Below are positions 1 through 64,000 of a stretch of 64,000 nt of DNA, one piece after another; within the stretch, counting starts at the first letter, position 1, and the number at the start of each line of letters is the position of its first letter. A model generated the notes under the pieces. That model was not told the origin of the DNA, ran no database searches, and saw only the letters and a list, made by a program, of their open reading frames with translations. The stretch spans positions 570,900 to 634,899 of the forward strand of contig CAVXJN010000001.1 of NCBI GenBank assembly GCA_963762165.1, given 5' to 3'. The position numbers and the translations under genes are program-made. This DNA is from an uncultured Gammaproteobacteria bacterium. Lineage in GTDB: Bacteria; Pseudomonadota; Gammaproteobacteria; JASBUN01.

Positions 1-986
1 CCAATCGCCGCGAGGGCACGGATCCAAAATGAACAGGTAGAAATTGCTTGTCGCACGGAAATGCCCTCCCTAGGCACGATTTATTGCACAGCACTTGGGA
101 CCGGACACGCCGGTAACGCTGCGGTTACCCGGCGCAACCTGAAAAAGTCGACCGCCAGTCATTGATCTGGAACCTTGTTTTGGTCTCCCCGACCGTTACT
201 GCCGCGCCCGGTTTCAGCGAGTCGCGGCTGCCGAATTTCCCGGATCTGATCCGAGACTTCGGTATTTGTCCGAATAATGTAGTACACACTTCAGTAGTGG
301 CTATCCCGCCGCTCTTTTTTCGTTACTTCGCCGAGCCAAATGTAACACATCCACTATGGATGAGTATCCACAAATGGGCACCAAAAAACGCGCATTTCTG
401 CTTACTTTCTATTACGTTAGTACTACCGACGAGGTGCTGCTGGCGCACTTCGCGGACCACAGCGATTAGGATACAGTCCAATCGGACCGGGCGCCCGCTC
501 AGTACGGGCTGTTCCGCGCGGTGCCAATCCGAAGTAATACGCTGGCAACCGTTTCGCGACTACTAGTTAGGATGAGCCCGCTGCGTGGAGTTCCTGCGCG
601 ACATTCGCACCGACAATCAGAGCGGATTTGATGGGAAATCATAGCGTTAGAATTGGTAGTGCGCCTCCGCCGGGGGGCGGGTCCGACGGCAGTCGCTTAT
701 ACGCCGGCGCTGGCATTGGAAACCGGCCAGTGGCGAGCAAGAAGGAAACGGTGGAGCCTTTGATCGGCCAAGTGGGCCGAGCCGGCGCCAGCCGCCGAAC
801 TCAAATGATTACTTAACAATCCATTAAGGCGTTATTGCGTAGACAAATCGATCCCAACTCGCATTACCTGCGTATTGGCACAGCGGTGACTGAAACAGAC
901 GAATTCAAAGCCCGGGCCATCCGAAATCGTCCCGGACAGGCAGCCGGTCGAGCGCTCTCGAGATCTCGGAACCGCGCCCGAACACC

Positions 987-1835
987 TCAGTTCGTAGCGG
1001 CACGAGTAGACGGGATCGCACGCTCGTTAAGCGGCCAAACTCGGCCTTGGTCGGTAACGATTTCCCACACGTCAGGCCGCTCGAGATAGATCCGAGTCAG
1101 AATGTCGTCTGCCACTCCTGCAGCCGGCTGACGCTGACCGTGGTACGAGACCGGAGTGCCGACCGGCGTGAAGTAAATTCCAAACCGCGTCAACAAACGC
1201 AATAGAGTCGGTTCCATGACTGCGTACCAGTGAGAAATGCCGTGTTCGGCGCTCATGCGCACCACCGCGGAAAACAGACCTAACGTAATCAACGGCAGCA
1301 GGCGCCGCATGTGTTCGCGCTTCTTTGTGTCCTCATAAACAGCCAGTTCACTCAATCCACTTGGGCTAGCTGCTTCGGCGATTCGGCGTTTAAAAGCCTT
1401 TGACACGGCGAACCGCGAAATTTCCGCAGTAGAGCCGCGCGGCATATTCCGCAGCATCGGGTGTTCCCAAGACAAATTGTCACCACAGTGCTCTTCGATG
1501 GGAAACGGAGCCGCGAGCCCGGAGGTCTTCGGTAGAACCAGTCGGGTTGTGCCTGCGAGGATATCGGTATCGCGATGGTAGATAAGGCTATGGGCGGAGC
1601 GTTGATCGTAATGATCGATCTCAAACTGCTCGGGGAACTGATCTGGCGCTTCGAATTGGTTTTCGATGCAATATACTTGGTATCTTAGTGCCTGTGCCTG
1701 CTTGATTTGCTGTTCGCTGACAGCGCATCGTACTTCGAAAGTTTCTTGGAATGTGCCGAATAGGCTTTGCATGCTTTTGACCCTCCGCGGGAGTGCGGAT
1801 TCCCGCGCGACCGGCTTTCGTGGGTAATGGTGCAT
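987..1835 (-). CDS. PEP-CTERM/exosortase system-associated acyltransferase (autoinducer-synthase/N-acyl amino acid synthase-like GNAT fold)
   Basis: 282-aa ORF with motifs LRYQVYCIE and EISRFAVSK; paralogous to the adjacent ORF; family assignment recalled from memory, not searched. Confidence 0.55.
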   Translation of the reverse strand: MHHYPRKPVARESALPRRVKSMQSLFGTFQETFEVRCAVSEQQIKQAQALRYQVYCIENQFEAPDQFPEQFEIDHYDQRSAHSLIYHRDTDILAGTTRLVLPKTSGLAAPFPIEEHCGDNLSWEHPMLRNMPRGSTAEISRFAVSKAFKRRIAEAASPSGLSELAVYEDTKKREHMRRLLPLITLGLFSAVVRMSAEHGISHWYAVMEPTLLRLLTRFGIYFTPVGTPVSYHGQRQPAAGVADDILTRIYLERPDVWEIVTDQGRVWPLNERAIPSTRAATN

Positions 1836-1941
1836 CTGCCGCAGAAGTAATATCCCATTAAAAGAAGATCGAAACGTGCAACCACGTCACAATTCTGGCC
1901 TCAGTCCTTCGGGAGAAGGCGAACAATCGAGCGTGCCGCGG

Positions 1942-2769
1942 TCAATTGAGGCGCGAGGCGCGCACGGAAACATCAGCTGCGGGCGCCGGCCATGTGCGGC
2001 CGTCGTCCGTTATTAGCTCCCAAATATTTCGCCGCTCGCACCATATGCGGGCGAGCACGTCATTGATTTCACCAAAACAAGGTTGGCGGAAACCGTGATA
2101 CTCGATGAGTCCCCCCACAGGGCGGAACCGGATGCCAAAGCGCACCAGCAGGCGCATCAAGGCTGGTTCCATGACCGCGAACCAGTGTCTAAGGCCTTGA
2201 TCCGCACTCATACGAACAATGGCCAGAAATAAACCCAATGTCAAATGCGGAATAAGACGAGCCTCTTGGGGGCGCCTGGAATAGGCCACGGACCCGCCAC
2301 AACTCGCGCCGGTAATCGAGTCGCCCTCTCCTGCTCGACGCCTGAATTGCTTGGACACACCGAAGCGTGAAATCTCGCCAATGTGCTCCCTGGCTATCCG
2401 ATCTGGTCCCAGTCCCGCTGCTGTCAACGTTTTGGAACAGAGCCGCTCCATAGGTAGCAAGACGCCACGATCGCACCTATCCGGAAGCACGAGTCGTACA
2501 GTTGCGGCGAGGGCCCCCGTGGGACGATGGCGTACCAAGCTGTGGACCGAGCGGCGATCCTCGTCGTCCACTTCCCGTTGGTCTGGAAAACGCCGCGCGT
2601 CCTCGAAGGGATGTTCGATGCAATACGTCTGGTACCGCAGCCGGTACACCTCGTCTTTCAAGGCTTCCGTATTTGCCTCGCAGACTTCGAAGTAACGATG
2701 AAAAACCTCTATAAGGTCTTGCGACATATAATCTTTCCTGTAACGCGTCCGTATGAGACTTCGCCTCAC
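1942..2769 (-). CDS. PEP-CTERM/exosortase system-associated acyltransferase, second paralog
   Basis: 275-aa ORF colinear with 987..1835 (LRYQTYCIEH, EISRFGVSK, LTLGLFLAIVRMSA conserved in both). Confidence 0.55.
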   Translation of the reverse strand: MRRSLIRTRYRKDYMSQDLIEVFHRYFEVCEANTEALKDEVYRLRYQTYCIEHPFEDARRFPDQREVDDEDRRSVHSLVRHRPTGALAATVRLVLPDRCDRGVLLPMERLCSKTLTAAGLGPDRIAREHIGEISRFGVSKQFRRRAGEGDSITGASCGGSVAYSRRPQEARLIPHLTLGLFLAIVRMSADQGLRHWFAVMEPALMRLLVRFGIRFRPVGGLIEYHGFRQPCFGEINDVLARIWCERRNIWELITDDGRTWPAPAADVSVRASRLN

Positions 2770-3148
2770 CCCCCTCTATATCGACCGATTTCGAAAACCT
2801 TTGCGTGAACTGACCTACATTTCTAAGCAAATCGGGTAGTCACAGCGGCGAAAGGCACGTTATTCCGTGCAAAAGGCGCGAACGAGGATATTTGCGCAGC
2901 CTGCCGTCCGAGACTGGGTGCGCGGAAATCATCCATAGGGTGAGCTGAGCGCCGGCGCGTCACGGCGCGTTCGCCGAACTCAAATCAAGCGAAACCTCAG
3001 AACGCGGTTCGAAGAATCCGATACGGTGTGCGCGGGCTCCGCCATGCCACCGCCTCTGGTAAGACGGGTACCTGTGACCGTACCCCCAAAATCCGGTCCA
3101 TTTTCAAGGAGGGATTTCCCGATACGCTAGACTCAGGGAGGTCCCGAG

Positions 3149-3451
3149 ATGAAGCGCAAACGGTTTACCGAAGAACAGATCATTGGGATTTTGAAAGAGC
3201 ACGAGGCGGGTGCGAGTGTGGCCGATCTCGCCCGGCGCCATGGGGTAGTCGAGCAGTCGATCTACCGTTGGAAGAACAAGTACGGCGGCATGGACGTGTC
3301 GGAGGCGAAGCGGCTGCGCGAGTTGGAAGCGGAGAACGCAAAGCTCAAAAAGCTGCTGGCCGAGTCGCTCCTGGACAATGCCGCGCTGCGGGAGATCGCC
3401 GGAAAAAAATGGTACCGCCCGCGGCGAAGCGGCAGGCCGTTCAACACGTAG
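3149..3451 (+). CDS. IS3-family transposase OrfA (HTH)
   Basis: MKRKRFTEEQIIGILKE... is the typical IS3/IS407 OrfA N-terminus, with a leucine-zipper-like C-terminal part. Confidence 0.85.
   Translation: MKRKRFTEEQIIGILKEHEAGASVADLARRHGVVEQSIYRWKNKYGGMDVSEAKRLRELEAENAKLKKLLAESLLDNAALREIAGKKWYRPRRSGRPFNT
3404..3410 (+). promoter_or_regulatory. Programmed -1 ribosomal frameshift slippery heptamer (AAAAAAA) joining orfA to orfB
   Basis: GGA AAA AAA TGG in the orfA frame; a -1 shift reads ...GKKMVPPAAKRQAVQ..., which continues into the orfB frame. Confidence 0.6.
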
Positions 3452-3954
3452 TAGCGATGAAGCTACTGAGCGAGCGGCAGGCGTGCCAGTTAGTTCGGTT
3501 GTCCCGGTCGATGTGTCGGTATCAGTCCCGGCGAGCCGATGACGCCCGTTTGCGGGTGCGTCTGCGGGAACTGGCGCAGCAGTACCCGCGCTACGGCTAT
3601 CCCACGTTGCATGGTTTACTCAAGGCCGAGCAACGGGTGATCAACCCTACGAGGACGTATCGGGTCTATGCCGAAGAAGGGCTCCAGGTCCGTACCCGGC
3701 GCCGCAAGCGCTTGCAGCGGCCCCGAACGCCGATCGCACTGCCCAATCGCGTAAACGAACGCTGGTCCATGGACTTTGTGAGCGATCAACTGGCTGACGG
3801 CAGACGATTCCGGGTGTTGAACATCATCGGCGACTACTCGCGCGAGTGCGTTGGACAGCTCGTCGAAACCTCCATCTCCGGCATCCGGGTCGCGCGCTAT
3901 TTAAGCGAACTGTGCCAGCAGCGCGCCAGACCCGCGACCATCGTCACCGATAAC
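3407..3954 (+). CDS. IS3-family transposase OrfB, N-terminal portion (DDE integrase core, interrupted after ...TIVTDN)
   Basis: The orfB frame (part of ORF 3028..4089) reads ...RFRVLNIIGDYSREC...ATIVTDN and then diverges; the matching continuation GPEFTSKA... resumes at 5551. Confidence 0.7.
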
Positions 3955-5550
3955 GTGCTAACTGTGAAGTCAAGCACTGAGGTACGGGCGAGTGTAAGCG
4001 AGGCCGTGCTGGACGTCCTTGATTCGCTGCGTTCGCGGCTATCGAAAGCTGGCCTGAGCTTCCACGCTCAACAAGATCCCCTGGTCTGACCATAGTGAAC
4101 ACTATGGTCCGGTAGTGAACGGCCTCGACCGTGCTTAAAACAGTATGGGGTCCCGTGGAAGGCCCGAACATTATCTACGGGATCCTAAGAGGTCCCAACG
4201 GCCCTACAGATAGGGATCGATCCACGGGGCAAACTGGTTTCGAAGTAGCAGCGATAGGTGGTTTGGTGCTTGACCAGGCTGTAGGCGACCCGTGCCATCT
4301 TGGCCGCTACAGCGGTGAGTGCCTTGCGCTTGCGGTCGGCGTCGAGGGGATCGGGCTGCATGTAACGCTCGTACTTTTGCCGAAAACTGCTCTCGCGCAT
4401 GCGCACGGCGATCGTGGCGGCGAACCAGAACGCGAAGCGCAGGCGCGCATTGCCGCGCTTGGACAGCTTCTCCTGACCCCGGCACTGGCCCGATTGTGAC
4501 TTGGCCAAGTCCAGCCCGCAGTACTTGAGGAACTGTCGGTGATGGGAAAAGCGCCGCAGATCGCCGCCCTCGGCCAAGATGGTGAGTGCCAGCACAGGCC
4601 CTATACCGGGCAAAGAACGCAGTGACTCGTAATCTGGGCGGCCCTGCAGCAAACGATGCGCAGTCTCGGCCAACGCGTCGCGTTGTTCGATCAATTGCTG
4701 ATAACGCCGCAGCTGGAGTCGAAACGTCTCGATGGCCACATCGTCGACGGAGACCGGCAGACCGATGCTGGTGCACGCCAAATGTACAACTCTCGAATCC
4801 AGGTCCGTTTGTTGACCTTACGGCCAACCAAATCCCATGCGTCACGCTCGAACGCTTCGAATGCCAATGCATGGATCGATGCCGCCGTCGGGAAACGGAT
4901 CAGGAACCGTGCGAACCAAGCCGCCTGCGTGGTGTGGAAGTAGCGCTCGCTCTCCGGAAAATACAGCGGCAAATAATGCGTCAGAAGACTGTGTTGGAGC
5001 CGCGTGCGCGCAAGACTGATCTGATAGTGGGTTTTGGACAGCTCCTGCAAACCGTGGTGGCCGGCGATCAGTGGATCGACGTAACGTTGGGTGATCCCTT
5101 GCTTGAGCAGGGCAAGGACGACCCTGGCGTCCTTCGGGTCGTTCTTGTCCCGCGAATTGAACATCGCCTCACGGTAGCGGGCTGCAGCGACCGAAGAGAC
5201 TAGACACACGTCAAAGCCTTCCTTGAGCAAGCGATAAGCTAGCGTGCGGTGACAATCGCCGGTCGGCTCCAATGCCACGCGAACTGGCACAGGACACGCA
5301 CGCAACAGATCAACCAATCGCTGGTGGTCGTCCTGCGTGCTGCTCATCCTGAAGCGCTTTGGCTTGCTGTCAGGGGTCTCGATTAGAACGGCATGGGACC
5401 GCTTGGCGATATCGATCGCCACCCAGGTGACCGCCGGTGTAGTCTCGTTGCGGGTAGTCAGCATCGTGAATCTCCTGTGGTGTGTGAGAACCCTCAGGAT
5501 GATCCTTTCGATGGTGGCTGCCCAACCGGTCATGCTTCGATATGTACTAC
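3955..5550 (-). mobile_element. IS110-family insertion sequence nested inside IS3 orfB (boundaries approximate)
   Basis: Splits the IS3 orfB codons ...GAT AAC | GGC CCG...; carries an IS110-type (DEDD) transposase on the minus strand; no terminal inverted repeats, as expected for IS110. Confidence 0.65.
4185..5533 (-). CDS. IS110-family transposase, in two overlapping frames (frameshift near 4781-4800)
   Basis: N-terminal ORF 4691..5533 (VAIDIAKRSHAVLIE...DPKDARVVLALL) and C-terminal ORF 4185..4781 (SLPGIGPVLALTILAEGGDLRRF), matching IS110 family signatures. Confidence 0.65.
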
Positions 5551-5823
5551 GGCCCGGAGTTCACCAGCAAGGCACTGTTCTTCTGGGCGAAGGATCACGG
5601 CGTGCAGTTGCACTTCATCCAGCCTTGCAAACCGACACAGAACGCATTCGTCGAAAGCTTCAACGGCAAGTTCCGGGATCAATGTCTCAACCAACATTGG
5701 TTCCGTGATCGGTTCGACGCCCGCAACACGATTGAACAATGGAGAACCCACTACAACCACGTCAGGCCGCACCGTTCCTTGCAGAACTTGCCACCCGCGG
5801 TTTTCGCCGGACAGGCCGCCTGA
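5551..5823 (+). CDS. IS3-family transposase OrfB, C-terminal portion
   Basis: GPEFTSKALFFWAKDHGVQLHFIQPCKPTQNAFVESFNGKFRDQCLNQHWF...HYNHVRPHRSL is the conserved C-terminus of IS3/IS407 OrfB. Confidence 0.8.
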   Translation, partial: GPEFTSKALFFWAKDHGVQLHFIQPCKPTQNAFVESFNGKFRDQCLNQHWFRDRFDARNTIEQWRTHYNHVRPHRSLQNLPPAVFAGQAA

Positions 5824-6010
5824 TATGCTGAGATCCTCTCCAACGAACTGGACCGAATTCAGGGGTACGGTCACCTGAGGCATATGCAGACGCAAATACC
5901 TCGACCTCCCGGGTGGGCTGGCTTGAGCCAATCGCCAAATGCTCCTACCGGGGAACGACGGCGCTGTGGGCCAAGGCACGCGAGCACCCTCCGCCGACCC
6001 AATTCGCCGG

Positions 6011-7207
6011 TCAAAATGCGTAACGAAGCTCGGTGTAGATCCGGTCTTGATTGTCGTACTGGCCGAATAACCCTGTCGAAGGGCCGTCGAAAATGTCGAT
6101 ACCGCCGCCCAATCGCCAGTTCCTCGCGAAGCCCCAGGTCACCTTGGTTTGCAGCAACCAATCAGGCCGATTAAGACTATGAATAAGAAGCATTTCGGGC
6201 ACCACATTCGCACCGAACTCCTTGCTCCAGAGCAAACTGATCCCGCTTTCGACACTATCGGGGATCATGTCAGGATCATGATCCGGAAACCAGCGCTGGA
6301 AAAACTGGATATTCAGCCTCGTACCGTCACGCAGACTCCAATTGAGGCCGACTATGTAATCCAGGAAATCCTGCTCGACCAAACCGTCGGCGTCTGACGG
6401 TCGCGTAACCGCGAAGCGCTTGTCTTTGGTATACACGGCCTCCGCCTTTAGCACAAAACGGCGGAAATCCTTCGCCACCGTACCGCCAAACTGATGTATT
6501 CGGTGGTGAGTGGGCATGAACACGTAGGTAGGCCGCGCGCCCGGAATGATGGTGCGCTCGAAGGCCGGCGCTGATTCCATTGTTGTGTAATAAAACGCCG
6601 AAGAGTCCCAACCGTTATGAAGATATGTCCACCGTGCACCATAGGCCATGGTGTCGCTGCCCCTCGGCTTATCCTCGGAACGCACCTCCACAGGGATGCC
6701 GGGAGGCGACGCGAGCCGCGGGAAAAAATCCGCGCCAGGCTTCCCAATGCGGTCGTAGGTCATGTACGGGACCCAGACGAGTTCGAGATGGGCGTTATCG
6801 CCGAAATATTCCGCTCTTGCCGCCCACTGAGGAATGCGCAGAAACTCAAAATCCGGTAACACAAATTCCCGCAAATCTTTGGCGGATACCACGTCGGCAA
6901 AAAATAACCCTACCATTTCGCCCCAAACGATGTTTTGGCGGCCGAAACGGAAATCCCACCCCGCCTGTGACATATCCACATACGTCTCGCGAAGCATAAA
7001 GTTGAAATCCTGGTCCTCGCGGACCGCGTGGGGATAGAAATCGTTACCAACGTATACGGGATCAAATTGTAATCGCGCGCTCGCCTTCCAATCGAAACGC
7101 TTCGCGTGTCCGTCTGAAGCGATGTCAAAGGTGTTGAGAAATTTAGAAAAATGCGCCGGTTCCGCGTAGGTGTACGCGAACCCGTTTTGGAAAAATCCGC
7201 TCACCAC
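6011..7207 (-). CDS. DUF1302-family outer-membrane beta-barrel protein; lacks its own signal peptide, so possibly N-terminally fused to or truncated relative to the upstream ORF
   Basis: 398 aa with alternating beta-strand pattern and C-terminal ...TELRYAF; GTG-initiated ORF with no signal peptide; family assignment from memory. Confidence 0.5.
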   Translation of the reverse strand: MVSGFFQNGFAYTYAEPAHFSKFLNTFDIASDGHAKRFDWKASARLQFDPVYVGNDFYPHAVREDQDFNFMLRETYVDMSQAGWDFRFGRQNIVWGEMVGLFFADVVSAKDLREFVLPDFEFLRIPQWAARAEYFGDNAHLELVWVPYMTYDRIGKPGADFFPRLASPPGIPVEVRSEDKPRGSDTMAYGARWTYLHNGWDSSAFYYTTMESAPAFERTIIPGARPTYVFMPTHHRIHQFGGTVAKDFRRFVLKAEAVYTKDKRFAVTRPSDADGLVEQDFLDYIVGLNWSLRDGTRLNIQFFQRWFPDHDPDMIPDSVESGISLLWSKEFGANVVPEMLLIHSLNRPDWLLQTKVTWGFARNWRLGGGIDIFDGPSTGLFGQYDNQDRIYTELRYAF

Positions 7208-7988
7208 AGGCGTCGACGGCGAAACCTGGGCTGTTTACAGTACCGAACAGTTCACCTACTGAATCTGGCTCAGGGCTGCGAGTGATGGGAGAATCTTTTT
7301 CGGAGGCCCCGTCCGCTTTCTCGGCCGGCCCAGGCGCAAACAGCTCGTCCATAGTGGCGGGCTCATCAGCAGCCACGATAGCTTCCGCCGAGGCGGCTTG
7401 ATCCGCGTCACCCACGCCCGCCGCCGACTCCTGGGCCTCGGGTAATTGCGCGGGCTCATCAGTTGCGAACAGATCATTCATGCTTGCCGGATCGGCTGCA
7501 GCGACCCCGCGCTCTGCGGTTTCTCCGCCCGGCAGAGGCTCCGGCACGAAAAGTTCGTTTATGCTCGACGGCTGGGCTGCAACCTCCCCCCGGGGCGACG
7601 TGCCGCTTTCCGCGTCGTGCTCCGGACCCGGCCGACCAACCACACGTATCAAAGTTGGCTCAGGCCATTGGTTGGCAATTAGGTCCTGTTGCGCTCTTTC
7701 GGCCTGGGAACGCGTCTCATATGGCCCCAACCACACGCGAGTTGTATTCGGATTCCGTGCAGAATCGATGCGCGCATGATTCACCGGCAAGCCCGAAGCC
7801 TTGATGCGAGACACCACATGAGCAGCATTCTCCGGGTTCGCAAATACTCCCACGGTAACCTCATAGGCAGCATGAGCGAAACTTGAAAACAGCATCCAAG
7901 CCAGGAGAACACCGATCTGCACAGCGGCTTTATTAGGTGGTGGTTTCACTGTCTTTTTCTCCTGAATGCTATTCGGAAATTTGGCCAT
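7143..7988 (-). CDS. Signal-peptide protein with N-terminal SPOR (peptidoglycan-binding) domain and an acidic linker carrying repeated E/D-L-F motifs
   Basis: Signal peptide AVQIGVLLAWMLFSSFAHA; SPOR-like block YEVTVGVFANPENAAHVVSRIKASGLPV...RVWLGPYETRSQAERAQ; four repeats INELF / MNDLF / MDELF / VGELF. Confidence 0.55.
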   Translation of the reverse strand: MAKFPNSIQEKKTVKPPPNKAAVQIGVLLAWMLFSSFAHAAYEVTVGVFANPENAAHVVSRIKASGLPVNHARIDSARNPNTTRVWLGPYETRSQAERAQQDLIANQWPEPTLIRVVGRPGPEHDAESGTSPRGEVAAQPSSINELFVPEPLPGGETAERGVAAADPASMNDLFATDEPAQLPEAQESAAGVGDADQAASAEAIVAADEPATMDELFAPGPAEKADGASEKDSPITRSPEPDSVGELFGTVNSPGFAVDACGERIFPKRVRVHLRGTGAFF

Positions 7989-9105
7989 CGCTGAGACCGA
8001 CTAGCCGATCAGCCATTTCCATCACCCGTGGATCATGGGTTGAGAACACGAATGTAGTGTCTTCCTCACGGTTGATCTCTCTCATCAACCGCAAAATGCC
8101 TTCTCCCGTAGCGTGATCAAGATTTGCGGTCGGCTCGTCCGCCAATACCACCGAGGGGCGCGTGGCCAGCGCCCGAGCAATCGCGACCCGCTGGCGCTGT
8201 CCTCCACTGAGCTCGTTGGGACGGTGTCGTTTGAATTTGGACAATCCTACGACGTCCAGGTAGCGCTCCACTCGCTGGCCCCGCTTTTCTCGAGATAGAT
8301 CCTTATTTTGCAAAAGAGGATACTCGATGTTTTCCCACGCAGTAAGCACCGGAAGCAAATTGAAGGTCTGAAATACGAAACCCAATGTCTGGGCCCGAAG
8401 GTCCGCCAGTTGATCGGGACTGCGCGAACTCACATTCTGATTTTCGATGTAAATATCGCCACGAGTAGGCGTATCGATACAACCGATCAAATTGAGCAGC
8501 GTGGATTTTCCGCTGCCGCTTGGACCGGCCAAAGCCAAAAACTCGCCTCGCCGGACTTCGAGGCTTACGTCGCGCAACGCCGAGACCGTCTGTTTGCCAA
8601 GCGCGTATTCCTTCCACACTTTGTCGACCCTGACCAGTGCATTGTCCGTATCCGAAGCGGGGTGGTCGACTCCTGAGACCGCAAAGGTTAGCCGGTAATC
8701 GCCGAGCACAACCAAGTCACCGTCCCGCAGGGCGCTGCGATGACACTTGGCGCCGTTGACGATGAGCCCGTTGGTGCTGTCCAGATCTTCGATGAGGAAG
8801 GTACCGCCTTGCGTGCGGGTGATCTTGGCGTGCTTTCGGCTGACCGAGCAGTCTTCCAAGAACAGGTCGGAACTGGGCAGTCGTCCAATGTAGAAGCGAG
8901 CCCGGCGAACTTCGACTGTCCGCCGTCGCTCGGAGCCTCGTTCCACTTGCAGCGTCGCAATCCGGTCTTCCATTTGCACAAACTCGGTTCCCGCCCCTCC
9001 CGTCCGGGGGGCCAATCGCTGACGCGCACCCGCCCTCTTCCCAACCATGAGGGAACACCCTCGGCTGTGGTAAGCTCTGCCAAATCGGGTGAACACGAGC
9101 GACAC
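7969..9105 (-). CDS. ABC transporter ATP-binding protein with N-terminal FHA domain (LolD/MacB-like ATPase)
   Basis: FHA core IGR...VSRKHAKI...FLIEDLDSTNGLIVNG...LRDGDLVVLGD; Walker A GPSGSGKST, ABC signature LSGGQRQRVAIARAL, Walker B VVLADEPT; true start may be the internal Met at about 8976. Confidence 0.8.
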   Translation of the reverse strand: MSLVFTRFGRAYHSRGCSLMVGKRAGARQRLAPRTGGAGTEFVQMEDRIATLQVERGSERRRTVEVRRARFYIGRLPSSDLFLEDCSVSRKHAKITRTQGGTFLIEDLDSTNGLIVNGAKCHRSALRDGDLVVLGDYRLTFAVSGVDHPASDTDNALVRVDKVWKEYALGKQTVSALRDVSLEVRRGEFLALAGPSGSGKSTLLNLIGCIDTPTRGDIYIENQNVSSRSPDQLADLRAQTLGFVFQTFNLLPVLTAWENIEYPLLQNKDLSREKRGQRVERYLDVVGLSKFKRHRPNELSGGQRQRVAIARALATRPSVVLADEPTANLDHATGEGILRLMREINREEDTTFVFSTHDPRVMEMADRLVGLSDGQISE

Positions 9106-9934
9106 GTTATCTATGAGCTTGAATACTAGCAGACTTTTTACCGTTTACGGATCCGCGAGGCCCGTCAAGCGCGCAGCGGCATGGCATGTCGGCCTGCTGA
9201 CCATGATCTTCCTGGCTACATCCTTGTGGGACTCGCCGCGGGCATCGGCGACTCAGACGCCTAAGGCTCAAGAGATCCTGCAGCGTGCGGACCGCATCCG
9301 CTTTCCCGGCGATCCGTTTCAGGTCGATGTTACCGTTACCAACGAAGAACAGGGTCGCAACGAGGAAGTGCGCAAATATCGCATACTGTCCAAAGGGCAC
9401 GACCGCACCCTCGTTCAGACGCTAGCCCCGGCAATCGACCGCGGCCAGATACTGCTGATGCGTGATCACGACCTATGGGCGTTTCTTCCCAACATCTCGC
9501 AACCGATACGGCTACCACTTTCGCAACGTTTAACCGGACAAGTAGCCAATGGAGACCTAGCAAGAGCCAATTTTGTCGGTGACTACTCGCCGAAGTTGCT
9601 CGGCCAAGAAAAACTCCGCGGCGACGATTACTATGTGCTCGAACTGAACGCGGTCGACCGATGGGTCACTTACCATCAGGTCAAATATTGGGTTCATACC
9701 AAGTCCTTTCGCCCCTACAAGGCTGAATACTACGCCCTGTCCGGACGCCTGCTAAAAACCGCGCGTTACCTGAATTTTCAACGACTCGGTGGCGACGAAC
9801 GCCCCAGCCGCCTTGTCATTGACGACGCTCTTCGCAACGGTCGTCGTTCAATCATGGACTACGCGCACATGCGACTTCGCAACCTTCCCGACAAGTACTT
9901 CAATAAGGATTACTTGAAAAAGCTGAGCCGCTAA
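9089..9934 (+). CDS. LolA-like outer-membrane lipoprotein-sorting family protein (periplasmic)
   Basis: 281 aa with a signal-peptide-like N-terminus (KRAAAWHVGLLTMIFLATSLW...ASA); family recalled as a frequent partner of FtsX-type ABC permeases; start codon uncertain. Confidence 0.5.
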   Translation: MNTSDTLSMSLNTSRLFTVYGSARPVKRAAAWHVGLLTMIFLATSLWDSPRASATQTPKAQEILQRADRIRFPGDPFQVDVTVTNEEQGRNEEVRKYRILSKGHDRTLVQTLAPAIDRGQILLMRDHDLWAFLPNISQPIRLPLSQRLTGQVANGDLARANFVGDYSPKLLGQEKLRGDDYYVLELNAVDRWVTYHQVKYWVHTKSFRPYKAEYYALSGRLLKTARYLNFQRLGGDERPSRLVIDDALRNGRRSIMDYAHMRLRNLPDKYFNKDYLKKLSR

Positions 9935-9975
9935 ACGGATATCCAACGGGACAAACTCGACTCGAGCGGTTTGCC

Positions 9976-11187
9976 TCATATATTTTGGCGCAGCGCATTG
10001 ACGATATGCAATTTCGAGGCTCTTCGTGCCGGAAATAACGACGCCAAGACTGCCGCGACTGCACCAACAACACTCGCCAATGCTAGCACTGACGGGACAA
10101 TGCGAATCGATGCGACATAGCCAGTATTGGAGCCCGGCGGAGGAGGCATCTGTATTCCGATTTGCGAAAGCACAAGCGAGAGCAATGCACCAATACCGAC
10201 GCCGAGTGCCGCGCCGGTCAAGCCCAGTATTATGTTCTCAACCAGCACCAGTCGAAAGATTTGGCCACGCCGGTTGCCGAGCGCCAGCAAAGTCCCGAAT
10301 TCGCCAGTTCGCTCGTAGATTGTCATGTTGACGGTGCTTGCGACACCGAGCAATACCATGATCAGGATAATCGCCTGAAGCGTAGCGAACTGACGCCGGT
10401 AAAGTGCGACCGTCTTATTGTAGAAATCTGCCAACTCGTACCAAGGCTTGATTTCATATCGCCCGCTGTCCAAGCGGTCGGTCAACGCCTGGACGACACG
10501 ATCCGTATTTTCCGTCCGGTCCAGGACCGCAATGATCGAATGCACTGCATTCGAAAACAACAACTCTTTGGCCGTGGACAACGGGACTCGAACCGCGCGA
10601 TCGTCGTAATCCTTGGAAAAACTTCGAAATACGCCTATCACATTGAATTCTAATGTATTTAACGCACCTTCTGGCGTGCTTACCGTGACTGTCACGTAGC
10701 TGCCTGGCTTGAGTTGCAGCGCTCCGGCGACACCCTCACCAATCAATGCGCCATATTGATCCGATCCTGTTAACTGTCTGCCCGCAACGATTGTCAATGC
10801 GGAGCCCAGCCGGGCTTCCGCATCCGGCTCGATCCCCTCCCCGCGGATTGGAATATCCCCTTTTCCATTGCTCGCCATTCCGGAAAAATAAGAGCGCGCC
10901 AGCACTTCTTTCACATGCGGCAGCGCCGTCAACCGCTCCACTAGCTTCGCCGGATCGCTGATCGAATACTTCACCGGATCACGACGACCGAATTTTGAGT
11001 ACCCTGCGTGGAACACTTGCAGGTGTCCCAAGCGAGAATGAATCGTGGCTTCGCGCAACTGCACGAACGAGTCTTCGATGAAGCCACCGCTGACGACGAT
11101 CGCGGCTACGCCTGATACGATCGCCGCCAATGTAATTGCCGTGCGAAGACGATGCCGAAACGTATTACGAAATGCGAGCTTCAACAT
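9976..11187 (-). CDS. ABC transporter permease, FtsX/MacB/LolE-like
   Basis: 403 aa; N-terminal TM, large periplasmic domain, three C-terminal TMs (FtsX fold); paralog of the next gene. Confidence 0.8.
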   Translation of the reverse strand: MLKLAFRNTFRHRLRTAITLAAIVSGVAAIVVSGGFIEDSFVQLREATIHSRLGHLQVFHAGYSKFGRRDPVKYSISDPAKLVERLTALPHVKEVLARSYFSGMASNGKGDIPIRGEGIEPDAEARLGSALTIVAGRQLTGSDQYGALIGEGVAGALQLKPGSYVTVTVSTPEGALNTLEFNVIGVFRSFSKDYDDRAVRVPLSTAKELLFSNAVHSIIAVLDRTENTDRVVQALTDRLDSGRYEIKPWYELADFYNKTVALYRRQFATLQAIILIMVLLGVASTVNMTIYERTGEFGTLLALGNRRGQIFRLVLVENIILGLTGAALGVGIGALLSLVLSQIGIQMPPPPGSNTGYVASIRIVPSVLALASVVGAVAAVLASLFPARRASKLHIVNALRQNI

Positions 11188-11211
11188 TTCTGAGCACCAG
11201 CGATGTTGAAC

Positions 11212-12441
11212 TTAGATAGAATGACGCAGCGCATCCACAATCTCTAAACGAGAAGCCTTCCACGCCGGATAGACTCCAGCGATACTCGTAGTCACCCATG
11301 CGAGCAAAAATGCATTAGCCACGATCCCCCACGTGAGAAGGATTTGACCAGTGTATCCTTTGTCCATTCCTGGCGGCGGCGGCATGGGGATACCGATTAT
11401 TGAAATCAGCCACGCGAGCACAGCGCCGATGCCAAGTCCTAAGATCGCTCCGATCAACCCCAAGAGTGAGCTTTCCCAAAGAAAGAGACGAAGAATCGTT
11501 TTTCTCTTTAAGCCGATCGCCATCAAAGTACCGATTTCTCCCGTACGCTCCAGTACATTCATCACCAGAACATTGGAAATACTCAACACCACGATAAGAG
11601 CGATGATGAGCTCAACGGCCCCCATTTGCTCAGACAGTAACTTCACCGTTTTTCTGTAGAAATCCGCACGGGCGTACCACGGAATGAATTTCACATTACG
11701 ACGCTCGGAATGGAACCGTGCTCGTAACGCTCGCAGCATATCACCAGTACTTTCCGTATCGGTTAGCAAAATCAGCCACGAATGAGATCCCGAAGTTCGC
11801 AACAGCGTGCGGGCTTGGCTGATAGGCAACCGCAGAGCGGCATCATCGTATGCTTTGCTTACACTCACGAACAGGCCGACCACGCGGAGCTCGATCGCGT
11901 TTATTCCTCCACTTTCCGAATTAGCCAAAAGCACCACCGAATCGCCGGGTTTAGCGTTTAGGTTTCTAGCCAGTCCGCGTCCAAGAACCACTTCACGTTC
12001 ATCGGGGGCCCCCGCGTGGGATAGGCCTCTACCTGACACTATCCTTAATGCACGACTGAGCTTCACTTCTTTTCCGGGCTCGACCCCCTCGCCGAGAAAT
12101 GAAACGGTCGTATCCCCCCGACTAATCATGCCGCTTAGGGAAAGGCGCTCGGCGATTAGGTCGACGCCGGGCATTTTTTCTATCTGTTTCTCCAACGGAG
12201 AATTTTCCGGCAACAGATAGGCAAAGGGATCCGCGACGCCCGCTTCCTCGTAGCCTGGCTGAACCACTTGAATGTGGCCGAATTGTGAATGAATCGTCGC
12301 TTCACGCATTGCCCAAAAAATCCACGCAACGAAGCCCTCGGCCAGCATCAGGGCCACTACCGCCGCTACGACCGTAGCCAGCGCTATTGACGCACGTCGG
12401 CGATTACGCAAAAGATTCCGGACTGGCAATGGTATTTGCAC
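11212..12441 (-). CDS. ABC transporter permease, FtsX/MacB/LolE-like (second copy)
   Basis: 409 aa with the same architecture; IPMPPPPG motif shared with 9976..11187. Confidence 0.8.
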   Translation of the reverse strand: MQIPLPVRNLLRNRRRASIALATVVAAVVALMLAEGFVAWIFWAMREATIHSQFGHIQVVQPGYEEAGVADPFAYLLPENSPLEKQIEKMPGVDLIAERLSLSGMISRGDTTVSFLGEGVEPGKEVKLSRALRIVSGRGLSHAGAPDEREVVLGRGLARNLNAKPGDSVVLLANSESGGINAIELRVVGLFVSVSKAYDDAALRLPISQARTLLRTSGSHSWLILLTDTESTGDMLRALRARFHSERRNVKFIPWYARADFYRKTVKLLSEQMGAVELIIALIVVLSISNVLVMNVLERTGEIGTLMAIGLKRKTILRLFLWESSLLGLIGAILGLGIGAVLAWLISIIGIPMPPPPGMDKGYTGQILLTWGIVANAFLLAWVTTSIAGVYPAWKASRLEIVDALRHSI

Positions 12442-13021
12442 GATACGCTGATGCCTAACGACGCTCTGTTAGCAGGCGCCAATCTTACCACGGCACGATT
12501 CCGCGCCGCCGAAAACCACGGTCTCGCAATCGACCAACGATGGAACACCACACATGGCAAAAATGACTATGCACAATCTTGCGGAGAAATCGCGATCATG
12601 GCGTCCGCTCGCCATTCTAAAGCGAATGCCCATGCCACTACTCGACTACCCCAGCCAATACTGTCAGCACACAGACGCCATTTCATCCAACGAGAAAAAT
12701 GCGGCGTAGGTCACAGATGCCTTCTAGACAAAGGCCGCTTTTTCAATTATATAACGGTATCTGACACACCGCGCGACAGGTTGAATTTCCCATCCCGGGA
12801 CGGGTTCACGACCCGTCTACCGTCGTCACGCTGAATAGCAACGATCGGCGCGCCTCGAGTTAATCGCCGATACCGGCCATAAAAAACAACGCTCGACAGA
12901 CAATAATTATGAAGCTTTGTGCTTTGCCTGCCCTTCTCCCCTCTCGATCGAGTTGCCCTAGCACGACCCGCACAAAGGATCGCGACAAGAGTATCGACCG
13001 AAACGATGTGCTTAAATAGAC

Positions 13022-14122
13022 ATGAATTCTTCAGGTAGCCAAAAGGTGGTCACCAATTACGGACTCATGACTGCGTTTTTACAACGCATGATTGCTGCAG
13101 GCATCCGCGCCCCATCTGGAGACAATTGCCAGCCGTGGTGGTTTGAGGCGAGCGCAGGGAATACACTTAGCATCCACGTCGATCTACCGCAGGCCGAAAG
13201 CTTTTTCGATTTCAAGCACCGCGGGTCCCTGCTATCAGTCGGAGCAGTAATCGAGAACATGCGCCTCCAGGCAGCCATGGAGGGTTTTGACTGCACGTTA
13301 TCGTACCCCGGGAACACCGGGGAAACCGGTCCCGCAGCTCAGGTAGCATTCCGACCCACATCCGCCAAAGGGTCTCAGGCTACGCTGCAAGCCGCAATGT
13401 GGCAACGTACCGTCAACCGACGGCCGTTCCTACCAGCACGGATCATGCGCAGTAAACTTCAGGCGTTGACTGAGAACCCTGTCGCAGGCGTGCGCGTCAG
13501 ATTTTTCCAGCGTCGCAGTGAAATCAAACAATGGGCGCGGCTGATCTATGCAGCGGATCGAATACGATATTCTCACCCAGTTATTCATGAGCAGGTATTT
13601 TCGAAAATTCTTTTGTCCAAGAATGAAGCACTAACCAAACGTGTCGGACTGGAAATCGATCGTCTCGGCGCAGGACCCATCGCCAAACCACTCATGCGCT
13701 TGATACGTCCTTGGGACCGAATGCATCGGCTCCGATATATTGCCGCGGACCGATTACTCGCCCGTCAAGCACAGATGCTGGCCCTGGCCAGCGGTGCGCT
13801 GTGCGTCGTTTCGATCGAGACCAATGACAACGACGCTTGGATTCGCGCGGGCGAACAAGTCGAACGCTTATGGATCAAAGCACAGTCATTAGGACTATGT
13901 GTACATCCTATAACCGTGGCTCTTTTCCTTGACATGCGCTACCGCGAAACCGGCACAGACGGATTTCGGGCCGATCACCAAAAGTTCTTGGAAGAGATCC
14001 GCGCGGGCATCGACCGCTTGATCCCAGACGGCCAATGCGCCATGTTGTTTCGGCTTGGAGTTGGCCCAATGATGGCACATCCGGCCGTTCGCAAATCCCC
14101 GGAAACGTTTCTTCGGCAATAA
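13022..14122 (+). CDS. Nitroreductase-superfamily flavoprotein, two-lobed/tandem type (366 aa)
   Basis: N-terminal nitroreductase motif RAPSGDNCQPWWFE; length consistent with tandem-lobed nitroreductase/SagB-like dehydrogenases. Confidence 0.55.
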   Translation: MNSSGSQKVVTNYGLMTAFLQRMIAAGIRAPSGDNCQPWWFEASAGNTLSIHVDLPQAESFFDFKHRGSLLSVGAVIENMRLQAAMEGFDCTLSYPGNTGETGPAAQVAFRPTSAKGSQATLQAAMWQRTVNRRPFLPARIMRSKLQALTENPVAGVRVRFFQRRSEIKQWARLIYAADRIRYSHPVIHEQVFSKILLSKNEALTKRVGLEIDRLGAGPIAKPLMRLIRPWDRMHRLRYIAADRLLARQAQMLALASGALCVVSIETNDNDAWIRAGEQVERLWIKAQSLGLCVHPITVALFLDMRYRETGTDGFRADHQKFLEEIRAGIDRLIPDGQCAMLFRLGVGPMMAHPAVRKSPETFLRQ

Positions 14123-14188
14123 AACGCAGCGTCTGCGCATAATAGCTGTCATATTCAAACGAAACGCGTGCCCCACGGAGAGTGTAAT

Positions 14189-15220
14189 ATGGACAAAGAA
14201 CTGAAATTCGACGACTTAGCCCTGATTGCCGCGGGCCATACCGCGTTCCAACTATTGTGGTCCGGTCTGCAACTCGGGTTGTTTGATTTCCTGTCCGCGA
14301 ATCCCGGTGCATCACGTGACCAGATCATGAAACACGCGGACCTCCAGGAGCAACCTGCCCGAATTCTCTTGATCGGTCTAACGACACTGAAGCTGATAAA
14401 AAAGGAAGGGGATGGTTATCGGAACGCCGACGTGGTAGCGCAAGTTCTGGTATCCAATAGCCCAGCGTACATGGGCGACGTGTTGGGATGGCAATACCAT
14501 ATTGTCTATCCGGGCGAGATGGACCTTCTTCGCGCGTTGCAGGAAAATACGAATGTGGGGCTGGGGCGATTCACCGGCACGGAAAACAACCTCTATGATC
14601 GCCTCTCGCACACCCCCGAACTGGAGAAGATTTTCCATGACGCGATGAGTTCGTTATCGAAGTCGGCCAATGTGCTTCTGGCCGAAGAGGTCCCCCTCAC
14701 GAGCATCTCTCATCTGGTCGACGCAGGCGGAGGCGATGGTACGAACGCTATCACCCTCGCTAAAGCCAACCCGCATCTCAAGGTCACCGTATTTGACTCG
14801 CCCACGGTCTGCGCCTTGGCTGAGCAGAACATACGCGAGGCAGGCATGGGGGACCGTGTAGACACCTTTCACGGCAACCTTTTTAACACCGACCTCCCCA
14901 CTGGTATCGACGCCATCTTGCTGGCGCACATGATGACCATCTGGTCTCCGGAGCACGACACGACTGTGCTGAAAAAGGCTTATGACGCGCTTCCCGCCGG
15001 AGGTCGGGTGATCGTGTTCAATATGATGGGGAACGACGATGAAGACGGGCCAATCACGGCAGCGTTGGGATCGCCCTATTTCCTGTCGATCGCCACCGGC
15101 GAAGGCATGCTATACACCTGGAAAGATTATGAATCATTTATGGACCGCGCCGGCTTTAAAAAGATCGAACGCATTTCACTGCCAAGAGATCACGGCGTGC
15201 TAATCGGCATCAAGCAATGA
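14189..15220 (+). CDS. Class I SAM-dependent O-methyltransferase (COMT-like, dimerisation domain plus Methyltransf_2)
   Basis: SAM motif LVDAGGGDGTNAITLAKANPHLKVTVFD; ATG at 14189 preceded by GGAGAG; the ORF tool's 14168 start is GTG. Confidence 0.7.
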   Translation: MDKELKFDDLALIAAGHTAFQLLWSGLQLGLFDFLSANPGASRDQIMKHADLQEQPARILLIGLTTLKLIKKEGDGYRNADVVAQVLVSNSPAYMGDVLGWQYHIVYPGEMDLLRALQENTNVGLGRFTGTENNLYDRLSHTPELEKIFHDAMSSLSKSANVLLAEEVPLTSISHLVDAGGGDGTNAITLAKANPHLKVTVFDSPTVCALAEQNIREAGMGDRVDTFHGNLFNTDLPTGIDAILLAHMMTIWSPEHDTTVLKKAYDALPAGGRVIVFNMMGNDDEDGPITAALGSPYFLSIATGEGMLYTWKDYESFMDRAGFKKIERISLPRDHGVLIGIKQ

Positions 15221-16152
15221 CGCAACCGGAAGCCGATAAGAAGCCGCGCAATCCACAAGGTCAAGTCGACGCGCAATTCGACTATCACGCTGCTTTCAGT
15301 CGCAACCTTGGGCTGGTGCAACCCGAAGAGCAGGACACGCTTCGCCGCAGCAAGATCGCGATCGCGGGCCTGGGAGGCGTTGGAGGGGTACATGTGCACA
15401 CCCTTGCACGGCTGGGCATCGGACGATTCCATCTCGCCGATTTCGACTCGTTCGAGTTGCCAAACTTCAATCGCCAAGCGGGCGCAACTGTGTCAAATCT
15501 GGGCAAGAGCAAATGCAGCGTGATGGCTGCTACTTTGACGGACATAAATCCAACGTCTGAAATTACGAGGTTCGAAGACGGGATCCATGCCGGCAACGTA
15601 GATCGGTTTCTTGAAGATGTCGATGTCGTTGTGGACGGCCTCGATTTTTTCGCCGTTGAGGCCCGCGATTTGCTCTATACCCGCGCTCGCGAGGCTGGCC
15701 TTCCCGTCGTCGGCGCAGGCCCCATCGGTTTCAGCGCGATTCTGCTTGTTTTCACACCCGATGGAATGGGCTGGCACGAATATTTCGCGATGGACCTCGC
15801 CAAAAATACGGTGGACAAGTACGTGCTGTTCGGCTTGGGTAATGCGCCGAAGGCTACCCATCTATCCTACATGGATAGGCGCTATGTCAGCCTGGATAAG
15901 AAAATCGGCCCTTCCTGCGCCGCCGCCGTGCAATTATGCGGCGGCTGGATCGGGGCCGAAGTGGTTAAACTGTTGTTGGGCAGGGGGCCTGTATTGGCTG
16001 CGCCCTATTACCACCAATTCGACGCATACAAATGCAAATATGTGCGCGGAAAGTTGAGATGGGGGAATAAAGGACCGTTACAGAGGCTGAAGTTCCTGAT
16101 CTTCAAAAAGATCTATCTCTCGAAATCGCAGAACGCCCGTCAACCGATCTAG
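15217..16152 (+). CDS. ThiF/MoeB/HesA-family E1-like adenylyltransferase (no C-terminal CxxC or rhodanese)
   Basis: Rossmann motif IAIAGLGGVGGVHVHTLARLGIGRFHLADFD...NFNRQ; start overlaps the stop of the methyltransferase (ATGA), suggesting translational coupling. Confidence 0.7.
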   Translation: MTQPEADKKPRNPQGQVDAQFDYHAAFSRNLGLVQPEEQDTLRRSKIAIAGLGGVGGVHVHTLARLGIGRFHLADFDSFELPNFNRQAGATVSNLGKSKCSVMAATLTDINPTSEITRFEDGIHAGNVDRFLEDVDVVVDGLDFFAVEARDLLYTRAREAGLPVVGAGPIGFSAILLVFTPDGMGWHEYFAMDLAKNTVDKYVLFGLGNAPKATHLSYMDRRYVSLDKKIGPSCAAAVQLCGGWIGAEVVKLLLGRGPVLAAPYYHQFDAYKCKYVRGKLRWGNKGPLQRLKFLIFKKIYLSKSQNARQPI

Positions 16153-16234
16153 CGACACCCGTAAGCCGCTTATTCGCTCACGCGCCGACCCGATCTCAGC
16201 AAAACCTGTTTGCCGCTGCATCGGCATAAAAAAA

Positions 16235-16263
16235 CCGCACAGCCAAATCGGCTGTGCGGTTTC
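16235..16263. terminator. Bidirectional rho-independent terminator between convergent genes
   Basis: A-run, then CCGCACAGCC-AAATC-GGCTGTGCGG hairpin (10-bp stem), then TTTC; lies between the ThiF gene and the PEP-CTERM gene. Confidence 0.7.
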
Positions 16264-16283
16264 AGGCAAAAGCCGCGCTGCGC

Positions 16284-17300
16284 TTAGCTACGCGAGGCTT
16301 TCTTCCGACGGCGGGCGGCGCCCGCAAAGCCGGACACAGCAAGCCCGGTTCCCAGCAGGGCCAGTACGCCAGGCTCCGGAACTGCAGTCACATTGACGCT
16401 GGTCAGTGCCGCCAAGGTTAACGTCCAGTTCCCCGCCGTCAGTCCGCTCACATTGAGGCCGAACGTGGAGGCGCCGGTACCAAGGCTGTGGCTCTGACTA
16501 CTGTTGTCGGGGCCGACACCCAGGGTAAGGTTCAAGTCTTCGCTATCTGCGGTCTCGGTACACGCAAGGCCGCCAGAGGCGTCACAATTGTTTGCTGCGG
16601 TACCTTGCGGCGACCAGCTCACTTCCCCGCTGCCACCGGATAGCTGCTGCAGACCGAACGACGCTGTCATGTTAGACTGGGCCAAACCGAGTCCCGTCAA
16701 CTGGTTCACCAGCGCCTGCATTTCCGGATTGGCGCTGAAGTCGAGAATCAAGGTCGCGGGTGAGACCAACCCATTAGCGAGGGTAAACGACAGCGTGAAG
16801 GTAGTGTTGGATTGAATGTTCGTCGATGCCTGCCCTTGGCCGGTGTTCGCAACCTCCGACTCCGCGACCTGCTTGGTCGAAGTCGGTGTTCCCGTCACCA
16901 ACTCGGAAGTGGAGATTTCCGCGTTGGAGTTCGAGTAGGTGCCGGAACCGGGCCCAAACAGGCTGTAGTTGCTGTCCGCACGAGTGATCGAGCTGCTCGG
17001 CGCATTCGCGGCAGGCACGGTCAACACCGGCGATGTAGCGCTACACGGGGTGCCAAAGCTACCACAACCCGCAGCATTCGCATCGGTAGCGCCATTCAGC
17101 GTCGCCGAATCTTCGACGTTGAAGGTGTACCGGGGGCTAACCCCAGTGATCGGGTCATTGTTGGCATCGAACAGTTGGATGCTCAGGCTATTGATATCGA
17201 GAGACGAACCCGCGTATACGTTCGCGCTGGCTTCGCCTACTGCTCCCATCCCGATCGCAGCCGAGACAGCAGCTACCAAAGTTGCTTTTTTCATGTTCAT
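16284..17300 (-). CDS. PEP-CTERM sorting-domain secreted protein (exosortase substrate)
   Basis: N-terminal signal peptide; Ser/Thr/Gly/Asn-rich body; C-terminus VPEPGVLALLGTGLAVSGFAGAARRRKKASRS (VPEP, TM helix, basic tail); RBS AAGGAG upstream. Confidence 0.9.
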   Translation of the reverse strand: MNMKKATLVAAVSAAIGMGAVGEASANVYAGSSLDINSLSIQLFDANNDPITGVSPRYTFNVEDSATLNGATDANAAGCGSFGTPCSATSPVLTVPAANAPSSSITRADSNYSLFGPGSGTYSNSNAEISTSELVTGTPTSTKQVAESEVANTGQGQASTNIQSNTTFTLSFTLANGLVSPATLILDFSANPEMQALVNQLTGLGLAQSNMTASFGLQQLSGGSGEVSWSPQGTAANNCDASGGLACTETADSEDLNLTLGVGPDNSSQSHSLGTGASTFGLNVSGLTAGNWTLTLAALTSVNVTAVPEPGVLALLGTGLAVSGFAGAARRRKKASRS

Positions 17301-17410
17301 CGCTCGTGTTCTCCTTATGTTCGAGCAGTTCCAAGATACTTAAACGTGTGTAAATTTTTTGGGGCTCTTCGTCCTTGCCCCGGCCGTATCGGCTCGCGTC
17401 GTCCTCATGA

Positions 17411-17428
17411 ATGCAAACAGCGGGCCAA
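17411..17428 (-). promoter_or_regulatory. Sigma-54 (RpoN) -24/-12 promoter for the PEP-CTERM gene
   Basis: Minus-strand TTGGCCCGCTGTTTGCAT matches TGGCACG-N4-TTGCW at GG, GC and spacing; about 110 nt upstream of the start codon; the sigma-54 activator PrsR is encoded in this window. Confidence 0.7.
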
Positions 17429-17443
17429 GATTTCGAATACACT

Positions 17444-17462
17444 GTAAATCAGTGGCTTACAA
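17444..17462 (-). promoter_or_regulatory. Inverted repeat TGTAA-N9-TTACA upstream of the sigma-54 promoter (candidate enhancer/PrsR site)
   Basis: Minus-strand TGTAAGCCACTGATTTACA, with further TTACA half-sites nearby (cattTTACAggcc, gatTTACAgtg), 20-60 nt upstream of the -24 element. Confidence 0.35.
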
Positions 17463-17867
17463 TCGCTCACCCGTGCCGGTCGGTGTCCGCGCGGCGCGGC
17501 CTGTAAAATGCGCTGACAGCGTGGCGCAGCGGCAGCGCGGCACTTTACGGAACGCGGCCGCGCCGCCGCCGCTAGTGGCTCGAAGCGGCGCTAGCGGGCT
17601 GTACCGTCGAGTCCTTTTACAGTGCCTACACGCCGCGATATCGGCCCAGGCCCCGCGCGCGACAGCGCATCGGGACTCGGCCACGTTCGCCGCTACCGAT
17701 TGGAGGCGGTTCGCGCCCCGGATTTGTCGAACTTATTGAAGAATTTAACGGAACCACGCCGCGTTGGGAGTATCTTTCTCTGCGAAAGTGCAGCAAAATC
17801 GAACCATTGCGCATCGGACGCCGCCCACACGAGCCCACGACACGGTTCCCTCGCACCTAGACAACCC

Positions 17868-19090
17868 ATGCGCGTTCTAGCACTCCCTTATACGCAGATG
17901 CTTTCCCATGTCAGCCGACCGCTGCTGGTCGCCCAGGAACTGAGAAACCGCGGCTGGGAGGTCATCTTTCGCGGGCGAAGGCCGGTACGCCGATTTCATT
18001 GCTCAAGCCGGATTCCCAGTTTTGCCGCTGGCGGAACCGGACCCCAGAAAACTCTTGGAAAACATCCGTAAGGGCAAAATGAGGTTCGTCACCGACGACG
18101 ATTTCCGGGACTGATAGAGGCGGATATGCTTTTATACCGGCAAGTGAAGCCAGATCTGGTACTCTCCGACTTCCGTTTTTCTGCGCCCATCTCAGCCCAG
18201 GTGGCAGGCATCCCGCACGCAGCCATCGTGAATGCTTCTTCGACGCAATATCGCGCCCTGCCCTATGTGCCGGTGTTCGGCAGGTTGCAGCGCGGCTGAC
18301 CGAACCCGCGCCAACGCTGAGCGCTGTGCTCAACCGCTTCAATGTCGGCCTAGAGATCCGCATTTTTAATCGAGCGATGAGCATTTTTACCCGGCTCAGT
18401 AGAAAATATGGTCTCCAAAAGACCGTTACTGCCACCAACTGCTTAGCCGGCGCCGATCTGACATTGATCGCCGACATTCCCGAATATTTTCCGACCCGAC
18501 GATTGCCCCCCGACTACCATTTCGTCGGTCCCCTGGCGCTTAAAAGCGACGCACCGGCTTCATCCTGGTGGCCGCCGAAAAGAACCGGGCGACCGCTGGT
18601 CTACTTCACGATGGGCACAACGGGATTGGGAGCGTTTTTCCAGTCAGCGCAGAAACTCTTGGCCGATTCTGACATCAGCGCCGTAATCACCACCGGCCAG
18701 CAGGCTGAGGGTATTCATTCTATCGATGACAGGATCTATGTCGAACCATTCATAAACGGCGACCTGGTGATGGAGGTATGTGATCTCGTCGTGTGCCACG
18801 GAGGCAACGGCACCGTTTACCAAGCCCTGCAGTACGGCAAACCGATTATCGGAATTCCCACGCTAGCGGATCAGCAATTCAACATGCGCATGGTGGAACG
18901 CTTGGGCGCCGGGCGGATGATGTCCTGGCACCGATTCCATCGTTACCCCAATTCACTAATGGATCTGATCCATGAGACTATGGAAGATTCATCGATACTG
19001 CACAATGCCGCTCGGCTGCGAGACTCTCTCGCCGAATATCATGCGGCCGATAACGCTGCAGACCTTATGACACAGCACTTTTCGCCACGC
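17868..19090 (+). pseudogene. GT1-family (UDP-glycosyltransferase/MGT-like) glycosyltransferase, disrupted by at least two frameshifts
   Basis: N-terminus MRVLALPYTQMLSHVSRPLLVAQELRNRGWEV in one frame, middle ...DLVLSDFRFSAPISAQVAGIPHAAIVNA in a second, C-terminal GT1 motif HGGNGTVYQALQYGKPIIGIPTLADQQFN in a third (ORF 18326..19171). Confidence 0.65.
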
Positions 19091-19122
19091 CGCGCGAGAT
19101 CGGCTGACGGCGCTACACCTGC

Positions 19123-20397
19123 GTGCCAAGCGCTGCTTCGGCGATCGGTGGACATAGCGAGGACGTGCTAGTGATTCATCCGCCCGAACAGCGAGCTTTC
19201 GTCAAAATCTGGAACGGCGCCGCGCGCCGCCTCGCCGTACCCGTACTACGCCCGTCACTCATGCTTGCCGACGTTGTCGATACGGCGCGGAAGAGGACCA
19301 GATATGACGGCTCCAACGGACTCAACATACTTGAGCCGCTGGAGATCCTCCTGACTTCTCTGCGTGATTCGGGCGATTTGCACGCGTTCGGACAATTCTA
19401 CGTTAGAGCCGTGATCACGAACTTGCTGGAAAACCGACTGAAATTATTTAACTTCTGGCAACAACGCCCTGATATTCTAAGGCAGCGGTTAGAACGGCCG
19501 GTGTTCATACTGGGACTTCCCCGTACCGGCACATCGCTTCTGTTCGACCTACTTTCGCGCGATCCCTGTCATCGATTTTTATCCAACTGGGAAACTACTG
19601 TTTCCCAAATAGACCCAATCGCGAGGCAGCCGGGAGGAAGATCCCGGCGCAGAATCGGTAAACGCCTCGTGCGTTTGCAGGACTATCTGGCGCCAGACTT
19701 AAAGAGCATTCACCGCTTTCACCTCGATGGTCCTGAGGAATGCACGCCTCTGCTGATGCAAAGCCTCAGTACCCAGGCACTTGCCGGAATGTTCAATGCC
19801 CCCGCTTATTCAGCGTGGCTCGACTCGGCACCCCATCTGGAGACATATCGCCATCACAGGCGGACACTTCAAACATTGCAGTGGACGTATCCTGCGCAGC
19901 GCTGGCTACTCAAGTCGCCTGACCATACGGCTGCAGTTAACGCCATTCTGGAAGTCTATCCAGACGCTTGCTTGATCCAATTGCACCGCGACCCGGCCAA
20001 ATCCGTTTCCTCCTGGGCCGATTTAAATGCCGTATTTCGCGAATCTATAGCCGTGTCGTGGACCGTCAATTGTTGGGACAGCAAGTACTGGAAAGGCTGA
20101 CACCGACATGGCCAGCTGTCTACGGCAGCGACAAACGTTCTCCCCGGCCAGATACTGGATTTGCAATACAATGACCTCATATCCGACCCCATCGGCACGG
20201 TGCGGCGGATTTACGTGCATTTTGACCTGCAATTATCCGCCGGTACTTTAACGGCTATCCAAACCTTGCTAGAGAGTCCTCGTCGTTCTAAAAGTGCGCA
20301 CCGTTATCGTCCCGAAGACTTTGGCTTGACCACTGGCGAGATCCACGAATACTTCGCAACTTATATGCAGCTTTTCTCTATTCCGACCGAAGACTAA
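19123..20397 (+). pseudogene. Sulfotransferase-family protein (PAPS-dependent), disrupted by two frameshifts near 20030 and 20140
   Basis: 5'-PSB motif ILGLPRTGTSLLFDLLSRDP; C-terminal conserved ...LDLQYNDLISDPIGTVRRIYVHF...HRYRPEDFGL only in other frames (ORFs 19968..20174 and 20161..20397). Confidence 0.6.
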
Positions 20398-20478
20398 TTA
20401 ATTCCGCAGCCGCGCCAATCATCGCGGACTCACTCATCGCAACGGTTCGCGGGCAAGAACAGTGCATACGCTCAAGGA

Positions 20479-21057
20479 ATGCAAAGGATGAGACTAAGCA
20501 CCATCACTGCTATCGGATCCAGCATATCAGTGGCGGCAACCAGTCTGGCTGCCCTTGGGCATGCCAGTAAGCTTTTGCTATTTTCCTTCGCGGGCATTGC
20601 TGCGGTATGTATTACGTCACTCTTGGCATGGAGTTACGTCTTTATCGCCAACGCCGAGTCCAAAATTCCCTCGAGGTGCCGGTATTGCCTCCGGCTTCAC
20701 ATCGCGTTGCATCTCGTACCCGCAGGCTTCTTGGCTATGAAACTGATTTACCGCGCCCCCGAGCGCTGGGACGCTTGGTACCTCCTTTTAGTGATAGCAT
20801 TTTTCTGGACCGGAAGGGAAACCTGGCGAACGATGTATCAGTACACCAGGTCCATACAATATTTGCTATTTTTTCGTGGCAATACGGGGCTGTTGATCAT
20901 GGCTCCTATAATGCTGACGCTAGGTCATCTATTTCCGCACACTTTTTTCGTCCACGCATTCGAGCGTTTGCTGCTGGTGTACTTCGCCATTCACCTGATA
21001 CTGACCGGTCCTGCCATAATTAAACTGGAGAAGGATATCGAGGTACGAACTTCGTAA
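20479..21057 (+). CDS. Hypothetical integral membrane protein (no recognised family)
   Basis: 192-aa ORF with 5-6 predicted TM segments, in a lower-GC patch; weak RBS; no homolog recalled. Confidence 0.35.
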   Translation: MQRMRLSTITAIGSSISVAATSLAALGHASKLLLFSFAGIAAVCITSLLAWSYVFIANAESKIPSRCRYCLRLHIALHLVPAGFLAMKLIYRAPERWDAWYLLLVIAFFWTGRETWRTMYQYTRSIQYLLFFRGNTGLLIMAPIMLTLGHLFPHTFFVHAFERLLLVYFAIHLILTGPAIIKLEKDIEVRTS

Positions 21058-21128
21058 CGTGCGACCGCGGCCGGATGACTAACGACGAGCATGCTAGCGG
21101 GGTACAAATATGTCAATTCTCGGCTGCG

Positions 21129-23911
21129 CTATCCATAGACCGCTTCAAGTCTTTCGCGGCCAATTCCACTCTGGATCGAGCGTCTCGTTAGTAACGGATC
21201 GACGATACGTCGTGCGTCGCGTTTCGCGTCGTCTTTCAGTAGCGCACGTGCCAAGTCAAGCTGAATTCGCGCATCGTTCGGTACAATTTTAGCAGCCTGT
21301 TGCAGTGTAGAAAGCGCCAGCTTGGTTTGACCGTTTCTTAGCAGCAACATGCCCATTGTGTCGAGCACCTGCGGGTCGTTAGGCGCCAGTTGTTGAGCGC
21401 GCTCAGCAACCGAAAGTGCGCGCGGGAGATTCTGATCCCGCAGTAGCCAGGCGACATTGTTCAACGCCCGAATATTGGATGGCGAGTGCTCCAAGACTTG
21501 CTCGTAAGTTTTCAAGGCATCGCTTGATTGATCGTTCGATAGGTACGCGCCGGCGAGTTGCATCGAAACCGGTGTATCGCGCGGGTGCTTGTCGACCCAA
21601 GTGCGCATGACCTGGACGGCACGATTGCGCTTATGCTGCGCCCAAAGTGCCCGCGACCAGAGCAATGTCAGCTCTGATCCGGCTTCTTTGCTGTCGCCTG
21701 CTCTAACTTCTGGGCAGCTGCGGCGTAATCACCAGTGAGTAACGCATACCATCCTTCTAGGCCCAACACCTCGACGCGGTCACCGAATTCCGCCCGTAGT
21801 TGCTTGATCTGGATATCCGCATCGTGGATGCGACGCTCCTGTACCATCAGCTTGATCTTACCGATTCGCGCCGGCAAATACTTGGGATCAAGCGAAGTCG
21901 CTTTATCGACCGCCTCGCGTGCGGCCTCCAATTCACCGTTACGTGCCAACGCCTCCCCATACATAAAATTGGCCTCTGGCGACTTGGGAGCAATTTCTTT
22001 CCATTTCTTAAACGATCCCTTGGCACCCAACACGTCGCCAGTCATCAGCTCCGTCCTACCCTTAATGTCGAGCAACCGGGGACACTGGTTAAGTTGACTG
22101 GGCCCAATGTCGCGCGTCAGCTTCATACGTCGTCGAACCGGTCTTGCTCGAACAACCGCTTGGCCAGTGCGAAGCGAATCTCCACCGATTGGGGATTTCT
22201 GCTCAGCGCATTAGAAAGGAGGTCAGTTGCTTTTTGTGGCTGCCCTTGGCCGTCAGTAATTTCGCCAGCAAGAGAGCCGCATCCTGATCTTGGACCTTCT
22301 TCTTGAGGTATCCCGTCAATAAAGATTCTGCTTTATCGAGGTGCCCCTGCTGACGCTCCGGCTTCGCGAGGTTTTTCACTGCAGTAGGGTCAGTCGAGTC
22401 CAACTCCAGGACTTCGTTTAGATATTTTCGCGCCTCGCTCCAATCCGCTGTAGCGAGATAACACCCGGCGAGCAGGTTCAAAGGATCTATCCGCTCCGGA
22501 AACTGCTCGTGTAGCTTTTTCGCCCTGGTCACGGCCAGCTCGAAGTTGCGCGCCTTAAACGCCTCGATCGCATACAATAACTTTCGCACGTATTCCTGCT
22601 GCGCGCTCGCATTACCCGTAGCACCCGCGTCCACTGCGTTGTCGAGCTGCTGATTATTCAGGAGCTTTGCCACCATCAAAGTATAGTTCTCACCGGGTGA
22701 ACCTGAATGCGGGTCCTCGATTTGCTTGGCATATTCCATAGCGCGCTTTGGGTCACCTTCGAGCCATGAAAGCGTTGCTGACAGCCGGAGTATCTCCGCG
22801 TCGTTTGCGTGCCGAGCACGCGCCTGCTGCAGAATCTGGTCCGCCTCTTCCAATTTTGATTGCCGCAGATACACGGCAGCGAGAATGCGTTGGGGGCCGA
22901 CCGCGTACGGCGCTTGTGATGAGGCTTTCTGCGCGAACTGGAGGGCTTGCTCTAAGTTACCCAAAATCAAGTTGGTCGCGGCCAAATACATGGTGGCTTG
23001 ATAAAAATCGGGCACGCGATTGATTGCTGACTGAAATTCCGCCTCGGCCTGGCGATACTTCCGCTGCTTGAAGTAATTGATGCCCGCCACGTAATTGACG
23101 TACGGATGTTTCCGCAGGCCGTATTTCTTTAATGTACGCAGATCTTCGTCCGCTTCGTCGTACTTTCCCTGCTGAGCACGCGCCAAGGCGCGCTTGGCTA
23201 CGTCCGTATTGACATAATGACGGAGGGCAATCGCTTTACTGAACGCCTTTTCCGCCTCATCGGCTTTACCTTCGCTCAGGGCCATCTCCCCAAGCAAGCT
23301 CCAGCTGGCTGCGACATCAGGGTGTTGCTTTTGAACATTCTTCAGTTGCTCTCGCGCCCCAGTCAAGTCACCTTGACGCCACGCTAGCTGCGCGATACCC
23401 ACCTGCGCCTCCGGATAGTCATTGACGACACCCAGCGCATGTCGGTACGATTCGTCGGCATCACGAACGCGGCCCGACCCTAAATAGGCGTGGCCGCGCA
23501 ATGTCCAGTACTCCGCCTGCACGGGCGCCGGCGAGTCTGCCGCGGGCGGCTTCTGGCGCAAATTTCGTCGATCTGAGCTTCCAAAAACTCCGCTCTCATC
23601 AGCGGTACCACGACGGCATCCTCGCTTACACCGAGATTCATGGCGCGCCGCAGTTCTTTTTCTGCGCTTGCGCCATCTCCCAACTCGATGTAGGTGCGAC
23701 CCAATAACCAGCGAGCTTCAGGATTATCTGGATTGACCTGGAGCGCGTTCTTAAGGTCGATGGCCGCGGCTTGGTAATTCCCGCCGTCCCGCGCGTCTTT
23801 TGCGCGCTGTCCGTGCTAGAAATAGGTAAAATTGGTGTCTGAACTGCACCCCGAAATCGCTGTCAGAATCGCGATCGAGAGGCCCGAAAAGATAACTTTC
23901 AACGTCTGCAT
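21129..23911 (-). pseudogene. Second PrsT-like PEP-CTERM system TPR-repeat lipoprotein, degraded (nonsense codon plus several frameshifts)
   Basis: Starts MQTLKVIFSGLSIAILTAISGCSSD (lipobox); in-frame TAG at 23816-23818 after 31 codons; continues colinear with PrsT through ORFs 23480..23704, 22203..23561, 21668..22126 and 21129..21665; total span about 858 codons. Confidence 0.7.
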
Positions 23912-23971
23912 ATTACCCGCATCCTACACAGTGGATTCAAATCACGCCATAAGCTGCACTGCCTGGGCCCG

Positions 23972-26836
23972 CTAACCCCTAGTCTTGAGTTCTCGCAGAA
24001 GCGCCTTCGCGTCCTCGGCTTCGGGAAAACCGGGGTTTGATTTCAACAGTCTCTGCAACTCTTTGCGCGCTTCGATGGCGTTTCCCGCCGCATTCAACGC
24101 CACCGCGTAATGGTATTGTATGCTGCCGATATGCGGAGCCCTCGCGACTGCCATGCGAAGCATTTTCAGACCTCCTTCGACATTTCCGGTCTGTAGCAGC
24201 ATCCAACCATAGGTGTCGATGATTTCCGGCTGATCCTGTTTGAGTTCATAGGCTTTTTTTGCGAGACTTAATGCGTTGCTTTGCTCATTCTGGTCAAGAT
24301 ACAGCCATGCCAGATTATTTAATATAATCGCGTTATTAGGCTGTAGTTTATTGGCCGCTGCGTATTGGTCGATCGCCTCCTCGCGGTGTCCGGTCGACTG
24401 TAGCTGAGAAGCCAACACCATACGTGCACGAACGTCCCTCGGATTCTGTTCAATCCAGGCGAGCAGTCCTTGTACGGCTTGAGTTCCGCGGCCCAAATTT
24501 TGCCTCATCTTAAAGAGCGCGATCGCTCTGTCACTCGTCGACTGGATCGCTTGCGCTTTCTCGAATGCGCGCTCTGCGGATTCATACTCGCGCTTCTGGA
24601 ATTCGGCCTTTCCCTCTAACTCAAACCCGACTCCTGACTTCGGATAATGTGTTTGGATCGTGCGCGCAGTCGCGATAACTTGCTCGTAATCGTCACGTGC
24701 AGCCTCGAGTTTGGCCCGCAACAACAGAGAGGGAAGATGATTCGGCGTTAAGTTCAATGCTTCCTGTAATTCCTTTTCGGCAGTGGCGCTGTCGCCGGAG
24801 ATCGCACGCGCATTTGCAAGCAGGTAGTGTGATTCACTTGACTTTGGCTCCACATTCACCAATCGCTCGAACGTCACCAAAGCGCTCGCTTTTTCACCGA
24901 CTGCAAGTTGTGCCCGCCCTAAGGTACGCAAAGCGCTAGGATGTCGAGGAAACTTATCGGCCAGTTGACGAGCGGTGCTCAACGCTTGCAGTGGGGTATT
25001 CTGGGACAGTTCCAAACGCGTCAACAATACCAGTGGCTCGAGAGCATCGGGATTTGCATCGCGCGCCTGCTGAAGGCGTTGTCGAACTACATCAGGCTTT
25101 CCCTCACCTTCAGCCAGGCGCGCGAGCTCCAACAGTATCTGCAAATTGCCGTGGTCGTAGTTCAATACCTCCGTGAGTCGTTTAATGGCGGAGTCACGGC
25201 GCCCTTCTCGCTCGTCCAATCGAGCTAGATTCAATCGCGCCGGTGTGAATTTGGGATCAATCTCCAGAGCCCTGTGCAAATACTTCCGTGCTTCCTTGGG
25301 CACTCCTTTGCTAAGATAGGCAGCCCCGATTACGTTATACGGCAGAGGGTTGTCCGGATGCCGCTTTGCCATGGCCTGTGCCGCTTTCAGCGCTTCTTCG
25401 TACTGCCCTTGGCGCAAGTGGACCATGACCAACAAAAGATCCGCCTGAATCAGATCAGGATCCAACTGTACAGCCGCCTCAAGCTCGGACACCGCACGCC
25501 CGGTATCTCCGCTACCCAGTTGACTGATGCCAAGCTGGGTCCTGATAGCAGCCTCATTGGGTGCCAGGTCCGCGGCGCGATTCAGGTACTCGCTTCCCTT
25601 TGTAAAGTCGCCGCTCTTCATGTACGCAGTACCCAGCAATGCAAAAAACTGGGGATCGTCCCCGACCGTCGGGATACGGGGCTCGAGCATCTGCAATGCG
25701 CCTTTAGGATCTCCCCGCTTGAGTCGCACGACCGCCAACAGTTTTACCGCACGCAGGTCGGAAGGTTGCATCGAGACGAATTTCTTCAAAAAACTTTCCG
25801 CTGTTTCCAGTTGCCCTTTCCGATAGTTCAGAACCCCGAGCAGCAGATTGGCTGGGGCGTAATCCGGGGCGCTACGCAGGATTTCGGTGAGCTGATTTTC
25901 AGCATCATCATTCTGATCCCGCCCCAACGCGATCAATGCGCGCATATACCGGGCAAGTACCAACCGGTTGGAGATCTGTCCGAGCGCATTGAGATCCTGT
26001 TCCGCCTCGTCGTACTTTCTCACCCCCAGATGCGCCGCCGCTTGCGCAATACGCAGACTGATGTGGTGCGGATTAAGTTGTACACCTTTGTCGTAAGCCG
26101 CCAAGGCATCCGTGAATTTGCCCTGATGCTGGAGCATGCGGCCTTTGAAAAGGTAGGCCTCAAGATAGTTTGGGTCGGCCGCAATCGCTTGCTCTGCGAG
26201 GGACGCGGCCCGCGCCTCATCGCCGTCCTGACGCGCGAATTGCGCCTCCAACAACAAGACTTTTGCGCTTTTGGGGGCCAGTTGACGCGCTAGTTCGAAT
26301 TCTTCGTGAGCCAGTTTTGGATTCCGATTAATCAATGCAGCATCGGCTCGCATGGCATGGATCTCGACTTGAAGCTCCTTGGAATCTCCTTTTTCCACCT
26401 GCAGGTCCTTGAGCACCTCGCCGGCTTTGTTTTGCCACAAGTCGCGCCTGGGCCAAGCGGAATCAGCCACTTGTCTCGAGGTGCACCCAGTGTCGCGGGC
26501 GCGCTGCAATTCCTTTTCAGCCGAAATCACATCACCGGCCCGCAAATAGGTGTTGCCCAGAAGAAGGCGCGCCTCCGCATCCTTCGGATCATTCTGAAGC
26601 GCGTTTTTGAGTTCGATCACAGCAGTGCGCAAGCGGTCGTTGCTGGAGCGCGTCCTTTGCGGACTGCAGATGGTCTCTGGGCTGCGAACGACGGCGCAGC
26701 CGCCGCACAGCGCAACCATCGCGGCTGCCATTAAGAGCGCCGCTTTCGGCAACATCGTGTGTTTGATCGGCTTTCCCATCGATTCCCTCCCGCAAGAACT
26801 TGCGTATCGCATACCTTTACGGCCCGCGATTGGCAT
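23972..26836 (-). CDS. prsT: PEP-CTERM system TPR-repeat lipoprotein PrsT
   Basis: 954-aa all-TPR protein with signal peptide (LLMAAAMVALCGGC) immediately downstream of prsK-prsR; start codon uncertain (possibly the internal Met at about 26755). Confidence 0.8.
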   Translation of the reverse strand: MPIAGRKGMRYASSCGRESMGKPIKHTMLPKAALLMAAAMVALCGGCAVVRSPETICSPQRTRSSNDRLRTAVIELKNALQNDPKDAEARLLLGNTYLRAGDVISAEKELQRARDTGCTSRQVADSAWPRRDLWQNKAGEVLKDLQVEKGDSKELQVEIHAMRADAALINRNPKLAHEEFELARQLAPKSAKVLLLEAQFARQDGDEARAASLAEQAIAADPNYLEAYLFKGRMLQHQGKFTDALAAYDKGVQLNPHHISLRIAQAAAHLGVRKYDEAEQDLNALGQISNRLVLARYMRALIALGRDQNDDAENQLTEILRSAPDYAPANLLLGVLNYRKGQLETAESFLKKFVSMQPSDLRAVKLLAVVRLKRGDPKGALQMLEPRIPTVGDDPQFFALLGTAYMKSGDFTKGSEYLNRAADLAPNEAAIRTQLGISQLGSGDTGRAVSELEAAVQLDPDLIQADLLLVMVHLRQGQYEEALKAAQAMAKRHPDNPLPYNVIGAAYLSKGVPKEARKYLHRALEIDPKFTPARLNLARLDEREGRRDSAIKRLTEVLNYDHGNLQILLELARLAEGEGKPDVVRQRLQQARDANPDALEPLVLLTRLELSQNTPLQALSTARQLADKFPRHPSALRTLGRAQLAVGEKASALVTFERLVNVEPKSSESHYLLANARAISGDSATAEKELQEALNLTPNHLPSLLLRAKLEAARDDYEQVIATARTIQTHYPKSGVGFELEGKAEFQKREYESAERAFEKAQAIQSTSDRAIALFKMRQNLGRGTQAVQGLLAWIEQNPRDVRARMVLASQLQSTGHREEAIDQYAAANKLQPNNAIILNNLAWLYLDQNEQSNALSLAKKAYELKQDQPEIIDTYGWMLLQTGNVEGGLKMLRMAVARAPHIGSIQYHYAVALNAAGNAIEARKELQRLLKSNPGFPEAEDAKALLRELKTRG

Positions 26837-26922
26837 GGTGACGCCTGATTAAGCCGCGAAGGATTCACGCCCAGGTCAGGACGGACCTGGCCGGATGCAA
26901 TCCGGCCGACTGCGGCTCGTAG

Positions 26923-28275
26923 TCAAGAGCGCATATTGAATTTATCCAGTAACGTATACAGCGTCGGACGCGTGATCCCCAACAATTCGGCCGCACGCGA
27001 CAGATTCCCATCCGCGACGGACAATGCACGCGAGAGTGCGTGCCGTTCGGCCTGCTCCCGTACCTGGCGAAGGTTGAACGGCATGCTTTCGTCCTGCGCC
27101 TCAGCCAGTTCCAGGTCTTCTGCCGTAACCTGTGTCCCCTCGGCCATGATCACCGAACGCTTCACCCGATTTTCCATCTCTCGGACATTGCCCGGCCACT
27201 GATAGTGCTCGATCGCGGCCAATGCTTCTTTGCTGAAGCTGCGCACGGAGCGGCTGTTCTTGTCGGCATAGCGCTTCAGAAAGGTACTCGCCAACACTAC
27301 CGCGTCGCCTTGACGGTCCCGCAGCGGAGGCACAATGAGCTTGATTTCGCTGATTCGGTAGTAGAGATCTTCTCGGAACGTGCCTTCCTGAATCAATTGC
27401 GTCAGGTCACGGTGCGTGGCGCAAACCACCCGTACATCCACGGCGATCTCGGCTCTGCCGCCCACTCGCTCGATCACGCGCTCCTGTAAAAAGCGCAACA
27501 ATTTGGCCTGCAGCGCCAACGGCAGATCGCCCACTTCGTCGAGAAACAGCGTGCCGCCGTCAGCGTATTCGATTTTACCTTTGGTCTGCTTGGCCGCGCC
27601 GGTGAAAGCGCCCTTCTCATAACCGAAAAGCTCGCTTTCCAGAAGGTTTTCAGGGATCGCGGCGCAATTGATGGCGACGAAACTGCCCTGGGCGCGGCTG
27701 CTCAGATTATGGATCGCTCTCGCCACCAGTTCTTTGCCGGTACCGCTCTCCCCCAAGATGATCGTCGTCGCGTCCGTGGGCGCCACTTTTTCCACGGTCC
27801 GACATACTTTGAGCATTTCCGGGCTGGTGGCGATGATCCCCTCCAGAGGCGAATCGCCTTTTGCGCTGGCGAGGCGGCGGTTCTCGTCTTCCAATTCATA
27901 CACGCGGTAGGCGCGCTCGATGATCAACCCCAGGATTTCCGGTTCGATGGGTTTCTGGTAGAAGTCGTACGCTCCAAGGGCGATGGAACGCACGGCGTTT
28001 TCCCGATCTTCATTGCCCGTCACGACAATGATCTTGGTGTGCGGCGCAAGTCGCAAAATCTCCTCCAGCGTCGCAAGTCCCTCGCTGGCATTTGCCGGAT
28101 CCGGAGGCAGCCCGAGATCCAAAGTCACCACGGCCGGCTCGTGCCGGCGCAGTTCGTTAATAGCCGTCTCCTTGTCCCCCGCGATCAGCACATCGTAGTG
28201 CTCAAACGACCAGCGGAGCTGGCTTTGCAATCCGGGATCGTCCTCAATTACCAGTAGTGTTTTATTGGCTGTCAA
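26923..28275 (-). CDS. prsR: PEP-CTERM-box response regulator PrsR (NtrC-family sigma-54 activator)
   Basis: Receiver domain (DDPGL...TLDLGLPP), AAA+ sigma-54 interaction domain (GESGTGKE, GAFTGA), C-terminal Fis-type HTH; start overlaps prsK stop (ATGA). Confidence 0.85.
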   Translation of the reverse strand: MTANKTLLVIEDDPGLQSQLRWSFEHYDVLIAGDKETAINELRRHEPAVVTLDLGLPPDPANASEGLATLEEILRLAPHTKIIVVTGNEDRENAVRSIALGAYDFYQKPIEPEILGLIIERAYRVYELEDENRRLASAKGDSPLEGIIATSPEMLKVCRTVEKVAPTDATTIILGESGTGKELVARAIHNLSSRAQGSFVAINCAAIPENLLESELFGYEKGAFTGAAKQTKGKIEYADGGTLFLDEVGDLPLALQAKLLRFLQERVIERVGGRAEIAVDVRVVCATHRDLTQLIQEGTFREDLYYRISEIKLIVPPLRDRQGDAVVLASTFLKRYADKNSRSVRSFSKEALAAIEHYQWPGNVREMENRVKRSVIMAEGTQVTAEDLELAEAQDESMPFNLRQVREQAERHALSRALSVADGNLSRAAELLGITRPTLYTLLDKFNMRS

Positions 28276-30390
28276 TTCGCAGTCTCTGCAGCGCGTTGAA
28301 CGTCGTGTCCGGGCGCGTCTCGGTACAGCGGCAACCGGACCTGAAATTTGCTTCCGTTCCCGGGCTCGCTGGTGACCAGCAGGTCGCCGCCCTGCGACCA
28401 GATGAATTCTCTGCTTTCGTAGACGCCGATCCCCATTCCCGCGTTGCCCTTGGTGGTTTCAAATGGCCGGAATAAGCGTTCGCGAATAAACTTTTCGTCC
28501 ATGCCGCAGCCATCGTCCGTAACCTCGATGAGAACGTCATCGTGATCGACCCCGGCCTTTACCAGCACCCGGCCCTGCCGAGACGTGGCTTCCTGCGCGT
28601 TTTGGATCAGATGCGACAATACGTTGGTCAGTTTTTCGGCGTCTATCACCAGTAGCAATTGACGGTCTTCGGATTCCAGCGACGGTACAGGATCCTGACC
28701 GGCACAAGTCGATACGGCATCGCGCAAGATTGGCTGCAAATCGACGATCGATTTAGCAGCCTCTACTGTACCACCCTTGCGCAACTGTGCCAGCATCCTG
28801 TTCATCTTCGCAGTCGCGTTTTCGACCGTACTGATTGCGTCCGCCACGAAAGCGGGGTTATCGAGATGACGCTTCGCATTTTTTACTACCAACGACAGCT
28901 GCGCGCTGACATTCTTCAAATCGTGCACCACATATGATGAAAGTCGATTGAACGCTTCGAATTGACGGGCGTTCATCAATGCTTCGCTGGTCTCCACCAA
29001 CGCGATGTAACTGGCAATCTGCAGTCCGACCGTCTTCAGCAAGTCACGATCTTCCCAGTTAATATTACGCAGTGCGCGTGGCCTTCCCAATACCACGAAA
29101 GCGATAAGTGTCTCGTCGCGCAGCAACGGGACCACGAGCCAAGCCCGCGGCAACTCTTCGAGCCAATCCGGTAGCATCAGATCTTCATATAACTCTGGAT
29201 TCTCCCTGAATTCGTCCAGATCGATGACCCACTTCCGGGTGCGCAGAAAACGAATCACAGGCGCGTCTTCCTTGATCACTGCATGCGCCGTCTCGTTCAT
29301 GTTCCAATGCTCAGCCCCCGCATAGTGCCCGGCGTCGGTCTGAGTCCAGAGCATGCCGCCGGTACTTTCGACGATATCCGCCAGCGATCGAATCGCCCGT
29401 TGCCGCGGGTTCAGTTCGCCGTCTCCGGCCAGCAGACTTCCCGACAACTTCAACCATTCTTCTCGGTAATCGTACTTGTAATTGAAAAAATGCTTACTGA
29501 GAAATACCTTGAGTTTGGCTCGCATCTGCCCGGAAAACAGCAACACACCCAACAGCAGCAGCGCGAATGCCAAGAACGTCGCCTGTGCAGCGGTGCCCCA
29601 ACTACCTCCGAATTGGCGTATGTAATAGCCGGCCGCGGCCATGACCAGCAGGTAAAGTCCCTGCCCCGGCGAGCGTGACGGTATGGAACACCACCCGTCT
29701 GGAGATGAATACATCCAGGGACCAGGCCGGGTTGCGTGCCGCCGAAACCGCCAGCATCGGAACAACCAAAGCGTTGACGAACCCACGCGCTGTCCACAAA
29801 TCGTAATCGATCTGCTTGAACAGCAACGCATCCGAATACAGAAAAAAATCGTAGGCGAAAATGGCGCCTACGCCCAAAAATAGATACTTCACCGACCAGC
29901 GCCCCGACGGGCGGGTATTGCGAAATAATTGCTCCACCAAGGCCATGCCGATCAAAGCCAACAGCAAGTGGCCGGTCATTGCCGCCTGTGTCGGCGATGC
30001 CGAGTGTATTACCTTCGTGACCAGTTGCGGCACCAAGTCGATCAGCAGGACCACCGCCGCGGTGACTAGCGCGACAGGCTCAGCAAACGTCAACAACCCC
30101 GTATGCTCGCGCTCCGAGACCTTCAATGGTCGCAGCAGTCGAAACAGGAACACGTACCAGGTGATGTCGCGCAGGATTTCCAGCGTGTGATAGGCGATCG
30201 GAGAAACCGGTGCCTGAATCTGTGGCCCGAGTGCTGCCACCACCCCCCACACCGTACTGGTGGTCACGGCGGCGACCAGCGCCGCGCCTTCAAGGCGGCC
30301 CCGCCAACTCGTCAGCAGCAACAAAGCAAGCAGTAGAAATGCGCCCGCTGCGACGAGGTAGCTCACCAGGCCGATGTCAACCGCTTGCAT
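28272..30390 (-). CDS. prsK: PEP-CTERM system histidine kinase PrsK, with a +/-1 frameshift at a C4/G4 run near 29665
   Basis: Polytopic N-terminal domain (ORF 29602..30390) and HisKA/HATPase C-terminal part (ORF 28272..29831; HDLKN, DDGCGMD, GMGIGV) overlap in different frames; joined they give about 706 aa, the expected PrsK size. Confidence 0.7.
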
Positions 30391-30460
30391 TCCCGTCCCC
30401 CGCCGCCCGTTCAGCAGGTCGTTGCCGCTGGTGCCTCGACATGCGTCGGGCGGTCAACCC

Positions 30461-31858
30461 TTAGCGTGCGCCCTTCCCCCAGACGACCGCGTGGGCTGTC
30501 TGGAAGAGGATCATGAAATCGAATAGTAAACTGTAATTCTTGATGTAATAAAGGTCGTATTGCAGTTTTTCCATAGCGTCCCGCACGGAGGCACCATACG
30601 GGTAGGAAATCTGCGCCCAACCGGTGATGCCGGGGGCAACCTTGTGGCGCAGATCGTAAAATGGGATTTCCTGCTTCAATTGCTCGACGAACTCCGGCCG
30701 CTCGGGCCTTGGACCGACGAAACTCATATCTCCGCGCAGCACATTGAGCAGCTGGGGAAGCTCATCAATTCGGAATTTACGGATCAAACCGCCTACCCGG
30801 GTGACGCGGCTATCGCCCTTCTGCGCCCACTGCGCCTTGCCGTCCTGCTCGGCGTCCGCCCGCATGCTGCGGAACTTCAGCACTTCGAATGGTATGCCGA
30901 AACGCCCGACACGAATTTGGCGATACAGTACAGAGCCGGGGGATTCGATGCGAATCGCCAGCGCGGTGATCAACATGAAGGGCCACGCGAACAACAACAA
31001 GAACAGACTGGCGCCGATATCGAACACCCGCTTGCTGTTCTTGCGCAGTACCGCCTGCGAGAATCCGTCGGCGAAAATCAGGCTACTGGGATGCAGCGTA
31101 TCGAGGCGGATTTTGCCGCTTTGACGCTCGAAAAACGTCATGAGATCGACAACTTGCACGCCTTTCATTTTGCACTCAAGAATTTCGTCGACCGGAAAGC
31201 TTTTGCGGCGATCATCGATCGCCACCACGATTTCGTCGATCTGATATTCCTCCACCAATTGATCCAGGGGGGTGTCGGATTGCAGAACTTTCGCGGGATC
31301 GACCGAATCGCGTTCGCCGCGAATATGAATGTAGCCGATCAGCTTGAAGCCATGCCAATCGACGCGGCGCCGCAGGCTTTCCAGCAAGCGCGCTTTGCGG
31401 CCGGCGCCGACCACCAAAACGCGCGCTTTCAATCCCTCCATGTCGGCGAAATGATAGTGCAGTGCCCGCGCGCCAAGCACGAACCCCAGCGCAATCAACA
31501 GCGAAATGGCAAGTGCGCCGCGGCCGATGAACAGATCGGGCAGCACGTAGAACATCAGCGCGAGCATCACCACAGTAAGCATGAACGCGCCCAGCAGCCG
31601 CAGCACGATATGCCATAGACTGTCCACGCGCAGGTGGCGCCAATAGAGCCCCATGGTGGTCATGGAGAGGGCGACGATGGCGGCGAACAGAATTCCTTTC
31701 CAAAACAGCCCCTCGACGGAAGGATCGTCGACCGGCAGGCCACCGTCGTAAAACCGGACATACACGCCCAGGTAAACCGACGCCACCAGCAAAACCGCTT
31801 CGCCCAGTCCGAGGAATATCATGGACTCCGGGATGTAGTGTCGAAAAAGGCGAATCAT
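30461..31858 (-). CDS. Polyprenyl-phosphate glycosylphosphotransferase, EpsB-type (PEP-CTERM system-associated priming sugar transferase)
   Basis: 465 aa; N-terminal TM block plus C-terminal bacterial sugar transferase domain (...KFRSMR...DELPQL...RPERPEF...GITGWAQ). Confidence 0.8.
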   Translation of the reverse strand: MIRLFRHYIPESMIFLGLGEAVLLVASVYLGVYVRFYDGGLPVDDPSVEGLFWKGILFAAIVALSMTTMGLYWRHLRVDSLWHIVLRLLGAFMLTVVMLALMFYVLPDLFIGRGALAISLLIALGFVLGARALHYHFADMEGLKARVLVVGAGRKARLLESLRRRVDWHGFKLIGYIHIRGERDSVDPAKVLQSDTPLDQLVEEYQIDEIVVAIDDRRKSFPVDEILECKMKGVQVVDLMTFFERQSGKIRLDTLHPSSLIFADGFSQAVLRKNSKRVFDIGASLFLLLFAWPFMLITALAIRIESPGSVLYRQIRVGRFGIPFEVLKFRSMRADAEQDGKAQWAQKGDSRVTRVGGLIRKFRIDELPQLLNVLRGDMSFVGPRPERPEFVEQLKQEIPFYDLRHKVAPGITGWAQISYPYGASVRDAMEKLQYDLYYIKNYSLLFDFMILFQTAHAVVWGKGAR

Positions 31859-32056
31859 TGACTGCGGCGGTCCCTTATATTTGCTTGTGCAATCCGTCGA
31901 GCGCGGATCCGGTCACTGCGCTGGCCGCGCGAAAACGTCCGTGCTGCGGATGCCGCTCGGATGGGTAGCGCGAACCGAATGTATCTCTGCATAGCGGCCT
32001 GCGGTGAAGAAAGCTGAACCACTTCACACATCGACCACTTAATCTATCTCTGGTCC

Positions 32057-32070
32057 GAATTGATCAATTC
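32057..32070. promoter_or_regulatory. Perfect 14-bp palindrome GAATTGATCAATTC in the intergenic region upstream of the sugar transferase gene
   Basis: Self-complementary 14-mer followed by GATCGATC in an AT-rich stretch between the cNMP-binding gene and the epsB-like gene. Confidence 0.3.
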
Positions 32071-32119
32071 ACCCGATCGATCTTGAAAATATTTTTTTAT
32101 CAATCACTTACAACAACCC

Positions 32120-32593
32120 CTACAAATGCTCATCGAATCCGCGGGCCTTGAGCCCCCATGCCATCAGAGAGAATAGTTTACGATTGGTTTTTCGCAGCCG
32201 CACGACCAGTGCGCCCACCAACTCCTGCAATACCTCGTATCCCAGTTCCCGGTGCTGATCGAGAAATGCCAGTAAACGTTCGCCGTCGATCACTGCCAAT
32301 TCGCAATCCGTGACCGCCACCACGGACGCCGAGCGGGGCCCACGGTCGAACAAGGCCAACTCACCGAAAACCTCGCCGGATCCAAAATCGAAGAACCCCG
32401 GACGGATGCGTCGGGCCTCATCCAATGCGACGTCTCCAAGCACGCGCACCTTGCCGTCAAGCAACAGATAGACCTGCGACCCGGTAGCCCCTTCCTCGAC
32501 AATCGACTGATGGGCCAGAAACCGTTCCCGCGACCAATGCTGACCCTCCACGAAATCGGGATGCTGCAGCAACGCCCGCAGGGACTTGTTCAC
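32120..32593 (-). CDS. Stand-alone cyclic-nucleotide-binding (cNMP/CAP effector) domain protein
   Basis: 157 aa; cNMP-binding signature GEVFGELALFDRGPRSASVVA; no DNA-binding domain. Confidence 0.65.
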   Translation of the reverse strand: MNKSLRALLQHPDFVEGQHWSRERFLAHQSIVEEGATGSQVYLLLDGKVRVLGDVALDEARRIRPGFFDFGSGEVFGELALFDRGPRSASVVAVTDCELAVIDGERLLAFLDQHRELGYEVLQELVGALVVRLRKTNRKLFSLMAWGLKARGFDEHL

Positions 32594-32807
32594 ACCGCCA
32601 CCTTCATCTCCAACATCCTTACAAGTATAGAAACAAGCAGACCGGGTGTTCTAGTGGCGGCCCCGAATTGTCATGGAGTCGCGTCGGTCCACGACCACAA
32701 ATATGCCTCTTGACCTATTCAAAAACGCGTCGACTACGGGGATAATCCGGTGTTCATTTGTCCGCTCGGTGCGGACTGCATTCGAGCCAGACGGGAGCGA
32801 AAAAGGG

Positions 32808-34085
32808 ATGTTGAGCATCGACAATATCAAAATCGGCGTCATCGGGTTGGGCTACGTGGGCCTGCCGCTGGCGGTGGAACTCGGCAAACACTTCGATACT
32901 GTCGGGTTCGACATCAATAGCCGCCGAATCGACGAGCTCAAACAAGGGGTCGACCACACCCTTGAAGTGGAACCGGAGATCCTGGCGGCTGCGACAAAAT
33001 TGCAGTATACCGATCAAGCCGCGCAAATCGAGTCATGCAACTTCTATGTCGTCACCGTCCCTACTCCCATCGATCGTCACAAACGACCGGACCTCACGCC
33101 ACTTGAATCCGCCAGCCGCACCGTCGGCCGCGTCCTGAAAGCGGGAGACGTGGTCGTCTACGAGTCGACCGTATATCCCGGTGCCACCGAAGAAGTCTGC
33201 GTACCCATTCTCGAGCGTGAATCCGGACTCCGCTTCAACGTCGACTTTTTCGCCGGGTATAGCCCGGAACGCATCAATCCTGGAGACAAGGAACATCGAG
33301 TTTCGACCATCCTGAAGGTGACATCCGGCTCGACCCCCGAGGTGGCCGAATATGTGGACTCGGTGTACCGCCGTGTCATCACCGCCGGCACCCACAAAGC
33401 CAGTAGCATCCGGGTCGCGGAAGCGGCGAAAGTCATCGAAAATACCCAGCGCGACGTCAATATCGCCCTGATCAACGAACTCGCAATGCTGTTCAACCGG
33501 CTTGGGATCGATACGCTCGAGGTCCTGGAAGCGGCCGGCACCAAGTGGAACTTCCTGCCGTTTCGCCCGGGCCTGGTGGGTGGCCACTGTATCGGTGTCG
33601 ACCCCTATTATCTGACGCACAAAGCGCAGGAAATCGGCTATCACCCGGAGATGATTCTCGCCGGCCGGCAGATCAACGACGGCATGGGTTCCTATGTCGC
33701 CGAACAAGTCATCAAACTCATGACCCGCAAACGCATCCACGTGGTCGGCGCCCGAATCCTGATTATGGGATTGACGTTCAAGGAGAACTGTCCAGACCTG
33801 CGCAACACACGGGTGACCGATCTGATCGATGAGTTCAAGCATTATCACGCCGAAGTCGACGTGTACGACCCGTGGGTGGACGCGAAGGAAGCGCAGCACG
33901 AGTACGGCATCGAACCAATTTCAGAACCGCAACAAGGAGCCTACGACGCGGTCATTCTCGCGGTCGGCCATCGCCAATTCCAGGCCCTCGGCGTCGATGG
34001 CATGCACGCGCTCGGGAAATCGAAGCACGTGCTGTATGACGTCAAATACGTCCTTCCGGCGAAGGCGGTCGACGGTCGACTGTAG
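32808..34085 (+). CDS. Nucleotide-sugar dehydrogenase, TviB/WbpA-like (UDP-N-acetyl-D-glucosamine or -mannosamine 6-dehydrogenase family)
   Basis: N-terminal Rossmann [16 protein letters not shown]; catalytic region [12 protein letters not shown]; ATG at 32808 with upstream GGGAGCG; the ORF tool's 32673 start adds an unlikely extension. Confidence 0.75.
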
Positions 34086-34110
34086 AGTTCCGTGCGCGGC
34101 GGGCGCGCCT

Positions 34111-34434
34111 TCAGTCGGTCAAGGTGTGATCGACACTGCGGATCAGCGCCAGCAGCCGCGAGGTATCGGTGTCGATATTCTCGAAGACCATTTCCGCCAG
34201 GGGCGCGATCTCGCAATTGCGCGGCAATGAGTCTCCCACCGCGATCAAGTCGGCGATTCTGGGTATGAACACCCATTGCAGCCACTGAGTGAAGTCCAAC
34301 GTATCGACGCTGAAGGGCTGCACGCTTTGCAGCGCCGTGGGCGGCGGTGCAACCGACTCCCACAGCCCCAATGCGCGCATTTCGCGCTCCAACTCCAGGA
34401 CCAAATCGGCCATTCGGTGTTCAACACTCTCCAT
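34111..34434 (-). CDS. yqcC: YqcC-family (DUF446) protein
   Basis: 107 aa; QPFSVDTLDFTQWLQWVFIPRIADL matches E. coli YqcC (QPFFMDTMEPLEWLQWVLIPRMHDL). Confidence 0.7.
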   Translation of the reverse strand: MESVEHRMADLVLELEREMRALGLWESVAPPPTALQSVQPFSVDTLDFTQWLQWVFIPRIADLIAVGDSLPRNCEIAPLAEMVFENIDTDTSRLLALIRSVDHTLTD

Positions 34435-34518
34435 CGGGGCCCTATATTGGCTGGTCGATCACGTGCAGCCGAGGCGCGGCAACCGCACGCGCGAGCGCGG
34501 TGTGCAAATCACATCGTA

Positions 34519-35919
34519 TCAGCTGCGTCTCGATTTCTTCACGTGCTTGACCAAGCGCTTTTTGCGGGCGATCTGACGCCCGCTGAGTTCATTGCGTCGT
34601 CCAGCGAACGGATTCGCTCCGGATTTGAACTCGACTCTCACCGGAGTTCCGCGCAGCCGCAATGCGGACCGGTACTGATTGACCAAAAAGCGTTTGTAAC
34701 TGTCAGGTACCGATTCGGTCTGGTTACCGTGAATGATAATGACCGGTGGATTTCGACCGCCCTGATGGGCGTAGCGCAGCTTGATTCGTCGACCGCGGAC
34801 CAACGGCGGCTGATGGGCGGCAACGGCGTCCTCGAGTATTCGCGTCAGTTCCGAGGTGGACAAGTCCCGCGTCGCTGAATCGTATGCACGATCCACGGCT
34901 TCGAACAGATGTCCGATGCCCGTCCCGTGTCGAGCCGAAATGAAATGAATTTCGGCGAAATCCACGAACGAAAGACGCCGATGAAGCTCGCTGCGCACCC
35001 GTTCTCGCTGATCGCCGCTCAAACCGTCCCATTTATTGACTGCGACGATCAACGCTCGGCCGCTGTCCAGCACCTGACCGAGTAAAGTTGCATCCTGCTC
35101 CGCGATACCCTGGTGGGCATCGAGCACCAGCACCACGACATGCGCCGCTTCGATCGCCTGCATGGCCTTGATGATGGAAAAGCGTTCGACAGTCTCCGAT
35201 ACCCGCGCCCGACGGCGGACACCAGCCGTATCGATCAAGACGTAACGATTGGCGTGATGTTCGAATGGTATGAACACGCTGTCACGGGTAGTTCCGGGCA
35301 TATCGAAGGCAAGCACCCGCTCTTCGCCAAGGAGCCGGTTGACCAGCGTGGATTTGCCGACATTCGGACGGCCGACAATGGCGACTCTGGTTTCCTGTGG
35401 CGCTTGCGGTTCAAGCGGCTCGTCCGCAGACACAAAGCCCGCAAGCGCGGTGTGCATCAAGCGGTCGATGCCACGACCATGGGCAGCCGCGATGGCGAGC
35501 GGATCTCCCAAGCCGAGAGAGAAGAAGTCACCGGCGACCACCGCCGCATCCAAGCCCTCGCTCTTGTTGACAACGATCAGGACCTGTTTGCCGGTACGGC
35601 GCAGGAACTGGCCGATCTCGGTATCGACCGGCGTCAATCCCTGACGGCCGTCGACCATCAGCATCACCAGATCGGACTCGGAAATGGCGAGCCTGGTCTG
35701 CTGCGCCATGAGTTCATCGATGCCTTCTTCGGCCCCGGACAATCCGCCCGTATCGACCACGATGTAGGGCATCGGCCCCACTTCGCCCCGACCGTACTTG
35801 CGGTCGCGGGTAAGTCCGGGCAGATCCGCCACAAGCGCATCGCGGGTTCGGGTGAGGAAATTGAACAGTGTGGATTTGCCCACGTTAGGGCGACCCACGA
35901 GGGCGATAACCGGCAACAT
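34519..35919 (-). CDS. der: Ribosome-biogenesis GTPase Der (EngA), tandem GTPase domains
   Basis: Two G-domains ([10 protein letters not shown] twice) and a basic C-terminal tail; conserved position after bamB. Confidence 0.9.
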
Positions 35920-36000
35920 GCGGCTGGGCTCCAGGCCCGGGTTCTCCGAAAGCTGGCTATGGTAGCAGAATCGGGCCCGAGCCTGGGGAGTACGCCATGA

Positions 36001-37170
36001 TTATTGGCGGGCGGCGCCGTTTACGTGCCACGCACTCAACTCCCCATTGTTGGTCAATACCAACAATTCACCGGCCACGGTCAATGGCGGCGCGGAAATG
36101 CCCGAATCCTCGGCGCGGGTGCGGGCCACGATGCGTCCGTCGTCCTGGGACAGCCAGTGCAGATAGCCCTCGAAGTCGCCGACCACGACGTAGTCACCGA
36201 TCACCGCTGGGCGGCTCACGCGCCGGTAGCGAAGCTTGTCCTGCTTCCAGAAGGTGGCGCCCGTGCGCCGGTCCAGCGCCCAGACCTGACCGGTATCATC
36301 GGTGACGAACACTTGTGTCGGACCCACGGCCAGGCCGGCGTAGGACGACATTTCCCGAGCCCATAGCAGCTGACCGGTGTTCAGCGTCAGTGCCGCGATC
36401 CGACCCTGATAGGTGGTGACATAGACCACACCGTCGGAAATCACCGGGTCGGCATCAATGTCGACCAGCCGCTCCAACTCCGAACGTCCGCTCGGAATGG
36501 CGACACTGCGTTCCCACAGCGGCCGCCCGTCGGATAAAGCCAGCGCGGCTATCTGGCCGCCGTCAAACCCGGCCACCGCCACGCCTTGTTGCAAGGCCGG
36601 CATGCTGGTCCCGCGCAAGGTGAGTACCGGCGCATTGCGATCATAGATCCACAATCGCTTGCCGTCGCTGGCGGATAATCCCGCAACGCGGCCGTCGATG
36701 GTGTGGACGACGGTCACGCCGGACTCCGATTGAGGCGGCGATAGAACTTCGCTGGAAACCTGCGCCTCCCATGCTTTTTCACCGGTATCGGCGCGCAGCG
36801 CCAGGACGCCGGCATCGGTGGTGCCGACGAAAACCAATCCGTCGCCGTACCCCGGGCCTGCGGAAATCGCAGCCTCGGTCTCGGTCCGCCATGCCTGCTT
36901 ACCGGTCTTCAGGTTGACCGCAGTCACGTCACCTTCCCGGCCTGCGGCAAAGACCAGGTCGCCCGCCACCGCTGGTCGCAATCCCAGGCGACGCTCCTCG
37001 CCGCCGTGACCGACGGAATGGCTCCACATTTGCTGCACGTCGATCTTGGGCGCAACCTCCGTGAGCGGAGTCGGAGGCTCGGAATTGTCCTTACCGGCAA
37101 ACCAATTGGTCAGCCACGTACAACCCCCCAGGGGCAGTGCCAGCAGCAGCACCAGATACTTCAACTTCAT
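36001..37170 (-). CDS. bamB: Outer-membrane protein assembly factor BamB (PQQ-repeat lipoprotein)
   Basis: Lipobox LALPLGGC; PQQ beta-propeller repeats; yfgM-bamB-der synteny. Confidence 0.85.
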   Translation of the reverse strand: MKLKYLVLLLALPLGGCTWLTNWFAGKDNSEPPTPLTEVAPKIDVQQMWSHSVGHGGEERRLGLRPAVAGDLVFAAGREGDVTAVNLKTGKQAWRTETEAAISAGPGYGDGLVFVGTTDAGVLALRADTGEKAWEAQVSSEVLSPPQSESGVTVVHTIDGRVAGLSASDGKRLWIYDRNAPVLTLRGTSMPALQQGVAVAGFDGGQIAALALSDGRPLWERSVAIPSGRSELERLVDIDADPVISDGVVYVTTYQGRIAALTLNTGQLLWAREMSSYAGLAVGPTQVFVTDDTGQVWALDRRTGATFWKQDKLRYRRVSRPAVIGDYVVVGDFEGYLHWLSQDDGRIVARTRAEDSGISAPPLTVAGELLVLTNNGELSAWHVNGAARQ

Positions 37171-37820
37171 CCGCCCTCTCCTTTTCCATTCGCGCCGCCG
37201 GCGTCGCTCAATTTCATGCGCAGCGTCGCTTGCAGGGGGCTACCCGGCACCGACTGCGCCAAGGCTCGAGTGTATGCGTCGCGGGCCTTGTCCAGATCGC
37301 CCTTGGCTGCGTAGGCGTCGCCCTGCAACTCCGCGAATGCGGCCCCATAGGCCCCGGAATCCTTTTCCACCAGTTTGAGGACGCCGTCGGTATCGTTTTC
37401 GGCCAATAACAAGCGCCCCAGCCGCAGCCGCGCAAGTCGCGCCAAAGCGGGATCGTCGGCATTTTCCATCGCCCAGCGCAGATTATCCCGGGCACCGGCG
37501 CCTTCTCCCGCATCGAGGCGCACCTTGGCCACCGCCAGGGCGCTCAGGGGGGCGTAGCTGGAGCCGCTGTATTGCGTCATGATGCGCTTGCCAAGTTCGA
37601 GCCCGGCGTCCCGGTTGTCGCCGCCCAGTGCCACCATCATCTGGCTATAGAGCGCAGATGCCTGCTCGGCCTGCTGGGTCTGATAGCGTTCCCAGGCTTG
37701 CCAACCGAATACCGCCGCCAGCCCAATGGCGAGGCCGACAATCAACGAGCGGCCGTTGGCTTTCCACCACTGCTTGAGTTGTTCGCCCTTTTCGTCGTCG
37801 CTGGCGTATATATCCACCAT
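37167..37820 (-). CDS. yfgM: YfgM-family (UPF0070) membrane-anchored TPR-like protein
   Basis: Single N-terminal TM (LIVGLAIGLAAVFGW), helical periplasmic domain; conserved position between hisS and bamB; start taken at the Met 13 codons into the ORF. Confidence 0.7.
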   Translation of the reverse strand: MVDIYASDDEKGEQLKQWWKANGRSLIVGLAIGLAAVFGWQAWERYQTQQAEQASALYSQMMVALGGDNRDAGLELGKRIMTQYSGSSYAPLSALAVAKVRLDAGEGAGARDNLRWAMENADDPALARLARLRLGRLLLAENDTDGVLKLVEKDSGAYGAAFAELQGDAYAAKGDLDKARDAYTRALAQSVPGSPLQATLRMKLSDAGGANGKGEGG

Positions 37821-37824
37821 GTCG

Positions 37825-39132
37825 TTACTCCCCGATCGCAGCGCCGGCAACATCAGCACCGGTCGTCAGTTCATTGTATAGGTAGGACACCAACTCGTCC
37901 TCGTTAAAACTTTGTTGTTCGCTTTTTGCACGTAACGATTTGACACCCACTCTGCCGTTGGCAATCTCATCGTCGCCAATGACCAGTGCCAACTGCGCAC
38001 CGCAGCGGTCTGCACGCTTCATCTGGGCCTTGAAACTGCCGCCGCCGCAATTCATCAGCAATCGAAGTCCCGGAAGTTGATCGCGCAAGCGCTCAGCCAG
38101 CAGCATCCCGTGACGCTCCGCGGCAGCGCCGGACATGGCGATGTATACGTGGGGTTCGGTTGCAGGCACCTGGGCATTGCCATCGTCCATGAGCGCGGTG
38201 AGGCGCTCGATGCCAAGCGCGAATCCAGCCGCAGGGGTGGGTTTACCCCCCAACTGCTCCACGAGTCCGTCATAGCGCCCACCCGCACAAACGGTGCCTT
38301 GCGCACCCAACCGATCGGTCACCCACTCGAATACGGTGTGGCAGTAATAATCCAGGCCGCGCACCAGACGCGGATTGACGGAGTACCTCACTCCGGCGCT
38401 ATCCAGCAGCGTTTTCAAGGTTTCAAAATGCGCCCGGGATTGATCTCCGAGATCGTCCATCAGCCGCGGCGCAGCAGCCAGCACGTCGACCATTTCGGGA
38501 TTCTTACTGTCGAGTATGCGCAGCGGATTCGATTGCAGGCGACGCTTGCTGTCCTCGTCGAGTCGCTGATGATGCTGCCTCAAATACGCCACCAGCCGGT
38601 CACGATATTCCGCGCGCTCCGGCGCCGTGCCGAGGGTATTCAATTCCAGCCGCAGGTCGTGCAGTCCCAATGCCCGCCAGAGACGCGCATTCAGCAGGAT
38701 CAGTTCGACGTCGATGTCGGGTCCTGGCATTCCAAAGGTTTCGACACCCACTTGATGGAATTGTCGATAGCGCCCTTTCTGGGGGCGCTCGTGACGAAAC
38801 ATCGGCCCCATGTACCACAGTCGCTGCTGTTGGTTGAACAACAAACCGTTTTCGATGCCGGCACGCACGCAACTCGCGGTACCCTCGGGACGCAACGTCA
38901 GACTGTCGCCATTGCGGTCATCGAATGTGTACATCTCCTTTTCGACGATGTCGGTGACTTCGCCAATAGAACGCTTGAAGAGCTCGGTTTTCTCCACCAC
39001 CGGCATGCGGATTTCGCGATAGCCGTAACCCTGCAACACGGACCGGACCTGCTTCTCCAGGTGTTGCCACAGCGGGCTCTGGTCCGGGAGCAGGTCGTGC
39101 ATTCCCCGGATGGCCTGAATGTTCTTCGACAC
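37825..39132 (-). CDS. hisS: Histidine--tRNA ligase
   Basis: 435 aa; class II aaRS motifs; N-terminus [16 protein letters not shown]. Confidence 0.9.
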
Positions 39133-39451
39133 TTGCGAACCTTACTTGTTACGGCGCCAGGACGCGCGCCGACTTGACCGCTTCGTCCGACATGCCTGGT
39201 GATTCCTCTGCCTTTGCGGCCGAGCGCGACGTCGGCGTCAAGGGGCCTGGCGACCGCGGCGCTGACGATATGCAGTCGATGGACGCGGTGCGGTACGGTG
39301 ACCGCGCAACGGTAACCGCTGACGATGCGGCGCCGCCGACCCGGACCTTCCCGACCATGAGCGGTGGGGATTCACGACGCGCAATCCGAATCTCATTTTG
39401 CATGATCGGTTCCACTTGGATGATCGGGGCGCAGCGGCCCCGTCGCGCCCG

Positions 39452-40446
39452 TCAGGGCGAGACCGAGAATCGTGCGGTACGGCCCCGGGTGTGGGATGCC
39501 ACGTCTACCGGCTTGCCGTTGAGTTCCAACCGTACCGCCGGTGCATTCCCCAGCACCAGTCGGAACGGCGGTTTGCCCTGAACCGTACGTGTTTCGCCCG
39601 CATTCGCCAGCCGATACAACAGCCGCTGCCCCGCAGCATCGCGCACTTCGACCCAGGAGCGGTCCGTAAACGCCAGCGTCAGCGTGTCGCCCGCGACAGC
39701 TTCCGACGATTGCGGCGCAGCCGAGGGCGGCGCGACGGTACTGGGCGACGTCGGTTCGACAGGAGCGGGCGCTGCCGGTGGCGCAGCATCTTCGCCGGGC
39801 GGCCCGACATCGTCCGGCGGCGGCACCACCGGCTGTGCCTGAGGCGGCAGGTCGCCATCGTCCCCGGGCGTTTCAGCCGAACCGCTTCCCGGCTGCACGG
39901 GCTGTCCCGGCTGTCCTGCGGGCGGGATACCGCCTTGGCTTGGCTCACCGGCATTGTTGGAAGCTGCAGGCGGTGCTTGCGTTTGGCCGACATTTTGAGC
40001 GGAGCCTGGCCGGTTACCGACGATCGTCCGGGCGGCGAAGCGGTACGTTGCTGAAACCACCAACCGGCGGCGACGGCAATCACCAGCACCAGCAGCCAGA
40101 CAAGATAATTTCGGCGTCGCGCGCCGACCAGTTGTTGCTGCATGGGTCCGGCGCGCAGACCCTGATTCTGGGCACCACCGACGGAAGCGTTGTAGGCCTC
40201 CACCAGTTCCTGCGCCGGCAATCCGAGCAGCGCCGCGTAATTGCGAACATAGCCGCGAACAAAGATCGGTGCCGGCAACTTTTCCGCAGCGTCGTGTTCT
40301 AGCGCGTCAATGGTGTCGACGCTCAGGCGCAACTCCAACGCCACATCCGCCAGCTTGAGGCCGGCGGCTTCCCGTCCTGCGCGCAACCGCGCGCCAGGCG
40401 GCTCCATGCCGCTGTCGGCGCTTTCCATTTCAGCTTCACTGGCCAT
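39452..40446 (-). CDS. rodZ: Cytoskeleton protein RodZ (HTH plus DUF4115), in two frames (frameshift near 40000-40063)
   Basis: N-terminal XRE-HTH and TM in ORF 39679..40446; Pro-rich linker and C-terminal DUF4115 (...LTLAFTDRSWVEVRDAAGQRLL...) in ORF 39452..40063; joined length about 331 aa. Confidence 0.65.
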
Positions 40447-41194
40447 GCTTGTCCGAATTCAGCAACAATCGGGTCTGCTCGGAGTCTGGAAATTTCGCCC
40501 GCAACCGCAAGGCGTAACTCGAAGCCGCGTCGCGATCATTGAGCTTACGCTCAGTCCGAACCCCCAGCCAGAGACTCTCAGCGGTGGTTTGCCCCACTTC
40601 GGCGTAACGCTGTAAGTAGGCTCGTGCCTGCAGGTAGTGCGCGCCCTGATAGCTGATTTCACCCATTTTCAAAAGCGCTACCGGGAATTTCGGATTCCTT
40701 CGCAATGCGGCGCGAAAATGCTTTTCCGCCGACCCGGTATCCGAGTGTCGCAACGCACAAAGGCCGGCATTGGTGTGCGCATGTTCCGGTGTTTCGTACA
40801 GCGGATTCTTCAGCGCGTCCATGAACTGCTCTTCGGCCTTGTCGTACTGCTCCTGTTCACAGAGGAACACGCCGTAATTATTGTGGAACTGGGGGTCGCC
40901 GGGGTCCAACCGAATGGCTTCACGAAACTCGCGTTCGGCCTTGTCCTTTTCACCCAGTCGCCAGTTCAAAATGGCCAGCGTGCCGTGCGCCTCGGGGTAA
41001 TTCGGCGCGTCGTCGATGGCCCGCTGCAGCTTGACCATAGCCTGCTTGAAGTCGCCTTCGTGAATATAGGCCTTGCCCAGTTCCACATTCAAACGCGCCG
41101 GACTGTTGATACTTTCCTCTCGCGCATTGTCGGGCGTACAGGCTGCCAACGGCATCAGCAACAAAGTGCAGCACAAAGTGCGCACGATACTCAT
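40436..41194 (-). CDS. pilW: Type IV pilus biogenesis/stability TPR lipoprotein PilW (PilF)
   Basis: Lipobox LMPLAAC; TPR repeats; conserved rlmN-pilW-rodZ synteny. Confidence 0.75.
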
Positions 41195-42315
41195 GCGCCT
41201 AGCTCCGGTCGGTCGAGTTCGACCTTGATGCGATGTTTGGCCTGCCGGCTGGTGCGATCCTGTACTTCGCCGACCAACTGACCGCAGGCGGCCGCAATAT
41301 CGTCTCCGCGTGTCTTACGCGTCACTGTCATAATGCCCGCCTCCATCAGTACGTCGCGGAACTTGTTGATGGCACGGTCGCTTGAACGCTGCCAGGGCGC
41401 GCCCGGAAAAGGGTTGAAGGGAATCAGATTGATTTTCGAGGGAACGTCCGCCAGTACGCGAGCCAACTGTTTCGCGTGCTCAACGCCATCGTTGACGCCG
41501 TCGAGCATGACGTATTCGAATGTGATGCGCCGATGGGCTTGACCGTCCACATAGCGTTTGCAGGCCGCCAACAGTTCCGCGATTGGATACTTCTTGTTCA
41601 GCGGCACCAGGCGATTTCGCAATTCGTCATTCGGCGCGTGCAGAGATACGGCCAAGCTCACGCCGCTCACCTCCCGCAATCGGTCGATCTGCGGCACGAC
41701 GCCGGCCGTGCTCAGCGTGACACGTCTGCGGGAAATACCAAACCCCAGATCTTCCATCATGACGTCCATGGCGGGGACGACGTTGTCGAAATTCATCAAC
41801 GGCTCGCCCATACCCATCATCACCACATTGGTGATGACGCGTTCGCCCCGATTTTTCGGGATGCCCAAGGCGCAGGCGGCGAACAGCACCTGGCCGACGA
41901 TTTCCGCGGCGCTGAGGTTACGATTGAATCCTTGGGTCGCGGTCGAACAGAAGGTGCAGTTCAGGGTACAACCGACTTGGCTCGAAACACACAGGGTGCC
42001 GCGATCCGACTCCGGGATGAATACCGTCTCGATGGCATTGTGATCGCCCATGCGCAACACCCATTTGCGGGTACCGTCCGAGGAAGGCTGATCCAGCACC
42101 AACTCCGGCATCCGCACCTCGGCGACGTCACCGAGCTTAGCGCGCAGCGCCTTGCTCAAATTGGTCATGTCGTCGAAATTGGTCACACCCTCATGGTAGA
42201 TCCAACGCATGACCTGTTGCGCCCGAAACGCTTTTTCGCCGCGCTCGGCGAAAAAGCGTTCCATCTGGCTTCGGGTCAAGCCAAGTAAATTGATCTTGTC
42301 CGGGTGTATCCGCAA
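41191..42315 (-). CDS. rlmN: 23S rRNA/tRNA (adenine-C2)-methyltransferase RlmN (radical SAM)
   Basis: Radical-SAM CxxxCxxC ([11 protein letters not shown]); 374 aa; ndk-rlmN synteny. Confidence 0.9.
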
Positions 42316-42321
42316 TTTCAG

Positions 42322-42753
42322 TTACCGGGTGCGCGCGCAAATCTCGTCGTCTTGAAAGAAAAACGCGATCTCCTGCTTGGCAGTCTCCGGCGCGTCCGAT
42401 CCGTGCACCGCATTTTCGTCAACGGTTTCGGCAAAATCAGCTCGAATGGTGCCGGGTTCGGCATCCTTCGGGTTGGTAGCGCCCATGATTTCACGGTTGC
42501 GTGCAATGGCGTTGTCGCCTTCGAGGACCTGTACCATCACCGGACCGGAAGTCATGAATGCAACCAGGTCCTTATAGAACGGACGCTCTTTGTGAACGGC
42601 GTAGAACTGCTGCGCCCGCGCTTCGCTCAAATGGACCATCTTCGCGGCGACAATGCGCAAGCCGCCCTTCTCGAAGCGGCTGTAGATTTCGCCGATGACA
42701 TTTTTCGCCACGCCGTCCGGCTTGATGATGGATAAGGTTCGTTCAATAGCCAT
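42322..42753 (-). CDS. ndk: Nucleoside diphosphate kinase
   Basis: [15 protein letters not shown]...; 143 aa; NDK active-site region ...NAVHGSD. Confidence 0.95.
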
Positions 42754-42899
42754 CCGATACTCCCAGTTGCACGCCTGTCAGAATTGGAACCCGTCGCAAA
42801 ACGGTGGATCGCAGACCACTACGAGGCTTGGTGGTCGCGCACTTTCCATAGCATAAACCCGCGTGATGCCGCGGGTTTGCCGTAGTTTACCGCCAGCCA

Positions 42900-43740
42900 C
42901 GGACGCAGGCAATCAGCCCCGCTCCGGGAACCCCGTCAATACCGCCCTTCGATCAGGCAATCTCGATCGCTTCCAGGACGCCGCAACGTTCGGGCGGCGT
43001 CGAAATGCCTCGCCCACGCCCACCATTTGATGAGCACCACCGGACCGCATGCCGAGCTGACGGCCGCCGCCGCGCATCTGGGCTTCACAGGGCACGCGTT
43101 CGCGCGTACGAGGCACCCACCCGTTCAGGGGTTGTAAGTTTCATGGGCGGCTAAAACATCAGTTCGACTTTGCTGCGCGAAAGATCGACCGCCAGCTTAG
43201 CTGGCGCTCTGGGTCGCATCGCGGTCGAAAATCACACTGCGCTGGCGACAAATCTCGTCCAGGGCGTGCGATGTCCTGAATAACGCCGATATCGTTGTTT
43301 GTCGTGCATGATAGAGGCGACTGACGGGTCGTCCCGCGGCGCTGCCTCGAATTGGCAGCGGGATCCTGCAGCCCGTTTGGCGTGCTCTCACAGCTGACGT
43401 CGTAAGCTTCGCAGCGCAACTGCCGGCAGGTATCAAGCCTTGCCTTGTGCTCGGTTTTGCAGCTGTGCTCGGTTTTGCAGCGGCCCCGGTACTGGCCTTT
43501 ACTTCTGATAGAAATGGAACGCCCTTGTCGCATTCCGCCCCCCGGACGTCCGGAGGATTTCCTTCGGGTGTCCGCGTTGATCAGCGGCGGCAGCTTCGTC
43601 GCGAGCCTGTGGCGCCGTCGTCTCCGCCTGCCAACCATTGGTATGCGACCGCGCTGCGTACTCGACGAAACCATCTTGTATGGTCAGGTGCGCGCACCGT
43701 TGTTCCGCGAATCGCGCGGCCACAGGGGTGCGTGTCAAAT
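42900..43740 (-). pseudogene. iscS: Cysteine desulfurase IscS remnant: multiple frameshifts, internal loss and 3' truncation
   Basis: Scattered over three minus-strand frames: ...ARSHTNGWQAE (IscS ASRSHRFGWQAE), KTEHKARLDTCRQL, NNDIGVIQDIA, DATQS, RVPCEAQMRGGGRQLGMRSG (IscS [20 protein letters not shown]); covers only about residues 1-290 and then abuts ndk. Confidence 0.7.
43446..43481. repeat. Perfect 18-bp tandem duplication (TGTGCTCGGTTTTGCAGC x2) inside the iscS remnant
   Basis: Direct visual identification; duplicates the KTEH-coding segment of iscS. Confidence 0.85.
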
Positions 43741-43803
43741 ATTCCAGACGAATCGGCGGTTTTCGGTCGCTTACGATGACTTCCGCGTTACTCGGATGCG
43801 CTC

Positions 43804-44301
43804 TCAGACCCGTGCGCCGCCGGCACTGGCCGTTCGCTCCAATTTCACGGGATGACTACCGGTGCTCTTCAAGTCCTGGCGGTCGGCCACTTCCCGAACG
43901 CCCTTGCGGTCCATCAGTTGCCGGAGGCTGATCGAACTCAAAAAAGTATAGATCTGATCGCTCAAATCGACCCAGAGTTCATGGGTGAGGCAACGTTCAT
44001 CGTCCTGGCAATTGCTCATTCCGCCACAACGAGTCGTGTCGACCTTTTCGTCGACAGCGGTGATGACATCGGCCACGGCGATCTCGCTGGCCGGACGGCT
44101 GAGCGCGTACCCACCACCCGGGCCGCGGGTGCTCTTGACCAGTCCGGTACGCCGCAGCTTGGTGAACAATTGCTCCAGATACGACAGCGAAATACCTTGG
44201 CGCTCGGAGATGTCGGCAAGGGAGATAGGGCCGTTTTCGTAGTGGATTGCCAAGTCCAACATGGCGGTCACCGCATATCTGCCTTTGGTCGTCAGTCTCA
44301 T
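43804..44301 (-). CDS. iscR: Fe-S cluster assembly transcriptional regulator IscR (Rrf2 family)
   Basis: [18 protein letters not shown]...[10 protein letters not shown]...[12 protein letters not shown], near-identical in pattern to E. coli IscR including the cluster-ligand cysteines. Confidence 0.9.
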
Positions 44302-44386
44302 TGATCTGTCCCGCGTTTCATAATAGGATAAACAAGCTTATGCATTTCTGACTAAATTGGTCAAGTATTATACCCCCCGCTCCCCA

Positions 44387-45223
44387 TTAGTCAACTTCGC
44401 GGTCATCGGGCTTGGCCGGCGGACCCTCCGGCACGTCATCCAAGCGAGCGTCCTGGGCCATTCGTTCGGTCGCGCTGCTGATTTCACACGGCTCCAGCTC
44501 CGGCAGCTGCAGATCCCCCACTTCCGCCCCCACGCTCTTGATCGCACTGCACATGTCTTCCAAACGCTTGTCCATTGTGTGGATATGATCGAGCATGCAG
44601 TTGATGGCATGGGCAACCGGGTCTGGAGTGGACTTGCTCATCCCGTAGGCGTCGAATCCCATTTTCTTGGCAATCGCTTCGCGGGTACGGTCCCGTTCGG
44701 TCTTTTCCGTCGTTGGCGTCACGATCCGCCCCGGAACGCCGACCACCGTCGCCCCGGGCGGCACGTCCCGTAACACGACTGCATTGGAACCGATGCGCGC
44801 GCCATCGCCCATGCGGATAGGCCCGAGAATCTTCGCCCCGGCGCCGATCACGACGTTGTTGCCCAATGTCGGATGGCGTTTGCCTTTCTGCCAACTGGTA
44901 CCACCCAGTGTGACGCCGTGGTAAAGCGTGCAATCGTTGCCGATTTCCGTGGTTTCTCCGATCACCACACCCATACCGTGATCGATGAAAAAACGCCGTC
45001 CGATCTGCGCTGCCGGGTGAATTTCGATTCCGGTCAACCACCGCGCGATACTCGACAGCCAACGCGCCAACCATTTCAGGCCGAGCTGCCACAAACCGTG
45101 GTTCATGCGATGCCACAGCACTGCGTGCACACCGGGATAAGTGGTCAAGACCTCCAAGCGATTGCGTGCCGCCGGATCGCGCTCGAATACGCAGTTAATA
45201 TCTTCCCGCAGACGTTCGAACAT
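44387..45223 (-). CDS. cysE: Serine O-acetyltransferase
   Basis: Left-handed beta-helix hexapeptide repeats; [29 protein letters not shown]; start at MFERLREDI. Confidence 0.85.
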
Positions 45224-45310
45224 GATTCTCTTTCGCCGTAGTGTGGCAGACGGACTCCAGTCCATCTTCAGAGTGATCTAAGCCACCATTATAGGGGCAG
45301 ACCTCCAACA

Positions 45311-46078
45311 TCATACTGCATCGTCGGGCCGAGGCGGGCTGCCGCCGGACTGGCGCTGCACGGCGCTCAACACACCGCGGAGGATGTTGATTTCGCGCAA
45401 ATCCGGATGGGCGCGATTGAACAAGCGCTTGAGTCGACGCATGAGGTGTTTGGGTTGCGCCGGATCGAGAAAATCGACCGCCACCAGCACCCGTTCCAGG
45501 TGCTCATAGAATCGCAACAGGTCCTCGGTGCCCGCCGGCCGGTCCAACGGATCGACGGTCTCGGCGATCTCCGTGGCGTTCAATGGCTGCTGGCCTGCAG
45601 CCATCATGAGTTCGTAGCTCAGGACTTGCACCGCCGCCGCGACATTGAGGGAGCTGAATTCAGGATTGCAGGGAATGTGTACCAGGTAGTGACAGCGCTC
45701 CAGTTCCTCATTGCTCAAGCCGCTGCGTTCGCGCCCAAACACCAGCGCGACGGCGCCGCGGGATGCCTCGCGTGCGACCAATTCTGCGCATTCACGCGGG
45801 TCCAACTGGGGCCAGCGCAGTTTGCGCAACCGGGCGCTTGCACCGATGACCAGATGACAATCGGAGACCGCTGCCTCGAGAGAGTCGTGGACACCCGCCC
45901 GGGCGAGCACGTCATCGGCGCCTGAGGCGCGCGCAGTTGCGTCTGCATGGGGAAACTGCGCGGGACGCACCAGGGATAAGCGCGACAAGCCCATGTTCTT
46001 GAGCGCGCGCGCGGCGGCGCCGATATTACCCGGATGGGTCGTTTCCACCAGCACCGTTCGGATGTTGTCCCTTTGCAT
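45311..46078 (-). CDS. trmJ: tRNA (cytidine/uridine-2'-O)-methyltransferase TrmJ (SpoU family)
   Basis: IRTVLVETTHPGNIGAAARALKNMGL...ALVFGRERSGLSNEEL...PEFSSLNVAAAVQV, colinear with E. coli TrmJ. Confidence 0.85.
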   Translation of the reverse strand: MQRDNIRTVLVETTHPGNIGAAARALKNMGLSRLSLVRPAQFPHADATARASGADDVLARAGVHDSLEAAVSDCHLVIGASARLRKLRWPQLDPRECAELVAREASRGAVALVFGRERSGLSNEELERCHYLVHIPCNPEFSSLNVAAAVQVLSYELMMAAGQQPLNATEIAETVDPLDRPAGTEDLLRFYEHLERVLVAVDFLDPAQPKHLMRRLKRLFNRAHPDLREINILRGVLSAVQRQSGGSPPRPDDAV

Positions 46079-46189
46079 CGCGGCACCATACCGACTTCAC
46101 GCCCGGCGAGGCAAGCGGTCCCGGTTATCCGACGGTCGGATCTCTGGTATCCTTGCCTGCTCGCCGACACGCTACACCGGAACCACCTC

Positions 46190-46990
46190 ATGCACCCCAT
46201 GCTCAACATTGCTGTGCGCGCCGCCCGCAGCGCCGGCAACGTCATTACGCGCTACGTTAGCCGGCTGGATACCCTTTCCATTACCAGCAAGCAACGCAAC
46301 GATTTCGTCAGCGAAGTCGATCATCTGGCCGAACAGGAAATCATCGCGGTATTGCACAAAGCCTTCCCCAGCCATGGAATTCTCGCTGAAGAGAGCGGCG
46401 AGCAAGGCCGCGACGATGAATATCAATGGGTGATCGACCCCCTCGACGGCACCACCAATTTCCTGCACGGTTTTCCGCAGTTCGCAGTATCCATCGCGCT
46501 CAAACACCGGGGCCGTCTGGATCAGGGCGTAATCTACGACCCGATCCGCCAAGAACTGTTCACCGCCAGCAAGGGTGCCGGCGCGCAACTCAACAACAAG
46601 CGCATCCGCGTCACCGGCCGCAAGACGCTCGAGGGCGCGCTGCTGGGGACGGGATTCCCGTTTCGCCAGCAACAGCACCTGGACGCCTATCTGGAAATGT
46701 TCCGGGCGTTGTTCACAGATACCGCCGGCATCCGGCGTGCAGGTGCGGCATCTCTCGACCTCGCGTATGTAGCCGCCGGGCGCCTTGATGGCTTCTGGGA
46801 AATCGGCCTTTCAGAATGGGATATGGCGGCCGGGGCTTTGATGATTCGCGAAGCGGGCGGCCTGATCACCGACTTCGGGGGCGGCGAAGATTATCTCGAA
46901 ACCGGAAATGTCGTTGCCGCCACGCCAAAACTGCATCATATTTTGCTGCAGTCGATCGCGCCTCATCGGGGAAAAGCGTTGGCACAGTGA
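46190..46990 (+). CDS. suhB: Inositol monophosphatase/Nus factor SuhB
   Basis: Starts MHPMLNIAVRAARSAG as E. coli SuhB does; IMPase motifs WVIDPLDGTTNF and DLAYVAAGRLDGFWE. Confidence 0.9.
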   Translation: MHPMLNIAVRAARSAGNVITRYVSRLDTLSITSKQRNDFVSEVDHLAEQEIIAVLHKAFPSHGILAEESGEQGRDDEYQWVIDPLDGTTNFLHGFPQFAVSIALKHRGRLDQGVIYDPIRQELFTASKGAGAQLNNKRIRVTGRKTLEGALLGTGFPFRQQQHLDAYLEMFRALFTDTAGIRRAGAASLDLAYVAAGRLDGFWEIGLSEWDMAAGALMIREAGGLITDFGGGEDYLETGNVVAATPKLHHILLQSIAPHRGKALAQ

Positions 46991-47460
46991 GTGATCGGCT
47001 GTAGTTTTCCTCAAGTTTTAGCTCGTAATTCCGAAACAGTTGCTAAGCGCGCCGGCTGTGCGCGCACGGCCCAGCAGCTTGGAAGCAACCATGTCGGATT
47101 CACGCACTCCCCGGGTACTCGGTCCAAAAGCTTTGGAAATGATCATGCGAGACGTGCTCGGCGGCATGGAAGAACTGGCGCTGATGAAAGGCTATCAGCC
47201 GGGCGCCGATGTGGTCGAAATCATCGCCATCGAACCCGCGAACAAAGCCAGCCATCCGCCCGCCGACGGCGAGTCGCGCGTCGTCTCCTTCGCATCCTGC
47301 CGGCGGCGCAAGGCCGGCTGACAAGCCTCGCGTTCACATTCCGCACCGCGGCCCCAGGGACGCTTCACTGTTTCACCCCGCTATCGCCTGTGGTATACAA
47401 GAGCCAACCAGAGTTGTTCTATTCTGGATTGGTCGCAAGACGAGTTGCGGAGAGACTTTC

Positions 47461-47794
47461 GATGACGCGTTCCGCCCTTTGCTTTATCGTGCCACCTTAC
47501 GCAGTATGCCGCTACGGCTGCGCCAGTTGCTGCGCAGCACCGATTGCCGTTTTCTGGATCGCCGGGATCACGGGACTGGTCTATGGCCTGTTTTTTGGCG
47601 GCCCGTTGCACCTCGACACAGTGAGCTGGAATACGGTGGGATTGGGCGCGCTGCTATGGGCCATCGCCAGCGTCTGGTCCCTGGTCACGGTACATACTGT
47701 CGACGACGATCGCTGTCAGCGCCGCAACGCACCGATCTGCAACAAGGTCAAACCCCGCACCGACGAGCAGGATCCCCTTCGAGGAATTGCGTAA
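47461..47794 (+). CDS. Hypothetical small Cys-rich membrane protein (very tentative)
   Basis: In-frame Met within ORF 46991..47794; two predicted TM helices (IAVFWIAGITGLVYGLFF, VGLGALLWAIASVWSLV); occupies the slot between suhB and secF; no family recognised. Confidence 0.25.
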
Positions 47795-47816
47795 AGCGCG
47801 TTAGCGGGCAAAGTGA

Positions 47817-48755
47817 TTAAGGACGACCGTCGACCTCGGCGCCTTCTTTTTTGACCTGCGCAAGATCGGCTTTGCTCAATCCGAGCGCCAACGCCAGCGC
47901 GCTGGCAACGTAGATCGAAGAATAGGTTCCGAACACGATTCCGACGATCAACGCCAAGGAAAATCCGTGGATGGCTTCTCCGCCTAGAAAATAAAGCGCA
48001 AACAACACCAGCAAGGTCGTACCTGAAGTCATCAACGTGCGCGACAGGGTTTGATTGATCGACGCGTTGATGATCGAAACCGGCGTACCCTTGCGCATTC
48101 TGCGGAAATTTTCCCGAATTCGATCGAACACCACGATGGTGTCGTTCAGCGAATAACCGATTACCGCCAAGACCGCCGCCATCACCGACAGGTCGAACGG
48201 AATCCAGAGCACAGAGAATACACCCAGGGTCATGATGGTATCGTGGGCCAGCGCGATCACCGAGCCCAGTGAAAGCCGCCACTCGAATCGCAGGGTGACG
48301 TAAATCAGAATACCGAACAGGGTCGTGAGCATTGCCAAGCCGCCCTGCTCGGTCAATTCCTGTCCGACTTGCGGACCGACGAATTCCACGCGACGCAAAG
48401 TAATTTCCGACTTGCTGCCGCTGCGCAGGCGGTCCATCACCCGGTTGCTCAGCTCGCTCTGCGTGACCCCCTCCTTGGGAGCAATGCGAATCAGCACATC
48501 TGTGGAAGTGCCGAAATACTGCACCACCGCGTCGCCGAAATCATCACCGCGCAGCGCTGTGCGCACGTCGTCGAGTTGGACGTCGCCGCTGTAGTTGACT
48601 TCGATCAGCGTGCCGCCGGTAAAGTCGATACCGAAGTTCAAACCGCGAACCGCGAGGGATACGATCGAACCAAGCACGAGTATCAGAGAAAGGATCATGG
48701 CGGCTTTGCGCACGCCCAGGAAATCGAACTCTGTTTGCTTCTTGAAAAATCGCAT
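47817..48755 (-). CDS. secF: Protein translocase subunit SecF
   Basis: 312 aa, six-TM SecF topology, directly downstream of secD. Confidence 0.9.
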   Translation of the reverse strand: MRFFKKQTEFDFLGVRKAAMILSLILVLGSIVSLAVRGLNFGIDFTGGTLIEVNYSGDVQLDDVRTALRGDDFGDAVVQYFGTSTDVLIRIAPKEGVTQSELSNRVMDRLRSGSKSEITLRRVEFVGPQVGQELTEQGGLAMLTTLFGILIYVTLRFEWRLSLGSVIALAHDTIMTLGVFSVLWIPFDLSVMAAVLAVIGYSLNDTIVVFDRIRENFRRMRKGTPVSIINASINQTLSRTLMTSGTTLLVLFALYFLGGEAIHGFSLALIVGIVFGTYSSIYVASALALALGLSKADLAQVKKEGAEVDGRP

Positions 48756-48773
48756 TTTGAAGCGTCCCGATAC

Positions 48774-50639
48774 TCAGATTGACAGCTTCTGCAGGCGCTT
48801 GCCGCCGTACAAAAGATTGATTACCGCGCGGGTGCCCATGATGGCGCTGAACATCGAAGTCAGAATACCGAGCGACAAGGTTACCGCGAAGCCTTTGATC
48901 GGGCCGGTGCCGATGCCGTACAGCACAACGGCAGCGATCAGCGTCGTGACATTGGCGTCGGCGATGGTCGAAAATGCCTTTTCATAACCGGCGTGAATAC
49001 TGGCCTGCGGCGTATTGCCGTTGCGCAATTCCTCGCGGATGCGCTCGAAGATCAGAACGTTGGCGTCCACGGCCATGCCCACAGTCAGGACTATGCCGGC
49101 AATGCCGGGCAGCGTCAGCGTCGCCTGCAAGAGCGACAACACCGCGACCAGGAGCACCATGTTGAAGCCCAGCGCCAAATCGGCCACCAGACCGAAAACG
49201 CGGTAATAGAAGGCCATGAACAACAACACCAAAGCAAAACCGACGACGACGGACTCAAAGCCCTGCTCGACATTGTCGCGCCCGAGGCTGGGCCCGATGG
49301 TGCGTTCTTCAACAATCTCAATTGGTGCAGCCAAAGCACCGGCACGCAGCAGCAAGGCCAGATTGTGTGCCTCATCGGGACTTTCCAGACCTTCGATCTG
49401 GAACCGTTGTCCGAGGCGATCGCGAATCACAGGCGCACTGATCACGTTGCGTTCGACCTTCTTCTCGCGCACCCGCTTGCCGTCTTTGAGCTTGGTTTCC
49501 ACCTTGGTCTCGATGTAGACCACGGCGAGCCGTTCGCCGATATGGTCCTTGGTGAAATCGCTGAACCGACGTCCGCCCTGGTTGTCGAGATTGATGGTGA
49601 CCACAGGCCCGCTGCGCTGATCGAAGGTCGAAGCCGCGTGGGTAATCGAATCGCCGGTCAGTATCACGCGACGACTGAGCAGGATCGGCGTGCCGTCACG
49701 CTCATGGAACAACTCCGTGCCCGGCGGTACATGGCCGCTGGCAGCGATACTGCCGACATTCTGGTTGCGTTCGTCCACCAGCCGAAATTCCAAGGTGGCG
49801 GTCGCACCGAGAATGTCTTTCGCCTGCGCAGGATCCTGCACACCCGGCAGTTCGACCACGATGCGCTTGTCACCCTGACGCTGGATCAGCGGCTCGGCGA
49901 CGCCAAGTTCGTTGACGCGATTGCGCAGCGTGGTGATGTTTTGTTCGAGCGCGAACTCCTGGGTCTCGCGCTTGTGCTTCTCGGTCAAGGTCGCAAACAA
50001 ATATGGATTGCCGTTCTGCTCCTTGTCGACGAGTATCAAACCGACGAATTGCCGTTGCAGCAGATCGCGCGCTTTCTGCCGTTCATCGCTATCGCGAAAG
50101 CGGATTTCCAGGGTCTCGCCGTCGCGGCGAACACCGAGATGGCGGATGGTTTTATCCCGCAACTGTGATTTGATCTCTCCCGCGTAGCGCTCCAGCTCTT
50201 TGTCCAGGGCCGCCTGCATGTCCACTTCCATCTGAAAGTGGATGCCGCCCTGCAGATCGAGGCCCAGGTACATCGGTTTGGCGTTGAGTAGTCGCAACCA
50301 TGCCGGGGTCGCCGGCGCCAGGTCCTGGGCGACGGTGAAATGGCCCTGCAATTGCGGCGAATCGGACAACAGCCGGGTCGCGCGCAGCTGCGAGTCGGTA
50401 TCGGCGAAACGCAGTTCCAGTTTGCCGTTTTCGAAACGCATGGAGCGGACATTGACGTTGGCGTCCTGAAGCAATTTGGCGACCGTGTCGCGCGCAGTCG
50501 CATCCAACTTTTCGTTGTGCACGGGACTTACGACGATCGCTGGATCCTTACCGAACAGATTGGGAAGCGCATACAGCACGCCTACCAACATGACGACCAA
50601 AATCAGGACGTACTTCCAAAGCGGATAGCGGTTGATCAT
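48774..50639 (-). CDS. secD: Protein translocase subunit SecD
   Basis: 621 aa, large periplasmic P1 domain, C-terminal TM bundle; yajC-secD-secF order. Confidence 0.9.
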   Translation of the reverse strand: MINRYPLWKYVLILVVMLVGVLYALPNLFGKDPAIVVSPVHNEKLDATARDTVAKLLQDANVNVRSMRFENGKLELRFADTDSQLRATRLLSDSPQLQGHFTVAQDLAPATPAWLRLLNAKPMYLGLDLQGGIHFQMEVDMQAALDKELERYAGEIKSQLRDKTIRHLGVRRDGETLEIRFRDSDERQKARDLLQRQFVGLILVDKEQNGNPYLFATLTEKHKRETQEFALEQNITTLRNRVNELGVAEPLIQRQGDKRIVVELPGVQDPAQAKDILGATATLEFRLVDERNQNVGSIAASGHVPPGTELFHERDGTPILLSRRVILTGDSITHAASTFDQRSGPVVTINLDNQGGRRFSDFTKDHIGERLAVVYIETKVETKLKDGKRVREKKVERNVISAPVIRDRLGQRFQIEGLESPDEAHNLALLLRAGALAAPIEIVEERTIGPSLGRDNVEQGFESVVVGFALVLLFMAFYYRVFGLVADLALGFNMVLLVAVLSLLQATLTLPGIAGIVLTVGMAVDANVLIFERIREELRNGNTPQASIHAGYEKAFSTIADANVTTLIAAVVLYGIGTGPIKGFAVTLSLGILTSMFSAIMGTRAVINLLYGGKRLQKLSI

Positions 50640-50658
50640 GCGGGAATTCTGCTCGGTG

Positions 50659-50994
50659 CTATTTCAGCGTGCCTTTGGGCATCAACGACCCTACGGCATT
50701 GCGCTGCACACGCACCCGCACATTGTCGGCAATCTCCAAAGTGACGAAATTCTCATCCAGTTCCTCGATCCGACCCAGCAGACCTCCGTTGGTGACCACT
50801 TCGTCGCCCGTGGAAAGGCTGGAAACCATATTGCGATGCTCTTTGGCGCGCTTGCTCTGAGGCCGGATGAGCAGGAAATAAAAGATGATGAAAATGATGA
50901 TCAGCGGTAGGAAACCCAGGATTCCGGGCTGTTGTGACGCCGCCGCACCGTTCTCAGCCAATGCGTCGGAAATGAAAAAACTAAGCAAGCTCAT
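50659..50994 (-). CDS. yajC: Preprotein translocase accessory subunit YajC
   Basis: Single TM (LPLIIIFIIFYFLLIRPQSKR) plus ...GDEVVTNGGLLGRI...; start at the internal Met (MSLLSFF); the longer ORF is a frame read-through. Confidence 0.85.
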   Translation of the reverse strand: MSLLSFFISDALAENGAAASQQPGILGFLPLIIIFIIFYFLLIRPQSKRAKEHRNMVSSLSTGDEVVTNGGLLGRIEELDENFVTLEIADNVRVRVQRNAVGSLMPKGTLK

Positions 50995-51221
50995 GACGTA
51001 TCCTTCAGATGTCCGAGTTCCAGGCCGGCAAATGTTAACACACTCATATTGCTGATAATAATGCCGCAAAGCCCGGCACAAACGGGATGTGTGACGCTGG
51101 CATCTTCCCGCCAATCATGGTGTAGAAGACAGGCTTGGCCGGCAACCGCCACAGTGGCTGTGGCCAGTCGGCGCCGTATTATTGCACAGAACCGGGGCCG
51201 CGCGCATAGGCCGGATGCGGT

Positions 51222-53381
<2,160 letters not shown>

Positions 53382-53524
53382 GGCGATGCGGATGGTAGCA
53401 GCTTCAAGCGCAAGGGACGAGTTGTGGCGGCGGACGCAGTTGGTGGTTGCCCTCTGCCAGGAAAACCTTATACTTTGGCGCCTGGTCGACGGAGCCGAGT
53501 TCAAACCGGTACCGCGGGCCGTAT

Positions 53525-53611
53525 GCCGGGGTGGCGGAATTGGTAGACGCGGCGGACTCAAAATCCGCTGGGGGTGACCCCTTGAGAGTTCGAGTCTCTC
53601 CCTCGGCACCA
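53525..53611 (+). tRNA. tRNA-Leu (anticodon CAA), type II with long variable arm, encoded CCA
   Basis: 7-bp acceptor stem GCCGGGG/CTCGGC, D-loop GGAATTGGTAGA, anticodon loop CT-CAA-AA, long variable arm, T-loop GGTTCGAGTCT motif, terminal CCA. Confidence 0.85.
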
Positions 53612-53735
53612 CCTTTGCACGGCAGCCTCGCGCCCAAGTCCGGGTAGCGGCCTGTCCGTGAAGCAACCACACTAATCAGAACCACGGCCGCGGCTCGAAT
53701 TTTCCCGCGCATCACACCGAACCCAGAAGCGAACC

Positions 53736-56294
53736 ATGTCGGGCACCTGTTATTCACTGGAAGTCCAGTCCAATATTCCTGACCGATTGACGCGCCTCAC
53801 TGAGCTCGCCAACGACCTGCTCTACAGTTGGGACCGGCAGGTACGCGGATTGTTCTTCCGCCTCGATCCGATCCTGTGGGAACGGTGTGGCCACAATCCC
53901 AAAGTTTTCTTGCGCCGCGTATCCCAGGAACGTCTTGAAGAGGCTGCGCAAGATCGTATCTTCCTGGAGGACTACCACCGCGCTCTGTCGGTATACGACA
54001 CCTATCACCAGGACCATATGCCAAGCACTGTGCACGAGCATTTGGACCCTGAAAAAGACCTGGTGGCTTACTTCTGCGCCGAATTCGGCTTCCACGAAAG
54101 CCTGCCCATTTATTCCGGCGGCCTTGGCATTCTCGCCGGCGATCACTGCAAGGCGGCGAGCGACCTGTATCTGCCGTTCGTTGCCGTGGGACTGCTGTAT
54201 CGCCAGGGATACTTCACCCAGACCATCGACGGTCACGGCAACCAGATTGCCCATTACACGCCGACCAATTTCGATGATCTGGTGATTTCTCCTGCGCGAG
54301 ATACAAACGGTGAAGAGATCCATGTCGCGGTTTCGATCGATAGCCGCACGGTAACTTTGAAAGTCTGGCAGGCCAAGGCCGGCCATATCACCTTGTATCT
54401 TCTCGACAGCGATCTGCCCCTGAACAGCGAGCGCGATCGCTCCATCACCTACCAATTATACGGCGGCGACAGCACCACCCGCATTCAGCAGGAAATCGTG
54501 CTTGGTATCGGCGGCGTGCGCGCCTTGCGCGCCCTCGGCCTGACCCCGAACGCCTGGCACATCAACGAAGGCCACGCCGCGTTCCTGATCCTGGAACGTT
54601 GTCGCGAGTTGGTCAGATCAGGCATGGATTTCGACAGCGCCCTGGAACTGGTGGCCGCCGGAACCGTGTTCACCACGCATACGCCGGTGGCTGCGGGTCA
54701 CGACATCTTTGAATACGATCTAGTCACCAACAATTTTCGCGAGTTCATCAAGGAACTCGGTATCGGTGAAGAACGGTTTCTGCGCCTGGGTAATGGCGCC
54801 GATCACCACGCCGGTTTCAACATGACGACGCTGGCGTTGCGCGGCTCCCGCTTCCACAACGGGGTCAGCCGCATTCACGGTGGCGTCGCCTCGCGTATGG
54901 AAAGCTACGTCTGGCCGCAGATTCCGCCTCAGGAAAATCCAATCGGTTACGTAACCAACGGCATCCACGTCCCGACATTCCTCGCCCGCGAGTGGTCCAG
55001 CATGTTCGACATGCGTTTCGGCGGCGAATGGCGCAACGAACTTCTGAACGAGGAATACTGGGAACGCATCGAAGATATTCCCGCCCACAGCTTCTGGAGT
55101 TTGCGCCAGTCGTTGAAGTCCGAACTGATGAAAGACGTACGTCAACGGGTGACTTGGCAGCATCGTCGCAACGCTTCGAGCGATGCGCAGATCGAGCGCA
55201 TCAGCAAATTGCTCGACCCCGATCTCACGGATGTATTGATCCTCGGTTTCGCGCGCCGTTTTGCCACCTACAAGCGGGCAACGCTGCTGTTCTCGGATCC
55301 CGAGCGCCTAGCGCGTATGCTCGGCAATCCCAAACGGCCCGTGCTGTTGATATTCGCCGGCAAGGCGCATCCCAACGACATGCCCGGCCAGCACCTGATC
55401 CAGGTCATTCACGAGTTCTCACGCAAACCCGAATTCGAAGGCAAGATTATTTTGCTGGAAGGCTTCGATCTGGCCCTGGCGCGCAAGCTTGTTACCGGCG
55501 TCGACGTCTGGCTCAACAATCCGGAATATCCGCTCGAAGCAAGCGGCACTTCAGGACAAAAGGCCGGCATCAACGGGGTGATCAATCTCAGCGTGTTGGA
55601 CGGATGGTGGGATGAAGGCTACAACGGCGCAAACGGCTGGGCCATCACGCCCCACGGTCCGCAGCACGATGCCGCGTTCCGGAACCGGGAAGAGTCACGC
55701 GAACTTCTGGACATCCTCGAGCACCAGGTGATTCCCTTGTATTTCCGGCGCGAAGGTCACGGCTATTCGGAACCCTGGGTGAAAATGTCGAAGCAATCGA
55801 TGAAAACGTTGCTGCCGCGCTTCAATGCCCAACGCATGGCCATGGACTATGTTCGCGGCTACTACGGTTCGGCGGTGCGCCAAACCAGGCGCCTGAGCTC
55901 CGACAACGCCGCTCCCGCCCGTGAGCTAGCGGAGTGGAAGCAGAAAATCCGCGCCCATTGGGACAAAGTGCAACTCCAACGTACTGACGAAACCCGCCCG
56001 GCAATCCGCGCCGGAGAGTTGCTTCCCATCCGCGTGCAGGCGCTGCTCAACGAACTCAGCCCCAATGACGTGCGCATGGAATGCCTGGTAGGGACCGAGA
56101 CCACGGACGGTGAATTTGTGCTGCACGATACCTTTCAGCTGACAGCGGGCGCAGCCGACAGCAGCGGGCAGACCGAGTTCGCGTTGGATCTACGCCCGCC
56201 TCTGCCCGGTTTGCAGCGCTACAAGTTGCGCATGTACCCGCACCATCCGTTGCTCAGTCATGCCCTGGAAACCGGCTGCATGCTGTGGCTTTGA
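53736..56294 (+). CDS. glgP: Alpha-glucan (glycogen/maltodextrin) phosphorylase, GT35, about 850-aa type
   Basis: 852 aa; GT35 features (EGHAAFLILERCRE, PLP-lysine region ...FAGKAHPND...); embedded in a glycogen gene cluster. Confidence 0.8.
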   Translation: MSGTCYSLEVQSNIPDRLTRLTELANDLLYSWDRQVRGLFFRLDPILWERCGHNPKVFLRRVSQERLEEAAQDRIFLEDYHRALSVYDTYHQDHMPSTVHEHLDPEKDLVAYFCAEFGFHESLPIYSGGLGILAGDHCKAASDLYLPFVAVGLLYRQGYFTQTIDGHGNQIAHYTPTNFDDLVISPARDTNGEEIHVAVSIDSRTVTLKVWQAKAGHITLYLLDSDLPLNSERDRSITYQLYGGDSTTRIQQEIVLGIGGVRALRALGLTPNAWHINEGHAAFLILERCRELVRSGMDFDSALELVAAGTVFTTHTPVAAGHDIFEYDLVTNNFREFIKELGIGEERFLRLGNGADHHAGFNMTTLALRGSRFHNGVSRIHGGVASRMESYVWPQIPPQENPIGYVTNGIHVPTFLAREWSSMFDMRFGGEWRNELLNEEYWERIEDIPAHSFWSLRQSLKSELMKDVRQRVTWQHRRNASSDAQIERISKLLDPDLTDVLILGFARRFATYKRATLLFSDPERLARMLGNPKRPVLLIFAGKAHPNDMPGQHLIQVIHEFSRKPEFEGKIILLEGFDLALARKLVTGVDVWLNNPEYPLEASGTSGQKAGINGVINLSVLDGWWDEGYNGANGWAITPHGPQHDAAFRNREESRELLDILEHQVIPLYFRREGHGYSEPWVKMSKQSMKTLLPRFNAQRMAMDYVRGYYGSAVRQTRRLSSDNAAPARELAEWKQKIRAHWDKVQLQRTDETRPAIRAGELLPIRVQALLNELSPNDVRMECLVGTETTDGEFVLHDTFQLTAGAADSSGQTEFALDLRPPLPGLQRYKLRMYPHHPLLSHALETGCMLWL

Positions 56295-56301
56295 GTCGGA
56301 C

Positions 56302-57811
56302 TCAGGCTGCGGGTTCTTCCAGACGACCGTAGGCCGCCAGCATGTCGCGCAACCGCTGCGCCAGTTGTTCGTCGACCATGCTCCACTCAAAACGCCATCC
56401 CCAGTTGCCTTCGGTGACTCCGGGCACATTCATTCGATGGCGATCGTCTAGCGCCAGAAGATCCTGCATCGGCAACACGCACATCTCGGAGACCGAAGCG
56501 AGCGCTGCGCGAATCAGCGGCCACGGCTGGGGCTCCTGCGGGTAGCCCAGGTATTCGCGCACCCGTTCCTGCTGGTCGTCGCTGAGCGAGTCGAACCAGC
56601 CCACGGTGGTATTATTGTCGTGGGTGCCGGTGTAGACGACATAATCGCGTTCGTGGTTATGGGGCAGATACGGATTTTCCGGGCCGCCATCGAACGCGAA
56701 CTGCAGAATCTTCATTCCGGGCAGGCCGAAGCGATGGCGTAAGGCATCGACCTCCGGCGTAATCAGGCCCAGATCCTCCGCCACCAGCGGTAACGGATCG
56801 AAGCGGCTGCGAAAGTGTTCGAACAACTCCTCGCCGGGGGCCTCCACCCAGCGGCCGTCCACAGCGGTTTCCGCCTCTGCAGGAATTTCCCAGAAAGCCT
56901 GGAATCCGCGGAAATGATCGATGCGTACCAGATCGAACAAATCGAATTGATGTCCGACTCGACGCAGCCACCAATCGTAGCCGCTTTCACGCATGTGGTC
57001 CCAGCGATAGAGCGGATTGCCCCAGCGCTGGCCGGTCGCTGAAAAATAATCCGGCGGCACCCCCGCCACGGTCAGGGCGCGGCCCTGGTCGTCCAAGGTG
57101 AAATACTCGCGCCGTGCCCAAACCTCCGCGCTATCGTGGGCGACGAATATGGGCAGGTCGCCGAACAGCAATACGCCTCGTTGATTGGCGTAGGACTTGA
57201 GCGCCCGCCATTGACGATCGAACACGAACTGCTCGAAGCACACGCGCTCGCGTTCCTCGGCCAGTTCCGCTTTGGCATTCTCGAGCGCTTCCGGCACCCG
57301 ATCGCGTACCGGCGCAGGCCAATCAAGCCAGGAACGGCCGCTGTGCTTGCGGCGCAGTGCCTGATACAGACAATAGTCGTCCAGCCAGTATTGCTGGCGC
57401 TCACGAAACGACCGGTAGTCCGCCTTCTGTGCCTGGTCGGCATGTTCCGCGAAACCTTGCACGGGCGCGCTGCAACAACTGCTCCCGCCAGGCGGCGGCG
57501 TCGGCACCCGGTTCACCCAGGTCACCGAGCCAGCCTTCAGCCTGCAACTGTTCGGCGCTCAATCAGGCGGGACTGCCGGCGAATACCGACAAACACGGCA
57601 TAAGGTGAACCGTCGGAATGGGTCGGACCAAGGGGCAACATCTGCCAGACGGTCGCACCCGTGGAGACCAAAAAGATCGACGAAATTGCGACCTTCCTCG
57701 CCTAGCGCCCCACCGGACGCATCGCACGGCAGCGACGTCGGATGCAACAGGACGCCGGCGCGGCGCCTGCTGAATGGCGACTCTTCGGCGATTGCTTTCC
57801 GGTCGCTCATG
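56302..57811 (-). pseudogene. malQ: 4-alpha-glucanotransferase MalQ (GH77), with several frame disruptions in the N-terminal 120 codons
   Basis: Intact C-terminal 407 aa (ORF 56302..57525) with GH77 motifs; N-terminus MSDRKAIAEESPFSRRRAGVLLHPTSLP... (ORF 57559..57849); the intervening conserved segments (GSPY..., FAGSPA-stop-LSAEQLQAEGWL) appear in all three frames, including an in-frame TGA. Confidence 0.65.
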
Positions 57812-57895
57812 ACCGCTCCAATACCCGGCCGCGCAGAACCGGCAGCCAAATGTGGGTACCGGCGGCCGCGGCGAGCGGCACTTTCCCGAGCGCGT

Positions 57896-59616
57896 TCATG
57901 TTACGAAACCACAGGAAGCGCAGGACGCATTACACCGCCGACCGCGGGTTGGCCGCCGCCGTGGGTGAACGCATGCTGCAGATAGTCGCGGCGGCTCCCG
58001 CTGCAGTATCTGGTACAGGCGGGTCAGATGCTCGCGGTACAGCCAGTCGAAATCGCGTACCGACTCGGCAGGATTGTCGTCGCCAAACCACCAGAACCAA
58101 TCCGAGCCTTCGCAGATCGCGAGCTGACGTGCGGCCTGAGTCGCGGATTTCAGCGGACAAGCCGCCGCGGGCCGTCGCTGCGTCGAATGCACGCTTGGCG
58201 TCGGCAAGCATGTCCCAGCCGCGGTTCTTGTCGGCGTGGCCGACCCAGGTGGTCAAGGTGCCATACACCCAGCTGCCGGCCACGACGTGGTCGAGAGTCC
58301 GGTTTTTGGCCGCGACCTGCAGGCAATCGCCGAAGGTGGACAATTTCAGTTGCCCGTGCTGGGCCAGGCGTCGGTAGAGTTCGTCGAGAAAGTGATACCC
58401 GTTTTCCGGAAAGTGCTCCCAGGCGTTCTCACCATCGAGAATGATTGCCACGACGGCATCGTCGCGGTCCTTGCAGGCGAGTCTGATGTTTTCCAGGTGA
58501 TGCACCAGATTGGCGACGGCATCTTCCGCATGCCAGTTCGAATAACTGAAACCGATCAGATCGGACAAGCCGTCGTCGCGAAAAAAACACGCCAGTGGAT
58601 GGCCACCGAACCGGTAGACGCGGTGCTCGCAGTCATGGGACGCCCCGGCTTTGTGGCCAGCCGTGCTGAGACTGTTGCGCAACACCTGGCCGCCGGAGGC
58701 GGTCCATTGAAACCCGGCTTCGTCCAGCAAGTGCAGGGTGGCATCACTTACCGCACCCTCCCCCGGCCAGCAGCCGCGCGGACGGAATCCGAAATGGGCT
58801 CTCGAAAACGTCCATGCCTTCTTTGATATGCCAGCGGGCGCGGTCCGCGCCGCCCGGGTACAATTTGCTCGCAGGCAGCGCCAGGCCCGGCACCGCTTCC
58901 TGCGCGCTGGCCGCGTCCAACAACAGCGGTACGATGGGATGAGCATAGGGTGTGACCGACAACTCCACGCGTCCGGTTTCCGCAAGCCGGCGATAACGGG
59001 GGACGATGCCGCTCACCAGTTCGGAAATAATCGCAACCAGCGTGCGGCGGTCGCGGCTGTCGTAGTCGGCGGACTTGTCCATGAGTTCCCGCACGCGCGT
59101 GTCGCTGCGGCGTACCGTTTCGCCAATCCAGGCCAAGTGATACCAAGTGAGCAGATCGAACAGGAACTGGTCGTTGACATAGCACGCGAGTTCGGGGTCT
59201 TTGTCGATTTCACCTGCCAGCTGTACCAGGCGCCGGAACGGTTCGAACCGATCGATCATGCGCGACTGGTTAGCGCGCATGCAGGCGCGTATCAGGCTCA
59301 GGCGCCGATTCGGGTCAGCGGGCAATTTCTGTGCTGCCAGTCCCCGCAGCAATGGGTCGGGCAGCGGTTGCCCATGGCTTACGAATAGCTGCAAGGCGGT
59401 GCTGTAATGATCCAACTGTTCCAGTAACGTCGGTGTAAAATTCACCACCGCCCTGGCGCCGTCGACACGCTCCAAGTGGGCGGCCATATCGACGTAGTCC
59501 TTGATGGCGTGCAGATAGGTCCAAGGAAGTCGGTACCGGCCGCTGATCGGGTCGAGGTATTGCGGTTGGTGCATGTGCCAGCACAGCACCACCCGCAACG
59601 GAACATCACCCCGCAT
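57896..59616 (-). CDS. Glycoside hydrolase family 57 (alpha-amylase/4-alpha-glucanotransferase-type) enzyme, in three frames
   Basis: N-terminus [14 protein letters not shown] (ORF 58744..59616), middle ...[22 protein letters not shown]... (ORF 57930..58985), C-terminal [13 protein letters not shown] (ORF 57896..58207); implies frameshifts near 58800 and 58200. Confidence 0.6.
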
Positions 59617-60877
59617 GTGAATGCTCCTGACCCAGCATTTCCGGGGTCACCAACACGATACCCGCCGCCGTGCGATGATACCGACGTGCGTCCTCCTCGG
59701 GATTAACGCCGATGGCGGTGCCGTCAGGTATGCGGCAACCCTTGTCGATCACAGCGCGATGAATCTGACAGTGCTGCCCGATATTGACTTCGGGCAGGAC
59801 CACCGAATCGGTGACCACGCTGAACGACTCCACTCGCACATTGGAAAATAACAACGAATGACGCACGGTCGATCCGGATATTACACATCCGCCGGACACC
59901 ATTGAATCCATCGCCATACCGCGACGGGATTCCTCATCGAACACGAACTTGGCTGGAGGCGCCTGCTCCTGGTAGGTCCAGATGGGCCATTCCTTGTCAT
60001 ACAAATTCAGCTCCGGCGTAACGCCGATGAGTTCGAGATTCGCTTCCCAGAAGGCGTCCACCGTGCCCACGTCGCGCCAATAGGCGTCGCCGCCACTAAT
60101 CGGATCCCGGAATGCGTAGGCATTGACCCGGCAATTTTCGATGGCGCGCGGGATAATGTCGCGACCGAAATCATGGCTCGACGACAGTGCCTCGGCATCA
60201 GCGATCAACTGATCATACAGAAATTCGGTATTGAAAACGTATATGCCCATGGACGCCAGCGCGCGGGTCTCATCGCCCGGCATCGGTTGCGGCTGATCGG
60301 GCTTTTCGTCGAAGCGCATCACGCGGTCATCGTCGTCGATACTCATAACGCCGAAACTGCGCGCCCGATCAAGGGGCACGCCGATGCATCCGACGGTCAT
60401 ATCCGCCTCTGTTTCCACGTGCCGAGCGATCATGGCGCCATAATCCATCTTGTAGATATGATCGCCGGCGAGGACCAGAACGTAATCGGGATTGTGATCG
60501 CGGATGATGTCGAGATTCTGGAATACCGCGTCTGCGGTACCGCTGTACCAGGATTCCTTATCCAAGCGTTGCTGGGCAGGCAGCAGTTCCACGAATTCCC
60601 CGAACTCGCCGCGCAGGAAACCCCAGCCCCGTTGAATATGAAGAATCAGCGAATGGGCTTTGTACTGGGTCAGCACACCGACCCGGCGAATACCCGAATT
60701 GATGCAGTTGGACAACGGGAAATCGATGATCCGGAACTTGCCGCCGAAAGGGACCGCCGGCTTGACCCTCCAGCTGGTCAATTCCTGCAACCGCGTACCA
60801 CGTCCGCCGGCGAGAATGAGCGCCAACGTATTGCGAGTGAGCAGACTAACGAACCGAGGCGCTTGATAAACCGTCAT
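59606..60877 (-). CDS. glgC: Glucose-1-phosphate adenylyltransferase
   Basis: [15 protein letters not shown]...KPAVPFGG nucleotide-binding motif; C-terminal LbH domain; 423 aa. Confidence 0.9.
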
Positions 60878-61086
60878 GACGCTGACATATCTCCTTTATG
60901 CTTTTCCAAATGCCGGGGTTGCGCGGCATTGCGAGCGGGGCGATCGCATGCGATCAGTACAGTCCGGCACTTCGCACCAACATAGTACGCATGGAGCGAT
61001 TCGCGCGAGCGAAGGATTCGTCTATTTGGGTATGCTATGCTGAAATCCAACCCACGTGTTCGTTCTGAAATAGTAGCCCGCTCACC

Positions 61087-63294
61087 ATGACAGCGCAGTT
61101 ACACGGAACACCCTCGCACCTCCATCCGAATCTACGCGACGCCGTGACTCGGCTCCAGGAAGCACGCCACCACGATCCGTTCGCCGTACTCGGGAAACAC
61201 CAGCAAGGTAGCGACTGCGCGGTGCGGGCGTTCCTGCCCGATGCCACCGAAGCCAGTATGCTGGAAGGCGCCCTGCCGATGCAACGGCTCGCGGACAGCG
61301 ACGTGTTCGAGTGGCGCGGTGCCACCGACGACTTGCCGCAGCACTACCGGATCGCATGGCAGGACAGCAGCGGACGCTTGCACCAACATTACGATCCCTA
61401 CAGTTTTGGTCCGGTTCTATCGGACTTCGATTTGCATCTGTTTGGCGAAGGCCGGCATTGGCACGCGTATCGCTTTCTGGGCGCCCACGCGCGCGAAATA
61501 GACGGCATCGACGGATCGGTGTTCGCGGTCTGGGCGCCGAACGCCGAACGCGTGAGCGTGGTCGGCGACTTCAATCATTGGGACGGACGCCGCAACCCGA
61601 TGCGCGTGCGCGGCGGCACCGGGGTTTGGGAACTGTTCCTGCCCGAGTTGCCGCCGGGCACGCTGTACAAATTCGAAGTCCGTAATCGCCAACACGGCGA
61701 TATTCATTTAAAAGCGGATCCTTATGGTCGCCAGTTCGAACGCCGGCCAGCGACTGCCGCCGTGGTGCCCGATGATTCCCGTGCTCATCAATGGCACGAC
61801 GAGGAATGGTTGCAGCGGCGCGCGGGGCAGGACTGGTTGCGGGCACCCGTGTCCATTTACGAAGTACATCTGGGCTCCTGGCAGCGCGACACCGACGGCA
61901 ATTTCCTCAACTACCGCGAACTCGCCGACCGACTGGTCGCCTATGTGCGCGAACTCGGCTACACCCACGTCGAGTTGCTGCCGATCACGGAACACCCCCT
62001 GGATGCGTCATGGGGCTACCAGACCGTTGGTTACTTCGCCCCCACCAGCCGCTTCGGGACGCCGGACGAATTCCGTTATTTCGTCGATCTGTGCCACCGC
62101 AACGACATCGGCGTATTGCTCGACTGGGCGCCCGGGCATTTCCCGAAGGACGCCCATGGCCTGGCTCAGTTCGACGGCAGTCCTCTATATGAGCATGGCG
62201 ATCCCCGGCGCGGCGAGCACCGTGAGTGGGGTACCTTGGTCTTCAATTACGGTCGCAACGAAGTACGCAATTTCCTGGTATCCAGTGCCGTGTACTGGAT
62301 GCAGGAATTTCACCTCGACGGGCTGCGGGTCGATGCCGTGGCTTCCATGCTCTATCTGGACTATTCCCGTGAAGCCGGGGATTGGCTTCCCAATATCTAC
62401 GGCGGCCGTGAAAATCTGGAAGCCATCGAATTCCTGCGCCAACTCAACGAAGTCACTCACAGCCAATTCCCCGGCACGTTCATTATCGCCGAGGAGTCCA
62501 CATCCTGGCCGCAGGTCACCCGCCCGGTGTACGTGGGCGGTCTCGGCTTCTCCATGAAATGGAACATGGGCTGGATGCACGACACCCTGGTGTACATGTC
62601 CAAAGATCCGGTGCACCGCCATTTTCATCACGATCAGCTCACTTTCGGGCTGCTGTATGCGTTCACGGAAAACTTTGTGTTGCCGTTTTCCCACGATGAA
62701 ATGGTGCACGGCAAAGGATCGATGCTCTACAAGATGCCTGGCGACGACTGGCAGCGGTTTGCCAATCTGCGCACTCTGTACACCTACATGTACACCTATC
62801 CGGGCAAAAAACTGTTGTTCATGGGCGGCGAATTCGGTCAGGGCGAGGAGTGGAACTACGATGCTGCTCTGCCGTGGTACCTGCTGCAGTTCGAGCACCA
62901 TCGCGGCATGCAGAAGCTGGTGGCGGACCTGAACCGCCTATATCGGGAAGTTCCGTGCCTGCACCGTCACGATTTCGAATCTGAAGGCTTTGAATGGATC
63001 GACTGTCACGATGCCGACCAATCCATTATCAGCTACCTGCGCCGCGCCGGCGAGAACTTCGTGGTCGTAATACTCAACTTCACGCCCGTGCCGCGCAGCC
63101 GGTATCGAATCGGCGTTCCTACCGAGGGCGTTTACCGCGATTTGTTGAACTCCGATTCCGTGCACTACGGCGGTAGCAATCTCGGCAACGGTGAACCTCT
63201 GGTCGCCGAACCGGTGCCGTGGATGGGACGACCGTATTCAATCGAAATCACGGTGCCGCCGCTGGCGGGTCTGGTGATGAGCGTGAGCGAATGA
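61087..63294 (+). CDS. glgB: 1,4-alpha-glucan branching enzyme
   Basis: 735 aa; GH13 catalytic regions ([36 protein letters not shown]) and N-terminal CBM48-like region. Confidence 0.9.
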
Positions 63295-63392
63295 AGCGAC
63301 AGCAGAATCGCGCGCCGTTTCAGCACCATGACAGGTGAGGGTCACCGGGTTTGCCAGCGACGCTCCGCGCGCTTTTCCCGACTGCGCGCAGC

Positions 63393-64000
63393 TCACGCGT
63401 AGCGTTTGAGCTGCACCGGCATACGCTTGGCGCCCCAGCGCCCGGGCGCCGCCTCGAAATGCCCGGCACAGGAGGTGCCGCATTCGCGGCAACGCCCCGC
63501 CTCGTCGAGGCCCCAGTCGTGAATCACATACCAATCGCGGCCGATGATGCGGCTGCCGCAGTGATGGCAGTAGGTGCTGCCGCCGTCGCTATCGTGGACG
63601 TTGCCGGTGTAGACGTATCGCAATCCCTTGGCCATGGCGATTTGACGAGCGCGGGTCAGCGTCGCGGCCGGAGTCGGCGGACGGTCCATCATTTTCCAAT
63701 CGGGATGAAAAGCGCTGAAATGCCACGGTACATCGGTTCCCAGATGTTCGGCGAACCAGTCGCTCATGCGCTGCAACTCGTCCTCGGAATCGTTCAATCC
63801 GGGAATCAACAGGGTCGTGACTTCGAGCCACACCTCGGTTTCATGCTTCAGGTATTGCAGCGTATCCAGCACCGGCTGCAATTTTGCGCCGGTCACCTTG
63901 CGGTAAAAATCTTCGCTGAAGGCTTTCAGATCGATATTGGCCGCATCCATGTATTGGAAAAACTCATTGCGCGGCTGCGCCGACATGTAACCCGCGGTGA
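63393..64000 (-). CDS. amrS: AmmeMemoRadiSam-system radical SAM enzyme (AmrS), C-terminal part; gene runs past the window end
   Basis: C-terminal region ...LLIPGLNDSEDEL...HCGSRIIGRDWYVIHDW...CRECGTSCAGHFE matches the PFL-activase-like AmrS family; the N-terminus lies beyond position 64000. Confidence 0.6.
   Translation of the reverse strand, partial: TAGYMSAQPRNEFFQYMDAANIDLKAFSEDFYRKVTGAKLQPVLDTLQYLKHETEVWLEVTTLLIPGLNDSEDELQRMSDWFAEHLGTDVPWHFSAFHPDWKMMDRPPTPAATLTRARQIAMAKGLRYVYTGNVHDSDGGSTYCHHCGSRIIGRDWYVIHDWGLDEAGRCRECGTSCAGHFEAAPGRWGAKRMPVQLKRYA

Follow-up and report, generated by a model that had tools for sequence, protein, structure and literature searches.

Clustered frame disruptions in a gammaproteobacterial metagenome contig most likely reflect consensus errors at strain-polymorphic sites rather than genome decay

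The window analyzed here, a stretch of 64,000 nucleotides from an uncultured gammaproteobacterium, carries a series of genes with disrupted reading frames, among them prsK, rodZ, tgt, malQ, and a GH57 glycoside hydrolase gene, together with an iscS remnant and insertion sequences. Open reading frames (ORFs), profile matches, and sister alignments confirmed that the disruptions are present in the sequence and lie close to where a sequence-only reading had put them, in a number exceeding its list. The sister alignments covered 31.4 kb of coding sequence from two sister genomes, which originate from the same Microflora Danica metagenome assembly and share ∼89% DNA identity with the window.

Three genes, all on the minus strand, are broken by a single base. 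The 705-aa PrsK histidine kinase is split into gene calls of 262 aa and 456 aa by an extra C at 29657 (GGGA[C]TTTACC in the sister alignment), with positions 2 to 239 of the TIGR02916 model falling in ORF 29605-30453 and positions 238 to 679 in ORF 28275-29867. When this base is removed, the 705-aa protein aligns with the L001 protein gap-free at 95.6% identity. The break had been attributed to a C4/G4 run near 29665; the break itself holds, but the extra base lies beside the G/C runs and not within them. In rodZ, reported as broken at about 40000 to 40063, the two halves of the gene lie in ORFs 39682-40458 and 39455-40306, and one base is missing at 40003 to 40004 (CCAGACGTCCGC in the sisters, CCAGGC-TCCGC in the window), which is the sole private deletion of the window. 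Adding one base yields a full-length RodZ of 331 aa, free of gaps and stops, with 85.8% identity to L001. The tgt break, expected at about 52037, is an extra base at 52033 (GGTGC[G]CATGCG versus GGCGC-CATGCG in the sisters, reading as GC[G/C]) that places model positions 1 to 103 and 97 to 361 in two frames; without it, Tgt is 370 aa long and aligns with L001 gap-free at 93.0% identity.

Two further minus-strand genes each contain three +1 insertions. Those in malQ, at 57462, 57598, and 57675, fall within 213 nt together with an in-frame TGA (57565-57563), in line with its description as a multilesion gene. Repaired MalQ is 501 aa long and matches L002 gap-free at 92.6% identity with one stop left. 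The insertions cannot account for this stop, which is a point against reading the lesions as artifacts. Private substitutions show a slight excess in the malQ patch (0.084 versus 0.056) that we judged uninformative. The GH57 gene had been credited with two breaks; it is indeed frame-broken, but by three insertions, at 57985, 58140, and 58801. Removal of the three bases restores a 580-aa ORF with 87.6% identity to L002 and neither gaps nor stops, and the two fragments of the Pfam PF03065 match (positions 2 to 122 and 130 to 280) become one, spanning positions 2 to 280.

Insertions also occur inside a frame that remains open. The 2.9-kb prsT gene (23975-26848, minus strand) had been taken as intact, yet protein alignment shows about 40 residues scrambled in two stretches. 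A three-way alignment with both sisters revealed six private +1 insertions within 263 nt of its N-terminal patch (26442..26705), arranged as two compensating triplets (26705/26678/26642 and 26492/26457/26442). With the six bases deleted, the N terminus again resembles that of the sisters, and the patch has no local excess of private substitutions (0.050 versus 0.111). By comparison with the sisters, glgP and secD are clean and are intact, as previously stated. The earlier fallback advice to treat single-break genes as intact was, in our judgment, right, and it should be extended to malQ, GH57, and the prsT N terminus.

The first 24 kb of the window hold additional broken genes, all of which had been recognized in the sequence-only reading. 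The second PrsT-like TPR gene, prsT2 (21132..23881, minus strand), consists of four frame segments: TIGR02917 positions 27 to 113, 119 to 553, 600 to 735, and 725 to 898 are found in four ORFs that keep the order of the model, and tblastn frames agree. On the plus strand (17868..20394), a GT1 glycosyltransferase gene shifts through frames 0, 1, 0, and 2, and a sulfotransferase gene has an in-frame stop at 20098-20100 with a Pfam gap at positions 154 to 176. An IS110-family transposase gene is divided by a single break into two minus-strand ORFs (4694-5560 and 4188-4817), with model positions 1 to 147 and 177 to 342 in two frames; it adjoins an IS3-family remnant on the plus strand (2944-4086; whole locus, 2944..5560). 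These two elements make up the IS content of the 64-kb window. The breaks in prsT2, GT1, the sulfotransferase, and the IS110 transposase include apparent −1 shifts, and these genes have no close relative for comparison.

A different kind of decay is seen between iscR and ndk, where a degraded remnant is all that is left of iscS (43000..43774, minus strand; a weak NCBIfam match of 31 bits), which had been counted among the multilesion genes. Only residues 16 to 275 of the intact IscS of L004 can be aligned with it, at 30 to 37% identity and in at least two frames, and iscU, iscA, hscB, hscA, and fdx are absent from the locus. The sisters retain even less of iscS. An independently assembled contig (Logan L081) crosses the remnant without indels and has zero mismatches within it. 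iscS is thus a genuine, old pseudogene, and its loss is older than the split of the three species. The isc loss had been taken to fit early reductive evolution; the loss is real, but since it is common to both sister species it is uninformative on any recent reduction. The remnant also serves as a control within the window, as its low identity, several frames, and large deletions are unlike the other breaks.

In the 31.4 kb compared, the window has 16 private indels whose length is not a multiple of three, versus 0 and 2 in the sisters. The 16 comprise 15 +1 insertions and a single deletion (P = 5 × 10−4 for bias). They are clustered and nonuniform, as had been noticed before, with 19 pairs of indels no more than 300 nt apart versus 2.2 expected (P ≤ 5 × 10−6). 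The insertion clusters occur in threes. Selection for a net +3 per cluster was rejected as the cause of this pattern, as malQ and GH57 still meet stops within the shifted stretches.

The sequence-only reading had named long-read homopolymer or indel error as the alternative to decay. The evidence sides with indel error, though of a type other than homopolymer miscounting. At least 10 of the 15 insertions place the base between two unlike bases, i.e., outside homopolymers. Inspection of every site showed a run being extended at 47777 only, or arguably also at 57462, 57598, and 26705, and the longest run affected by any insertion goes from G3 to G4 (at 47777). Homopolymer length error was accordingly dropped as the main cause. 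Seven of 13 insertions adjoin an alignment column at which the two sisters differ. The context CGCGA[C] accounts for four of the 15 insertions and a fifth follows GGGA, but only 4 of the 35 CGCGAC sites on the insertion strand are affected. A methylation or context motif was also rejected, with GATC found near just two insertion sites and CGCGA[C] at four. Programmed frameshifting was set aside: the sites have no slippery motif in common, and in the sisters each of these proteins is encoded in a single frame.

The broken genes show no relaxed selection. For malQ, tgt, and rodZ, the nonsynonymous-to-synonymous (N/S) counts are 76/163 on the window branch and 103/206 in the sisters (P = 0.71). 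Over 12 intact genes, covering only 36 kb, the counts are 147/577 in the window and 165/691 in the sisters (P = 0.61), and private substitution densities are 0.048 to 0.064 in broken genes and 0.051 to 0.057 in intact ones. Since the window branch and the sisters have matching N/S values, in intact and broken genes alike, there is no sign of a small population or of the host-restricted lifestyle that had been proposed. Clustering had further been used to argue that the multilesion genes are genuine pseudogenes, but the breaks sit in short patches of genes that are otherwise clean and still under purifying selection. Decay would be expected to leave deletion-biased lesions of mixed kinds scattered along genes; mixed decay was seen in iscS only. 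The broken genes are all dispensable and the clearly essential ones (hisS, der, bamB, secD, and secF) all intact, a pattern that real inactivation would also give.

Independent data came from five Logan contigs of run ERR11594398, which derive from the same population and cover 16.4 kb of the window at 99.7 to 99.96% identity. They differ from the window by 15 mismatches, and six of the seven that were classified are synonymous third-position changes. Strain polymorphism thus exists in the population. The only indel in the 16.4 kb is at 47777 (47777..47778), an additional base close to the 3′ end of a hypothetical ORF (46991-47791, plus strand) that was detected by sister alignment and with Logan contig L167. 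The sequence at this site is CGAA-GGGATCC in the sisters, CGA-GGGGATCC in L167, and CGAAGGGGATCC in the window. In other words, the A of the sisters is a G in the Logan contig, with no change in length, while the window contains the A followed directly by the G. The idea that each +1 represents both alleles of a single-nucleotide polymorphism (SNP) had been recorded before the comparison with L167 was made. Of the 16 break sites, 47777 is the one that Logan contigs reach, and at this single testable site the insertion is absent from the independent assembly. The site borders two short homopolymers and is hence atypical of the others. Logan contigs end at 52069, 57046, and 30080, short of all other break sites. 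No Logan matches were found for pilW, prsR, or the N-terminal fragment of tgt, and a search of JGI metagenomes for same-species contigs with repaired Tgt as the query returned nothing above 80% amino acid identity.

We consider it likely that long-read metagenome assembly introduced most of the frame disruptions as consensus errors at strain-polymorphic sites and that they are not mutations of the organism. The contig would collapse at least two coexisting strains of one species, and at a strain SNP the consensus may sometimes write both alleles side by side, adding one base and shifting the frame; patches with several nearby strain differences would then receive several insertions. We infer that the other 15 sites arose as at 47777. 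The sisters trace to ENA assembly ERZ25039483 (MFD01721 MAGs), and their catalogue, MFD-LR, is Nanopore only, assembled with Flye and polished with one round of Medaka without short reads (PMC12313526). Judging from the sisters and from the 968-kb length of its contig, the window probably also stems from Nanopore reads alone, assembled with metaFlye and polished once with Medaka. Flye is known to collapse close strains (PMC8302730), and polishers misbehave in heterozygous regions, where they can introduce frameshifts (PMC8092372). The four C insertions after CGCGA and the grouping in threes are patterns outside the predictions of this model. A codon-position test of the doubled SNPs was not counted as evidence: the codon positions of the doubled bases do not exceed the level estimated for chance (about two thirds), and 9 of 15 doublets are synonymous pairs where about half would be expected by estimate.

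Genomes in early reductive evolution in recently host-restricted bacteria, such as Sodalis glossinidius and Mycobacterium leprae, contain many pseudogenes and expanded IS elements. The window resembles them in its high apparent pseudogene density, its IS elements, and its loss of the isc operon. Genuine recent pseudogenization of this kind, inactivating prsK, rodZ, tgt, malQ, GH57, and others, would fit with the dispensability of all genes hit next to intact hisS, der, bamB, secD, and secF, with the presence of IS elements and a real iscS pseudogene, and with the true in-frame stop in malQ. We nevertheless regard it as very unlikely. The broken genes have neither a substitution excess nor an N/S rise, the 12 intact genes evolve as in the sisters, and single-base lesions lie in otherwise perfect genes, with GH57 flawless once three bases are removed and six insertions crowded into 263 nt of an otherwise conserved prsT. 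Bacterial indel mutation is deletion biased, the opposite of the 15:1 insertion bias seen here. The isc loss is ancestral to the three species, including the sisters from the same metagenome assembly, and the sole testable insertion is missing from the independent assembly. Genome decay is therefore unsupported, and nothing indicates a host-restricted lifestyle.

The recurrence of C after CGCGA, together with the insertion after GGGA, could instead point to low-coverage Nanopore noise or context-specific basecalling error (e.g., at a methylated motif) unrelated to strain polymorphism. Nanopore-only MAGs below ∼40× coverage keep indels (PMC9262707), and the catalogue authors tie error signs to lower-coverage MAGs (PMC12313526). 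Uniform noise, however, fails to explain the clustering, the low fraction of CGCGAC sites affected, or the 16.4 kb of Logan comparison without any further indel; the extra base at 47777 is the alternative allele, and insertions tend to adjoin variable columns, so that we find this explanation unlikely. It is very improbable that the frameshifts are real but polymorphic among strains, the assembly having happened to follow a strain with inactivated alleles. Strain diversity is demonstrated, and Logan contigs ending before all other break sites would be expected if both alleles occur, but 15 independent +1 insertions would be needed in one strain without accompanying decay, 47777 would require an extra coincident substitution, and triple insertions within 50 to 64 nt are implausible as separate mutations. 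We also give little credence to a very recent, strongly insertion-biased burst of real frameshifts, e.g., in a mutator lineage of a free-living soil or sediment gammaproteobacterium. Such a burst would have inactivated malQ and GH57 (glycogen trimming), tgt, rodZ, and prsK, which encodes the sensor of the PEP-CTERM system, and compensated triple insertions would have rewritten short protein segments.

Consensus error at strain-polymorphic sites has partial counterparts in the literature. In the spurious pseudogenes of Nanopore-only assemblies (PMC9262707), single-base consensus indels likewise split genes and vanish in accurate data, and the MAG lineage of the window has sister records without short-read polishing. 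The classic Nanopore error, however, is a miscount of long homopolymers and usually a deletion, whereas here 15 of 16 indels are insertions, at least 10 of them nonhomopolymeric, in short patches. Frameshift errors in long-read assemblies as treated by proovframe (10.1101/2021.08.23.457338) appear to be a comparable case. Hapo-G (PMC8092372) and Strainberry (PMC8302730) address collapsed haplotypes with local errors, including frameshifts, where haplotypes differ, but these descriptions are general and concern mostly diploids or mock communities. We found no published description of a doubled-SNP +1 signature.

In the organism itself, prsK, rodZ, tgt, malQ, GH57, and prsT are thus very probably intact, and the genuine biology among the lesions of the window is limited to the old iscS remnant and two IS elements. 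A MAG lineage with Nanopore-only sister records can hold about one frameshifting error per 2 to 3 kb in one contig; by contrast, sister contigs from one such Nanopore-only assembly are nearly clean. Errors can also hide within intact-looking ORFs, as do the ∼40 scrambled residues of prsT. A possible screen would look for private +1 insertions that adjoin variable sites and are grouped in patches. Such contigs would mislead any count of pseudogenes or inference of lifestyle, as well as the protein databases that draw on them.

Family scans bore out the three-block layout that the sequence-only reading had proposed: a PEP-CTERM/XrtA exopolysaccharide locus (prsT2, prsT, prsR, prsK, and an EpsB_2-type glycosyltransferase gene), a conserved housekeeping block (der, bamB, yfgM, hisS, rodZ, pilW, rlmN, ndk, iscR, cysE, trmJ, suhB, secF, secD, yajC, tgt, and queA), and the glycogen genes glgP, malQ, GH57, glgC, and glgB. 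The reported gene splits are likewise real: in prsK, rodZ, tgt, malQ, GH57, prsT2, and the IS110 transposase gene, a single family model extends over consecutive open reading frames (ORFs) that differ in frame. The GT1 gene passes through frames 0, 1, 0, and 2, and the sulfotransferase gene has an in-frame stop. The breaks in the strain-variable region at 1 to 24 kb (prsT2, GT1, sulfotransferase, and IS110) are confirmed as observations only. Because the NCBI/ENA record of the 967,912-bp contig calls each fragment of tgt, rodZ, and prsK as a gene of its own, the breaks belong to the public sequence. At positions 2944 to 5560, an IS3-family transposase remnant (model positions 87 to 283 of 369) directly adjoins the IS110-family transposase, which has one frame break and the NCBIfam label RNA-guided transposase. 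The polysaccharide locus has two FeeM-like N-acyl amino acid synthase (GNAT) genes in tandem at its edge (990 to 2775), and GATC occurs 425 times in the whole 64-kb window, compared with an estimated ∼234 expected from base composition.

For comparison, a SecD-based scan of species-representative genomes yielded two sister loci (L001 and L002) with ∼89 to 90% DNA identity to the window and the same gene order. They come from the MAGs MFD01721.bin.1.74 and MFD01721.bin.1.106, with both contigs in ENA metagenome assembly ERZ25039483, and two further loci from the same contigs widened the comparison to 24.8 to 60.6 kb of the window. Both relatives have intact prsK (705 aa), rodZ, tgt (370 aa), malQ (a 531-codon ORF), and GH57 (580 aa). 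The sister assemblies are also not wholly clean, as L002 has two private −1 indels (window-equivalent 47055 and 47355) that shorten a hypothetical ORF beside secF to 203 aa. In L001 alone, glgP and queA are separated by an insertion of 2.5 kb (4505 to 7018), which overlaps a 421-codon ORF (4388 to 5650, minus strand) and may be a mobile element.

In a three-way alignment of 31.4 kb of coding sequence, 16 indels of a length not divisible by three were private to the window, versus 0 and 2 in the relatives. Fifteen are +1 insertions, located in prsT (26442, 26457, 26492, 26642, 26678, and 26705), prsK (29657), a hypothetical ORF (47777), tgt (52033), malQ (57462, 57598, and 57675), and GH57 (57985, 58140, and 58801, one more than the two breaks noted earlier); the sole deletion (−1) is in rodZ (40004). 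The breaks had been described as clustered rather than uniform, and they are: 19 pairs lie ≤300 nt apart versus 2.2 expected (P ≤ 5 × 10−6), and private indels strike 7 of 28 genes versus ∼12 expected. In at least 10 insertions the added base sits between two unlike bases, so these are not homopolymer miscounts; even the prsK break, previously placed at a C4/G4 run, lies outside the G/C runs that it adjoins. Nor is prsT an intact long gene, as had been thought: its six insertions fall into two triplets, each of which restores the frame, so that the ORF stays open and ∼40 residues become out-of-frame sequence. Groups of three also occur once each in malQ and GH57, and every group nets +3. Selection cannot account for this grouping, because stops are still encountered in malQ and GH57; chance may be the cause (a post hoc estimate of roughly 1 in 27). 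In 4 of the 15 insertions (26442, 26492, 57985, and 58140), a C follows CGCGA on the gene strand, where CGCGAC has 35 sites in the compared 36 kb, and a fifth (29657) follows GGGA. The CGCGA context may reflect a context-specific basecalling or polishing bias.

The sequence-only reading had leaned toward genome decay for the multi-lesion genes; the condition of the broken genes argues against decay. Deleting the extra base restores PrsK and Tgt to full length without gaps (95.6% and 93.0% identical to a relative, respectively), and adding the missing one does the same for RodZ (85.8%). Likewise, repaired GH57 aligns without gaps (87.6% identity over 580 aa), and the PrsT N terminus again matches the relatives. 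Repaired MalQ is 92.6% identical to a relative and retains one in-frame TGA (57563 to 57565; TTA or TTG in the relatives), for which an erroneous substitution, an allele of one strain, and a genuine nonsense mutation are all conceivable. Nonsynonymous/synonymous counts in malQ, tgt, and rodZ are not raised on the window branch (76/163 versus 103/206 in the relatives; P = 0.71), with 147/577 versus 165/691 in 12 intact genes. At the usual indel-to-substitution ratio, three neutral indels per 1.5-kb gene would be accompanied by tens of extra, mainly nonsynonymous substitutions; no such excess was seen in the broken genes, whose density of private substitutions equals that of the intact genes. 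The 15:1 insertion bias (P = 5 × 10−4) also speaks against decay, since bacterial mutation is deletion biased.

Independent evidence comes from five short contigs of the Logan assembly of run ERR11594398, fetched by exact-protein look-ups, which match the window at 30080 to 32899, 41808 to 46468, 47526 to 49047, 49097 to 51561, and 52069 to 57046 with 99.7 to 99.96% identity (15 mismatches over 16.4 kb). Seven of the mismatches were classified: six alter a third codon position synonymously, and one gives the allele of a relative. These mismatches are real strain SNPs, and the population is therefore heterogeneous. The only indel in the 16.4 kb is at 47777, the sole break site reached. The aligned sequences there are CGAA-GGGATCC in the relatives, CGA-GGGGATCC in the Logan contig, and CGAAGGGGATCC in the window. 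The Logan contig thus agrees with the relatives in length and carries a G, and in the window both alleles, A and G, stand in tandem, showing an artefactual origin directly. The general idea that each +1 can be read as two SNP alleles preceded this comparison. Two contigs (L167 and L164) are just 49 nt apart (49048 to 49096), and another (L165) stops 36 nt short of the tgt insertion (52033 to 52069); such ends may mark sites with both alleles in the run. No patch of insertions is spanned by a Logan contig, which fits local polymorphism but is not proof of it.

The remaining insertions can all be read as two adjacent alleles, e.g., GC[G/C] in tgt, GA[T/C] in malQ, and TG[C/G] and GA[C/A] in prsT; in both prsT examples, each of the two bases occurs as the allele of one relative, and 7 of 13 insertions adjoin a column that varies between the relatives. 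Judged from these patterns, the remaining breaks would share the origin seen at 47777, and patches of insertions would form where strains differ at several close positions. We therefore consider consensus artefacts at strain-polymorphic sites the most likely explanation for the single-base breaks, and hold this with good confidence. The triplet clusters, the four CGCGA insertions, and the malQ TGA are left unexplained by it. That the frameshifts are real, being very recent or strain specific, seems improbable even with both variants taken together. The Microflora Danica long-read catalogue used Nanopore reads only, with metaFlye, one Medaka round, and no short-read polishing; according to its authors, MAGs of lower coverage show signs of Nanopore error (PMC12313526). 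With R10.4 data, near-finished assemblies require ∼40× coverage (PMC9262707), Flye collapses close strains (PMC8302730), and polishers misbehave in heterozygous regions, adding frameshifts among other faults (PMC8092372).

The iscS remnant (43000 to 43774, minus strand) is the window's internal positive control for a real pseudogene: only residues 16 to 275 of IscS are left, at 30 to 37% identity and in at least two frames, and the remaining operon is gone. In all three sister species, iscR is intact and the stretch from iscR to ndk lacks iscU, iscA, hscB, hscA, and fdx. The region concerned is 42778 to 43806 in the window, 16859 to 17299 in L001, and 16830 to 17398 in L002; the relatives have only a few hundred bases between the two genes and keep even less of iscS, which is worn down to a different length in each species. 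In the next relative (L004), whose IscR is 84% identical, iscR is followed by an IscS-like ORF that is intact. The isc loss, earlier taken as a sign of reductive evolution, is thus genuine but not recent: it is common to both relatives and therefore older than the split of the three species.

Follow-up and report, generated by a model that had tools for sequence, protein, structure and literature searches.

Gene order at the iscR-ndk locus

The 64-kb stretch of DNA that was analysed is referred to as the window. On its minus strand, trmJ, cysE, iscR, an interval of exactly 1050 bp (42754-43803), ndk, rlmN, a pilW-like TPR gene, rodZ, and hisS follow one another, and suhB lies upstream of trmJ-cysE-iscR in divergent orientation (Table 1). 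This order, which was derived from the ORFs and Pfam, agrees with the synteny (suhB-trmJ-cysE-iscR ... ndk-rlmN-pilW) and the coordinates of the initial annotation, in which about 1 kb had been placed between iscR and ndk. The ORF list holds no credible ORF inside the interval. It had been proposed that the ISC operon was gone from its ancestral slot, and that iscR and a scarred iscS fragment were left; both tblastn and a frameshift-aware alignment bore this out.

Table 1. Features of the iscR-ndk locus in window coordinates
Feature	Position	Strand	Basis
trmJ	45311-46078	-	ORF
cysE	44387-45265	-	ORF
Sigma-70-like iscR promoter (TTGACT, 16 nt, TATAAT)	44367..44394	-	11/12 consensus positions
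Putative IscR type-1-like palindromic operator	44344..44368	.	22/25 match to ATASYYGACTRWWWYAGTCRRSTAT
iscR, intact, 165 aa, Rrf2 family	43804..44301	-	ORF; PF02082 on record for product
iscS pseudogene, codons 4-257 of ~404	43000..43756	-	tblastn and frameshift-aware alignment
iscX pseudogene tail, last ~14-21 codons and original stop	42935..42999	-	local DNA alignment to L004; tblastn
Conserved ndk upstream region	42754..42920	-	91% identity to L002 and L003
ndk, intact, 143 aa	42322..42753	-	ORF; PF00334 on record for product
rlmN	41191-42315	-	ORF

The cluster-ligand motif Cys-X5-Cys-X5-Cys-X2-His of IscR was read from the translation and assigned by comparison with E. coli IscR. The iscR promoter region is conserved in the relatives L002 and L003, which come from a species-representative genome collection. 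The putative operator overlaps and follows the -10 box of this promoter. It is the only match in the window to the consensus of the type-1 IscR site, and 0 of 100 shuffles gave such a site. Moreover, the operator core TTGAC...AGTCAG is conserved in relatives. Among the three species (that of the window, L002, and L003), the dN/dS of iscR was 0.016/0.434 (about 0.03-0.04), and those of ndk and rlmN were similar. These genes are under strong purifying selection, and iscR retains its ligand motif and a predicted IscR-type operator.

On the other side of the interval, a 167-bp block upstream of ndk is 91% identical to its counterparts in L002 and L003, compared with about 68% identity at synonymous sites. 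The block contains a promoter-like element (TTGCCT at 42907-42912, a 17-nt spacer, and TAAACT at 42884-42889), 3' of which a perfect 9-bp inverted repeat, AAACCCGCG-N6-CGCGGGTTT, was found at 42855-42878. This hairpin motif was present in 17 distinct loci of relatives and nowhere else in the 1.49 Mb searched. In each locus it lies past the end of the isc operon and ahead of the next gene, which is ndk, or rlmN in the two loci that lack ndk (L028 and L030). The hairpin accompanied by TTGCCT-N17-TAnAnT was seen in L004, L009, L013, L014, L016, L020, L021, L024, L026, L028, L029, L030, and L045. The stem is almost invariant (G-U wobble variants only, in L014, L016, and L045), and the loop varies. 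The hairpin itself was predicted, but the overall fold of the block was unremarkable (z=-0.64), and the hairpin had no match in Rfam. Since the stem is kept in sequence without compensatory changes, the pattern would fit a palindrome bound by a protein, or an RNA hairpin that is recognised, better than a plain terminator. The remnant had earlier been described as fused to ndk. However, iscR and ndk are not fused, because ndk retains its own constrained upstream region, with a promoter-like element and a hairpin that relatives likewise carry 5' of ndk.

Remnants of iscS and iscX

When E. coli IscS was compared with the window by tblastn, the iscR-ndk interval was the sole place matched, in two frames (E=5e-15 and 1e-14), and the IscS of the relative L004 matched the window with E=1.7e-17. 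A frameshift-aware protein-to-DNA alignment placed IscS residues 4-257 on the interval in 8 segments using all three frames, with 135 of the 239 aligned codons identical to IscS, and revealed seven frameshifts and one in-frame stop. Seven frameshifts in the 760 bp of the iscS stump are far above the frameshift background of the rest of the window. An intact IscS (~404 aa, with the C-terminal catalytic Cys loop) is not present at the locus; the C-terminal third, with the catalytic-Cys region, is absent. The stump can thus be regarded as a unitary pseudogene, with significant homology at the syntenic slot where L004, L138, L088, and many more relatives have a functional iscS.

The initial annotation had reported IscS peptides scattered over three frames and had proposed that E. 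coli IscS be compared with the translated interval. All four quoted peptides are present, and the comparison yielded the homology together with lesions in all three frames. The 18-bp perfect tandem duplication that had also been mentioned was located inside the pseudogene at 43446-43481 (TGTGCTCGGTTTTGCAGC x2, 100% match), where it repeats 'KTEH(S/K)(C/A)'. In the alignment with L002 and L003 the 18-bp unit is single-copy in both, and the duplication is specific to the window lineage. The end of IscS had been placed at about residue 290, whereas the homology in fact ends at codon 257 (window position about 43000). A local alignment tail extending the IscS homology to residue 319 was dropped once the iscX tail had been recognised.

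At about 43000/42999, IscS codon 257 ('GEAFR') is joined directly to the tail of iscX, which reads 'PERCG-VLEAIEIA' and is followed by a 1-nt deletion and then by the original TGA. In relatives, the DNA just 5' of ndk opens with the iscX 3' end (…EKILEAIQMAWIEERD*), and the conserved promoter-like element and the hairpin come after it. Local DNA alignments of the window to nt 738-770 of the L004 iscS and to nt 157-201 of the L004 iscX each beat 200 of 200 shuffles, and tblastn of IscX against the junction tail gave E=0.023. What is left of iscX is a frameshifted 3' end and falls short of an IscX gene. Another IscX tblastn match (29154-29294, E=6e-5) is in frame within a GAF/histidine-kinase gene and was therefore treated as chance.

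The iscR-ndk interval measures 5913 bp in L004 and 1050 bp in the window, so that ~4.8-4.9 kb is missing relative to L004, somewhat less than the roughly 5-6 kb estimated earlier. The accompanying claim that everything from the iscS 3' end through iscX was lost holds as far as most of iscX, but the iscX tail was retained. Since iscS codon 257 joins iscX codon ~45 directly, the gap can be ascribed to a single deletion of ~4.8 kb. As read from this junction, one deletion removed the iscS 3' end, iscU, iscA, hscB, hscA, fdx, and most of iscX.

Arrangement in relatives and age of the loss

L002 and L003 are the closest relatives in the species-representative collection (IscR 96% identical, Ndk and RlmN 96-97% identical, dS about 0.38-0.43). 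In both of them iscR is followed by ndk, after 640 bp in L002 and 744 bp in L003, and both intervals hold IscS remnants (E=1e-8 and E=2e-3, respectively) that are fainter than that of the window and collinear. Alignments of the window junction segment with the sister intervals crossed the IscS/IscX junction and were collinear with the conserved ndk-upstream block; their scores were matched by 1 of 500 shuffles for L002 and by 19 of 500 for L003. Direct local alignment of the L002 and L003 junction regions with iscS and iscX of L004 gave no significant match, and the shared junction therefore rests on the window-sister alignments. Judged by these, a junction shared with the sisters appears well supported for L002 and weakly supported for L003.

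L087, a JGI metagenome contig (IscR 90%), also has iscR followed by ndk, after 447 bp. No IscS trace was detected in this interval, and a candidate decayed complete iscX was marginal (tblastn E=0.013; 2/60 shuffles). Since L087 seems to keep a decayed whole iscX, the deletion there would be a different event from that of the window clade, and its loss was apparently a separate deletion. ISC may have been inactivated before either of the two deletions. The next relatives, L138 (IscR 87%) and L004 and L088 (82%), have the full operon; it occupies the same slot, with a length of 5.2-5.9 kb, in these three and in the majority of some 160 related loci. When IscR, Ndk, and partial CysE were used to build a neighbour-joining tree, the topology (L138,(L087,(window,L002,L003))) was obtained. 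The ISC-less group had a bootstrap value of 68%, and the clade of the window, L002, and L003 one of 100%. L087 is the probable sister lineage of the window clade.

Because the sisters share the arrangement and the operon is complete in the nearest outgroups, we regard the loss as an old clade trait. The deletion would most likely have happened once, before the window species, L002, and L003 split. The initial annotation had assumed a recent decay of one genome, which does not agree with the arrangement shared by L002 and L003, nor with the iscR-ndk order of L087. It had itself stated that relatives with iscR adjoining ndk and no isc genes would point to a lineage trait, and this is largely what the relatives display.

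The decay of the remnant is consistent with this age. Between species, the remnant aligns in patches with 55-66% identity, which does not exceed the identity at synonymous sites (about 68-75%), compared with 91% for the ndk-upstream block. The dN of the pseudogene against the L004 iscS was 0.33, compared with 0.10-0.15 for functional orthologues at similar distance. The difference, about 0.2 per site, roughly equals the neutral divergence of one lineage after the three-species split (dS/2 about 0.2), and this agrees with constraint having been lost at about the time of that split or a little earlier. From these rates it is indicated that the remnant, unlike its flanks, is evolving neutrally.

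The slot between iscR and ndk is reduced in other related Gammaproteobacteria from the environment as well. The order iscR-iscA-ndk was found in L027, L046, and L054, and iscR-nifS-like-iscA-ndk in L015; in these four slots that keep iscA, no iscS remnant was detectable. In L008, L061, L070, and L088, a second cysteine desulfurase, which is NifS-like and shares 36-43% identity with IscS, is encoded between iscR and iscS. In L015, L031, and L093, the NifS-like gene, accompanied or not by one for an A-type carrier, is the sole Fe-S biogenesis gene detected in the slot. A complete SUF operon was found in the same slot of further relatives: L068 (10001-17824), L082, L083, L084, and L086 have the order iscR-sufA-sufB-sufC-sufD-sufS-sufU-sufT-Rieske-ndk-rlmN-pilW-rodZ, and L085 likewise has a SUF operon between iscR and ndk. 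Since the suf operon directly follows iscR there, SUF occupies the slot that ISC holds in most relatives. In L082 and L084, an rve-family transposase gene is inserted between sufB and sufC.

Origin of the interval and supply of Fe-S clusters

We consider it highly probable that the interval is a non-functional remnant of the iscRSUA-hscBA-fdx-iscX operon, produced by a shared deletion of ~4.8 kb and subsequent neutral drift. The deletion would have joined iscS codon 257 to iscX codon ~45 in the ancestor of the window species and at least two sister species, and would have taken the catalytic part of IscS, the scaffold IscU, IscA, the chaperones HscBA, the ferredoxin, and most of IscX. The stump would then have drifted neutrally and acquired the frameshifts, the stop codon, and the 18-bp duplication, presumably by slippage, and further pieces would have been lost separately in each lineage. 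Selection would have retained iscR, its promoter, and its operator on one flank, and the sequences controlling ndk on the opposite one. Fe-S clusters would now come from machinery encoded at another place in the genome, of which SUF is the likeliest, and IscR would persist as an autoregulated sensor of the Fe-S status, which obtains its [2Fe-2S] cluster from the replacement system and regulates other genes.

The composition of the iscRSUA-hscBA-fdx-iscX operon has been described for E. coli and Pseudomonas aeruginosa (PMC11559095). The window has the same flanks (cysE-iscR ... ndk-rlmN), the same iscR ligands, sigma-70 promoter, and type-1-like operator, and iscS and iscX remnants in matching order and orientation. 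However, the biosynthetic genes of the window are gone or disabled, and the regulator alone is functional. A reduced ISC operon is also known from Mycobacterium tuberculosis, in which iscS is left beside a complete SUF system (PMC10848736). Both are cases of ISC reduction in a lineage presumably reliant on another system; M. tuberculosis keeps a functional iscS, whereas in the window iscS is a dead fragment and the regulator is kept. With L027, L046, L054, and L015 the window clade shares the loss of the ISC core, which has thus repeatedly disappeared from the identical slot; those four keep an A-type carrier and no iscS remnant, whereas the window clade has no carrier and a recognisable pseudogene.

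According to published phylogenomics, the majority of bacteria possess one Fe-S system, usually SUF (PMC11559095), and for this reason a SUF-only state is the default expectation. The retention of IscR had been presented as a paradox. This falls away, since IscR controls SUF-type operons in Alphaproteobacteria, namely in Caulobacter (PMC11475020) and in the isc-suf operon of Rhodobacter sphaeroides (PMC4618611), both of them bacteria with one Fe-S system, and suf directly follows iscR in several relatives. Caulobacter, R. sphaeroides, L068, and L082-L086 resemble the window in that an IscR-family regulator is kept without the complete ISC machinery. They differ from it in that nothing functional follows the window iscR; a SUF system elsewhere and its regulation by IscR are what we infer for this lineage.

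The search for a replacement system covered the window, the sister loci, and a database. Within the 64-kb window, no suf, nif, or second isc genes were found: tblastn with the L004 proteins (E<=0.01) detected none of IscU, IscA, HscB, HscA, and ferredoxin, and the seven Suf proteins of L068 matched only a generic ABC ATPase. The 20-kb loci of L002 and L003 contained no suf genes and no other isc genes. When SufB was used as a database query, the 120 matches shared 84-100% identity with it, and none was assignable to the window clade; the two matches on long contigs are other lineages with iscR-suf-ndk. An ISC system that has moved, that is, an intact isc operon or iscSU pair that was translocated, duplicated, or horizontally acquired at another locus, is unlikely. 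Nothing positive was found for it, no further isc gene is present in the window or in the 20-kb loci of the sisters, and a database search with the L004 HscB, a weak and non-exhaustive test, gave no match above 64% identity besides the query and none assignable to the window clade. It is very improbable that the clade does without ISC, canonical SUF, and NIF altogether, with an undescribed or minimal machinery or a partner-dependent Fe-S supply and IscR kept as a sensor. In a milder version of this idea, the iscR-ndk slot may be a recurrent exchange site for Fe-S cassettes (ISC, SUF, NifS-IscA, IscA only, or empty) under one regulator.

The other alternatives concern the interval itself. A collapsed or chimeric iscR-ndk join, produced by assembly or binning, has a negligible probability; nothing beyond the general caution due to any MAG speaks for it. 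An independent Logan contig of run ERR11594398 matched window positions 41808-46468 with 99.96% identity (2 mismatches and 0 gaps in 4661 bp). As this contig is gap-free, it contains every frameshift and the 18-bp duplication too; the disabling lesions (frameshifts, stop, and truncation) were thus reproduced in another assembly and are not sequencing errors, and the mis-assembly which the initial annotation had wished to see checked is excluded. Furthermore, two other MAGs and one JGI metagenome contig have iscR adjoining ndk with collinear flanks. A recent, genome-specific decay within an ongoing genome erosion is quite unlikely. Such a decay could account for the frameshifts in tgt and rodZ that are specific to the window with respect to both sisters, for the split GH57 gene and the disrupted malQ N-terminus, and for an IS3-family element apparently interrupted by an IS110-family transposase. 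However, the arrangement and the junction are common to species at dS about 0.4, L087 lacks isc too, the coding density between 21 and 64 kb is otherwise normal, and the other frameshifts could be long-read assembly errors. Genome erosion in general is weakly suggested by the few window-specific frameshifts and the IS elements, and it is opposed by the otherwise normal coding density. A reuse of the remnant, for instance as a small RNA, a small protein, or a long 3' UTR with a regulatory role for iscR, is highly improbable. A terminator-like hairpin does lie inside the pseudogene (43516-43536), but such sites are fewer than expected from shuffles. Against reuse, the remnant diverges at or above the synonymous rate between species, carries large lineage-specific deletions, and has neither an Rfam match nor a conserved ORF; no Rfam family was found in 42700-44420 at E<=1, and a tRNA-Leu was the only Rfam match in the whole window.

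The remnant of a deleted ISC operon is therefore a case of ordinary lineage-wide gene loss which has left an unusually legible trace. Of the initial annotation, the loss of ISC and the pseudogene scar stand, but not the recent age, the fusion to ndk, or the IscR paradox. The locus offers a clean and datable example of a free-living gammaproteobacterial lineage that dropped the housekeeping ISC system and kept its regulator, with a readable junction and progressively eroded remnants in the sisters. The contents of the slot vary by lineage (ISC, SUF, NifS-IscA, IscA alone, or nothing), which illustrates the turnover of Fe-S systems and suggests that IscR can exist independently of ISC. The current understanding is not changed, since the prevalence of single-system bacteria, mostly with SUF, has already been published (PMC11559095). 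For annotation, iscS and iscX pseudogenes should be entered for the interval, and the presence of iscR should not score a genome as ISC-positive.

Other lesions were observed in the window. In tgt (51222-52331), 1 nt is inserted at about 52033, and the remaining ORF corresponds to Pfam TGT positions 92-356; in rodZ (39452-40446), 1 nt is deleted at about 40003, and the HTH N-terminus and the C-terminal domain lie in different frames. Neither indel is present in either sister, and neither is in a homopolymer. Two disrupted genes were found at 57526-59616 in a glycogen cluster (glgC, GH57, malQ, glgP-like, and glgB). The GH57 glycoside hydrolase gene is split into overlapping ORFs (58744-59616, profile 2-122; 57933-59012, profile 130-280), and the N-terminal ~100 residues of malQ are garbled, with a stop before the main ORF (56302-57525). 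The lesions in tgt, rodZ, GH57, and malQ may be real pseudogenes or long-read consensus errors; look-ups of the exact glgC, tgt fragment, and pilW proteins for an independent assembly returned no record.

The first ~21 kb of the window has a lower third-position GC and accessory-type genes, which encode GNAT/FeeM-like acyltransferases, MacB/FtsX-type permeases, an O-methyltransferase, ThiF, a glycosyltransferase, and a sulfotransferase. At 3149-5823 lies the IS3-family element, with orfA containing HTH_Tnp_1 (3149-3451) and an rve_3 fragment (5542-5823), which appears to be interrupted by the IS110-family transposase gene (4691-5533, minus strand). A row of four genes at 21129-26836 encodes TPR-repeat proteins (178, 152, 452, and 954 aa), adjoining a sigma-54 activator/histidine-kinase pair (26923-29831) and a sugar-transferase gene, and this neighbourhood looks like an exopolysaccharide (PEP-CTERM/EpsH-like) regulatory one.
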